A stretch of 64,000 nucleotides of DNA from Sarea resinae (taxonomy: Eukaryota): NCBI GenBank assembly GCA_026026165.1, contig JAPEUD010000050.1, forward strand, positions 1-64,000. The letters run 5' to 3'. The translations under genes and the position numbers were made by a program. Shown here piece by piece: positions 1 to 64,000 of this stretch (its first letter is position 1; the number at the start of each line of letters is the position of its first letter). Below the pieces are notes generated by a model. It made no database searches. It saw only the letters and a list, made by a program, of their open reading frames with translations, and was not told the origin of the DNA.

Positions 1-21
1 CCCCCCCCCCCCCCCCCCCCC
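1..21 (+). repeat. Poly(C) tract at the window start
   Basis: 21 consecutive C. Confidence 0.95.
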
Positions 22-809
22 AAATAAAAAACGGGGGAGGGCGCCAAGAAGTTAAAATCGACTCACTTCCCATCTCGCCTGTGCCTGTGCGCTGTGTTGT
101 GTTATATTTTCCGTCTCGGTACGCACGCTTGTTTGACAGTAGCCAGAAAAAATTAGCAGCACGCTTCAGTCCCTAGGATGTTGTTGATTTTCTTTCTTCC
201 TATGCTTGTCTTCTCTGTTTTGCCTCTATTGCGCCAGTAACCTAGTAACGTATATTGATGCTTGCAGAGGCAAACAGACAGACAAACAGACAGCCCCGGG
301 GTGCTTTGACATCAATGGCGGGGATGGACATTCATGTATGCATGTATGCATGCACGCCATCTCCGATCGACGTCTTTTTCTGTTTGTCATGTATCTGTAT
401 ATGTTATTGTCAGTGTCAGTGTCGGTGTCAGTGTATGTGATTGTGACATGCCCCCCTGCCTCGCTGGCATTCGAGATACTGGTTATTCTATTCTGCTCTA
501 TTCTACTTTCCTTTGTTCTATTCTACATAATCGTGGTCTAGTCGTCAGCATCAAACTAGAAATCCCTGGCTTAGAAGGACAGAGGTGAGGAAGAGAGGAG
601 GAAGGAGAGTTGGTCGTTGTTGTTTGTGAGTGAGTGAGTAGGATGATACATAAGTATATAAGCGGAGCTGTACTATAATATACTATATCAATCCTACTGT
701 AATAGATTTCTAAATCAGAAGAACAACAAATATTCACATAGTAAAAAGACCTTTAATCTATAACCTAAACATATAGAAACCTAACCCCCCGCCTAGAAGA
801 CTAATAATG

Positions 810-814
810 CAGAC

Positions 815-845
<31 letters not shown>

Positions 846-1095
846 GAAGAGAAGAGAGAGAGAACAGACACCACAAAGGTGCACGAACTCGCTTTGCTGT
901 GGAGGGCGATCGATCATCACAGACACCGACGACAACAACAACAACAACACTAGACACAGTAGCACTGAAGCCTCTCTTTTGCTCTATCTAGAGCCAGGAC
1001 GAGCCCACCCCTGTAAAGCAAGCTGTCAAGACCCTCTCAGCCCAGCTCATCCCTATCCCTATCCCTATCCCTATCCATATCCATATCCCCATTCC
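810..1095. repeat. Microsatellite cluster: (GACA)n, (GA)n, (CAA)n, (CCCTAT)n
   Basis: Tandem short repeats visible directly in the sequence. Confidence 0.85.
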
Positions 1096-1742
1096 CCTCC
1101 GCTTTCCCTTAGGTAAACCCTCCCATCCGCCAGTCGTATCTCGTACATGGAGTAAGTACCTACCTAGGTACCTTACGTACCCGCATGTACGGAGCGACGA
1201 ACACATTCCAGACGTTCTAGCGTCGTTCTAGCGTCGGCACTAGCCGGGGTGCTCTAGCGTGCGTTCCTACCGTATCCTTCCATCACGCTTTTCCATTGTT
1301 CTGGAAGTTTTCCGCTTCCGGATCCGGGCCCAGGCCCGGCTCCGGCTCCGGGTACGGGGTCTCCGGAGGGCAGCGCTTTCCAAGCTGAGGTCCAACGTAC
1401 GGTAATTAGATGGATGGCCGATGGTGGTGATGGTGGCGGTGGTGGCGGCCATGTAATGTAATGTAACCGTGAGGTACCTACCTGGAATACCTGGAATACC
1501 TAGCGCTGCCTCGGTCGGTTGAAGAATGCTACTCGTAGGAATTGGATCTCAGGTACGCAGACGAGGGTGCTGGATCCGTATTTACTCATGAGATTCATGG
1601 ACGGAGTCCGCGTCTTACTCGCTCATACGGACTCCCATCCCCTACCGAGTACTCCGTAGAGCCCACCACGAGTCCACCTAGAGTAGACAAGGAGGCGGGC
1701 AGGGCAGGGGCACGTCAGTCATGTGTGCGCAATCTCTCGCTG

Positions 1743-1823
1743 GCTCGCTCGCTCGCTCGCCGGTAAATCTACGCCGAGCGAGCGAGCGAGCGCTACCTTA
1801 GCATGGATCTACCTTAGCATGGA
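1743..1823. repeat. 17-bp perfect inverted repeat (GCTC)4/(GAGC)4 followed by a 16-bp tandem duplication
   Basis: 1743-1759 GCTCGCTCGCTCGCTCG pairs with 1775-1791. CTACCTTAGCATGGA occurs at 1793 and 1809. Confidence 0.9.
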
Positions 1824-2757
1824 AGAATCGAAGAATTTTCTTTGACACCTGGGGAAGGTGCGCCGGCAGCAAGGGGGGTGGCATTCGGGATCGATGTGTC
1901 ATTGTGTCAAAAGGGCATTGATTGTCGGATCATCATGACTACACGTTATTGAAGAGCGGCACGTATGCGATAACTACTCTAGGTAGGTACTGCGGATGGC
2001 GTCAACGATAAAACGTTAGGAATAAAGGTACGTGGATAGGAGAGAAGAGGGATCGGCGATCTCATGGATGATTGTCTGGAGTCGCCCCTCTATTGTAGAT
2101 AGTCTCCGCTTTCGGCGGTTTCTTTCATCGATATCTTGCTGTGTAGATGGTTTCATCGTTATCATTCCGTTTTCAAGCTCGTAATTCCAAATGTGTTTGA
2201 TATGGCAGATAGCTATGACCGAAGGGAAAGCCGAAGGGTGCCAAATGTAGTGGGTTCTATATCACGAGTCTTTGCGTTCCTCGGGACACTCTTGAAGCCT
2301 TACTGTCGCTCACGGACTGGGTGGGAAACTTCCCGGCATGCTCGGTGTCTATGGGAGGAGGTCGCGATGACGTGTAGGCCAATGCTAGATGCGGCAGGGG
2401 CAATTTTGGCGGTGCTTTGAACCCAACACTTTCGTTCGACTCGCTCTACCACGTTCCGACGTCTGATATTGATGATGCACCAAAACGATGCAAGTGGCGT
2501 AAATGGTCTTACCCCCAAAACCCGACTTCTCGACTCTTAGGTGGTCGACCTTTTGACTGAGCTTGTTCAGTATCAAGCAAGAAAGGCACTACCGCATAGC
2601 GGTTGGACGACTCACAGGCCAAGGGCCACAGGTGCAAGCACAAGCACTAATCTTCGTAGGATCTCTATAAAAAAGTAGAGAAGAATATGATCATAAACAT
2701 AAAGTCGTGCCCTACTTCGCCGAACTGGTTTCTGGGGTTCAGTACAGTCTTGCGCAA

Positions 2758-3307
2758 CTAGTACCGGTATCTTGTCGAATAATCTGAAGGCGTAACGTCG
2801 TCAGTGGCACATCACCAAAAGATAGTTTGCAGCAAACCTTACCTTTCGGGCTAACAACAAGACCTCTCCCCTTCTTTGCACCTCGATAGATAGTTTCCAG
2901 GATATCAATCAGCTCCTGCTTATCTTCCAGCACCCAGTTCAATTTGTTGTTGTTACCGGTCCCGAAATCACACATCATATGCTTGTTGCGGAAGAAGAAC
3001 ATGAGCGTCATCGGATCGTACAGCTCATACATCTGCTTGAAGTCCGGGACCTGGTCGAGATCGCAGACGTAGATGACAGCGAAGTTTTTGACCCGGTCGG
3101 CGATTCGGTACAGAACTTCATCCTGGCGCATACCTAGAATCTCGTAAGCTTCCACGGATCCAATCTATATTAAGTAGGCGTTCTGCACATACAGTCAGAG
3201 TCCCAGTCGCGACCGAACCTAATGACCACTAATCTCTCCTCTTCGGTCAGAATAGCTTGATCGACGTGCCAGCCGGTGGTGAGATGAGGCAGTACAACGG
3301 AACCCAT
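2758..3307 (-). CDS. DIB1: U5 snRNP spliceosomal protein Dim1/Dib1 (thioredoxin-like, TXNL4A); 3 exons
   Basis: Spliced translation MGSVVLPHLTTGWHVDQAILTEEERLVVIRFGRDWDSDC|MRQDEVLYRIADRVKNFAVIY...GLVVSPK|DYSTRYRY*. GT-AG introns at 3192-3134 and 2842-2784. The sequence matches the highly conserved Dim1 family. Confidence 0.97.
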
Positions 3308-4139
3308 GTTAGGCTGCTGAGTATGCTTATTTCGACTGCGCGGAAGCCAAATAGAATCTTGTCTGCTGTAGAATTAGATCTATTTCCAGCGCAGTACGTT
3401 GTTCGGTGACTCTGGCTTATCGTGTGGTGGGCTGCCGTTGATGAAGCGCGGATGCCCAATAAAGTTACCCGATCAGGTTTCGCACGTGATGAGGACAGAA
3501 AACTCCATCTGGCTTCATGGTTTCCAGATTAGTTCCATCCACGATATTGATATGTTGCGGAATTGCATTTTCCTGATTGTAAAAGCGCTCTCATAGTCTA
3601 CCAACAAAGGCTGGCATCACAACCTTGCTATCATGCAGATCCGCTGAGGTCTCGTGAAGCTCCTGGCCCTATTGAAGTATTAATGGAGTATACTTCTCAA
3701 AAGAGAGGGGAGAATGGGACTTTACTGGGCGCAGAATGTGACGAGCTGATCGCAGAGAAGTCGATCCTCCTGATATCTTTTGATCCTTTGAAGGATGGAC
3801 TAAAAGGCTTCTGAGTATAAAGCTCGTGGAAGGCAGGAAAGGCAGAGTCTTGATATATACGTCTGAACTTATTACGTCTCCTTCTATTCCCCAAAAATCT
3901 ATTTCACGCTTTAAGAAGATTGTACCAGAGTTACAACTGAGTCATTGGATATTGCAGACAATTATTACAACCAATAGAGAGGCTACTCCCAGAGTCAATT
4001 GTGAACCTAGGGAAGAGATTCCTACTAGGACGATCTTGCCAAAGCCTATGATCATGTCAACGGCAGAGCTTCTAAGAGGCATCAGTAATCTCGATTAGGA
4101 GAGAAGCGCTGAAACCTTCAGTATCTTTACGAACTGCCT

Positions 4140-4337
4140 CTACAATGTCTCTATTCGGCGCTGCGATCTTGATGGTGTGGGTTGCCCCAAGAGACTGGCT
4201 TGATGGTGAAGGTGTGGCTGAAGCCCTACAATGATCGACGCCAAGCCAGCTCCAACAAGCCCAATAACCGCGACCGCATCATCTTTGGATACTTTCCGCA
4301 GCATGTGTGGTACATTCGGCATCTGTCTGGAAACCAT
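4140..4337 (-). CDS. Possible small single-pass membrane protein, 65 aa
   Basis: ATG is directly preceded by a branch/acceptor (TACTGAC...CTAG|GCT ATG), with a candidate donor GTACGT at 4471. Hydrophobic segment AVAVIGLVGAGLASIIVGL. Confidence 0.3.
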   Translation of the reverse strand: MVSRQMPNVPHMLRKVSKDDAVAVIGLVGAGLASIIVGLQPHLHHQASLLGQPTPSRSQRRIETL

Positions 4338-5635
4338 AGCCTAGCGACGTCAGTAAATTAAGCTCTTCGTCATCTTGAACCATCACAACTGAATCTTCGG
4401 ATGTGGATGCGAAATTGGACAAATGCGATTATCCAGAGGGATGGCCTCTGCTCGAAGTCCGCCCCACGTACGAGGATGTGAGGTCGAAATCTGTGCTGAT
4501 TTAGGAGTTCAGAGCAAAGAATTTTGCTTTGATATGCAGAATGCTTTTTTTCTTTCAAGAGAGGCAGGATCTACAATACCGAAAAGATAGGAGGCCTTGC
4601 CTTTGTTACCTGCTTTGTCACTTTTACTTTGAATACATCTCGGACAGCATATCCGGCACCTGTTGCCATATCAATTCCGTCAATATCATCATTGGTGGCT
4701 GGCGAGAGAGACAACCCTTATGACCACGGTCAGCAGAATACGGAGCTCTTGATCGGGCGGGGTTCTTCCACTGTAATACTAGCATGACATGGTCCCACAG
4801 CAACAATCAGCAATGTCTCTTTGAGATCCCACCCCCATGACGCAGGGGGACCACGAGTAACGATAGCTTGGACTGGAACAGGACTGTCAGATAACAGAAA
4901 AGGAAGGCAATTGGTGATTTGGCGTCAAGGGGCGACAGGATCGATACAGTGTCTTCATGCTTAAGACTCCTCTCTTGAATAGGCTCCTAGAATTGTACCA
5001 AACCTGTACTGCTTATTGTCAGTAGCATCGCTTTACCTCTGACCATCATCTCGTGGACCTCCCTATTGCGAATCATTACAGATCAGGTACCTACCTCCTT
5101 ATGTACATGTAGTCAATCATTCGAGCCGGCCAGGTGTTGATCCGGATCCACGTGATATGGTCTGAGCTTGCTGAGCTAAAACGTCGCCAAGTCCTGCAGG
5201 GTCCGTTGGGAGTTGTGAGTTGTATGATGGCGCGGGGATTGCGGGGATGTATCGCGACTTGGAAATTGACGTCTGTCAGAAAAAGCACAGTCAGAAATCT
5301 AGAATGCGCCAACGACCCCAAGTCGTAAGCAGATGCCTCTTCTATACAAGAACAGAGTGGGGCAACACGCGTATCTGCTTAGACAAGAGGCTGCGGTGAT
5401 AGTAACGCTGTGAACCTACCCCACGTTGGCTAGGTATGGTGTTGATCGCTCGCCGGCCTATATCCATGACGAAGCATGCCCCCGTCGTACGACCGACTGA
5501 TATACGCTTCTGGCCCCGCTGCCGCAAGTTGTTCAGCATATAGTCCGCAGACAATCCGAACCTCAAGTCGATTGGGTTTTTATCTTCCAGCATTGCCATC
5601 GCATCTCTAAGCACGCAGATCAAACACCGCAGACA

Positions 5636-6383
5636 ATGTCAACGTACGCCCCAGCCTCTCGTCTCCAGACCCCTTGAACCGATTTCATCTCAACTCTGAC
5701 ATGATCGTTCACCCACTGACGTCGAAGCAGACCCGAAGAGCAATATCTGGCCCTGACCAAGAAGTCGGGCCATGTCGACGTCAAGGACATCGACACCCTC
5801 TTTGCGCAACTCAAGCCTGTGACCGGCGAGCAACTCATAGGAGAGTGGACCGGCGGCGACTTCACTACGGGACACCCTGGCCACGACCAGCTAGCCGCGA
5901 TGAAGTGGGCAGGGAAGAGTTTCCGGACCTTCGACGACGTCGATCCGATCGTCGTCTACGATGATGCGGGCAAGAGGACGTTCAGCGAGCAATGGGGCCA
6001 TGCGGTGGTAAATAGTATTTCATCTTCATCCTTGACAGAAAGCTTTGAAGGGTTCTCGAGAGGATACAAATCACTGTTTTGTTTGTTCGATTCTTCGATC
6101 GCATCTAGTTCCTTTAATTTTTTTTTTTTTGTTTTTTGACGGGTCTGTCTGTTTGTCTGTCTATTTGTCTGCTCATTGGACCACCGGGCTAAAGGATCGA
6201 TGATTATAGGTGCGCGAAGTCAAATTCAACGGCCAAGTCTCGGCGGCCATGATCTACGACAAACAGCCCATCATCGACCACTTCCGCTATGTCAACGATA
6301 ATTTCATCGCCGGCATCATGGACACGAAAATGTTCCCTACCGATCACGGCGCGTACCATTTCTATCTTACGAGGATTGAGTGA
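5636..6383 (+). CDS. GXWXG / DUF4334 domain protein; 3 exons
   Basis: Spliced translation MSTPEEQYLALTKKSGHV...LIGEWTGGDFTTGHPGHDQLAAMKWAGKSF...WGHAV|VREVKFNGQVSAAMIYDKQPIIDHFRYV...HFYLTRIE*. Contains the GxWxG motif and the AMIYD..PI.DHFR motif. Confidence 0.88.
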
Positions 6384-7896
6384 CAGGAAGAAAAGAAAAG
6401 GGAGGTTGCGGAGAGAGAGGTGGGATTGGGTCGGATCGGTCCCGACGGTCACCCATCCACATAATCGTACATACATTCATAGAGACATATCACACACATA
6501 CGCGATCCGATACTCATGGACTCGGTTGTTTCTTGTCAGATTGATCCCAGAGAGGGGAAAAAACAATGACGGGTTAGATATATAGCTTTCCCTAGATCTC
6601 GTAGTTCCTGGAAACCAATGGTGGGTTCAAGTTACGAAAGAATCGTTCATTGGCTGCTGCTGCTGGTGTTGCTGCTTCGTTGAAGAAATTTTGCCCCAGC
6701 TGTACTATCATACACCTTCCTTCTGCCAGAGGGTCGATTCTCGGTAGGAGCTCTTCGTCTGGTCCTACAGTCCAGAGTGCAGAGACCAAAGCTATCTATC
6801 TACATACATGTCCGTAGTCTGTCATCTAGGAGAGAAAGGAAAATATCAAACAGCCAACCCACTTCAAAACAGGAAAAAAGTAAAACAGAAATACAAATCA
6901 CAAATGGGCCCACCGAGTATCGATCCCCTGATCGATGCCCCCTCGAAATCAGAAACGAAAGAAAATAAATAACAAGACATCCCCGTGCTGCAGCCAAAAA
7001 GGAGAAGAAGAAAGTCGGTCCATCGATAAAGATCGCCACAAGCTGGAAACACCGCTTTCTTAGTTATTACCATGATTAGCTACAGTACTCCTTAATAAAG
7101 AGGGACTTCTCAGGAAAGATAAAGATTCCATGTCACAGAGGTACTTGATTACTGGTCAGGGGAACCCCCTCTCGCAAGAAGAGAAAAAGAGGCATGAAAC
7201 CGAATTTTCCGTGCTTTTGCCGCTCAAAGCATTCAAGCGGTCTACGGGCCCGTAACGAGTAAATGGCTAGAAGGATATTTTGCTAAAGCTGATAGAAACA
7301 GATCATGAGAAAAGACGACATTTAGAGCCCGCTGAATAATGCTACTGGCGCCGCGCAGTCGGAGAGATGGTCGAATCCTGCGAAGTCCTGCGGCATAGTC
7401 TATGAGATTCGATCCCCAAGATCTCTCCACACCAGCACACTCCGTGCGCGTGTGCCAGCGGCGTCCCAAAACTAATGCGCTCTATTCCCACCATACATGG
7501 GAAGCGAAAGCCGAGAACGAAGGATCATCACTGCTGATCAGTGTATAGTACGAAATATAGCAACGCCGTAAAGAAAGTGGCTCTTCTTCGAGTGACGCAG
7601 GGGAGAGCCGATCCTAGCACTACTGCATGAGAGAGAGTACTTGGAGTGCAAAAGATACCATTCCAGGCTGTATTTGCGGACTTGTGACCCAGAAAGGCGT
7701 ATGAGTCGTAAGGTGATCTTTTCGGAACAATCATCGTGATGGATCGTCGTGCCGATCGGACTGGAAAAGGGCCAAAATCTGCAGATCTTCTGTGCGGAAC
7801 GCCCCAAAGCGGAGTTTCCGTTGCCGATCTGTCGAATGGGCGAAAGAGGAATCCATATCCGTCAAGAATGGGGCCGTGCCGCCTGTTTTCGTGTGC

Positions 7897-9850
7897 TCAT
7901 GCACGAATCTCAGAAGCTAAAGCGATCCGCTTCCCCGGACGCACTTCCAGAGCAGCGGTCTCAAGATCCCAGCCAGCCGCTAATAGCTGTGGCATGGAAT
8001 ATTCGAACGTGCTGGTGATCTGCTTTAGGGTGGTGCTTAGCAACTGAAGCATCGCCTCGGCTTCTGATATCGAAGGCCTTTTCTCTAGCACGAGAGGGCT
8101 TTGGTCATGCAAATGAGCAATTAGCAAGGCGTGCGCCCATGACTGCAGCTGCGACACTGTCTTCGCCCCTTCTTTGAGCACAATGTTGATCTTGGATCCA
8201 GCTATGTCGTACCACAGCAAGTACTCTTCGTCCTGAAAGATTTTGAGGAGATGCGTGAGTTCAATTGATGGATCTCGCAGAGAGCTAGTCGTCTCATGAC
8301 TCTTTGCAATCGACTTCAATACAGTCTCAAGACTGGCCCCAACGATGCAGTGAGCCAGTACTGGCGAGCGCATCCATCGAAGGACACCATCCCTTTCAAA
8401 AACCCACTCCTGCAACGACACCTCCTTGGGCGTCAAAATCGTCTTGTTAGCTATGAGCGTTGAGAAAACAATGTTCGCCCGCTGACGATTAAGGGTATGC
8501 ATGCTCACAGCACGAACCGCTGCATGGTTCATGGCTAGATGGATAGTCAAGAGGATGATAAGTGCCGTCCAGGTTGCTAAGGGCGATGTGAGATGGGAAA
8601 CGACAAGACTGCCAACCTAAATTAAATGAGCTGATGGGCTTCTATAGGACAAGAATGATTCCTTACAAGCATGCCCATAAGTGATATTATAGTCTCTTGA
8701 CTTGAATCTTTCTATGAGAAATTAGTCTGACTGTGCGAGGGATAAAGTGATTTAGAGCTCCTATCCCAACAGGAAATTATAAAACATCAGGGTTCTTTAG
8801 CTATTTTAGGAGGAAATGTAGGCTTATCGTATACAAAAGTAGCTAAAAATCATTTGTTTGAAGCAGATAGCAAAAAGTGCTCTCATTCGCAGGCTCCAGA
8901 GCCTCTTTTGAAGAGGGAAGAAGCTTGAGAAGGTGTGTGCAGATCTGATCTTGGGTTCGATGACACTTACCGCGTTCAACTCCCCGAGGTTCCCCCAACG
9001 TGCAAAGTGAGCACTGAGGCTCGCTTTAGAGCTTCCCGCAGCCACGCCACATAGAGCCCTCAGAATGCTGGCGATACTGAGTAGGAATACTCTGGCCGGC
9101 TTTGGTAATGCTGGAGAAAGACAGTCGAGGATCATGGCACAATCGTTGAAAACGTCGGCAGCTATTCGGTACATTTTGCATTCGGGCTCCAGTGTTGTTC
9201 CAAGCCTATCTGCGAAGAGAATTGTTGCTATTCGACCAGTGCTGTCTTGAAGGACAGACAATAAGAGAGCGGCGGTAGGTGATGCCGAAGCGTCCCCAAC
9301 ACCAACACCTAGAGCCTTGTGTCAGGAGAATCGGGTTTGAATAGCATCGATATGAAAAAATTATCTTGCCTTGCAGTACAGCCCGAGAGCAGAGTAATCC
9401 TGCTATTGAGCTGGAAAAAGCTTGTAATGAGTCCTGTTTCAATGTCTTCAGCAGGGAAACCCCTTCATACCTAGATCTTAAGCTTACATATATCTGGTAT
9501 CTTCAAAGCAAACGGACTAGATATTAGCGTCTCCCGGTATGCCATCAAGACTGAAGGAAGCTTGAGCAATTTAAATGGTCGAGCTCACTCGAGGTAGTCA
9601 TGCGTGACACTGTGCGGATACCCAGCAGGAAGGAACACGTCCAATAGCCTTCTCCATGATTTCCCGTTCCCTTTCGGTAGCTATTGTTGGGCAGTCAGAT
9701 ATATTGCAGAATAATCTTGCCATAGGGCTTGCTCACAAGCACATCAACCCTGCTCCTACCTATACCCTCGACAGAGGAGGATTCGATATAGGTAGCAGTC
9801 TTGTTCCCTGCCCCGTCAGTCTCACTTATCTCAAGCTTTGTTTTAGACAT
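7897..9850 (-). CDS. RUS1 / DUF647 family (root-UVB-sensitive-like, vitamin B6 homeostasis) membrane protein; multi-exon
   Basis: Exons give FLPAGYPHSVTHDYLE|YQIY|DSLQAFSSSIAGLLCSRAVLQG|VGVGD...GRIATILFA...ECKMYRIAADVFND...ALCGVAAGSSKASLSAHFARWGNLGELNA|KDSSQET, the typical DUF647 motifs. The model includes a 13-nt micro-exon and a GC-AG intron. Confidence 0.92.
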
Positions 9851-10257
9851 GATGGAGGTCGAAGCCGAGGACTTCATAACAGTGTCGTTCACAACAATGA
9901 GCAATGCTTTGCAATCATTTAAAATTGATTCTCACATCCCACTCATTGCGGAGCTCGCCACTCTTCTGCCTTCACATCATGGTAGGTGGTGGTGGTTGTT
10001 GATAGTAGGTAGGTAGGTAGGCTACTACATAGGTAGGTGGGCTGGAAGTCGCTTGTGCTGGGATGCGATTTCGCGATCCTGGTTCGTTTGGACACTGTGA
10101 ATTCGACCTTTTTCGCATATCGACAGAGATCCACTCATCAGGTGGACGCCGCACTCGTTCAGCAACAGATGCGCAGGAGGCTGGAGCAGCAGGTCACCGC
10201 CGAAGAACAGGGGTTTCTACCACTGCGAGAGCCCCTCTGAAGCACGCCGGAAGGAGT

Positions 10258-11178
10258 ATGCACGAGCTTCTTCTGTTCGCGCAAGTGCCTGATTCGCGCC
10301 ATGACCAGCTCTTGCAGATACTCGCCGGTGTCGCTGGCATGCCACCCCAACGCGTCATTGAAAGACATCTAATATTCAAGCCCCGTCTCACTCCAGGACA
10401 GAGGACTACGCAAGTGGGTGGAAGCCAAGGTATCCAGAATGCACAAGTGCAAGCTCTACAAGGACAACTCGGAGGTGAACTTTATCACCTGCAGCTGGTG
10501 GCCGAAGTTGATGAGGAAGAATTCCCCGGCGACGAGAGCCAGCCGAACACCACTGCCGCAGACCAAGATGAAGTTATGAAAGGCACAGAGGAGACGGCGG
10601 TGGAAAGAGGGCCCGTCAGTACGAGTAGTCAGAAGACAGAACAAGCGCAGCCGCCAGCGTTCGATTTCAACCAGCAAGCATGGACCCTGTGTTTCAGTGA
10701 CCTACCTGAGGTTGCCGGGCGAAGGCCTGTTACTTCGAGGATGATATCGAGCATCGATATCAAGGAAGGAGATGTCATAGGGTTTATGGAAGGGCTGGGC
10801 TACAAGTGAGCAAATCACCACCCATTCGATCGTTGCTAGCTGCTGAAGTCATCAAGTTTCGTTTCTGAATATGTCCTCGAAGGATATCGCGTATTTCACC
10901 ACAATTTGATACTCCTGTTAAACCGAATTCGAAAATTACCCCCCGAGTCAAACTCTACAGGCTCACCTCGAAAACATCTTCCTCCATACAACTCACTCGA
11001 CCTGCTGGACGGAAGCGGAGCATACATGCTTCAAGCGTCAGTGCGGGTGCAGGATGGAAACAAACCTGAAAGTATGACACTGGGTATCAGTGAGCTCAGG
11101 GCTTTCAAGGAGATGATGAAGGGGGTAGTGGACCTCGATGTTGCGGACAGACTCTCGCTGGATACAAGAGTCAGGTAG
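10258..11178 (+). CDS. MED18: Mediator complex subunit 18 (Srb5); 2 exons
   Basis: MHELLLFAQVP...LLQILAGVAGMPPQRVIERHLIFKP...WTLCFSDLPE...FMEGLGY|FVSEYVLEGYR...LDGSGAYMLQASVRV...DRLSLDTRVR*. Intron at about 10806-10856. Confidence 0.92.
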
Positions 11179-11740
11179 TGCAAGTGGCGAACGGGTTCTC
11201 AGAGAGCGCTCTGAGTCACGAGAGAAAGCATCTAGTATCAACCTTCCGTCCATGAACGATGGTCTAGGAACGTCTGATGGAGTGGTTGTTTCGACTTACG
11301 ATACCCAGCCAATCCGAGCTCGGATGAGCTATATAGGTAGATATCGTGAATTCAATTATGATAGATCTTTCCAATTGTCAACCATACTGTCCACGGACTG
11401 GTGGTCCAAGTTATTATAGGCCGAGTCACTCCTACCGATTGAGATTTGCTGTATTGATGACTGACAAGATCCAATGCCAATGGATGGTAGATAGAGCGGC
11501 TTGAGTAATCTTAGGCAGGTGACAGCGCGATGTTCTTATCGATAAGCGGAAACGCGCTTCGTCATTCACCGGCGGCCACATCAAGTCTTCAATTCCCGAG
11601 ATCAATAGTGGACGATCCGCTCGAGTTGATATCGAAATGAGATGCTCCCCTCCATCAGCAACACAACGAGACGTGCTATTCGTGCACCGATCCTTCTGAC
11701 TCGTTTCTCACCCACCTCTTCTCTCAGTTGACCATCTACA

Positions 11741-13707
11741 ATGAAGAGGTCTGCTGAAGCCCCCGTGAGCCCGCCCCCCGTCAGAAGAAAGCTCCAGTCG
11801 ACGACTACAAGTAAGTTGGTTGATCCAACCGTGCAGAGGCCCATTGTAACTGTAGGCTGAATTGCGCAAAGAGGGAGCGGTGGCAAAATTCTTCACCCCA
11901 GCGTCGAAGAAAGACCCCGATCCCATCACTTGGCGGATCGTCGACAATAGTCTCTTGATTGGCAGATATGCACCTGCGAGCAGCGAAGGCCCATCTCCTC
12001 CTGCACCAAAAGTGATACGAATTGCTGCCTTTGACTTCGTACGTACTGTCAAATTTGGCCTAGAATTATTTTGCCCAAGTCTGACAAAACTGCTCTCCTA
12101 GGACTCAACGCTTATTCAATCCTCTTCGGGCAACAAATTCGCAAAAAATGCTCAAGATTGGAAGTGGTGGAATCCTGTTGTCCCAGGGAAATTGAGCACT
12201 CTCCATACGGAAGGGTACGCTTTACTACGCCGGGCCCTCGATCACAAGCTAATGGACAATATGATGTAAAAAGATATCTTGTTGTCGTTCTGAGCAATCA
12301 GGGTGGTATCAGCCTCAAAAGCGACCCGAAGTCGGTCAAGAGTGATCAGAAAAGACTCGCAGACTTTAAGGAAAAGGTGCTGTTGGTCTTTCAGCAGCTC
12401 GACTTTCCTGTGACTATCTATGCAGCGACTAGCAGAGATCAATATCGTAAACCTCGAACGGGCATGTGGAAAGAGATGCTCGAGGACTACGATTTGGAGG
12501 GAGCTGACTCCGTTGACATTGAAAATTCATTTCTGGTGGGCGATGCTGCTGGACGAACTGCAGAGTCGAAGCAGGCACGGGACCACTCTTGCTCCGATCG
12601 GTAATACGTCTGCTATTCTTCTCAGCTTCGATACTCATTCTTGCCTTAGAGACTTTGCTTGCAACATCGGCATCCGTTTTCACACCCCAGAAGAATTCTT
12701 CCTCAAGGAAGATCCGAGACCTTTCACAAGAGACTTTGATCCTCCGAAGTACATGATCGAGCAGGAAGGCAAATCGAGAAAGGATTGTGAGCATTATCGT
12801 TTCCTTATCGACGATGGACCGTTTTGAATTCTGATTCGTTACAAGCTCCCGAGTTTACCAAGAGGAATGAGCTCGATATCATTCTCTTCTGCGGAAGTCC
12901 TGGGGCGGGGAAGTCGACGTTCTACTGGAATTATTTGAAACCGTTGGGTTATGAACGCGTGAATCAAGACACGCTGAAGACAGTGCGTCTGCCCCGCATC
13001 TCCTAGCCATCCGTCTGGATTTCCATGGATGAGATATCTAACATCTAGGTAAGCGTGACAAATGCATCGAGTATGCGAAACGATACATTTCAGACGGCAT
13101 TTCGGTTGCTGTAGGTCTGTAGTAATTATCTACTTGATTGTTCCACTGAATTCGTTGAGCGAAGCTGACTGAATGAACAAGACAATACGAATGCAGACAA
13201 GGAGACGCGGGCCAAATGGCTGCAAGTGGCAAAGCAACTCGAGGTTCCAATGCGTTGCGTCTACTTCACCGCTCCAGTGCGACTGTGCGAGCATAACGAT
13301 GTTGTGCGAGCTCTCAACGGCGAAGGAGTAAGTTATTTCCATAGCACATATAGTTGGGTGTGCGATTACATGTTCCACGAAAACCCAAGCGAATGTGGTC
13401 CTGCGGGGCATGGCCAACCCCGTCTGTGTGAGAGCAAAAGCTTACTCTCTATCACAAGACGAATCCCGAAAAGCGAATTATGCTTCCAAAGATAGCGTTC
13501 ACGGGATTTGCTTCTAGATTCCGAGAGCCTGCCACGGAAGAGGGGTTCCAAGACATCACCAGAATAGACTTCAGAGTACGTACGCTTCACATTATGCTCA
13601 CATCGGGGAGAATTATACTTCCTCAGCGATTCTAAACTGTGCCATCTCCGCAGTTCGAGGGGAACGACGAACACCGTGCAGCATGGACCAAATACTGGGT
13701 CTCATAG
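11741..13707 (+). CDS. pnk1: Bifunctional polynucleotide kinase 3'-phosphatase; about 9 exons
   Basis: HAD phosphatase motifs AAFDF|DSTL, SNQGG, RKPRTGMW, FLVGDAAGR and DHSCSDR. Kinase P-loop GSPGAGKST, then VNQDTLK, DNTNAD and HNDVVR. Confidence 0.95.
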
Positions 13708-16700
13708 GAATCTTTGTTCCCGATAGATCTTCCCGAGTATGTTTCATGATATTTGCTGTCCCGCAGGCAGACAGATGGTGCAGCCGAAGGCTATTTGCAT
13801 GATTGCTTTCTCTTCTCCGAGTGCTTCATGCACTCTTCCCCTCTCTGCTCTCCGCACTTTCAAGAGAGAGCGGGCTCAGATTCAGTGCGTGGCCGGAGTA
13901 CACTCGGCTTGCTTTGGCTTCGTGATGGAACTACGCCAGGAAGTGAGACAATACACAAGGTCCTGAGCAAAGGCTGAGCTCGACGTGAGCAAGTCGGTCG
14001 GTCCACTGTGGTGGATCATTGTGGTGGATTCCACCGGCGACTCGGGTCCATTGAGGTAATCGAATACCAGCCCATTGATTTCATTGCGAGCGTTGATAGT
14101 GGAGAGGATCTAAAGAAAGCAACGACTCGGCTAAGTTACGGTTAGCGCATGGCGACTCTTCTGGTCGAGCAAGCGCACGCTTGACTCAGGCGCCCTAGAG
14201 GAACTTTTCCATATTCTTTGCTTCTAGCCACCAAGATAGATCCTCGGCACCGAGTAGTATGACAGTTGCAAACACGACTAATACTGAAGGATTTTTGCCC
14301 GCTACTATTCTTGTCAACAATTGAACTTCCTAAACACGTCAAGTGTCAAAAGGGTAAGTTCTGGAGCAATATGGGTGACGATCGAGCAGCCGTTCTTGCT
14401 GATACAGCACGGAGCCGTGGATTTGCTTCTGTCAAGCAAAAAGCTCTCTGGCCGCTGGAGATACTGCGGGCCGTACAATATGGGTGGTCCGTCCGACCTC
14501 CTCTTCTTCTTCTTTCCCCTGCGCTGCGGGCAGGCATCTCAGCTGGGTCTGGATGGCAGAGCTTATCAAGCACGTAACGAAAAGAACGGCCGCGGTCCGA
14601 AGTTCCAACCGAGGCAGACGGTTGGACAGCATCAGGACCGCCAAAGACACAAACATTCATCATGACGACGATTTCTCCGGATGGGCAGCAATCACCTAGT
14701 ACGTCCCTTCCAGTTACCTCTCGGGCGTATAAGATTCTCGGGAGGCCGCCCAAAAGCCAATACCTCTTATGTCAGGGGATGATTCCATGGTCATTGACTG
14801 CCTGGCCCGATTGGCTGGACGTAATCCAAATCACGAGTGGCCATTGTAACGTGGGCCAAAGAGGAGAAAGACGGAGGATGGAGGTGGATGGCTGAGTGGA
14901 GGAGCTTGCTGCTCTTTGGGAGATGTCACGTTTTAGGCACGCCTATTACGAGAGAGGCTTGCGCTCGTCGACTGCAGTTGCTTGCACTTCCCGTTCTCGC
15001 TCCGCAAGGCACGTTACCTTGTCGCGCAAGGGCGGGCAGGTACCAGGTACCCTGGTACCTGCTCTCCAGTGCAAAGCAAACCGACCCCAGTTGGCACTGC
15101 GCAGTACCTCCTACGAATACCTGGTTCAAGCACTCCGACCGAGAGCCCAATTCAAGCAGCCGGAGCCCTGGAGGCAAGCACGGCACGCAGTCACGTCAAG
15201 CACATCAAGCTTACCCCGGCCCAACTCGGTTTGGTGAGGTTGGTGAGGTTGGTGAGGTGTGCAAGAATGCTGGAAGCGATCGTGTCCCGAGCTTAGTGGC
15301 TTACACCTTTTGGCATCCCTGGGGACCCCCTGCACGCGACCAAGGCATATGAGGCATATGCCGTTTTTCTCCCTTCGTCACACCAATCCAGGATGCGCGA
15401 CAATGCGACGGAGTGTTTTTGGTACATAGAAGGTGGTGGACTTCGTAGAGTACGGAGTAGAGTCAGGTATGTCGAATATGTACAAAGTAGGTAGTCAAGC
15501 ATTGGTGGCAGGGGTCAAGCTCCCAGGTTCCGCTTCTTCCTCTTCTCGCTCTTCCTGCCAAGGCGTCCCGTTGATTTCTCTCGGACGGGAGCCGGCGTTT
15601 TCGTCTCCTGTGGTTGAGTTGCGAGTACGCTTGGAGATGAGATGAAACGACACGAGGAAGGGATGGTGAGATGCGATGAGATGAGATGGGACCAGATGGA
15701 CGAGATCTGGGTGCACTCACTAGACTGCCTCTCGACCAGACCTTTTGCTCGTCACAATGTGAGATATGAGTTCCGGCGTCGGAGAAAAGTATGCGGGGAC
15801 AGGCTGAGGGTGTGAAGGGAGGTCATGGAAGCAGATGGACGTGGGTGGGCGATATTCGTCATTGGCTGCCAACTATTCGGGCGAGCCATGGCGGGAAGAT
15901 CAACTGTAGGTACCCGAGACATGTCGCACTGTCTACGGTCTACTGTGGGTGAGATGACGGCCATTGGTACTTGTCGCAGCTGGAGCTACCTAGGTACTAT
16001 GAGTAGAGCGAGAAAGATGGGATGGATGGATGGATGGATGGATGACTTGGATCCGTCGTATCTGTGATACACACACGGAAGAGGTAATCAAGGGAGGCAA
16101 GAAAAGAGAAGAAAACACATTTAATCAATTAATCCTGCGATCAATCTGACGCAGGTGACAGGAAACCTGACAAGACCCTTGGCCCATGGCCCATGGGATG
16201 CGAGTAAGGTTGGCACGGCAGACAGGTCCAGCATTCGACGTTGTTGTCTGCTGCCAGACTGCCACGACTTCCGCGCGCACATGGATGGTACATCAAACAC
16301 ATCAAATCCCGTCTGCTGCATGTAAATCGACCCTCTTGAATCTCCCGTCCTTTTGCGCTTGATCCGTACTCGATTTCACTTTGATCTCGCCGGTGCACAC
16401 CTTGCGATTGGGGTCGGGAATGGAAGAGCTTGCTCTAGACGGTGGGCATGCTCTACTCGGTCGAGTACCTACGGAGTACTCCATCAATCCATTACCATTC
16501 ACTTCAGCCAATCCCTCAACATGATCGGACCCGGCCGACCGGACGAGTGTGCCACGTTTTCAAGCGCGGGAGGGAGCTCTTGGAGCTATTCGAGCACCTC
16601 CGGACCTTACCCCGGTACAGCTTGCAGGTCCACTTGCTTGCCCAGTGGGTGGCTCGGCGCTTTGTGATCAAGCGCGGAAAGTTTACTCGATAGACGAGGA

Positions 16701-18147
16701 GGTGCTCACTCCTTTACGTTAAGGTTACTTCCTAGCTCGCACTCTAAAGAGGTCTTTCGCCCTGCGGTTGGCGAATGGAGCTTGGAAGCATTCGGCAGTT
16801 CGTTCACACACTCTGCAAGCCTCGTCCGGCCCACAACCAGGACCAACAACCGGTGGACCGGTGAGCCGAAAACTAATCCCCGTCCGCCACCGAAACGCCA
16901 AAAGTCAAAAGTCTCTGGGGTTCCCCTGGTCACGTCTCTTTTCTCGTCGAACCCTGCAAGGCTTAAGCTGCCTGGAGAGGACTCGACCGACTCGCCCGAC
17001 TCGACCGAGGGCAATCCACCTCTGCGTTTCTGTTCTCTTCGCGCCCTCTTCTCTCCCCGGAACCTAATATCACTGTCCCTTTCACCCCGACCATCTCATA
17101 CCTTCGCAGGCCGTCCGCTGTCTCCTGCGGCGTGGAGGAGCTTGTGGAATGTATCCGGGTCGGCAGGTCGTTGGGGTCAAGTCGCGTGAAGCGGGCGGCG
17201 CTGAGTGAGGTCGAAGAAGACGGAGAGCACGGGGCAAGTAAGGCAAGCAGAGCACTCCACCAGTTAGCAGGTAGGTAGCACAGTGGGCCTGAGACGTTTT
17301 CCGTCCCGTCGAGGCATCCCATAGCATTCAAATCCCACCGGGACCCCATCGAGAATGGATCACACTGATCGAGCCCCCATGCACACCTCCATCACCATTG
17401 TTATATGATGATATGACTGCCGTAGAATGAAGAACGAAAAGAAAGAAGAAAACCGAGCTCGATCGCTCGCCTACAGATAATTTACTGCCCTCCCACTTCT
17501 TCTTCTTCTTCGTCCTCATCTTTCCCTCCCCATCCCCACTCCAGAAGCATTGAGCACGACGCTGTCGATGCAATCAGCCAGGTCATATCACCGATCACCA
17601 CCACGGAAGAGACACATCACCCAAGGTCAGTGAGCGCCTACTCGACCTAGTAATCATCACGTTTTTCGATCATCATCCCATCATCACCTCGGCCGTCGCC
17701 CCCCAATGAGTCGGGTCTCGGCTCTCCCAGCGACGACCAAGTACCTGCGTACACATATTCTTGTCGATCTTCTGCACGCGAGACCCTTGTACCTACCAAG
17801 TCGCTCATCCGTTTGATAGGCGGAAAAGCTGACTCGTAGCGAAAAAAAGCATTCGCGAACACGCCGACAACAGCTTCGACTACCTACTACTGAGCCGCTT
17901 GCTGCACTCAAACAGCTTGACGATACATACGTGGACGGGTTCGCGCCTTCGTGGCATACATACCTTACAAACCTTTAGATTTCTTCACCGCCGCTCTCCT
18001 TCCTCTTCATAACTGAAAACCTCTTTCCTTCCCGAACACGTCCCAAAGCACATCGTTGTTATTGTCGGCAATCATACCGAAGAACACCCGCTGGGCCCTT
18101 CTATATGGTGACTGCAAGGACCAGCATATCAATCTACGAGCCCTACG

Positions 18148-19838
18148 ATGCGGGAACTACGGCCATTACTGCTCCCCAGACTGGTCGAAGAGAAACGAGC
18201 AGTCAATATCACTGAGACGGAGATTGAATCTCCCGAACGGATATCAGCTTATACACGAACTTCTTCTCAATCCTCCGAGTTCTCCTCCCCAATTACTCCG
18301 ACTTTCTCCTCTCGTGGCCATCAACGCTACTCAAGCTCAAACTCATCTTTGACCTCTTCTCCCGTATTGTTCGACTATGGCGACGCATTTGGTTCCAGCA
18401 AAATGCCTCTGCCAGACGTGCAAGAGGAGCCACACGAGAGGGAAGACGACTTAGATCCGTTTGACGCATTCCGAGGCCTGTATGGGTGCAATTGTAAGTT
18501 TGTCTCATCTCCAATTGGGATATTTCACGCGTCTCTCCGTGTTTCAGCGTACCAACGAGCTCTTTATTAGGTGACGAATTCCAATACATGCACCAAGACT
18601 ACCCGATGACACAATCCAACCTCGTTCTGCCCTCAGCCACAGAATATGACCTTTGCGACGGCTTCTTCAGCGATGGTGAAGTTCCTGGCAATACGCTGGC
18701 GAAAAAGCGTCGAGGGGGTGAATCAACTTTTACTGGCATCACCACGCGACTGGGCCGGAAATTTCCTTCCTTTTCTAGGAGGCGCAGGGACAAGAGAACA
18801 GAAGTGGATAATTCTCTGGATGACAGCGTGTCGGACTTGGGACGCTCGCGAGCTACGTCGCTAACGAGGTCTTCCATGACGAGCTCCTTCGTGCAAGCAT
18901 CGGAACAGCTTGAACCGCAGCTACCTCCGACTCCAACCAAAAGTATTTTCGACGAAGATGAGGAAGAATCTGCGATCCTCCCAATAGACACTGCGAAAGC
19001 GAACCGCGAAAGCAATGACGCAATTGCAGAAGGCTTAGCTACCACGCCGCTGCTCCCACCATTAATGGTCGAGGTCCCATCACACAACAGAACACCACCG
19101 GTCCAGTCTCCACTACAGTCTCCGGCTATAGCTGAGCCGACTGATTCAGCTTTCCACACCCCCATTCAATCATCCCAACAATCTATTAGCATTCCGTCAC
19201 CGCCGTTGTCGAGCAAACCCTCGGAAGCATCGTTTCATCAGCAACGAGGCGGACAATTAGTACCCTGCTCGGAGATCCCGCCGATCTTTATTGCTGATCC
19301 CAATGACGAGTGGGCGAACAAGCTCGGCCACGCTAATTTCAACATCCATCCCGAACCATACGTTCCGAAGGAAAGCGACATTGAAGTTTGCGAGCAATTC
19401 CGTGCAAACTGGGAACTGGCGCGATGCAATTATATGAAGCATCTCATCCGCACGGGCGAGCATTACGGCGTCACCTCAACGATATACAAGCTGACGGAGG
19501 AAAAGTGGGCGGAGGTTGAGAGTCTATGGAAGAAGAACAGTGAGATTACAGTTGCCCGCGCGAGCGAAAGTGCAGAATCATCCGTCTCCCTCGGCCAGGC
19601 CACTGCTGAGCCCACCAACCTGATGAAATTTCCCTCTCTGAACGATCCCTACAGCGATGGGAAATTCCCCAAGCTCGGAGACGAAGACATCGTTGGCCCG
19701 ATGGTACAAATAGCGTCGCAATTGCAACGGAGGCCTTCCAAAAAGACGACCTTGATGAAGGCTCTACAGGATATGAAGCTTCCCGGCGGCGTGTTCCCAA
19801 GCAGCAGATCTCGAGCCAATTCGGAAAAATCGCGATAG
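18148..19838 (+). CDS. Conserved fungal Pro/Ser-rich hypothetical protein; 2 exons
   Basis: MRELRPLLLPRLVEE N-terminus and an intron at about 18494-18570 join in frame to a 416-aa ORF. That ORF has ordered blocks DEWANKLGHANFNIHPEPYVP, WELARCNYMKHLIRTGEHYGVTS and GKFPKLGDEDIVGPM. Confidence 0.85.
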
Positions 19839-20604
19839 AGGATCGCGGCGTCTTCTGTGTACGATCAGTCAGTCCAGGGGCGGCTGTAACATAATTACTA
19901 CGACTTTACGACAGCGTGATTGCATTCCTGATCCCGCTTAGCGCATTCGCGAGCGATTACGATCCTTACCGGGTTTCCTTTGTCATATGCCGGTGTTTGC
20001 TGACAGTTGAGGGAGGCCATCTTTCATTGGCGCTTGGAAATGTATAGAAAAGTCCTGGCTGGAAGGAAGACGAGGACATCAAATTGGCGCACATATGGTA
20101 ATGGACCGGCGGTCTTTGTTCAAATATAATTGCTCTTCAGCGCTTTCTCTTTCTGTCTTTGTCCTCGGACGATTTATACCCAGCTAGACTAAGAAGCAAA
20201 GCTGCTCGCTGTACATCTACCTATACATACACGCCAGAATCCGTGAGGAAATAGAGAATAAAGTCATCTGCAACTATTTTGATTGCTACCACCGGGATGT
20301 CCATCTTGCATATTGATACCTCAGAGCATTCAACTTCTCATACCCACGAGACGAGAAAGCCCGTCAAATACGCAAATGTCTTTGCCTGTCTAAGTATGCG
20401 AAAAGAGCGACGATACCTGATACCGGTGGAGTTGCAGATAGCGCTGTGGCGTTTAGGCGCAACTCCGAGGGCCTCGCGGACTCCGAAGCGACGTTATTGA
20501 CGTCCAGGACCATCAACGATCAGATCTTCCAATCCTTCTGTTTCTGTGACTAAGTTGGTTCTCAAGAAACTCAAAAGCCACCTTTACACCTCAACGTCTT
20601 CTTA

Positions 20605-22399
20605 ATGAGCTCTTCGGCCGCGATGGATAGTAAAACACTAATTGAGCGCGCATTTGACGAACGGCCCAAGCTCAAGAAGAGGATCTACGATGCAATCCGT
20701 ACGTAAACAAAGCGCTTCCTCTCCGCCCAAAGTCGTTTCCTATGGATTTATCTGACATCTCTCGCTCCTTGCCCACGAACAGGTGAAGTTCCCAAGCATG
20801 CAGATCTCTTCCATGAGATAGCAGAGTACACCTATTCGCTACGAGCCGATGAATCGAACGAGCCAGCTGCGAAGAAGCGGAAGCACAATGACAATGCTGA
20901 CGCTTCCAACCTCGCGACGAATGGGTCCGCCGCGAGCGCTGCTCAGACGGGATGGCGCGTTGGGAAATCTTGTTTCACTGCTCGTGAGATATCATTCAGC
21001 GTGCCGGCCCGAAAAAAGTTTACGTTGGAAATGACGGCCGCAAAGGCAGGCGGCATCCGCGCTGTAAATCCCACTACGGACGCACTGGAATTTGGCATTG
21101 CGTGGGGAGATATCGGTAGGTATCTCTGTTAGCACATAGTACCAGCACGGGGGATGGGATGTTGCGTTGTCTCTTCGGGATTCTTGCGCTGACGGGAAGA
21201 ATTTCATTTGCAGCACACGTCGTATGTCTTCCCGTGCCGGAAAAGGCGCAGCGGGCATACAACTTCTGCGTCTTTCCCTCTTCGCACACGAATGGCATCG
21301 TTGCCCCGGCTCAGAGCTCAGCAAACGCAGTCTCGGAGCCAATGGTCTGGACCGTGCCCGACGCACCACCGAAAACGGTCTTCTATGGCTCTGAACCAGG
21401 CGCCGAGGCCGCCATGACGACGGCGACAGAAGGCGAGACCTACGAGACTCTGACGCGCCGAAAGCTCAACGAGATTCTCCAGCCTTTTGGCAAGTCGGTC
21501 GTGGTGCCTGATGAGCGGGAGTTTGCGAGTAGTATCGTGCAGGCGCATCGCAAGGGCGAGAAGGCATTTCACGTCAAAGCGTTCCGGGGGAGTAAAGATG
21601 GTGAGTTTGAAGTACAGGCGCATTCCTTGAGATGTGTCTGTCTACTACATTGTTTTCGATCTTATCTTTTCGTCTTCCTTGGATCTTTCTACGACGGGCA
21701 ATAAAGGGCTAATTCATTCCGCGCGAACCCCGACATACAGGCTTCCTCTTCTTCCTCCCCAGCGGCATCATCTTCGGGTTCAAGAAACCGCTCTACTTTT
21801 TCGCTTTCGACGACATCGTCTCGATCTCATACACGTCGGTCCTCCAACGCACATTCAACCTCAACATCACGGCCACCACCAGCTCTCTCGGCGAAGAAGA
21901 GACGCCAGAATCCGAGTCCGAAACCGAGTTTGAATTCTCCATGCTCGATCAGGCCGACTTTGGCGGCATCGACGCCTACGTGCGCGCGCACGGCTTGCAG
22001 GACGCCAGTATGGCCGAGCAGCGAAAGGCGAAGCGCCTTAACATCAACCCGGCGCCGTCTAATAGTGCCAATCCCAACACCAACAACGCATCCTCCTCGT
22101 TGACCGAGAACATCAAGAACGCCAACCATGGCGTCAATGGTTCAGGGGCCGACGAAGAGGAAGAGGAAGAGGAGGGCGAGTTGGCTAAAGCGGCGCGTCT
22201 TCTGCCCCCCGGCGAGAACCACGACCTTCCTCCGGGAGACGAGGACGATGATGACGAGGACGAAGAGGATTACGATCCCGGCTCCGAGGGTGAGAGCGAG
22301 GGCTCGGGCGTCAGTAGTGGAAGTGAGGAGGGGGAGGGCGATGGCGGCGACGAAGACGATGACCAAGAAGAAGAGGAGGAGGAGGAAGACGAGCTGTAA
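20605..22399 (+). CDS. RTT106: Histone chaperone Rtt106 (double PH fold, acidic tail); 4 exons
   Basis: Motifs [65 protein letters not shown] and [32 protein letters not shown], followed by an Asp/Glu-rich tail. Confidence 0.93.
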
Positions 22400-23074
22400 G
22401 TCAGCGTATAAAAGTCGTCGCGACCAAAGTACAGAGTACAGATTGGGAGGGGGGGGGATAGAGTACAGATGAGAAGGGGGAGATAGATGCCATTAGTACC
22501 CTTTCGTTTCCATAGGCGTAAAAGGCGGAGGGGCGGTCCAATCTCAATCTTGGAATCTTTGATCCTTGACCTCGTGCTTCGACCTCAATTCCCCTCGTTC
22601 GTTTGTTCATCCTCGACCTTCAACCTCGATCCACCGTCGATCCTCAATCTGGCCTGGTTCCTACTTTCCCCTTTCCTCCCTCCTCCCTCCTACTTCCTCT
22701 ACCTCTTCCCTTTGCCTTTCCTTCTCTTTTCCCCTCTTTTCAGACAGCAAAGAAATCAGGTTAAGAAAGAGAATGTATCCTAAACTCAACTAAATTAAAC
22801 AACACTACACTACCACTACCACTACCACTCTCCCACCTCCACCTAATACCTAAGGGAGGGGCAAATAGCACAATGATCTCTCCATCCAACCATTTTACTA
22901 ATTCTTTCTTCCCAACTCTATTCGTTTCTGCCAGTATACGGTGTAATAGAGTCAGAGTGTAAAGCTTTGTAAAGCTTTGTAAGGCTATTTAGATACAAGG
23001 GGCTCCTATCAACCAGGGGTAGGGATGGTTTGGTTTGGTGGGTGGGGATTTGGCGGTTTTCTTTTTGTTGGGGG

Positions 23075-23075
<1 letters not shown>

Positions 23076-23122
<47 letters not shown>

Positions 23123-23198
23123 TCAGCCAAGCGGCGTTATGGTCATGGTCATGGTTCAAAAACAAACAAAGGGCGGGCGGGCGGGCGGGCGGGCGGGC
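23076..23198 (+). repeat. 45-nt poly(G) tract plus (GGGC)n repeat
   Basis: G run at 23076-23120; (GGGC)n at about 23171-23198. Confidence 0.95.
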
Positions 23199-23402
23199 GA
23201 ACATCACGAGGTGGGTAGGGTGAATCAACAAGAGCCATGCGTCTCACTGACGGACGGGAGCGACATATTGGCAATATCGAAGTCTTAACTTATTTTTGAT
23301 AAAAGAAGATAGGGCACGGACTGATTCGTCCGATTCGTTTGGCACACACAACCTGCCGAGTTGCGTGCTGTTTCAACCACGCATATCCTAAAATACAAAA
23401 TT

Positions 23403-24899
23403 CTACAGCTTCGACGTCACAGTCATCAGTCCGCCTCCTGCCCCACCATTGGGACTCTCTTCCAGCGCCCTCCCCGCTTTCCCTTCCTCCCGGATTTCAT
23501 CCACGCTCGTGTATCCAGCCACGTTCATCAGGATATCCAGGTCCGCGAGCAGACCCTTCATGACGTGCCGCACGCCGTATTCGCCCATGATGCTGAGACC
23601 CCAGACCCAGAGACGGCCCACAAAGACGAACTTGGCGCCCAGAGCGAGAGCTTTGAAGACGTCGCTTGCGGAGCGTACGCCGCTGTCGTACATGATGTAG
23701 GTGTTGGAGCCGACGGCTGCGAAAGTTAGTTACCTACAAAGTCATGGGGGAAATGGATGGGAAGACGAGGAGGTTGGGCAAATGGTAATGGGAAATGCCA
23801 AAAAAAAACACACCTTGCACGATCTTCTCAAGCGCATCTAGACTCGCAATGGCGCCGTCCACTTGCCGTCCGGCATGGTTACTGACAACGATACCCTCAA
23901 CGCCCATGTCCACTGCTTTCTTGGCATCCGCTACACTCTGGATACCTTTGAGACAGAACGGCCGGCCGCCCGAGATCCGTCGCCATTGCTCCATCAACCA
24001 GGGGAGCTTCTCCCACGTGTGTGCACGCCCGTGCCAGACGTTGTCGATCCACATTGCGCCGGCCTTGTGGGGTTCTTTCACCGGATCGATGCCGGCTTCC
24101 TTCAAACGCTTCTGGAAGACTGGGTCCGAGAGGCCCAGATCGGCGCCGATACCCCGGTAGAAGGCGTAGTTGGACGTTGCGACGTCGTCGTGTCGCCAAC
24201 CTAGCTGCCATGTGTCGACCGTCAGGATACAGGCGTCGAAACCAGAGTCCCAGGCCCTTTGAAGTAGGCTCAGGGTCAGCTCGTCGTCGTGTGGCATGTA
24301 GAGTTGGAAGAAACGGGGGCCCTGGCCATTTGCTTCAGCGACGGCCTCAATGGGGTTCGAGCCCGCGGTGCTGAGGCAGTAGGGGAGATTGAGTTCTTTG
24401 GCTACTTTGGCGACGGGGAGTTCGCCGTGCGGATGGTAGATTTTGTTGATGCCGATGGGAGCGAAGCCGATGGGGGCGGAGACTTTATGATCGAAGATTG
24501 TCGTTGATGTATCGCGCTTGTTGGTGTCGACGAGCATGCGTGGGACGATGCGGTGACGGTAGAATGCTTGACGATTGGCGGTGTGGGTGTGTGATTGACC
24601 TGCGTTGGAGGAAGCGTAGTACCTGGTGATGGCCATCGGATTAGATGAGAACGGAGTCGGGAACAGCGAGGAGGCTTACCAGCCGCCTTCCGTAAGCTTC
24701 TTCTTTGCCAGCTCTTCTAGCTTTCCGGGATCTGTACGAGTGTCAGTTGCATCCGGACAACCGCCTCGAATTGATGGATGAGGATACCAGTATTGAAGAT
24801 GGCAACCTCGCCATCATTGGCCCTCCAGAAGTTCTCTCGTTGGTACAAGGCATACTGTGGGGTGGTCCTCTGCTGGGTGTTGGGTGCTTTTGGGTCCAT
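23403..24899 (-). CDS. FMN-dependent alpha-hydroxy acid oxidase/dehydrogenase (lactate 2-monooxygenase-like) with C-terminal PTS1 (SKL); 4 exons
   Basis: Motifs PIGFAPIG, FFQLY, LTVDT, LKGIQS, VVSNHAGRQVDG (catalytic His) and YDSGVRSASDVFKALALGA. The protein ends TVTSKL*. Confidence 0.93.
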
Positions 24900-25487
24900 T
24901 GCGAAAGGCAAATATAATATGAGAATAGATTAGGCTCCTATTGTATGTACCAGACGCAATACTGGAAAGAATCATGTATGAAGAGGCAAAAACAAGAGAT
25001 ATTGGGACGGGCCATGGCTGTTGATAAATGATTATCGGAAGAGCTTATCCGCTTGAGGTTGGAATGACTTCATCACCACTGACGCAAGACGTAGCTGTCG
25101 CGGGAGCGCTACGGGGCCATTACCGAGTCTAGACCACACGCCTGTACGCAGTAATACAAGTCTAGCCCCGATGAGCAGCATTTACGTTCCTCATGGATCT
25201 CTCATACAAAATTTCCATTCACACAATGGAGCCATCTCCAAAACAACAAGAGCCCAGAACAATTGCGCGTGTGATGTTTCATTGTGTACTTGTTGCCTAT
25301 TGATTGCCAATCTGGATCAATTCAAAGTCAAACCACCCTAGCACAGACTCCATTGCTTCATCCCAAAACAACCCGCCAGAAAACCACAACGAACCCCCCC
25401 CGCTCCGCAATCTTCACAACCTGCAAGACCGATTCTCTGTCCCCAACCTTCCAGTTCCCAGTACGCCAATGCAGCACACCCGGCCTC

Positions 25488-25763
25488 CTACCCATCCTTC
25501 TTTCCTGTTTCGTCTCGTCTCCTCACATGCGTCCTTCCACCAGCATCGCGCCCTTCCACGGGCACATAGCCACACTGCATGAGCAATGTATCAAACGCTT
25601 GAACCTCTCTCGCCCTGCGGCACTGCGGACAGGACTGCGGGATAGTATGTCTCTGCTCGATAATTCTGCATGGAAGACGGCCCTCGTAGTAGTTGCGGCA
25701 GTAGACGGGATTCTGTCTGACCAAGTGGTTGCAGGCATAGAAGAGTCCGATGAGCTGGCACAT
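25488..25763 (-). CDS. Small Cys-rich putative metal-binding protein (MC-x8-CNH...CPxC type), 91 aa
   Basis: True ATG start (GAT ATG TGC). Sequence MCQLIGLFYACNHLVRQNPVYCRNYYEGRLPCRIIEQRHTIPQSCPQCRR... shares its Cys/Tyr/His register with the ORF at 63000-63224. Confidence 0.65.
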   Translation of the reverse strand: MCQLIGLFYACNHLVRQNPVYCRNYYEGRLPCRIIEQRHTIPQSCPQCRRAREVQAFDTLLMQCGYVPVEGRDAGGRTHVRRRDETGKKDG

Positions 25764-26356
25764 ATCCGCTCACAGAAGCTTGCGTAGGCAGATGGTACGC
25801 TTGGTCTGGGGAGATTTGGTGGGTGGTCTGCTCTAAGCTGTTCGAGGAGCGTGCAGAGTTGAAAGTGATCTTCCGCAAGGTAGAGAATGTCGGTCTCGAT
25901 GGGATTGAGTTGTGAATTTATTTGATAGATGGAGAACCTGGCCGTGATCTGATCTCGCTGAGAGGGAAGGAGTGACTGCCTACTTTGCCATGGTATATAT
26001 TCACTCAGCATCAGGGTGGAAGTCTGCCTTCGTGATATTCCTCAGTGTGAGTTCAACCTTGTAACGATGTTCGCCGTGTCAGATGTGCATTGTTATTCTG
26101 TAACAATAAAAACATCTCACACCAACCTTGAACTCGCTCCTGTAGCACTTCGAGGCCACATTGTCTCTCGAGGGTAACAGAATGAAAACATGCTGCCACT
26201 CGAGGATAGGAGATTGAGAACTCCACAAGCAGAGAAAGAAACAAGCTGAAGGAGAGATTGTAACACGTGTAGTCACCAACGTTTGAAGAAAGACCATGAT
26301 CGTGCAAGAACGGAGCGCTTGCAAAGTCTATTATCGTAAATCGTTCCTATATTCGT

Positions 26357-27352
26357 CTACTCCTCAGTATACAGATGCTCGTGCAGGATCCAGTCCCTGA
26401 CTCTCTCATTGACTAGCTTGCCCAGTTCCGCTTCGTCTCGTCTCTTGGACGCCGCCCTCACTTTTGTCGAGCTGATGATCTCTTCACCCTCGGTCCTGCC
26501 CTCGACCAGCTCTATCCGCTCAGCCCACTCCCGCTTCCCGCCTTCCTTTTCGCGTCCACCTTGGGCCATCTGCCGTAAAAAGTCCTCCTGCTCTTCTATT
26601 GATCCCCATGAGTCGTCGGGACGAAACGTGGCACGAATCCGATGTGCCTGCAGAAAGGGCTCCAAAGGCGCAAGCGTGTGCGTTGGAGAATAGTATTTGG
26701 GGTCGAAGATGCGCGTGAGCGTGTCATAACCCGTCAGCCAGACCTGTTCCGGAGAGCTCGTCTTCGGCGATTCAGCGTCGACGGCAGGTGTAGTGTAGAC
26801 ACTTGAATCAGAGATGGCATACGACTTGGCCATAAAGTACGGCTCGCTGGTCAATCCAATGTCGACGGCGGCGGAATGGCACGACGCATGTGTGTGCAGG
26901 TCGTGGGCAATCATGGTCATCATCGTCAAACGCTGTTCAAAGGAAGCAGGCTTTGGAGCTGTCATATACAACCTTGTAAGCATTTATTTGTTGAGCTACA
27001 GCATTGTGACATCTATGGTGCACAAGGCATCGGATCAACCGCATCGCGAGGCAGGCGAACCTTTATCCGCATTTGAAGTGGCTAACAGCAAGAGAAGCCG
27101 TTTTGGCAGTTTTCCCCGGTCATTCTCCAAGGCCGAGACGGCCATCTTGAAGTGGGCCCGGGTGGGAGGATTGAACGAGGAATCAAGGACATAGAGAGTT
27201 TGCGCTGAAGGCGGGGTGCTTGAAGCACCTACGGTGTTGAGCAGTTGAAACTTTGCATTTGAGCTGGCAAACGACCGAAGCGCATTCGTGAATTTTGGCA
27301 AGAGAGCTTGCATCTCATCGAGGTCGAGAGCCTTCTCCGACAGTGTTCCCAT
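26357..27352 (-). CDS. POF1: Nucleotidyltransferase, Pof1-type nicotinamide mononucleotide adenylyltransferase; 2 exons
   Basis: Motifs LDSSFNPPTRAH, LLLLATSNADK|APKPASFEQRLTMM, GYDTLTRIFDPKYY and ISSTKVR. Confidence 0.88.
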
Positions 27353-29598
27353 GTCGTGCAAAGCCAGATCAACAGTCCAATTGTGGCAGGTGGAACAACG
27401 TGACACCTAGGTATGGAGGGGCTGAGGGGCCCATGACGTTGGGGAGCGTTCATGATCCATTAGCAGTGCCATTACGGTGTCCTAGGGGCCCCAAACGCGC
27501 AGGGCGGACGTGGCTTGCACCAGCACACTTTCGGGCGAACCTCCAGCTTCATCTTGGATGAATTGAAAAGCAACCTTGAATATTTGGGAGAGCTGGTGCG
27601 ACAATCAAGTACCAAGCCCGAGTCCTGAAAGAATCAAACTACTTCCTAGACTTCGAACCTCGAGCAGGTCTGCATCGTTCGAGAAGGTGACAAGGTGCGG
27701 TGGGTGCGCGAAAACTGCGTTGAAGGGGCCTTCGAGTGCCACGACAGCTCACGAAATTAAGGGTTGCGGGCAATACGAAGTGAAGCAGAAGTACATGACC
27801 GTGTACCCATGTAAGGAAGGAACGAGAGACGGCAGCAAAGAGACAATTGAAGTCTTGCATGTCAACAGCAACGAAGGCCGGCCAGAGATCAATCTTACTC
27901 GGGCAGAGTGGTCACTTCGTACCCGCCCCTGGTTGTCTGCCAAGTCAGGCGGCAGGAGCGCACTAGAGAACGCCCTCGGCCCTATCTCGCGGCAGACACG
28001 CGACACCAAGGCAAGCCCAAGTGTCAAGTGCGGAGGTCTGCCCTGTTGTCGTGAAACCTCTCATTCGAGATGGCCGACGGTGATGAGATGGGCGGGAGAG
28101 CAGGAAATCTTGGTATGGCTGTCGTTGATAACCGAACAGTGCACTACGTACTCATAGTACACATACGGAGTACAGCACAGCATGGCATTTATGCAGGCTG
28201 CATTATTGATACAGTATGAACTCTACTACGAAGTAGGGAGGAGTCAAGTCTCTACCGCGGCGCCTATCAGTCGGTCGTGGTCGTCTCCTGCTCTAGCTCG
28301 GGAGAACAAAGGACGTTGAAGGGTCTAACGGCGACGGATCTTCGTTGGCCTCTGATGATCCCATCCAGTACCGAGATACCCAGCTGGAGGTCGAGTCCAG
28401 CTCCCCCATCGGTGTGCACTGACAGATGAAGGTCTGATAATTCGCTGTGGTGGAGTCCGCACACCGTCGTAGAGTACCACTAGAGATCCATCTGATTGAA
28501 TCGCCATCTGTCGAACGATACGAAGACCAAGATGAAGGGTCGAGCAGCAGCGCTGAGCCATGCCGAGCCCACTGCCAATGCCACCACTCGACTAATAGTA
28601 CTTTTCTGTCCTCGGCGTACTCGAGTAGTGCCTGTCCGGGGCGTGTTTGGGCTCAGGGTTCAGCACCAATGGGGACAGGAGAAGGGTCGATCGAAATGCC
28701 ATGGCACTGCAGGTACGAAGGTTACTACTCGATGAGCGCAGAGTACACGAACTAAACGAGAGTGGCCTCCCCTCGGGCCTCGCAGCGTAGGACGAATAGC
28801 GTCACCGACAGCGCCGGCCTACTGGGCGCTAAGCGGCCAAGATGGCTCGAGCAGCACCAAGGCCACCAGGAAGCCACCAGGAACACGGCGAACACCATCA
28901 CGAACACCAATGACACCGCGTTGCCGTAGCGTCGAGTAGAGGACAGTACTCACGAGTAGAGTAAACACGCTGCAGCACCCCTTTCCCCCTGCCCCCAATC
29001 CAATCAGACCGCCGCTTCAGACCCTGCACTAGACTCCCTCCGCCGTTCCGCCCTGGTCGTGAGGAATTGGCGGGCTCAGGCCTACGCAGCACAGGTACCC
29101 GCCTCCGCCAGCACCGCCGTGTCGATACATGGCCGGTGGGACGTAATATCGATTAGGGGTCCCGATCAATGTTCCCGCAATTTGTGCCTGAATGCTAGCA
29201 CGCCCCCTGCCCGCGTCCCAACTGTCGTCGACCCTTTTACTCTTCTGCCTCTCGTTCCCCCGTGCCACTGCCTCTCCTCTTCCTTCCTGCTCGTTCTACT
29301 CTCACCACTGCAAGGCTTCAGTTCTTGAACCACTCTTTTGTCTCTCTCGTAGGGATTTTCGATCTTTACCAAACTACAGTCACTCTTTACAGAGATCAAT
29401 CTCTGCGGAATAGATTTTCGCTCACACTCATTCACCCTCACGATCGCGTCCAATCCATCCAAAGTGCATCGCACACGAATCCCCCGACTTTTTAGGTGAC
29501 ATTGACTGTTTGGCACCTGCCTCGACATCAATCCATTACCTATCCAATCCAACACGCGAAGAACCCTTTCTTTGAACAGGATCCATCACTGAATCAAC

Positions 29599-30701
29599 AT
29601 GCGTTTCCTCCAATCCGTCGCATTCGTTGCGGCCCTGGCCACGGCCACTGAGGCTCACCTGCACAAGAACCAACATGTGCACCGTCGTGGCTTTGGCAAC
29701 GAGACCGCTCCCGCTTCCACCAGCGTGGCTCCACTGACCACCTCGACCGTCTACTCCACCCAGGAGATCACCATCACCAGCTGTGCTCCGACCGTGACCA
29801 ACTGCCCAGCCGAGTCGACCAAGGTCGTCACCTCGGTCATCGCCGTGTCCACGACTGTCTGCCCCGTGGCCGAGGCTGAGAGTTCGAGCTCAGCTGCTGC
29901 CGCTGCCAGCTCTGCGGCTGCTGCTGGCACCTCCCCAGCCTCGATCGCCGCTGGCTCTTCTACTCCCGTCTCCACTGCCGTCAGCAACTCGACTTTGACC
30001 TACACTCTTGGCTCCGGCTCCTCGACTACCGTTGTGACCACCACCATCCAACACACCTCTCTGTTGACTGAGACGGCTGTAAGTGTAAAATCAATTTTGC
30101 TCTGATCAGCTCACTGATTCATCCTTAGACTGTCTACGCTACCAAGCCAACTGGTTCCGCCTCATCGGCAGGTGCAGCGGGCGTCAGTGGAAGCCCAACC
30201 ACGACCATCTCAGCTACCTCGACCGCGACCAAGTGGGTCACTGTTCAACCCGTTTCCTCGGGCGCTGCAGCTTCTGGCTCAAGCTCTGGCTCTGGCTCTG
30301 GATCAGGCGCAGGCTCCGGCTCCGGCTCTGCCTCCCCATCAGCCAGCTCAGGTTCCGGATCCGGCTCAGGCTCGGGCTCAGGCTCTGGCTCTGGCTCAGG
30401 CTCTCCGTCAGGCAGTGGCAGCACCTGCCCATCTGTCGCCACCGTGACCGTGACCGCCCAACAGACCGTCACTGTCGTAAGTAATTCCACAATGTTATTG
30501 CATGATTCATAGCTGATAGCCATCCAGACTGCCACCCCCGTCGGTGCCCAGAGCAGCACCTATACGCCTATCCCCAGCGCCAGCTTTTCCAGCGCTCCCT
30601 ATGGCAACGGAACCTACTCTACCTCCACCGGCGTTGCCAGCACCGGCTTCATCACACTCCCCTCTGGCGCCCCAACCGGCTACAGCAAGCGCTACTATTA
30701 G
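29599..30701 (+). CDS. Secreted Ser/Thr/Gly-rich cell-surface protein; 3 exons
   Basis: Signal peptide [19 protein letters not shown] and His-rich pro-segment ending HRR. Contains a [24 protein letters not shown] flocculin-like motif and a (GS)n tract. Introns at about 30079-30128 and 30477-30527. Ends GYSKRYY*. Strong C-ending codon bias. Confidence 0.88.
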
Positions 30702-32897
30702 ACGCTGGCTCCCTCTCGCTCACGCAGATGAATAAGCCTTATCGTGAAGATGAAGTAATTATCGTGCCGAGCGCGCTGGTTTCTATGGCGGATTTGGGAA
30801 GACCTTCTATCTACCTTTAGCTATTCAACGAATGCGAGCTTTTTTGTGGACTATATCACTTTTGTGTATCCAAAATTCTATTCTTCTATACAACACTTTC
30901 TTCTTTTACATACGAAAAGCGGCAGGCGGTTTGAAAGCGAGTGAACATCTTTCTGGCAAAGCGGTTCGTTCTCACCTTTGGGCCTTTTTCCCTGCGCGCG
31001 TTTGTATTTTTTTTTTCGCATTGCACGCACGCGACATGATGACCATCAGGCATGGGCGGAGTCAAGTCAAACTTGTAGTGGGCACCTATCTCTCGGAACA
31101 TCAGGGAATCAGCCTCCTTTTTTGCTTTCTTGCACTGTGGCGGAATGGGAGGGAAGGAAGGAGGCGAAGAGAAGGGGAAAGGGGGTGGGTGTGGAGTAGA
31201 GGCAAGGCAAAGGAAGAGATGTAAATATGGTTACTTTACTTGCATATCTTCGAACCCCGTTTTCCCCCTTCAACCCGGACAACGTTTCTTCACCTCATTT
31301 ACCTTTTGCTTGCATCGGTGCTCCCATTCTCTCTCCGTTTGTTCACCCTTGGTCAAGCCAACGAGGAACTAGGGGAGGAGTTGGAACGCGGCCGGTGCCT
31401 GCCTGCCGGCCGGCCGGCCTGGCTGCAAGCAAGCGTGCGCCAATCGCGAATTTACATTCTTGTATGCTATGGGTTTTTGAGAGAATCCCAGCACCCTTTG
31501 CTTTCACTGTTCGACGTCTTTTGGAGAGCATCCCCTCGATGTCGTGGCCCGCGTAGAATCGTCTCTCCAGGTACGTCTTCTCTTTGGGTGTTGAGTGTGA
31601 TTCATGTGCCGTGCACAGTAGAAGATGCTGTGCACGGCAACTCTACGATGAGTGCCTATGTACTATGTACTATGTATGAATGCGAAGCGTTGCACCTTCC
31701 GGGTAGTGAGTAGTCAGTCAGTCACGACCTTATCCATCTCGAGGTTGCCGCGACGGTGGTTTCGGGAGATTCGAGATCGGAAGAGCATGAGCACGCGAGG
31801 TCGCACTTCTTCTGTACTTCGTAGGGTACGCACGCAGTAACGCTGTATGCCCGAGGCTGCTCGCCGGCAGCCTCGTCTGTCCTCGGGCCTCTGATAAGGA
31901 AGAGCGCCCTGTATTCAGTGCTCGGTACGTATGGATGGATGTGGCACAGCACACAGCACACAGTACTCTCATATGGAGCAAGTGAGGTATCTGCAAGTAC
32001 TGCGTCGGTCGGTAGGTACCTTCCCTTGACCGCGCCATCCATGTCCGTCTGAGACGGCGGTTGCTTCTGATGCGCGGATTCTCTGATCCTTTGCGCATCC
32101 GATCTTCATAGCTGTTCCAACGTGGTCATGCTACTGTCTGTTGTTCTGTTGTTCCGTTGTTCTGTGTTCTGTTGATATGTCGATATGTCGATATGAGGTT
32201 GTTGAATGCGTACTAGTCTGGTAGGCTGGCAGGCCGAATGCAGTCAAGCCGTCTGTCATGTTCCATTTGATGCTTCTTCTCCGGATTTGTTCTGTCTCCA
32301 AACAGCCCTGGAGGTACCACTTACTCCTCCTACTGCGAGTACGAATACTCATAGTACGCTCGACTACTCGCGACTACTGCACGGTTCTCGCCCTCGCTGA
32401 CACTTGACACTTGACACTTTACTGCGACCGGCCATTTGTTCGTCATCATCCGCCCGCATCACTCAACCCGTCCACCTTCCTCCTCTTCCTCCTCCTCCTC
32501 CTCCTCCTCCTCCTCCTTTCCTCTGTCCTGCATTCAGCGTACGTGCCTCTGCCTTGAGGCGTCGTCTTCTTCTTCGTTGGTTTTTCTCATCGTCGTCGTC
32601 CTCGTCGCCAACTCTGTTACGCTTCGATCCGGACGTATCTCACTGGACGCTCTTCTTATCTATCCACACCTATCCGACCCTTTGCAACGCATCTTCTCTC
32701 CTGGCGCCTCTCGATCTCCTGGCCATCTTGCTACGAAGCTTCCTGCTTTGTTTATACCCTCACGTGTTTCTTATTGCGTTCAGAGCTACGACAGCCACCC
32801 GTCGCTACCATCTCTTTTACCGATCGCGAACCGGCCTAGCTATCATCCTACCGCAAACGATCCACAAAACTCGACACCACTACATATATCCGTCAAG

Positions 32898-35800
32898 ATG
32901 GCCCCCGTCCCTTATGACGGAGACGTCGAGTTTCTCGATTCCAACCTTGCTTCTCTCGATATTCCCGAGGATGATGATCTTTTGATGGATAACGGGGAGC
33001 CCGCCCGCATCCTGACACCGCCTGCTCGCATCGCGGCACGTTTCTTCCGTCCTTCGAGCGACCGCCGTAAGCCCTCTGCTGCTTCATCGAGGCGGAGCTC
33101 GGTCTCGTCGGCGCACTCCCATCACTCGGGTCGCTCGATCCGTGACAGTCATCAGAGTGCCTACGTGGCACAGCATCTCCGACGGGCGTCGATCCTCGAG
33201 AACCGCAAGGCCCGCCTGGCCGATAGAGCTGCACACGCTGAGAAGGTTCGAATGAGGGCTGCTATGGCCAAGGCTGGTACCAGACCTTCAAACACGGAAG
33301 AGAAAGCCCTGGCCGTACAGCAAGCGCGTGAGAAGTATCTGGCCCAAGTGGCGGCTGCTTGCGCAGAGGAGGTCAATCGCGCCAAGAAGATTGCAGAAGA
33401 TATGAAAGAGAAGAAGGCTGCAGAATTACGCAAACTGAGAGGGGATATGGAAGAGAGACTCGCCGAAGCGGAGAAGAGACGACTCGAATATAAGAGAAGC
33501 CCGAGAAGGAGCAGGACCACGAGCTTACCCGCAATGGAGGGTAAGAAGGTCGCGAAAGACCTCATCGCCTCACTGAATGACGATGTGGCCGCCGTGAGGA
33601 TTCAGAGAGCTTGGAGAAGCATGCAAAGGGGTCGCGTGATCAAAGAGTTCCTCTCGCTTGGTCTCTCGATTGAAGAGATCCGAAATACGAGCTTCGAAGA
33701 TGTCGGAGCACTCTTGTCGGAGGACAAGGTTATATCGAGCACTGCCAAGGTCCTCAAGCTCTGCGGGTTACAGGACGTAGGGGGAGGTGCTGTTGAAGAG
33801 AAAGCTGCTGTGCGGACCTTCCTCAGCGCCTTCCTGATCTTAGGGCACCCCACGCAGGTCTTGAGCAATGATGGCGAACAAGAACAAGTAGGCGCTGATT
33901 TCCTCCATTCGAGAGACAACTGCTAACCGCTGTTATTCAGGACCTGATCACGAAATCGAAAGATCTCTTAATCTCATTTGAACACCTGCTGTCACGATTG
34001 GCACCAGGAAATAGCTATACGCCTCCGCCTATGCCGCTTGAATCACTGGCTGAAGCTTATGGTTCGTTCTGCACGGCCTTCACGGCATGGAAAGTCAGGG
34101 ATTCTAGCACTCTAGTTCAGATCATGCTCGCGCAGTACGTGCAGCTAGACCTGATTTGGCAAACGGTGAAGAACGATACTGCTGGTGACGTTGCTTCTGA
34201 TTATCGCGAGGGAATCAGAGAGAACCAGATCATGTTGTTTGCGAGGATCAAGAGACTGGCTGGTTCGGAGAGGTGCAAGACCATGATCACCCACGCCATT
34301 CGCGAGGGTCGGAGAGAAGCCCGCGCAAAGGCAAAGAAGCGGCCTACTGGTGATAGTAGGCCAAGGGCGACAGTGGAAGTTCCATCTAATGCTAGCCGAG
34401 TGGAAGCTTCTCACCCCGCCGCAGAAAGACCTCCCCCAGTGGAAGTGCATCCGGAATTACAAGGACCGCAGCTTCCATCAGATCGTCAATCGATAGAGGC
34501 GGCAGAGTTGACCAGAATATTCTCATCTCTACCAGATAATAGAACATTGGTACATGAGCTAGCTATCAATAAGGAGTATCGGATCGATCCGACGCCGAAG
34601 ACCGAGGTCATCGAAAGCATCAACAATGCTGTTTTCAGCAGCATGAGAAGTGATGTCGAGGCTGGATTTGGAGACCGCTGGATCGTGGCTATGGCAGAGA
34701 ATATCCGGGCTAGACTCCTGCGACTGCTCACGCCCGGCAACTCTCTGCATACTCTCATATCGGAGGCGCTCGATCCCGCTGTGGTTCAGAGTGAGTGCAA
34801 CAAGGGAAGCTTTTCTTACGAGAAATTCTTCTCCTTCATGCTCTCCATTCTTCCTAGGCTCTGTGCACCAGTCCGTGACTCGGACATCAAGGCTCTGGCT
34901 GAAGATGAAAGTGGGGACGTTATCGACCGGCTAGCTAGGCTCATGCATGTCATCGATCTTCTTTCTCTCGACTTTGCCAATTTCCTTCTTCAAGAGTCGG
35001 CCCCTGGTCTGATCGGTCAGGCGCCGGAATACGAGCGGAACAGATTTGCTCAAGATCTCGATTCGAAAGTCATCAACCTGCAACGAACCGAGCGCTGGTG
35101 GAGACACGCGCAGATCAAAGTCTCCGACGAGGCCAGCAGACGAGACCCGGAGGGCCTCAATCTTCCCATCAACAGACCCACGATCACGCAAGTGTACATG
35201 CAAGGCCTTGCCGATCTCTCCATTGCCACCTCTCCCCTTTTAGCCATAAATCTTCCGGATACCCTCAATCTTGACAAAGACCGTATCATACGCATCCGCG
35301 GCGACGTTCTCACCATCGTCGCCGTCGGCGCCATCATGCTCACGGCTAAGAATCTCCTCAAACGCGATGTTCGCTCCCAATGGAAGCCAGAAGCAACGCG
35401 CATCTGGGACCTTCTGCGCTCGTGCGATCCCAGCACCACGACGAGTACAAGTACCACTCCTTCAGAGGGACCCCTGAGCCTCCCCTCCGATCTCACGTCT
35501 TTAAGCTCTCGCATCCTCTCCATTCTCGAATCCGCACACGCCATGCCCGCGCCTACCAAATCCGCGCTCGGCGCCACCATCTCCCGCGTCCTGACGGAAG
35601 CCCGCACCACCTCCACAGCCGCATCTCCCACCGGCTTCTCCCACCCCGTCCTCAAACTGCTATTCCAACGCCTCAAGACCCACGTTCTTCGTCGCTTGTC
35701 GGCCACATCGGCGGGCGAAAGAGTCCGAGCCGTCAGCACGGCCAGCGAGGGGCTTGCTGCCAGCGGGTTGCCAGAATTTATACCGCAAATTGGAAGCATT

Positions 35801-35911
35801 GTTGATGAGTTGGGACGAGTGGCTGAGGTTGACTGGAAGGCTCATGGTGGGTGGTACGAGGGGATTGCCAAGGAGGTCGAGGGCGCCATGGGTAGGGACT
35901 TGTTGGCGTAG
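32898..35911 (+). CDS. SOK1: T-complex protein 11 (Tcp11/Sok1) family protein with IQ-like motif; 2 exons
   Basis: N-terminal coiled coil, IQ-like AAVRIQRAWR, VRTFLSAFLILGHP, NRTLVHELAIN, LPRLCAPVRD, LLSLDFANFLL, YERNRF and LPDTLNLDKDRI. Intron at about 33888-33940. Confidence 0.85.
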
Positions 35912-36712
35912 TCTTTGATTTGTTTTGGCGGCGGAACTAGTAAGGGAGTTTCTTCCGGGTGATGGATGATAAAGGGAAGCTAAGAGAGGGATCTATGGGC
36001 GTTTTTCATGACATTTTCCTTTATCATGTCCGTAGATGTTTTGCTTTATGTTCCATAACTCTCATTCGGGTCGTCTGTTTCGTCTCGTATTGATCTCGTC
36101 ATTTGTCTCATTATATCTCCGTTGTTCTTTGATTCTTTATATTTTCTTTTGGTCCAGGAATCGGCTTAGATGGCGGGACAGGACACGACGGGATGGGCTG
36201 ATGGGCCCAGGGGATAGGATGGAATAGACTGATGGGATGAGGGGTAGAGAGTGAAGGATATAGATTGATAGACTACGATAGGCATATATGTAACCAGGGC
36301 GAATTCGTATTTTTTCGAGATGAACTGTTACTCTGTTTTCCATCTGTTGGTTAGAAGACACTCTTGGTTGAAGTCCAAGTGGTGGCGTCGTGATATTTCA
36401 CGAGCTTGCTAATATTATTGGCTCGAGGGTCCGCTCCGTCGACGAGGTATTTCGTACCGATCGTCGTTGGAACATGCCGGTCGGGAGGCCGAGGCGGACC
36501 CGGGACCGCGGTACGGCATGACAAGGCCGTTATCAATATACCGGCATGCTATCAAAAAGATAGCCCGAGTAGTCCAACCAAGTGGCCGTGGGTTTGAGAG
36601 CAGCAGAGCGTGCGCAAAGTCTTCAAAACGGTCAGCCGCACCAGCGTGATGGCATCGCCACGATAAATCTCCACTACTTTGATCAACTTTCCTACGCGCG
36701 AGCCCTTTAACC

Positions 36713-36736
36713 ATGGCGTCCATGGCGTCCAAGGGC

Positions 36737-36768
<32 letters not shown>

Positions 36769-38984
36769 CCGGTCTTTGCGATTCGTGCGCCTTCCCAGCG
36801 TCGCTGTCGTCGTCGAGCGAAGAGCCAACACATGTTGTCCATCTGGCCTCCGACACGGCTTGCATACTTCCCCCCGCAGCGCGACCGATGGCGTCTATGC
36901 GGGCTTGACCGAGATGCGCGTGCAGATCCCTTGGGTGGAGGCGCTGCGGAGGAAGCGCGACGAAGGCCACGATCCAAGCGTGCCGGGCCCGAAGCCGTCG
37001 ACGGCGCCGAATCGTAAGCTCGAGCCGAAGAGGATGGCCGATAGTTTTCATCGGGTGGTGAGTCTCGTCTCTTTCTCATGACTTGAACGAAAGGAAAGGA
37101 AAAGAAGAAAAAAAGCCGAGATGAAGCAATGAGGGTTAGACAGAAAAGAAAAGAAAGCTGACGGATCCAAAAAAAAAAAAAAAGGTGCTGCCGCTGGCCC
37201 AAGATCCATGGCTCCTGGACACGTACCTCAACGCCTCGGGCCACATCCGGCTCGGCACCATCTTCATGGACCTGGATGCGTTGGCGGGTGTCATCGCGTA
37301 CAAGCACACGGGCGACGACGTCACGACGGTGACGGCGGCCGTGGACCGCATCACGCTGCAGCACCCGCTGCACGAGATCTGCGACCTGGAGATGAGCGGG
37401 CAGGTGACGTACGCGACGGGGCGGAGCAGCATGGAGATTTCGCTGCAAGTGGCCAAAGCGCCGCCGTCGTCGTTGGAGCAGAAGAAGAAGAAGCCGGGCG
37501 ATGATAGTGCGGTACAGCCGCAGCAGCGGTGGCGGCGCGCCGACGACGAGGACCTGCTGATGACCTGCGCCTTTACGATGGTGTCGCTGGATCCGACGAC
37601 CAAGCGGCCCGTCACCGTGAGTCCGTTGGCCGTCGACACGGCCGAGGAGAAGCGGCTCTTTGCGCTGGGCGAGAGGAACTCGAGGGAGAAGAAGAAGCTG
37701 GCGCAGACGGCGCTATTGAAGCAGGCTCCCAATGACAAGGAGAGCGATCTCATCCATGCCATGTGGTTGAAGGAACGAGAGTATCATCGTATGTCGGGTT
37801 TTTTCTTTGCCCCTTAATCAATGCGTCTTTTGCCTTTCACGCTCGCAAGTCGTCCCGTATCACTGAACCTACTGTGGCACTCCTGGTCATCTATCTGATT
37901 GATCATCTGCCCATTCTCGCGCTCACTCATCAACACTCGCTCACTCATCACCTCTTCCACTCATAAATCTACCCGCTCATCCACACATCACTCCCCTCAC
38001 CCCCTTTTTTACCTCCCCCTTTTCGCTCACCCACTGACCTTTCCCCTCCCGCCAAAAAAAACAGACCCGCACCCCGCACCCTCGCCCTCACCACCACCAA
38101 CCCAAACTCCACCACCACCATCACCACCAACAACAACCACCCACATGAGCGCCACCACGCTCTCCACCGCACAGATCATGCAACCCCAATACCGCAACCG
38201 GCACCACTTCATGATCTTCGGCGGCTTCCTGCTCAAGCAGACCTTCGAGCTGGCCTTTTGCGCGGCGGCCTCGTTCGCGCACTCGCGCCCGGCCTTTCTC
38301 TCGCTCGACCCGTCGACGTTTCAGAACCCGGTCCCCGTGGGCTCCGTGCTGTATATGAGCGCCACGGTGGCTTATAGCGAGGTTGTTGATTGTGGTGGTG
38401 ATAGTGATAGTGGTAGTAATGGTAGTAGCAGCAGTGGTGGTGGCAACACCGACAACGACGCCACCATCTCGGCCTCCCCGGCCCCGGCCCCAGCCCCAGC
38501 CCACCACCACCAACAACAACAACAACAACAACAACAACAGGGAAAACAAACACGCATCCAGATCCTCGTCAGCACCTCGGTGCGCGACATCTCGCATTCC
38601 CGCTCCGACACCCGTCCTACCGGCACCTTCAACTACACGTTCCTGATCGACGGCGCCCACCACGTCATGCCGCAGACCTACGACGAGTACATGCTCTGGC
38701 TGGATGCGAGACGGCGGGCTTTGGCTACTAGTGGTGGCAGCGGCGGCAGCGGCGGTAGGGCTGGTGGGGCGGTGCAGAGTGGGGATGTAGTAGGGAAGGG
38801 GGAGGGGAAGGGCGAGTGTGAGGGTGGGGAGGGGGATGGTAAGGCGGGGTTAAAGGGAAAGGGACAGGGAAAGGGACAGGGACAGGGACAGGGACAAGGC
38901 AAGGCCAGGGGTGGAGGCGAGGGCGCGGGCGCGGGCGGGTTGCTCATGGGCGGCGTCGGTGTCGTGGGCGGCGTCACGGAATAA
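36713..38984 (+). CDS. Acyl-CoA thioesterase (double hotdog fold, ACOT9-like), probably mitochondrial; 3 exons
   Basis: Motifs YLNASGHIRLGTIFMDLDALAG, VTAAVDRI, GQVTYATGRSSMEI, IMQPQYRNRHHFMIFGGFLLKQTFELAFC and FQNPVPVGSVL. Introns at 37058-37184 and 37789-38064. Confidence 0.92.
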
Positions 38985-39518
38985 GAAAGATATCTGGATG
39001 GGCGGGATCCATCCGCCCGAAGTCGGCACTTCTTGAGATGGGATGTTTCGGGAGATCTTTCTCTTTCTTTTGGTAGGTATGTCTAGAGAGGTAGAAGAAA
39101 GAAGCAAGCAAGCAAGCAAGCAAGAAAGAAGCAAGAGGTAAGAAAGAAGGCCCAAGGAATCGAAGGCGCAGGGGAGATCGCGCTAGCTGGACCGCAGTAC
39201 GCTGTATCTATCCATGTACGCAGTATCTATATCTATATCTACATCTCAACATATCTACATCTAAACATGTCTATATACACTTCCTCTCTCTCTCTCTCTC
39301 CCTTCCTCCCTTCATTTCTTTGACTATGTAAGAAGTAAAAAGTAAAAAGTAAGAAGTAAGAGGAAGAGTAGTAGTTGGAACAGAATAGAATCAAACAAAG
39401 AACAGAATGGCGGAGAGGGGGAGGAAAGAGAAGAATGCGAGGAGAAAGGAGGGGTTCATGCGTTAGATTTCCCTCATTAGTATTTTCTAATATCTCGAGT
39501 CTATCGGACTATACTATA

Positions 39519-41141
39519 CTATGTATGCGAAGAAGACGGACAGCCGGACAGACGCCACGCCCTCACGGCGCCATCGTCGCCTGTCGTGAGGATGATTTCT
39601 TCTTCCTCTTCTTCCTCTTCTTCTTCCCCATTGTCATGTCCTTCCGCCTCACCTGTCTCTTCCGCTTCCCCTTTCTCTCGCGCAGGACCGTCCTCGTTTC
39701 TTCGTCCGTCAAGACGACGACCACGGGGCAAGGTGGCCCAGCACACGTGGTTCAGCTCGAAGACGCCGTGCGCGTTTTCCAGGCTGCAGAGGACCTGCCA
39801 TGAGGTTTTGCCTGGGCCCGTGCTGGTGGTAGTAGCGGCTTCGGCTTCAGCTTGGTTCCGATCGTGTCCGTATTGTGCCTCTCCGTCTGCGTCTGCATCT
39901 GCATCTGCCTTCCCCTCTGCCTGTCCCTCTACCTGTCGTTCTCCATGCTCTAGTGTCTCCTGATCCTGCGTCCTATCGCCGCTGGCCAAAACCTGCTCCT
40001 CGTACACCACCAGCCTGCCGTCCCCGCCGGCCGACACAACCCGTCCGGACCGCTTGCTCCACGCCACCGAGTAGATGGCTCGGTCGTGCTGCGCCGGGAG
40101 CACGCACTCCTGGATCCAGTCCTCGTCGGGCGACGACGGCCGAATGATCGACGGCATGCGACCCTGGCCGGTGGGCGGGGGCGCGTGCGAGGCGTAGGGG
40201 TTGGAGGGCACGGGCTTGGAGAGACGGCGCCAGATGCGGATGGTGCGGTCGTCCGAGGACGAAATGAGACGCGGGTCGTGCGGATGCAGTAATGGTCGTG
40301 CCTTGTCTGCTAGGTTCTTGAGAGGCGGTGATGAAAACACTGGATTGTCGTGCGGTTCGAAGTCGACCGCCCAGACAGTGGATTCGTGCCCCTTGAGTAC
40401 CGTCACGCAGCCCCAGTCATCGACATCCTCCCTCCACAACCGGATCGTGTCGTCGTAGCTCGCGCTCGCCAGTAGCTCCTCCGTGGGGTGCCACACCACG
40501 CATTTGACATCGGCGTCGTGGTCCTGCAGCACGGCCACGGTTTCGAATTCGTCCGACGCCGCGTCGATCTCCTCCCAGATCCAGACCGACTTGTCGCGCG
40601 AGCAGGTGGCGAGCAGCGAGCCCGAGGCCGACCACGCCACCGACTTTATCTCCGAGTCGTGGCCGTCCAGGACGATGGAGAACCGAAAGCCTTCTTCTCC
40701 ATCCTCATCCTCTTCCTCTTCCTCATTGTTTCCCATATCGTGCGTAGACTCTCCATTGACGACGGAGTTTTCTCCTCCCAAGCCTAACCCCCCGCCTGCT
40801 GCATCATCCCATCGTTTCCATATCCCCGCACTTGCATCGAAACTCCCCGTCGCGAGCACGCTCTCACCCTTGGTGCCCGGTTTCCAGGCCACGGCGCGAA
40901 CGCTGCGCTTGTGGCCACCTGCAATGGTGCTGACGAGGTTGAAGGTCGCGAGTGAGTAGATGCGGACCGTCTTGTCGGAGCAAGCGGTCGCGACAAGCGG
41001 GAGGTAGGGATGCGGTGCGCTTTGCCAGGCGCGGGTTGATGCGGACGGGGTAAGGGCGGAGATGAGGTTGAGTGCATGTGTTGTTTTGGTATCTGCTGAG
41101 TCTGTGCGCGTAACTGTGTCTTCAGCCATTGCGTCGGCCAT
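39519..41141 (-). CDS. CIA1: Cytosolic iron-sulfur protein assembly WD40 protein Cia1
   Basis: Intronless 540-aa ORF with GHKRSVRAVAW, LATGSFD, LDGHDSEIKSVAWSASGSLLATCSRDKSVWIWE, HDADVKCVVWHP, LASASYDDTIRLW and AHGVFELNHVCW. Confidence 0.95.
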   Translation of the reverse strand: MADAMAEDTVTRTDSADTKTTHALNLISALTPSASTRAWQSAPHPYLPLVATACSDKTVRIYSLATFNLVSTIAGGHKRSVRAVAWKPGTKGESVLATGSFDASAGIWKRWDDAAGGGLGLGGENSVVNGESTHDMGNNEEEEEDEDGEEGFRFSIVLDGHDSEIKSVAWSASGSLLATCSRDKSVWIWEEIDAASDEFETVAVLQDHDADVKCVVWHPTEELLASASYDDTIRLWREDVDDWGCVTVLKGHESTVWAVDFEPHDNPVFSSPPLKNLADKARPLLHPHDPRLISSSDDRTIRIWRRLSKPVPSNPYASHAPPPTGQGRMPSIIRPSSPDEDWIQECVLPAQHDRAIYSVAWSKRSGRVVSAGGDGRLVVYEEQVLASGDRTQDQETLEHGERQVEGQAEGKADADADADGEAQYGHDRNQAEAEAATTTSTGPGKTSWQVLCSLENAHGVFELNHVCWATLPRGRRLDGRRNEDGPAREKGEAEETGEAEGHDNGEEEEEEEEEEIILTTGDDGAVRAWRLSGCPSSSHT

Positions 41142-42141
41142 TGTGACGAGAGAGGGAGGTGAGGCTGCGTTAAGCAGGCGTGAGAGCCGTCAAGGCGTGC
41201 CCCGCAGTGGGGTTTAGTGTCGTCCTGCCGTCCAAAGTAGAGACGCGTTTAAGATCTTCCTGAACGGATTTAGGATAGATCTGACAATGGTAGATGTCTA
41301 GATGTGAAAGAAAGCGATTGCCGTCGACGAGTGGAAAAAAGAGGAGTGCTTGCAGAGTTGGGCGTAGGCATACCATCCAAGTAAATAATCCCACCTTTTT
41401 TCGCCGTGATATCATCTGCCACCCACGCCTCACTCGGCCGCCGTACTCACTCGTATACGGTGGCCAACAAACCCCGACCTCACTCATATTACATAAGCCC
41501 TTTCTCCGAAAATCTCCGCCGCCAGCTTCCTCATCAACCATCCCCACCTCCCTCCCATCATTCCGCCCTCACACACAGCCGCCTCCAGACCGCTCGAAGA
41601 TAAGAAAGATCTCAATGCCAGACACTTGTACGACCTACCTACCCTACTCTGCCTCCCTTGTCCCTCTATGCGCTTCTCTATACACACCACATGCATGCAT
41701 ACAGAAACGTTCTCTGCCCCTACGATATCAAAGTCGTTTGCTTCCATTCAAGCACCTAGCCTAGTCATGAAATCCGTATGCGTGCGGGGCCAATCGAACG
41801 GACAAAAAGTCTTGGAGCGAGCAATTGATATCTATCGCAGCAGCAGCAGCAGCAACGAAAGAGATAAGACAAGGATGATGTTTTGCTTTGAAATGCTTCC
41901 TACGCCTTTGTTCTTTACCAAATGAGTTCCCTTGCCTACCGGTCCCCCCTCCCCACCGCCGGGCAAGTATAAAGATCAGAGGGAGAAAACTGACAGAAAA
42001 AGAAAAGGCCATGAGTTAAGAAAGCACAGGCTATGAATATTCTGTTGCTTTTATAGTCCTGTCCTAGTAGTGTGATCGGGTATGTTTATAAGCTCGCGGC
42101 ACATAGCGAAGCTGGTGTCAGTCAGCAGCCACGTCGGGCAA

Positions 42142-42178
<37 letters not shown>

Positions 42179-42840
42179 GAAGCCGCCAGCAATGCCAAGA
42201 GAAGAATTCCAGATCATCTACCAGGCAAGCTCATAGGCCGCACAAGGCCGAATTGATGGTCCCGTCAACAATCATGCTGATTCTCATAACCTACCCATAT
42301 ATCCCACTCTTTCACTGACAATTCTCACTCTCCTTCTCATTTGGTGATCTGATTTTTTCTACCTGCCAATAAGCTAGCTATCTAATGCCCCTCCCCTTGC
42401 CCGCAGGTGTATGGTGAGAAGGAGAACACACAACAAGAGCTCTCGACGAGACTGGTACAATATCCCTGAACCGAAAACGCCATGCGACCTTTTGGTTCCA
42501 TGCTCCATAAGTACACGCGCGCACGCTCGCTTTACTGACAACGCTGGGGCAGGCCAGCTGAAAATATTGAAGAAAGAAAAACGCTCTTGTTATACAACAG
42601 AGAGTTGGACGGATAGCCAACCCGGAAAAATGATTGAAAAAACTATCCTTCCTGTTTTTTGTCATGCAAAAAGTAGAGTGAACAAGCGTTTTCTCTCCTG
42701 GTTTTGTCATGCAAAAAAAGAGATGAACGACGAAGTGCTGTCGTCTCCAGAATAAGAGAGCTGAACGAGATTCACAAGCCAACCAGGACCGTGCAACAAC
42801 ACGCCCGGCTGAGCATTGACGAACAAGGACGGTTAAGATC

Positions 42841-45449
42841 CTATCTGCGCCTTCCGCCCCATTTCGCTAGCGTGACACTCCAAAGGTCGTCGACGAACGT
42901 TGGTATCTCTTCGGGCTCGACGCCTGCTTCGCCTTGCGTTCCCATGGTCGTCATCTCGACATCCAAGTCTCCTCGGCTGCCTCTCGAGCTCACGTCCACT
43001 GTGACTTCTTGACTGACCATGATACCCCCAAACGGACGAGACACAGACGACGTGACCAGGCCTTTCTCAGATGACGACTCTGGCTTGACACGGACACTGG
43101 AAGTCCTGGAACCCGGGTTAGAGAAGGGCCAGAATGAAACACCACGAGTGGGAGATGGATACGAAGTAGTCTGCAAGCTGCTCCTCTCGGACCCCGATTT
43201 CTTATGGTCCACAACGGGAGCAAACTCTCGATGGATCTGGCGAGAAAAGATCTCGTGGTCTATCGAATGTGCATAGCAGTGCTGTTGGCATTGGAACAGA
43301 GTAAGGGGAGTATACGCCATTCTCCCTAGGGGGGCAGACTTCGCCGACAGATGCGCTTCAGCTATGTAGAAGACGATCAGTGTCGCTTGATCGGGCATCA
43401 TGTCTTCTCTGAAATTTCGGCACGGCGCCTGGATGGGTCTGGACAAGAGCGTAGCGTTCATGAAGAGCGGGTCGTTGATCTCTCTCGCGAGCGCGGCTAT
43501 ATGGTCATAGAGCTGCCTTGCAAAGGTGGGATATTTATGGTATTTTGTGATTGACCTATTGCGGAGGAAATCAAGACAGAGATGAACCGAGAAACCATTC
43601 ATCTGTGCGAGAAACTCCATATGCCACAAATCAAGGCTTGCCAGAGGGAGTGTGGTGGTTGGAATCAAGTTGGTGGCATCTTTGCGGACCAGGATTTCGA
43701 ATGTCTTCGTGCGCAGCGGGCGCAGAGCGAAGCAGGCCAAATGGACTCCCTGTTCGAGAATTCGAGGCGCCTCGGAATACTCGCGCATACCGTCAATGCG
43801 CTTGAGCAAGTCCTCCCGAGTGACTTGCATGCTTCTGGCGAGAATGTCAACGACATTGTGAACAGCCGCGAACCGAAACCCTGACGCCTGAAGTCGGGCC
43901 GTTTCAGTCCTCGAAGCTCGACGGACAACGAAGAGGAGTTGACCTCGTCCAAATAGGATCGGTGGCCCTCGTTCGAGATCAAGAGATGGGGTGCTCGAGC
44001 CGCTCCTCAGTCGGCCCTTGTTTATATACCGGCCATGAGTTGTGGTTCCAGTCACCATAATCTCATCATAAAGTACTCCAATGTTTTCCAATGGCTCCTT
44101 GATAGTCTCCGCCAATTCCGAAGCAGCGACGCAAAAGAGCTCCCGGATGATGATTGAATAATCTTCGATGCCCTCCATTGCTTCCGCGTCGGGCGAATGA
44201 TCGGAAGTTCCTGGTCGAGAACTCTTGAGTGCAGATGACGCTTGGAGATGGGCTCGCATGCCGGGAATGAGTTCGGCGACACCGCTCCAATTTCGAGTGA
44301 CTCGGAAGATCCAAAGAAAGACAGGATGGGCGACACTGAAGACATCGTCCAAGGACTGCGAAAATCGTCAGCAATACGTCGAGAAATTCAGCCTCGTTTA
44401 CCTACCCGTTCAAGAAATGTATTGGTGATTTTATGGCTCGGTAAAAGTCCCTCGGGGGTAACCATCAGTCTTCCTTCAGGATCGAAAGTTGCGCAGGCCA
44501 AGACCATCTGCTGCGCTCTATGAGCAGACTTGGTTCTCCGCCTCTGCGCCAAGCCAGCGGAACCCAAAAGAATGACGCTTGAAGCGAGTGCCTATCGTGC
44601 GGTCAGCTTAGCATATATACCGGATGACCAGGGTGGCAGCCCACCAGAACCACCACTACAATCACGGTCTGCGAACTCGAGATCCTATCCTGGATATGGC
44701 CTGTGCGCTTGAGTCGGTACTGAGTGCCTACCGATGCGACCCAATGCATGCCGGACACGGCAGTTGCGAGAATACTGGCACACACCACGCGCTTCCACCA
44801 GACGTTGGTCCATGCGGCCCTCAAGACAAAAAAAATACTCAATGCCGCACTACTCGCCAGCACCGCAATGATCGCCGCTCCCATGACAAATGGCCACTGG
44901 TACTCGCAATGGTAGTTGGCGATCCCCTGCTGGCCCGTGTAATGCATACCACAGATGGCGGCGCCGGTGACGAACCCGCAGCAAATCAGGCGCAACTTGA
45001 CGACCTTTTCGTTGACCCCCACAAGCCAGAAGGCCACGGGCAGGACGACGATTGGAAGAAAGAACGAGGCCGCTGTATATCCGGAGCTGTAGGCTATCTG
45101 AAGTTCTGATTCACCATTTCCGAGAACGATGGCACGATTGCCGATAAAATGCATGCTCCATATGGCGATGCTACCCATTGCGACAGAAGAACCACCCAGA
45201 AGGAACCTATGCCCAGTCTTGTCAGTCCGGGTCATCTTTCGGTGTTGGCTATTTTCATGGCCGAAGACTCAAATGGTTTAGATGAACGCACCAATTGTAC
45301 AGGCCTTTCCCTGAGGTCAATCTAGCGAGGAGCTCCACGGTCGTCCATGATCCGATATAGCTGACCAGATACGACATAAATACGAGCCATGGCTTAAACG
45401 ATCGCGGCACGATATGGCCCTCATAGGAGGCAAGATCTGATACATTCAT
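42841..45449 (-). CDS. MHYT-domain integral membrane sensor protein with a long cytoplasmic C-terminal region; 4 exons
   Basis: N-terminal multi-TM region with MSYLVSYIGSWTTVEL and three MHYT-type motifs (AIWSMHFIG, AICGMHYTG, AVSGMHWVA). GT-AG introns join it in frame to the 503-aa ORF at 42841-44352. Confidence 0.9.
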
Positions 45450-48400
45450 TTTCCGTGTTGACGATCAAGAGGACTTTGTCGCAGAAAGGTCTCTTGTCAG
45501 AGGATGATGCGTAAGGCGGAGAGAGGCATCCAGTACTTGAACTGAGTCTCAAGCAGTGAATGTGGTTGGCTGGTGGGTGGTGAAGCGCAGTCGTTCGTCT
45601 TGCGCAGAGAAGCCTCTCCCTAAAATGCAGAACAACCAGTCAGCGGCGTCGAGCGCTGACAGCAGCCTCGGCACCTCGCTCGTACTCGTTACTCGATCGA
45701 AAATCCGTCCCTTGCTTTGGCGGCATGCACTCTGCTGAGACCAAAAAGGGTAGTGAGGCCGAGGGTGCTGACCCCGCCAACATAAGACGAAGCTTAGGGC
45801 ACGGGGATGGAGGGTTTTGGCAGCGGGGCGTAAGAAGGTAAATTGTCGACGTGACGAGGCTTGGCCGGTGCATACGAAGGTAAGGTGGTGAAGTGAGTTT
45901 GGCTTCGGCAGACGAGCAATCGTTGGGGTGATGTGCGTGGTGGTTGTTCAGACTGGAATGACAACGATCTCCTTGTCTGCGCTTCACGTCGCGTCTTGCG
46001 CGCACGAAGGTGATGGGATCAAGTGTTCACTGGTGGGAGAGCAAAGTATCCTGCTTCGGGCGTGTGCGATAATGTCATCATGTCTCACGAATAGATCTCT
46101 CAGTATCTGGCAATTGGCCGCAGGTCGAGGGCATCTGTCCTGCCAGGCCGACTTAATAGAGCTGGTAGTAGCTGTACTCAACGGTGGGAGGGTATGACTA
46201 CAGCTGCTGCTGCTCCTGCTGGTGCTGGTCGTCGCAAGTCGCGATAAGAATGGAATAACACAAAATCATCATCACAATCATAATCATAATCATGCCGCGT
46301 TTCGAGAGAAGTGAGGAGGTTCAGTCGTCCAGGTCGAGGCAGAGGCAGAGGCAGAGGCAGAGGTAGCGCCGCAGGGACAGACATCCACATCCACGATCTC
46401 GATGACCAAAGGGATTTAGGGATTTAGGGACTTGGGGAGTTAAGGGTTTCTTTGTTGTACCACGACGCCCGGAGCGAGGCTGCAGGCCGAATTGGATTTA
46501 GATTTACCGGGTTGGCCATATCACAATATCATCATCGACCGCGACGAAAGGCTCCCCACTACCTGTGACCTCTGTGACCTACCTAGTACCTACCGACCTG
46601 GCCTCTTCGTACGTGGTACGTGCAAGGCAGCGTTCAATCCACAGATGATGCATTGATAGCCTCGCTGCCTACTCCGTCGATACCACGTAGACGACTGACC
46701 TCGATGACGATGGATCGCATGGCCACTAGATGCTGCTGCACTGGTCGGTAGAGGGCGCGACAGCTGAAGCGAAGGCGAAGGCGAAGGCGAAGGCCAAGGC
46801 CAAGGGAGTGGTCGCACACATACACACATACACACATCACACATATCACAAGAGGTGGTGCGCTTAGGCGGTTCACCGTCGAGGCTTGGATGGGGCCACT
46901 CTCATTGGCCTCGCAAGCTCTGCTCTTCTCTGCTCTCTCGGCCGAGTACTCTGCTCTGCCGGTGCCGGATGAAGAATGGGGAACGCCACGCAACGTCTCA
47001 CAGAGCAGAGAGAAGTTTCGTTTGCAGACGGCATTGCATCCATTTGATGAGCCATGAGTGTTGGCAAATATCACGTACGAAGCATGCCCGGTACGAAGAA
47101 GGTACACATGCTGATGCTGTAAGGTGGGCGATCATCTCGATGATCGGCAGCTTGTCCACGGTTATCCGTGGTGTGCTCAGCTCAGGTACGAAAGAGGGAA
47201 GCAGATGTAGCCAAGGGAGACTAAGCAGGTAGGGGGGGCACAATTGCATTACAGTCCGAGTCTTGCGTCTCCAGTGGAGGTTGACCTCCCAGGTCTCCTT
47301 AGAGGTCAATGCAAGGTCGAAATACGAGTAAACTACCCGGACACTGCCGCCGGTCAGCCTTGCCATTCTTGTCATTCTTGCCGTCTCGACGGTTGACCGT
47401 GCGCCATCTACATCGTAGCCGTGTCGAGGTGTCGAGGTGTCGAGACTCGGCATCTCTCCGTGACCTGCGAGTACCTGACATGATCGCCAGCCCGTGCAGA
47501 GCGCCAGGCAATGGGATCAAATCCACCTCAGTCCATGGCCTCATTCGTGCGAGGGCAAAGGAAAGCTCGACTTCCAGTGCAGCCCAGCTCGCGTAGTCCT
47601 CGAAGGCGCGCATCTGCTTGGCTCACGCCTCCCGGCATTCATTGCGGGCGTTCCCAGATGCGACCGATGGCTTGATTGGCTGACGCGAGGGATCTTGGAG
47701 GCGTCGTCGCCCTCTCCGTTCGTGGTCCCTGTTCGCTGGCCCTCCATTTGGTGCGACCGTGCTCGGCTGAGGGCAGGCAGCTGGAGGTCGACAGGTCAAT
47801 CTTCCTCGGTGGCCGGCGCACCGCGGCTACCTATATGTTCAGCATGAAAGAAGAGCGCCGTCGAGGTTGAGACTCGATGCTCGATGCTCGATGCTCCTGT
47901 GCCAACCCAATCCAACATGCCCTGCCCGTCATATCTTGACGCCTTGACTTCGTGCGCACTGCGGGGCGCCTTGAAGACAGTGGAGAGGTGTCGTGGGTTG
48001 GTAGACAGCCATGTCAAAAGCAGGGTCGGGGCCCTTCTACTACTCTATGTATCGAGCACGGAGTGCTGCACGGATCAATTCTTCTCAGAACTGCCCACTG
48101 TGTATGAATGTAGCCAGCGAGTCGAACCTTGATCATTTCCGCCAAATACAAATACACTACATGCGGATGCCTGCGAAGATCAGTGACTGGGGCTGTGAGA
48201 TTGACGCAGGATGGCACAGGCCACCCGGCGCCGCCGCTCGAAGAGAAGACGAAGGACTCGGCGGGAAGTGGTATTGCTTGCTTCGATGATGGGAGAGGGG
48301 ACGGGCCCAGGAGGGCATTCGTGCCAAATACTCAAGTCCCAAACCGTCCAATGCTCCGAAAGGGCGCAGCGATTAGCGAGCCAACCTCGGGCATGTCCAC

Positions 48401-50057
48401 GGATGGCTTGCGGACACCAACTCGGTTCGGTCAAGCGTCTGGCTCTCCACCGAACGTCATCTGAGAGACGTGAGCCAGACAGCTGGACGTGGTTGAGGTG
48501 GTCATGTACGGTATTCTTGGTGCGACAGTGCATGCCGTCAAATAGGAGAAGCATATGAGAAGCAATGGATATGAGAAGCATAATCCCGTATCGCCGTTCA
48601 GATCAATTGATCTGTCATTGCAGTACAAGTGCCAACGCCGTGCCGACGCCCTCTTTCTCTGTACAAGATCAGGAGGGGAGCGCCCCTCCAAACGGTCGAG
48701 ATTCCTCTCCATTGTGCTATTCACCAACATTGCATCAGTATCCATCCAGCCTTTTCCAACCTTCTTCTTCGCATATAGACTTTGCCTTCCCCCACAGCGC
48801 CACTGGTTTTCCGTTGACAAGTGGAGCAGATGACTGACACAATTACCTAATCAACACAACTCTTCCCTCCCCTCGAGATATCTGCATCTGCATTACAGAC
48901 AGAGAGTGACATTAAGTGCCCATATCTCAGGTAGGTGTTGATTTGGGCAATTCAACGGAACTTCGTCTGAATGTAGATAATAGCAAGTGAAGGGCAGAAT
49001 ACTTAACTTGCGAGATCACGATGTAGAGTTTGAGGTTAGTCTCGAAGAGAGCGGTGCGCTTGAATCGCACGGACCTCACTGCTGCCTTCCATCTCAGCCA
49101 TCACGGCCGACCTACCGCAGTAAGCGTTCATTGGATGTCGCTATCGACATCGTTGGTATGGTCGCCGTCGCATCAGATCTGTCTGTCCCAGCGCGAAGGT
49201 ACTGCTAGCTAAGGCAAGGTCATGAATGGTGCGCTCCACTTCAGCGGGCTTCAGTGTGTCGCACAGCTCCAAGCTGTCGGGGCCGGATGGTGGGGCTTCC
49301 GGAGAACGAATTCATGCTGGTGATAAAATTGTGTTCTGTTGGTTGTGGTCAAAGATATGAAAGGTAGAATTCTAGATCAAGGGCCGTGATCGTTCCGTTG
49401 CCGATGCAGAAAAAGCTTCAGATGGATCTCATGGATCTTTGTTGTCGTTGGCGCCCCGTTCGTTAGAGTTGCGTTCCATCTTCTTTGTTCGGTGGATGAT
49501 ACGGAGTAGACGCCTATCTGAGGTGCTGAGATAGTGCAGAAGCCCCCGCAAGGGTGGCGGGCGCCTTTTGTGAGCCCTAGGAGGGTCGGGTCGGATCTGA
49601 GATCGGGAGACGTTTGAACGGGCTGTCGCATACCTAGTCGTGGTAGTGAAGTACAGCTTCACTCATAGTACAGCTTTCCTATCGGCATCCGAGGCCGCTA
49701 GGAACTGGCTACATCGATTAGCTTACTCGTCATCATATCTCCATTTTGGAACCGTGCGGTAATGTGGTTAGGATATGTCGCTGTTGACCGGTCCATGGAT
49801 CCACGCATTAAATTATATTCGGCATTGGAGAATCTTCATTCCGAGGCATGATAATCCTAGGTCTGGCCCGAGGTCGCTTCGAAGGCTTGAGGTCTGGAGG
49901 GTGGGCTGTTTGTGAGGCAGATCAAAATTACCCCACAGATAGAAGCGGCATGCTCGACGTTTTGGTATATCAATACATTAACATTAATTATCAGACTAAA
50001 ATGAAAGTCCCCGTTCCTGCGTGCGTGCACTCATCGAAAGATAGCAGCTAGGGTCCG

Positions 50058-51073
50058 TTAAAGTAGGCCAGGAATCACAGCCTTCTTGCTTCCAATCCTC
50101 TCCCTCCCAAATCGCTCGATGTACCACCGTCTGCCCTGTACAGCTCGTGGCAGCATAGTGCTGATTTCGTTCAGTAAGAAGTTTCGAGCAGGAACGCAGT
50201 CCAGTCCACCCACGATCCAAAACCCAGCCCACTCGATCCATTCGAAGAGATAATGTGGATACAGAATCCATCGAAACAGGGCACTCTCCGGGACCATGTA
50301 CACGTCCTGCACACTCTTGTCGTCCTCGCCCTTCTCGCCCTTCTCGTCCTTCTCTTGGGCTCGCTTCTTCTGCACGCGCGCAGCAGCTCTTCTAATCTCA
50401 CGTAGGTCGTCGTCGTGGAATATGTTGCCCATGAAGCCAATGGCCCAGATGCAAAGGCCGGCTTGGATCTCGTAGACACGTCCGGCCCAATCGTAGATAG
50501 TCACTGGACCGTACCCGGCGAGCCAGCCACCAATGCAAATCGCATTGACGAGCTGGAATCCTAGCGCGGCTAACCACACAGAAACGTGTATGGGGGCCAT
50601 ACTGGGATTTAGGAGAGGCGACAGTATGGAGCGATATAGATAGTGAATCGTCTGCAGCAGCCACCAAGTCAATAAATGCCAATTCGGAGGATCAGATGCG
50701 AAAAGAATTGGATGATGGGCCTTACAAATAACCCGGCCATCGTCCAGTTGGTAGGACCCAGAGACTCGAGACCGAGCTGGCGCGGAAGCGTGAACATGAT
50801 ATAAAGGAGCGTAATGAACCCCGGTGCTTCCATCGTGATCCAGCCAATTTTGCCAGGAATGTTGAATCGCGACTGAATCGACGTTTTACCCTGCGGGTAG
50901 AAGTCAAAGGACCATTGGTAGACGGTGAACAGTGGGAAGAATTGAAACATCCAGGTTAACCACTCCCAATTCTCCCGCGAGGGAGGGAGTACGTTCTGTA
51001 TGAGCGAGGGAGGGAGTACGTTCTGTATGAGCGAGGGAGGAAGCGCATTTTGAATATCCTGGATGAGAGCCAT
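50058..51073 (-). CDS. 3-oxo-5-alpha-steroid 4-dehydrogenase (steroid 5-alpha-reductase family); 2 exons
   Basis: Motifs YPQGKTS, GKIGWITMEAP, TIHYLYRS, GNIFHDDDLREIRR, LFRWILYPHYLFEWIEWAG, MLPRAVQGRRWY and KKAVIPGLL. Confidence 0.92.
50977..51057. repeat. 27-bp in-frame tandem repeat (two identical copies plus one diverged copy)
   Basis: GCGAGGGAGGGAGTACGTTCTGTATGA at 50977 and 51004, with a diverged copy from 51031. Encodes IQN(A/V)LPPS three times. Confidence 0.95.
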
Positions 51074-51766
51074 GATGGATGGCTTAACTCGATGGGAGAA
51101 GTTGTCGTCGTTGTAGAACGACAGAGCAGAAGAGCGCGGACAGCTGTTTTTATCTGCCGGGCCTGCCGGCTCATCGTGCGATTTGAGCTGGACGAGCTCA
51201 TCTTACTGGAGAGCGATCAATTGCACTTGTCGCTTCTGGGCCCTGGTCCCGTCGTCATTACTGTCGAGATCGATCTCGCTACCCCGAGCTAAGAACGTTG
51301 ATCGGTGGTAGACCGTTGACCTTTACTTGCACCCCGCCGTTCGCAATCTTGCTCTCCTTTACATTACAACCCAGTATCATCAGTATCGTCAATCTGCATT
51401 CAATATTAGTAAATTACGAGATGACAGGAGTGAATCAAGAAGCTTCATACAATGTCCCGCAACAGCCATCATGCACACTGAGCCCAGCCAAAAGAACGCC
51501 TCCGAGGGCTGGGCGTACCTAGCTCACGGGTCCACCGCCATCACGCCAGACTTCAAAATTTGGTCAACGAATGTATCTATTGATAATGCTACCGGCAGAT
51601 CTATTGATACGACATCTCAGACTCGACTCCATTGGCCCTTGCCCATTTCAAGTTCCCCGTTTCTACCTTTCCCACATCACCTGTTTCCGCCAAAAGACTT
51701 CCCCTCATCAGTTCGGTCCCAACACGGAACAGACAAGCCGGGAAACAACCAAAGTAGTTATCGGCT

Positions 51767-54113
51767 TCAATCATCATTCACAGCATCCCGCCATATCGCC
51801 TCAGCAGTCTTGAGAGCGCGTTCCCTCTCTGAGATCTCCTGCTGCTCCATCGATTTATAGAGCTCGACGGTGGAGTTCCTCAGGGCCTCCTCGTCCAGTA
51901 AACCGAGACCGGCTGGGTTGCGAAGCTCACCTAGGACCCTTGTCCCTCCGAGCACGCGAGATGGGACCGGGGATGGGCAAGTTGATAGCGCGAGTGGAGA
52001 TGGTGTGGGTGGAGTGAAAGATTTGGATTCGGGTAGTGGGAATGAAGAGGGAGCATTGGCTTTGATGACGGACTCCATGGCTTGGACTTGGTCGCCGGCG
52101 AGTTCCTCTGAGGCTAAGTCCTCAGCAACTGACTCCTTGAAGCTAGAGGTTTCCTCCGAAGCTTCGATGCCAGTAACTTCCTCCCCAATCTTGACGGTAG
52201 AAACTTCCTCGGACGCCTTTCTGTTTCGAACTTGGCGTTGGTCTTCGAGGATCATCTGCCCGAGGCTAGAATGCTGTTCTTTCCTCAAAATTGGACGCTT
52301 ATCGATTCCGTCGAAGATGGGTAGGGGTTTACTACCAGTTCGAATACCCTTGCTTTCGTTGCCCCTCTTCTGATTCGTCTTTGAGCGCTGTGACCGAAAA
52401 AGTGAACCAAATTCTTCCTTGAAAAGACTCTTTCTAGCCTTCTTTTTGGGTTCGGCCTTATCAGCTTCGATAGTCAGCGATCCAGGCTTCGAACCAGGCT
52501 TCTTTGGACTTTGGTGTACCACCGTGACGGGGCTCGAAGTACGCGTGTTCTCTGATGACTTCTCAAGGAGCGGTGTCTCGGGAACGGAAACTTTGGCCCC
52601 GGATTCTTCGGAAGACCGCGCCGAATCAAGGAGTACTCCATCGTCTGTACGCGCTTGTGGGTCTGCGAAGATGTTGGAATTCTCTTTAAAGACTGGCTCA
52701 TCGTTCGCGCGAGCGCTCAATGTCATTAACAGGCGTGAGCTCCAACTCTTTACGCTAGATGTCAGACTATTGCTCCGCGTGATTTGCGGATGATGAGGGC
52801 CAGGCCCACATTCTAGCTTGTTGAGCTCGGAAACTTTGCGTCTGACGTAGCCAGCATTTTCACCCGCGAGCTGAAGAAAGCTTTGTACTGACGATTTCCT
52901 GATAGACCCATCCCTTTCGCAGTGGTCAGAGTCTGACAGGTTCCTGAACTGGTCCGACATGAGGGATGACTGTGAGGCGAGACGCTGTGATATGCGCATG
53001 TTGTAGAGATGGACCGACGAGGTAGCGGCATGACCACGGCTATGAACGATGGTTTCGGCCTGACTCGAGCGCACGTCTTCGAATCCGGTGACTCTAGCTA
53101 GCTCATGGACGTCCTCTATATCTCCCTCTAACTTATGAGCATCCTTGGACAAGCTAGTTCCTTGAAGACGGCTCTCTTCCAGCGAGAGTTTCCATTCGCC
53201 TTGTTGCGATACTCTAGAAATACTTGGCAAGCGATAGAAGTCCATTGGTGGTGTTGAACTAAAGCGAGCAGGCTCAGGTAATATCGCAGGTGAGAGTTGC
53301 TCGTTGCACAGTGGGTCAACTGCAGTAGCTTGGGATGAGAATGTCCTAGAAGTCAATCTTGGAGGAATAAAGGCCGTGTTAGGCATTCGCAGCGAAGCGA
53401 CTCCTGTGTTCAGTCGAGTTGAACCCATCAAGCTTAAAGCCTCGACCGGCGTAGGTATGAATTCGGCGTCATTGTCATACCCTCCAAGTTCTGCGCTTAC
53501 GTCGGATAGAATCTCCTCCTTTCGTAAACGGCCGGGTTTTGGTCCCTGCGTTCCTGCGATTATGCCAACATTTTTACCACGCTTTCCCGCCGCTTTTGCC
53601 TTGGCACTCTTTTTCGAGATCTCAGAATCCCGTGACAGCCTCTTGCGGACCTTTGAGTTGAGCTCACGTATTTTATGTGCGCTCTTCCTGTGGTTGACCT
53701 TCTCTTTTGGGCTTTTGATCGACTCTTCTGGATTCAGAAGGGTTATGGGAGTCATCTGATATCCAGGTTCGGGCGAAGAGCCATCAAAGATCCTCTGAAT
53801 CACAGAAAACTCATCACTGCTGTGAGATGCATAGCCATCTTGGATCTCTTGAGTAGAGGATGGATCCAAAAGCCGACGAGCCTGAGGAGCGCGAGTTCGC
53901 GCATTAGCAGGAGGAGGGGATGGGCTCTGATCCCCACAACAACCACAAAAGACAGTCATATCCGCACTTTGGTTAAAATATATATAAGAGTGTCAGTCAA
54001 CAAGCCTGCTGCTGTTACAGCGAGACATGAGATTGAATAGAAAGTCTTTATTTGGTGAGATTCCTTTTGCGAAGATAGCTGAGTAGAGGATGCTGTGTTT
54101 ACAAGATTGACAT
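51767..54113 (-). CDS. Hypothetical, largely disordered ~735-aa protein
   Basis: 730-aa ORF at 51767-53959. A probable short first exon (ATG TCA ATC TT|GTAAAC at 54113-54103; branch CTGAC; acceptor AAG at about 53967) gives MSIFADMTVFCGCCG. No domain recognised. Confidence 0.72.
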
Positions 54114-55221
54114 CAGAAGAAGGACAGACACGAGTCCAGGAGTCCAGTATTAGCGGTTGTCCTTCCTGTTACGGATATTTCGAGCCCGTTGTGGCCAAGA
54201 GCGCGGCTCCCGAATAAGCGGCAAGCGCCATCCTTCCTGCTGCAGACATCTCGCGGCGGTGCTGTTCGAGAGCGACTCCCCAATGAATGGCGGTTGCCCT
54301 ACATCCTGTTCTTGATAGCCTGAGGCTGTCATGCCTACCTACTTCGTACATACCTTACCTTTACTACCTGCCTATGTAGGTAGTAAGGTAGGTACCTACA
54401 CTCAGAGCGTGAGTCCTAAATGAGCGTCTTTCTTTCTACTTATTTTACCTTACCGAAGCTGGAAATCTGAAGACTGTGGTGGCCAGAAGATTGCCTTCCA
54501 GAGGAGCAGTAAATACGTACCTAGAGTAATCTCGATATCACATTCTCGAGACTATGATGGTCATGAGAGTCAATTCCCACAGAAGGGTGGTTGCCCATCG
54601 TAGGTATGGCAATCTGAGGCAATCCCTGGAGTAGGAGCGTAATGATATGCCAGTAGTGGTTGCCTCCTATGTAAATCAGTCTCTGCTCGGAAAGTACAGT
54701 GATACGGTATTTCGTAAGATAATCCCTGTCTGTAAGCTGAAAGGCCCCTCGGCAGAAGCGCGTTCGTTGACCTATTGAAGGTGGTGATGGTGTAGCATGG
54801 TGTAGTGCTTTTGGTGTGCACCGAGTATGAGTAGGTATGCACCCTTGCACCCTTGTGCTTTCCATCTCATCTACCGCAGTGTGTACGGATAGACACTTTC
54901 AACTACTTCCTCGAACCGTAGGTAGCTACACGAAGATCTCTGTTGGGCAGTATCGCCAAGTGCCTCGGGGTACATTCCCTCTGGATCATTACCCCGATTA
55001 CTACTGAAGGAGAGGGACGGAGTACCTTTCGTTGCGAGTGCTCCCATCGGCGACTTTATCATGCTCATTAGCCTTGGCCCTCACTTTACTCCGGTTACGG
55101 GATACGGAGTGGGGTGGGCGTCAAGCGATCCATGATGTGAATGGTTGTGCCCGCCAGTTGCTGGGCGAGAATGGTATGAAGTACTTCCGACATGGTGGGG
55201 TACCTCTGACGCCGGGTCAAC

Positions 55222-55231
55222 ATGGCGCAAT
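55222..55231. promoter_or_regulatory. Candidate CYS3/MetR (sulfur-regulon bZIP) binding site upstream of MET6
   Basis: ATGGCGCAAT is one mismatch from the CYS3 palindromic consensus ATGRYRYCAT and lies about 320 bp upstream of the MET6 ATG. Confidence 0.45.
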
Positions 55232-55542
55232 TCGCTTGTTCTCTCTGTCCCCTCGTCCCACCAAAACTAAGCCCCACCATCGATAGAATTACCACCTTTG
55301 ATTCATCCTACAACCTTCCCCCCCTCTTCCGAAAATCAATCCTCTCTTCTTTTTTCCCGCACCATAACCACAGCATTGCCCAGAGTCTGATCATCTCGTC
55401 AGACCCATTTCCATTGTCGATTCGATCAGTCTAGGTCGAGCGACTGCACTCTGAGAGTTGGAAAGGAATCTTACTTCCAACCAGAGTAACGATATTCTTA
55501 CGAAGAATCCCCAATCCCGTCCGACCTCGTCACTTCTCCACG

Positions 55543-58103
55543 ATGGTCCAATCGTAAGTTGAACTTGGTTTTGACTGCCTGTCCTGATCGTCGAACTCTG
55601 CTGATGATCCTACAGATCTATCCTCGGTTTCCCCCGCATGGGTGTGAACCGTGACCTCAAGAAAGCCACCGAGGCCTACTGGGGTGGGAAGCTTTCACAG
55701 GCTGACCTTCTTGCTGAGGGGAAGAGACTCCGACAAGAGCACTGGAAGATCCAGAAGAATGCTGGCGTTGATATCATCCCCAGCAACGACTTTTCGTTCT
55801 ACGATCATGTCTTGGATCACATTCAGCTCTTCAGCGTAAGCCAATCCATGCCTCGAACTTTGGGACTGAATCTAAATGTGTGACTTCCGCTTGTAGGCTA
55901 TCCCTGAGAGATACTCTAAGCACAAGCTCGACCCCATTGACGAATTCTTCGCCATGGGCCGAGGACACCAGAAGCCTTCCAAGGATGGCGCTGCTGCTGT
56001 TGATGTTCCTGCGTTGGTACGTGCTTACAGGTCTACCATTATCAAGGACGATCTCTGACTAGTTCAACAGGAGATGGTGAAGTGGTTCGATTCGAACTAC
56101 CACTACGTCAAGCCTACCTTCCAAGATGGACAGACCTTCAAGCTTCAATCCAACCCCAAGCCTTTGGCCGAGTTCCTCGAGGCGAAAGAGGCTGGTGTCG
56201 TCACTCGCCCAGTCGTCCTTGGACCGGTCTCATTCCTTGCTCTAGGCAAGGCCGATCGTGGACAAACCGTTGATCCGCTTTCCCTTCTTGAGAAGCTCCT
56301 GCCTGTTTATGAAGAACTTTTGGCCAAACTCAAAGAGGCCGGCGCTGAGACAGTTCAGATCGACGAGCCTGTTCTGGTCTATGATATTACACCGAAGGTC
56401 AAGGCCGCGTTCAAGCCTGCATACGAGAAACTCATCAGCCTTGGCGGCAAGATTCCCCAGCTTGTCCTTGCAACCTACTTTGGAGACATCGTCCACAACT
56501 TTGATGTTCTTCCTCATCTCCAGGGCCTTTATGGTCTCCACATTGATCTGGTCCGCAACCCAGAGCAGCTTGAGACGGTGATCGGCCAACTTGGTTCAAA
56601 GCAAGTGCTCTCTGTTGGTATCGTTGACGGTCGTAACATCTGGAAGACCAACCTCAAGCGAGCCATCGAGACGGTCGAGACCGCAGTGCAGAAGCTGGGC
56701 AAGGACCGAGTCATTGTTGCTAGCTCAAGCTCCCTTCTACATGTCCCTCACACTCTCGACAGTGAGAAGAAGCTTGACGCTGAGGTCAAAGATTGGTTCT
56801 CCTTTGCTGTGCAAAAGGCCGACGAGCTCGCCATCATCGCCAAGGCTGTTACCGATGGCCCAGCAGCTGTTCGTGAGCAACTTGAGGCTAACGCCAAGTC
56901 TGTCAAGGCTCGTGCGGAATCGAAGCGCACGAATGACCCCAAGGTCAAGGATCGCCAAGCCAAAGTCAGCGATGAGATGTATAACCGCAAGTCACACTTC
57001 CCCACGCGATATGCGGAACAGAAGAAGCACCTGGATCTGCCACTATTCCCCACCACCACCATTGGTTCCTTCCCTCAAACCAAGGAGATTCGTGTCCAGA
57101 GGAACAAGTTCACCAAGGGCGAGATCTCTGCCGAACAATATGAGAAGTTTATCGAGAAGGAGATTGACGAAGTCATCAAGGTCCAGGAGGACCTAGACCT
57201 TGATGTCTTTGTCCACGGAGAACCTGAGCGAAATGACATGGTCCAATACTTTGGTGAGCGTCTGACAGGTTATGTCTTCACCACCCATGCCTGGGTCCAG
57301 AGTTACGGTTCGCGCTGTGTCCGCCCTCCAATCATCGTGGGAGACATTTCACGGCCCGCCCCAATGACTGTCAAAGAGTCCAAGTATGCTGCCTCGGTGG
57401 CCAAGAAGCCCATGAAGGGTATGCTTACTGGACCGATCACCTGTCTGCGATGGTCTTTCCCTCGTGATGATGTTCACCAGTCCGTGCAAGCTCAGCAGCT
57501 CGCGTTGGCCCTTCGTGACGAGGTCATTGACTTGGAGGCTGCCGGTATCTACGTCATCCAGGTTGACGAGCCAGCTCTCCGTGAGGGTCTGCCTCTGCGA
57601 GCTGGTCTCGAGCGTGAGAACTACCTCTCGTGGGCTGTCAAGTCGTTCCGCCTTTCAACCGCCGGCGTCAATGACTCGACCCAAATCCACTCTCACTTCT
57701 GCTACTCCGAATTTCAGGATTTCTTCCACGCTATCGCAGCGTTGGACGCAGATGTCCTTAGTATTGAGAACAGCAAGAGCGACGCTAAGCTGCTCAAGGT
57801 CTTTGTTGACGAAGCTTACCCACGACACATTGGTCCTGGTGTCTATGACATCCACTCGCCTCGTGTCCCCAGTGAGCAGGAAATCAAGGACCGCATTGCA
57901 GAGATGCTCGAGTAAGTTCAAATTCTATCTACCCTTCCTAGCATGTAGTCTAATCCTCCGTTAGGTACCTCAAGCCAGACCAGCTCTGGATCAATCCCGA
58001 CTGCGGCCTCAAGACTCGTCAATGGAGCGAGACTAAGGCTCAGCTCACCAACATGGTGAACGCCGCCAAATTCTACCGCCAAAAATACGCCAAGTCCACT
58101 TAG
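55543..58103 (+). CDS. MET6: Cobalamin-independent methionine synthase; 5 exons
   Basis: [76 protein letters not shown], the zinc ligand motif HFCYSEF, and [11 protein letters not shown]. Confidence 0.99.
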
Positions 58104-58918
58104 AAATACCACAATGGCTCAAGGCCACGATGATGTATGATGATGATATGAGGACGATGTTCAACAACAGCATGGCTTGGTGGGGATGGCATTTTCGTGG
58201 TCTTTTGGACGACCTGATCTCAACATCGGCGTTTTAGTGAGCGGCTTCGAATTCGGCTCTTTTTTTTCTCAAAAGTTCTATCCCGGTGCGTTCAACAACG
58301 CAGCGCTTGCTTGTCTTGGCAAGCGAATGGCCCCTTGCTCATCCAGGGATGTTTCCATTGAAGGCTTTAGAGGCCTTGCTGATGCAGGGTGAGAGAGACA
58401 CGTCTCTGAAGTCCTGTAGACTCGTAGATAGATACATAATATCAAGTCGCGGATAAGTGATCAGCGCAAGGTTGAAGATGACAATGTGTACTGCAAGAAT
58501 GCGACATGAGAAGCTGTAGAGGAAGCTTCTGTTGGCCTTGGGCGTTCGAATCAACCCGATTGATATCCATATACGGTAGCCGAGTCCACGTTAGACTGGG
58601 AACTGCCGCGTAATACTTATTCCGGCATGTCGCTCGCTCCCGTCAACTCCCACTGCAATGTTTGTTTAGTCCCCACGAGGAGACGTCCATGCCATCTCCG
58701 TATCTGACCGCATCGACTGCCTAGTCGGCCCTTGAGAGTTGCACGGTCGAAGGCGCCACATGTGATATCAGATGGAATCTCACTCTCCTCGGATCCGGCG
58801 CCTACGCTCTTTGATCGCTCTTTCGACGTGATTTATTACCGATTCTCTTCATTGTCGCTCCTTGCATTCGTCCTGCTTTGTACAAGATACCAGGGTCCGC
58901 GCACCCGGGGTGACCTCG

Positions 58919-61589
58919 ATGCGTTCCTCAATAACCTCCAGACTGCGGGGCTCCTCTCTCAGCTCGGTCCCTCCTGCACAGGATTCCTCCAACTATTCTA
59001 CTTCGCTGGCCAGCCTTGCAGCTCAAATCCTCTATCGCTCGCCTTTGCCCTCGAAAGACGGCCTCCCGATATTCGTTCTGAACGCGGCCGCCTTTCCCGA
59101 CGCCAAAGATGTCTACTACGATGCTTTGCTACCGTACGTTCTTTCGAGGTTACCTGGCGAAGATGAATTGATAGGGGGGAGAGGATATGAGGTGATTTTC
59201 TTTGCTAGCGGAGGTGGTGATGGCCCCACGGCCGCGAGAAAAGGGCGACCGGGTTGGGGATGGTTCGTTCAGGCATATCATGTCCTGACCCGGGCAATGC
59301 GAAAGAGATTGCAAAAGCTATACATTGTGCATGAGCGGAGCTGGGTTCGGGTATTGGTCGAGATGTTCTCGACTATCGTGAGCCCAAAGTTCAGGAAGAA
59401 AATAGTCCATGGTGAGTAGATAGAGACTATAGCAGCTAGCCATCGCTAACTAGGAGCGGCCAGTATCATCACTCACGAGCCTGGCCCTGTATCTACCTAT
59501 TGAAGACCTCCTGATTCCGCCATCGGCGTATCTTCACGACAGGCGTCTTTCCCCCGACATATATGCTCCTTACGTCACTGGCAAAAGGGCATTTGCAGCG
59601 AAGGAGCCGTTGCCTCGAAACGTAGCCGGAGAACTCAGGCTACCAAGAGTGCTACGAGAGACCTCAGCTTTCGTTCTGATGGATGAGAATCCCAAAACTG
59701 AGGGTATCTTCAGGATACCACCCCACTCAAGACTGCTTAATATCCTTCGGGAAGCCTACGACAGAGGACAGAAATTTATCGTCTGGAAAGAACAGAATAC
59801 TGTTCTTCCTGCCTACGGCATTGGGAAGGGCACGACCATTGACAAACTCGACATTGAGGAAATCAAACGAACGGACGGCTACGGGGTCTTGCTTGCTGCG
59901 GGACTAATAAAGCTGTGGTACAGAGAACTCCTCAATCCTGTCTTTCCACAGCATACATATAGGGAATTGGTGAACGTGGCAGGCCGTGAAGACGAAACTA
60001 TTGAGCAGTCTCGACTGGTAGAGCTCTTCTCTCCACACTCGCAGTGGTCGGTACTCCCGATGAGCTCTCGGCTGATTGTCACGAGGCATCTACTACCCCT
60101 TCTCTCGAAGGTCGCGAGTTTCCAAGAGTACAATCAAATGACTCCTTTCAACCTTGCCATTTGTTTCAGCCCTGCTCTCATCTGCGGACCGGATCCTGTA
60201 GAAGATGCAAAGATTAACGGCATCCTCTGCCGAGTACTTGAATCGGCTATTCAGCAATGGGAAGAGGGATTAAGAGAGGCTTGTGGTGTTGAAGCAAGCA
60301 TGTTCGACCACGCACTGCAGGGGCCTCCGAATGATGATGATTACGAAGATCCGTTGGAGCCAGAGCATCGGACCTCGGCGATCGATAACGCAGACGCATT
60401 TCAAATGCGCGACAATGGCCTTGAGAGTGGCGTAACTATGCAAGAAGCTGACAAGAAACCGCCGCTTCCCTACCGGTTCCACCTGAAATCCGATGAGAAG
60501 ACCGACATTGATGATATCAGGAGGAAGCCGGCACCGTCGTTGAGTCAACCTCCTCGCTACTCGATGGTGATCGAGGATGGAACTTTGCTACCGGTATCAC
60601 CTTCTAGCACGTCAACTACTTCGGATAGTTTCCAAGGCCCGACGCTGTCAATCACGGATTCGGACACAAATCCCGACATCAGAATCGCCACTATTGACAC
60701 TGTCGACACCCATGATACCGAATTGACTCCCTCCCCCAAACGAAAGCCAGTCAAGACAGAACAAAGCATCGAAACAGCTTTCGAAGGATCAGAAGCCCGC
60801 AGGCAGCGAAAAGCCAGTGATCCAGGACCCATCAGCATCAAGAGAAAACCACTCCAGCCTCCTTCCCCGACAGATCCTTCCCCCGTGCATTCAGTGGCTT
60901 CTATATCATACAGCACCGAACTCTCGGAATCTCTGGGCAGAATAATGCAGAAACAGCGTTCAGCCAGCGAGCGTTCCAACGCACCGCCACAACTACCAAC
61001 ACCCGAAATCTCCGTCGACGGCAGCAACGACGAAGCCGAATTCCTCAAACCAGACATCCCGGCTGTTGACCGCGGCCGAGCGCGCTCCCTCTCCAAAGTC
61101 CCAACTATCCAGCGCCTGGCCCAGCCCATCTATCCTTCATCCTCGACGTCCTCGAATCCGTCCCGCTCGACCTCGACCCACAATACGAGCAGCGCATTCA
61201 CGACGCCCTTCACGACGCCCTTCAACACCACCACCAACTCCTCAACCTCGTCATCTCTCCCCGCGCCCCACTTCCCCAAAAAGCGCGTGCCCTCGCCCGC
61301 GCTCACATCACGCATGCCTTCGCTATCCTTTTCCAACAACACCGACACCAACACGAATGATCCCGGCACAGAAACCACGGCGCCCCCGCACCGCTCGAAA
61401 TCCGACGCCGGGCCTCTTTCCTCGCGGCTGCCGCCGCCGCCCAGACGGCTGAATCTGAAGCTCGGTCAGGGCTCCGTGGATGATCTCCGGAGGCTGTATG
61501 AGGAGAGAGCTAGGGCTGCGGGATCGTTGGTCGAGGCTGGGAAGGGGTCCGCTGGTGGTGGTGGTGGTGGTAATGTAGGAGGGAGATGA
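58919..61589 (+). CDS. RhoGAP with N-terminal divergent CRAL-TRIO (BCH-like) domain, Ecm25-like; 2 exons
   Basis: N-terminal LPIFVLNAAAFP...YEVIFFAS...LQKLYIVH..WVRVL...SPKFRKKIVH. RhoGAP arginine finger EGIFRIP, KLWYREL and NQMTPFNLAICFSPAL. Pro/Ser-rich tail. Confidence 0.9.
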
Positions 61590-62240
61590 GGGTGATGGTT
61601 GGTGTTGATAGATCGTCATATAGGGGAATGGGGGGGTTGCTTTGCGGATGGATGGATGCACGGCTGCTGCAGTGGGGGACAGACGGGGCATAGCGGATGG
61701 TGTTCCAGGCCCTTCCACGATTGGATCGTCTTTCTCTCTTCTCTCTTTCTCCTCTTTCTTCTCCTTTTCCCTCCTCCTTTTTCTTCTCCCTTTTCCTTCT
61801 ACCTTTCTTGTCCCCCATTGGTCGGTTCATTCTCGAGCCCGCGTCCGTCCGTCCGTCCGTCTGTGGGTGGCCAAAGGGCTAGATCTAGGTTGAGTTGAGG
61901 TGGTCTGATTCGGTTTGGTCTGGTTTATTGTTTGGGTAGGTTGGCTGTTGGGGTGCTTTGGGTAGTTCTTCGGTTTTCAGCAAAGCAGGCATTTACTTAG
62001 TATAGCGAGTGCGTGAATGCCAAATCGTTAATAGTATTTACTGTTTATGACTTTTACTTGTTTACTCTGCAGACCGTACTACTGTTGCTACTGCTGCTGC
62101 TGCTGTTGCTACTCCTCCTCCTCCTCTTCCTCCTCCCCATCGTCCCCCTCCTATTAGACTCAACCACTACTAGGACCACCTCGAACAGAAGTGGGCAGGA
62201 TCATCCTCTCGACCGGAGAATAGCTGGACAAGGACACGTG

Positions 62241-62274
<34 letters not shown>

Positions 62275-62999
62275 TTCTTGCTACTTTCTTCACGTGAGGA
62301 TTTCTAAATCGGTTGTTCTCAATTGGATTCAAGATGACGGATCCGAAAATCTAATCTGATGGATGGATGATTCTATGTGCAAATACCCCGCTAAGAAAAT
62401 GAAAATGAAAACGAAAACGGCACCAGACGAGACGAGATGAGACGAGACGAGAGAAGACGCCTCCGCTAAACCGGTCAAAACCTGGGGACGTAACGAGAAA
62501 TGTGGAAAAGTGAAATCTAAACTGTAGGCCATGAAACGTGAACGGTGAATCGTTGACCCGTGGACCCCGAATGGATTGGGAGGAATTGAAACCCGTGAGT
62601 GAGCAATGCGAAGACCGAATGGATTGGACAACCAGACAAACAAATTGAGGAATAGGCAAATTGATCGACGAGGGCTTTGGGGAAGTGGAGAAAGAGAAAA
62701 GACGGAAAAGGAGAAGAGGGCATTTGGCTGGGATTTAAGCTCGGGCTTGGCTTTGTGTGTCTTTTGGGCTGAGTCCTTTCCTTTCTGTTTTGGTTGGATG
62801 TGAGAAGGTGTGAGGGGGTGAGGGTGTGAGTGCGGTGGTGATGATGACGAAGATGTATGCGGAGAAAGGCCGCGGTTATCCATGGAGAAGACTGTAGCTG
62901 TAGATGGACGAGGAAGGGGTGGAGATCGCTGTCATGGACGCCTTGGCTTCCGCCTCCTCCGGCATTTCTGGATCGACGTCCCTTTCAGCCCTCAAGAAT

Positions 63000-63224
63000 T
63001 CACAGCTCCTCCAAGCCCCACTCCAACGTGACGTCCTCGCTACACTCGGGACAATAGTAATTGCTCAGGCCCGTACACGTCGCCTGCAGATTCCGACACA
63101 TGTCGACGGACCACGAGTCCGCGCTGTGGGCCGACAGCGTGTGGTTCGGGCAGATCTCGATCGTGTGGTCCCAGATGTACGTGCTGTGGTTGCAGCAGTA
63201 CCACGAGTAGGTGTAGGAGCACAT
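63000..63224 (-). CDS. Small Cys/His-rich putative metal-binding protein (MC-x8-CNH...CPxC type), 74 aa
   Basis: ATG in good context (AAAC ATG). Canonical 5'-UTR intron at 63323-63258 (GTAAGT...GCTGAC...CTAG) and TATAA at about 63425. 8 Cys and 4 His in 74 aa. Confidence 0.78.
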   Translation of the reverse strand: MCSYTYSWYCCNHSTYIWDHTIEICPNHTLSAHSADSWSVDMCRNLQATCTGLSNYYCPECSEDVTLEWGLEEL

Positions 63225-64000
63225 GTTTCTTGTCTCTTTGTTGCCCGGGGAGGATCTCTAGAAGGCGGTCAGCTTGGGCGAATCGTTGGACAGATAACAA
63301 TCGGAGCTGCTGTGGAGACTTACGTATCTATTGAAGTGCACAGAGTTCAATTCCTTACACCAAAGCCCAGCTGTCGAGAGGATTGAAGTCAAGGCCAAGC
63401 TTCCGTTCGCTTCGAGTCCTTCTTATAAGCTCTGGGATGCTGGTTCTAGACTGGTAGATCCCTTCCCGATTTAACTGCACTTAGATGCGAGTGGAGTATG
63501 TGGAGTATGCGTCAATGTGTAGGTCGGCGGCTGACGGGGTCGAAACTATGTATGCGCGAGGCACAATCAAAATGGAAAAGCGGCTGTGGTATATCGACCA
63601 GTGAGAGGTGTCCACGATAGATATGAAGGGCCGCAACGAAGCTATGCAGCTGTATATGTATGTGCGGATTTTGTATGTATGTATGTATGTAGGTAAATAT
63701 GCAAAAGTGCGCGTCCTGTGAGGATAATAATGAGTGGCTGAATGGCTTATTAGCTGAATATATCAATGGACCGTGTGAAGAGCTGGCCAAAGTGGCAGCC
63801 TCATTGTGGTTATATGCTGATATGCAGGGTCCATCCACTCTCTTGTCATGATTTGTCGAGTCGAGGGACGTGAGGCTGTCGGAGCTTCTTCGGACGGGGG
63901 CACCCCGTCCTACGTAGTCAGCCGCTGGCGGACCGAGTAACGAACAAAGCAAATGCATTGCATCGCATTGCATCGCGCCACTTCTTCTCCGTGTGGAGAT

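Follow-up and report, generated by a model that had tools for sequence, protein, structure and literature searches.

A 64,000-nucleotide stretch of the Sarea resinae genome (positions 1 to 64,000 of contig JAPEUD010000050.1, assembly GCA_026026165.1; hereafter the window) carries two small open reading frames (ORFs) that begin with Met-Cys and share a spaced set of cysteines, raising the question of whether they are genes of one family and what their products might do. P0003 is a single-exon ORF of 91 residues on the minus strand (25488..25763), identified by its translation and the full motif. P0004 is a single-exon ORF of 74 residues on the same strand (63000..63224), supported by its translation and an NCBI nr entry, and falls in an eight-ligand clade. 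Comparison of the translations revealed common residues M1, C2, Y9, and C11-N12-H13, followed by C22, C32, and C45-P-Q-C48 in P0003 and by C25, C43, and C58-P-E-C61 in P0004. The pattern common to both, each in one open frame, is M-C-x8-C-N-H…C…C…CPxC. A preliminary description of the window had placed all these residues exactly, omitting the strand, and had counted six Cys and one His as ligands; this count fails for P0004, which has eight Cys and in which C50 was missed as the eighth conserved ligand. Cysteine accounts for only 7 of 91 residues in P0003 and 8 of 74 in P0004, and both proteins contain many Tyr, Trp, and Phe residues. Metallothioneins, which are about 30% Cys in CxC/CC clusters with no aromatic residues, were rejected on these grounds.

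The full protein motif occurs twice in the window and in none of 60 windows simulated with an order-3 Markov model, which places it above chance, as the preliminary description had proposed to check by shuffling. Likewise, the DNA anchor is present twice, whereas 100 shuffles gave a mean of 0.01. The direct similarity between the two proteins is slight (BLASTP, 6/13 identities, E = 0.007), and the case for homology between their clades consists of the motif plus an alignment of 28 columns (hhalign, 85%). The 25.5 Mb genome contains at least 14 intron-free members and one intron-split member, upholding the larger family that had been suspected, and of 44 anchors, 14 continue into the complete motif, where 0.12 would be expected. 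Being derived from DNA patterns, these counts are lower bounds; for the x9 spacing, the search covered only purine-purine codons at position 12, and anchors split by introns were missed. The resulting family pattern is M-C-x(8-9)-C-x-H-x(7-11)-C-x(4-28, once 143)-C-x(12-21)-C-x2-C, while none of five anchors with x7 spacing carries the full motif. Paralogues are less than 31% identical, yet Cys is fixed at position 2. The tails differ between clades: acidic in P0004, basic in P0003, CaaX-like at the end of L028, and long and charged in L011 and L023. The smallest member, L005, has 48 residues. P0003 and P0004 are genes of one unnamed Pezizomycotina Met-Cys family and represent different clades, with seven and eight ligands, respectively.

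The two ORFs had been described as divergent copies, and they do share a family, but they are not each other's closest paralogues. The nearest paralogue of P0004 is L169, located on another contig (64 columns, probability 96.5%), which led us to reject local duplication as the origin of the pair. Outside the genome, a search with a 12-member alignment recovered one of 54 candidates; this was L157b, a protein of the same genome, and the family was not widened. Prokaryote genomes gave 115 matches against a rough chance figure of ~130, with 12 open in frame and one family-like (L300); none of 16 matches in viral contigs was in frame, and phage records gave none. The nearest known counterparts are clusters of uncurated Ascomycota hypothetical proteins, in line with what the preliminary description had said of filamentous ascomycetes. 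Examples are the P0006 cluster of 135 members (with Curvularia, Lasiodiplodia, and Didymella) and ESM Atlas clusters of 55–117 members; they include the same 74-residue protein, 57–68% identical to P0004, and look-alikes of P0003, judged by features, of about 80 residues. None of these clusters has been given a name, Pfam family, or function, and none of the sources consulted joins the clades into one family. The genes had been described as overlooked by gene finders, which is incorrect for the 74-residue gene, present in NCBI nr, but holds for the family, in which exact protein records exist for only 2 of the 14 intron-free members and are lacking for 12.

The Met before Cys is a real start codon, as judged from the bases before it, the relatives, and matches obtained without requiring ATG. 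Specifically, A occupies position −3 in 13 of 14 members compared with 7 of 30 other anchors (Fisher p = 1.7e-5). When the pattern was searched in the genome without ATG, four of seven matches were open in frame, and Met precedes Cys in all four. Among P0004 relatives with the N-terminal motif, a count that excludes 13 of 47 relatives without it, Met precedes Cys in 34/34, including 9/9 N-extended predictions. An ATG-free metagenome scan gave at least 115 stretches, at least 35 of them open, and one of these 35 has Met before Cys; the remaining 34 we attribute to off-frame noise or Cys-rich low-complexity sequence. Two of the 115 listed stretches (L103 and L144) read as family members, both after Met, and the scan, swamped by noise, speaks neither way on the start rule.

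The P0004 clade is the better documented of the two. Its ligand set comprises C2, C11, H13, C25, C43, C50, C58, and C61, ahead of an acidic C-terminal tail, and all eight ligands, C50 included, are invariant in 37/37 orthologous 74-residue sequences, in contrast to C10, present in 2 of 37. The search with P0004 yielded 36 matches at E ≤ 0.001. Its orthologues across Dothideomycetes are 57–68% identical, of the same length, and all labeled hypothetical or unnamed, so that orthologues, proposed earlier as a check, were found for P0004 and not for P0003. The length of 74 residues is kept exactly from Sarea resinae to five Dothideomycete orders, which suggests that the clade does something that selection guards. 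P0004 has a GC3 of 0.90 and an A at −3, and its codon score exceeds that of 98% of random stretches. Its score with a leave-one-out family HMM, somewhat generous because the underlying alignment included the targets, was beaten by none of 500 Cys/His-fixed shuffles. Upstream on the minus strand, a 66-nt 5′UTR intron is predicted at 63258..63323 from the consensus signals GTAAGT … CTGAC … TAG, and a TATA-like element may lie at 63422..63428, read from sequence; no upstream ATG occurs within 63600-63225. Position 63323, the end coordinate given in the preliminary description, is the GT donor of the predicted intron and lies outside the ORF. In the RNA data, one run contained 0.08 of the words, and its listed contigs span 62335-62988, immediately downstream of the stop codon of P0004; none of the matches listed lies over the ORF.

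P0003 consists of a seven-ligand Met-Cys module followed by a 40-residue basic/charged tail. The core module (residues 1–55, with C2, C11, H13, C22, C32, C45, and C48; 25599..25763, minus strand) is supported by the AlphaFold2 model and codon usage, and a putative TATA-like element on the same strand, read from sequence, is found at 25994..25999, ~230 nt upstream of the start. In ESM Atlas, 30/30 feature matches lack a common family and the top three are Ascomycota clusters (0.90), with a recognition value of 2125, below the bar. P0003 is not on record as an exact protein, neither word search nor metagenomes (173 pattern matches, 0 confirmed) provided an orthologue, the base at −3 is G instead of A, and the codon usage of the tail is no better than random. 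These features would suit a genuine 74-residue gene accompanied by a decaying or unexpressed 91-residue paralogue. We consider such decay improbable: the frame is open, all seven ligands are intact, and the core has a confident fold model and a codon-usage score higher than that of 95.5% of random stretches. The leave-one-out HMM score of 30.9 bits, subject to the same generosity, was reached by none of 500 full shuffles and matched or beaten by only 3 of 500 Cys/His-fixed shuffles.

The AlphaFold2 model of the P0003 core (pLDDT 82.4, pTM 0.54) contains predicted strands at residues 2–9, 14–17, and 34–41, forming a three-stranded sheet, and helices at 23–27 and 46–53; the model of P0004 was poor (pLDDT 42.6; ESM Atlas model 0.49). 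Assignment to a known domain, raised earlier as the outcome that would speak against a new family, did not emerge from Pfam, PDB, or fold comparisons. Neither ORF reached the Pfam cut-off, the best matches being RUBY_RBDX (E = 0.083) and CoiA_N (E = 0.0021), both to CxxC only, and 18 aligned members matched 11 families, each in a single member. Both alignments gave no PDB sequence match at E ≤ 10. Searched against PDB and BFVD, the P0003 model gave no fold match at E ≤ 0.001 (top Z 3.5), a result that does not establish a new fold. We found no paper on this domain in a literature search covering mainly papers outside subscription.

The structural overlays that were returned are weak. Small ribosomal chains, which we take to represent the bL31-type zinc site, overlay at Z 2.2–2.8, and the best matches are the zinc-binding dimerization domains of Fur/PerR/Zur proteins (Z 3.4–3.5, rmsd 7.3–7.6 Å), in which the zinc site likewise combines hairpin-turn ligands with a CxxC before a helix. 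Residues 1..53 of the model pair with 88..144 of 2fe3, placing C45/C48 on C136/C139 if ungapped, as read from the overlay end points only; C136/C139 are zinc ligands in PerR (PMC4866751). In contrast to the Fur-type and ribosomal sites, the Met-Cys proteins have C-x-H rather than CxxC at the turn and a putative second site at the N-terminus, and the Z scores are far below trust level. Membership in Fur/PerR, a family defined by a winged-helix DNA-binding domain and two CxxC motifs, was rejected, as neither the ORFs nor the aligned members match Pfam FUR and these 74–91-residue proteins begin at the metal module. We regard the Fur/PerR/bL31 likeness as an analogy.

A C-x-H followed by a later CxxC also resembles RING site II. 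RING C3HC4 domains follow C-x2-C-x(9-39)-C-x(1-3)-H-x(2-3)-C-x2-C-x(4-48)-C-x2-C, whereas the present family lacks the first CxxC knuckle, spaces the His from the next Cys by 7–11 instead of 2–3 residues, and has a next gap of 4–143 instead of 2. With this spacing unmatched, no Pfam RING match for either ORF, and only one of 18 members at E = 0.29, a RING finger was rejected; no RING fold is among the overlays listed for the P0003 model, an absence that leaves such a fold conceivable. What RING, PHD, and FYVE domains may share with the family is the cross-brace ligand order, whereby one metal is coordinated by ligands 1,(2),5,6 and the other by 3,4,7,8, as defined in PMC7614390.

His13 is replaced by Cys in four relatives (P0011, P0029, P0030, and P0036), a swap typical of zinc ligands. 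Together with the fold model, this substitution backs the earlier metal-ligand reading, and P0003 and P0004 probably bind metal. Small, Cys-rich proteins with six or more cysteines able to pair could instead be disulfide-bonded, secreted, and effector-like, an identity that is hardly credible here: the best 11-residue mean hydropathies of the two ORFs (1.67 and 0.21) reveal no hydrophobic leader by this measure, the conserved His interchanges with Cys, a CxxC knuckle is present, and the P0004 clade is highly conserved across classes.

We propose, with a probability of about 0.6, that these proteins form a small intracellular metal-finger family in which a cross-braced two-metal module acts as an adaptor. 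Methionine aminopeptidase would remove Met1, and the chain would fold into a three-stranded sheet whose two ends are each pinned by a metal, Zn(II) being the most likely one; the ligation would be cross-braced. At site A, C11/H13 on the hairpin turn would join the CxxC (C45/C48 in P0003, C58/C61 in P0004), and at site B, C2 would join the two middle cysteines (C22/C32 and C25/C43, respectively). The fourth ligand of site B may be C50 in the P0004 clade, although its position in a predicted strand, 7 residues past C43, makes its place there uncertain. Members with seven ligands, P0003 among them, would use a non-side-chain ligand instead, namely the Cys2 α-amine, water, or a partner. The exposed sheet would bind a partner, and the clade-specific tail would set partner or location. 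The module carries no catalytic or DNA-binding hallmark, which makes a protein-binding adaptor most likely, although this function is the weakest step of the explanation. Because 13 of the 15 genome members have only seven side-chain ligands, the structural overlays back site A alone, and Cys2 is pinned to the N-terminus, a single structural zinc site (C11/H13/CxxC) next to an open three-Cys or Cu(I)-S3 site, serving as a metal/redox sensor or chaperone, has some appeal. We think it unlikely, as the eight invariant ligands of the P0004 clade make up a whole two-site set and the widely differing tails fit many partners better than a single chemistry.

Within the two-metal module, we tentatively entertain a fungus-specific finger whose second site is completed by the α-amine of Met-cleaved Cys2 (S3N). 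Such a ligand would explain why Cys never leaves position 2 among such divergent paralogues. Two observations run against it: Cys also stays at position 2 in the P0004 clade, which has eight ligands, and L015/L144, a clade with seven, begins with M-C-D, a context that NatA favors. A precedent is the N-terminal CxxCGC nickel site of E. coli HypB, in which the Cys2 thiolate and N-terminal amine bind one metal with two further thiolates (PMC12284835). HypB differs in binding square-planar Ni(II) through three cysteines within six residues of a disordered extension, whereas the three cysteines of P0003-type members lie far apart in a predicted folded domain. Churchill (CHURC1) is likewise a zinc protein starting with Met-Cys and exposing a β-sheet (by a title cited in PMC7614390), and is 0% Nt-acetylated in human cells (PMC11199558); in contrast, it is an animal protein with a binuclear cluster, and no sequence or fold match to it was returned.

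The strict Met-Cys start of both ORFs and their relatives is also that of plant ERF-VII and animal RGS4/5 substrates, and the preliminary description had suggested an O2/NO-controlled Cys/Arg N-degron. The genome does encode the arginyl-transferase ATE1 (PF04377, E = 1.9e-29), and non-enzymatic oxidation is conceivable. However, those substrates need PCO/ADO, and an exon-by-exon search of this possibly incomplete assembly gave no PF07847 match at E ≤ 1; among fungi, the survey in PMC10092093 places N-terminal cysteine oxidases in chytrids only. The N-degron reading is not supported for these two reasons. Furthermore, Cys2 belongs to the putative ligand set and opens a predicted strand rather than a free tail, and 28 of 37 P0004 orthologues have Ser at residue 3, a context in which NatA acetylates and thereby blocks oxidation (PMC11199558). 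We judge such a degron very unlikely.

At least 15 genes in this one fungal genome encode a domain for which we found no Pfam model, solved relative, or paper, and annotation of the family can draw directly on the motif, start-codon rule, and model. Were the amine a ligand, a zinc-finger fold would come under the control of N-terminal processing: the site would open, and folding would switch, upon Met retention, acetylation by NatA, or oxidation of Cys2, and a single filamentous fungus would possess at least 15 switches of this kind, differing in their tails.

The window contains two ORFs for Met-Cys proteins on the minus strand, P0003 (91 aa, 25488–25763) and P0004 (74 aa, 63000–63224). Translation confirmed all residues listed in the preliminary description, whose cysteine set omitted C10 and C50 of P0004. 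The full motif, M-C-x(8–9)-C-x-H followed by two spaced cysteines and a CxxC, exceeds chance, occurring twice in the window versus none in 60 simulated windows; its DNA anchor occurs twice versus 0.01 expected. Beyond the motif, the two proteins are scarcely similar (6/13 identities). Upstream of the P0004 coding sequence, consensus signals predict a putative 66-nt 5'UTR intron with its donor at 63323, where the interval of that description ends.

The neighbors are common eukaryotic genes (Pfam: FMN dehydrogenase, Tcp11, WD40, MetE, and RhoGAP), and three long ORFs, 51767–53959(−), 42841–44259(−), and 18588–19838(+) (730, 472, and 416 aa), lack a Pfam match. Directly upstream of P0003, a gene in two ORF pieces at 26357–27352(−), also without a Pfam match, carries an HxxH-like motif that we take to resemble a nucleotidyltransferase, and a fungal gene at 44603–45235(−) encodes an MHYT-repeat membrane domain of the bacterial signaling type (E 1.5e-17). 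An RNA contig from run X1 matches the MetE gene (57328–58411) with five differences, and a 53-nt GT..AG intron (57912–57964) is missing from it, so a very close relative is present in that run. RNA contigs ~95% alike span 62335–62988, non-coding sequence that separates the RhoGAP gene from the P0004 stop and includes a short GACGA repeat; it may be a long 3'UTR belonging to one of these two genes.

P0004 is a conserved gene. The suggestion that gene finders had missed it does not hold, as it is already recorded in NCBI nr. A phmmer search returned 36 matches at E≤0.001, and its relatives form three 90%-identity clusters (135, 50, and 8 members) from Curvularia, Lasiodiplodia, Phyllosticta, Verruconis, Eremomyces, and Lophium, all labeled hypothetical, uncharacterized, or unnamed, in line with the preliminary description for ascomycetes. 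Across the 37 cluster sequences with the same 74-aa length as P0004 (three with other lengths were left out; members of one cluster are not independent), identity to P0004 is 57–68% and M1, C2, Y9, C11, H13, C25, C43, C50, C58, and C61 are invariant, giving this clade eight candidate ligands; position 10 is Cys in only two. His13 becomes Cys in four more distant relatives. Five database orthologues (P0007, P0048, P0049, P0050, and P0051) share an insertion site near residue 18, where an intron that the Sarea resinae gene lacks was probably left unspliced.

P0003 is probably a gene, with weaker support than P0004. It scores 30.9 bits against an HMM of the other members, a value reached by 0/500 full shuffles and by 3/500 with Cys, His, and Met1 fixed, and codon usage in its core, not in its tail, beats 95.5% of random stretches. 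The exact protein is not on record, and neither word search nor metagenome pattern matches yielded relatives. All 30 ESM Atlas clusters retrieved were unnamed, the top three from Ascomycota at 0.90, a weak result with a recognition value below our bar.

The Sarea resinae genome (Sareomycetes; 25.5 Mb, 143 contigs) bears out the larger family that had been proposed: it has 44 distinct x8/x9 anchors, and in 14 of them the frame stays open through the rest of the motif (0.12 expected); a fifteenth member, L015, is intron-split. The M-C-x8-C-x-H anchor occurs 34 times versus 10 for reversed-pattern controls. Members span 48–277 aa, always with the module N-terminal. Their annotation is poor, with only P0004 itself and L157b on record as exact proteins among the 14, although differing gene models could conceal some; record P0052, a hypothetical protein of Sarea resinae, is identical to one member. 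The nearest P0004 paralogue, L169 (probability 96.5%, 64 columns), shares its spacing and eighth Cys, placing P0003 and P0004 in old, different clades; this unannotated 73-aa protein (L169:1321–1539(−), contig C80) also has the acidic tail. Three member pairs lie within 40 kb versus 0.33 expected (two pairs, p=0.04, excluding the selected window). L003 and L033 are 35 kb apart on C1, and two very unlike members on C55, L007:1312–1539(−) and L157:324–707(−), lie 1.5 kb apart on one strand. In L010:973–1539(−) (C76), a 143-residue Pro/Ser/Thr-rich insertion separates the fourth and fifth ligands, so this loop tolerates nearly any length. L028:1501–1791(+) (C61) ends in a CaaX-like Cys-Val-Val-Ser, which presumably fits the prenylation motif and suggests that one clade may be prenylated and membrane-targeted.

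Elsewhere, prokaryote genomes gave about as many matches to the pattern as chance predicts (115, of which 12 are open and one is family-like), and 0/16 matches from viral contigs were in frame. A 61-aa full-motif ORF from the prokaryote collection (L300), with non-coding, eukaryote-like flanks, is probably fungal contamination. L103:592–744(−), on a metagenome contig of 42% GC, encodes an unrecorded 51-aa full-motif member with the ligand spacing of P0003.

The ATG before Cys is the true start, judging from sequence context and comparison. An A at −3 is found in 13/14 members versus 7/30 other anchors (p=1.7e-5). An ATG-free pattern gave seven genomic matches, and all four open in frame are preceded by Met. 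Among 47 P0004 relatives, 13 lack the N-terminal motif and the other 34 all have Met before Cys, including 9/9 that gene callers had N-extended.

Pfam, PDB sequence, and fold searches returned no significant match for the family. An AlphaFold2 model of P0003 residues 1–55 with 12 aligned members (pLDDT 82.4, pTM 0.54) predicts strands 2–9, 14–17, and 34–41 and helices 23–27 and 46–53; the P0004 model failed (pLDDT 42.6). The best overlays of the P0003 model, all weak, are with Fur/PerR/Zur dimerization domains (Z 3.4–3.5, rmsd 7.3–7.6 Å) and with small ribosomal chains, which reach Z 2.8 and which we take to be bL31. Judging from end points, ungapped superimposition of residues 1–53 on PerR 88–144 would place C45/C48 on C136/C139, described in PMC4866751 as structural zinc ligands, and C11/H13 at the hairpin turn bearing the remaining two. 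Fur clusters also appear among Atlas structure matches to P0004 (TM 0.36–0.38).

Met removal is established for Met-Cys starts, and Met1 would be cleaved off here. Site A would comprise C11, H13, and the CxxC, and site B, at the opposite end of the sheet, C2 and the two middle cysteines, in a ligand order that would be cross-braced as defined in PMC7614390. Side chains would suffice for both sites in the eight-ligand clade; seven-ligand members are one short. The simplest candidate for the missing ligand is the Cys2 alpha-amine, which would account for the fixed position of this Cys; E. coli HypB binds nickel through its N-terminal amine and Cys2, Cys5, and Cys7 (PMC12284835). However, the eight-ligand clade likewise keeps Cys2, and the seven-ligand L015/L144 clade begins M-C-D, a start that human NatA acetylates well (PMC11199558). 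Cys2 had also been proposed as an O2/NO-controlled Cys/Arg N-degron, a role we consider highly improbable: ATE1 is present, but the genome search found no PCO/ADO match, and PMC10092093 places the enzyme only in chytrids among fungi (passages of PMC3959200 make no statement on fungi). Moreover, Ser follows Cys2 in 28/37 P0004 orthologues, an acetylation-favoring context, and Nt-acetylation blocks N-terminal Cys oxidation (PMC11199558).

We found no published description of the family in literature-search listings drawn mostly from outside subscription journals. Its proteins already stand in databases as hypothetical; on sequence grounds, they are a real, uncurated fungal family of predicted metal fingers, and because catalytic and DNA-binding hallmarks are absent and the tails very different, they would most likely act as protein-binding adaptors.
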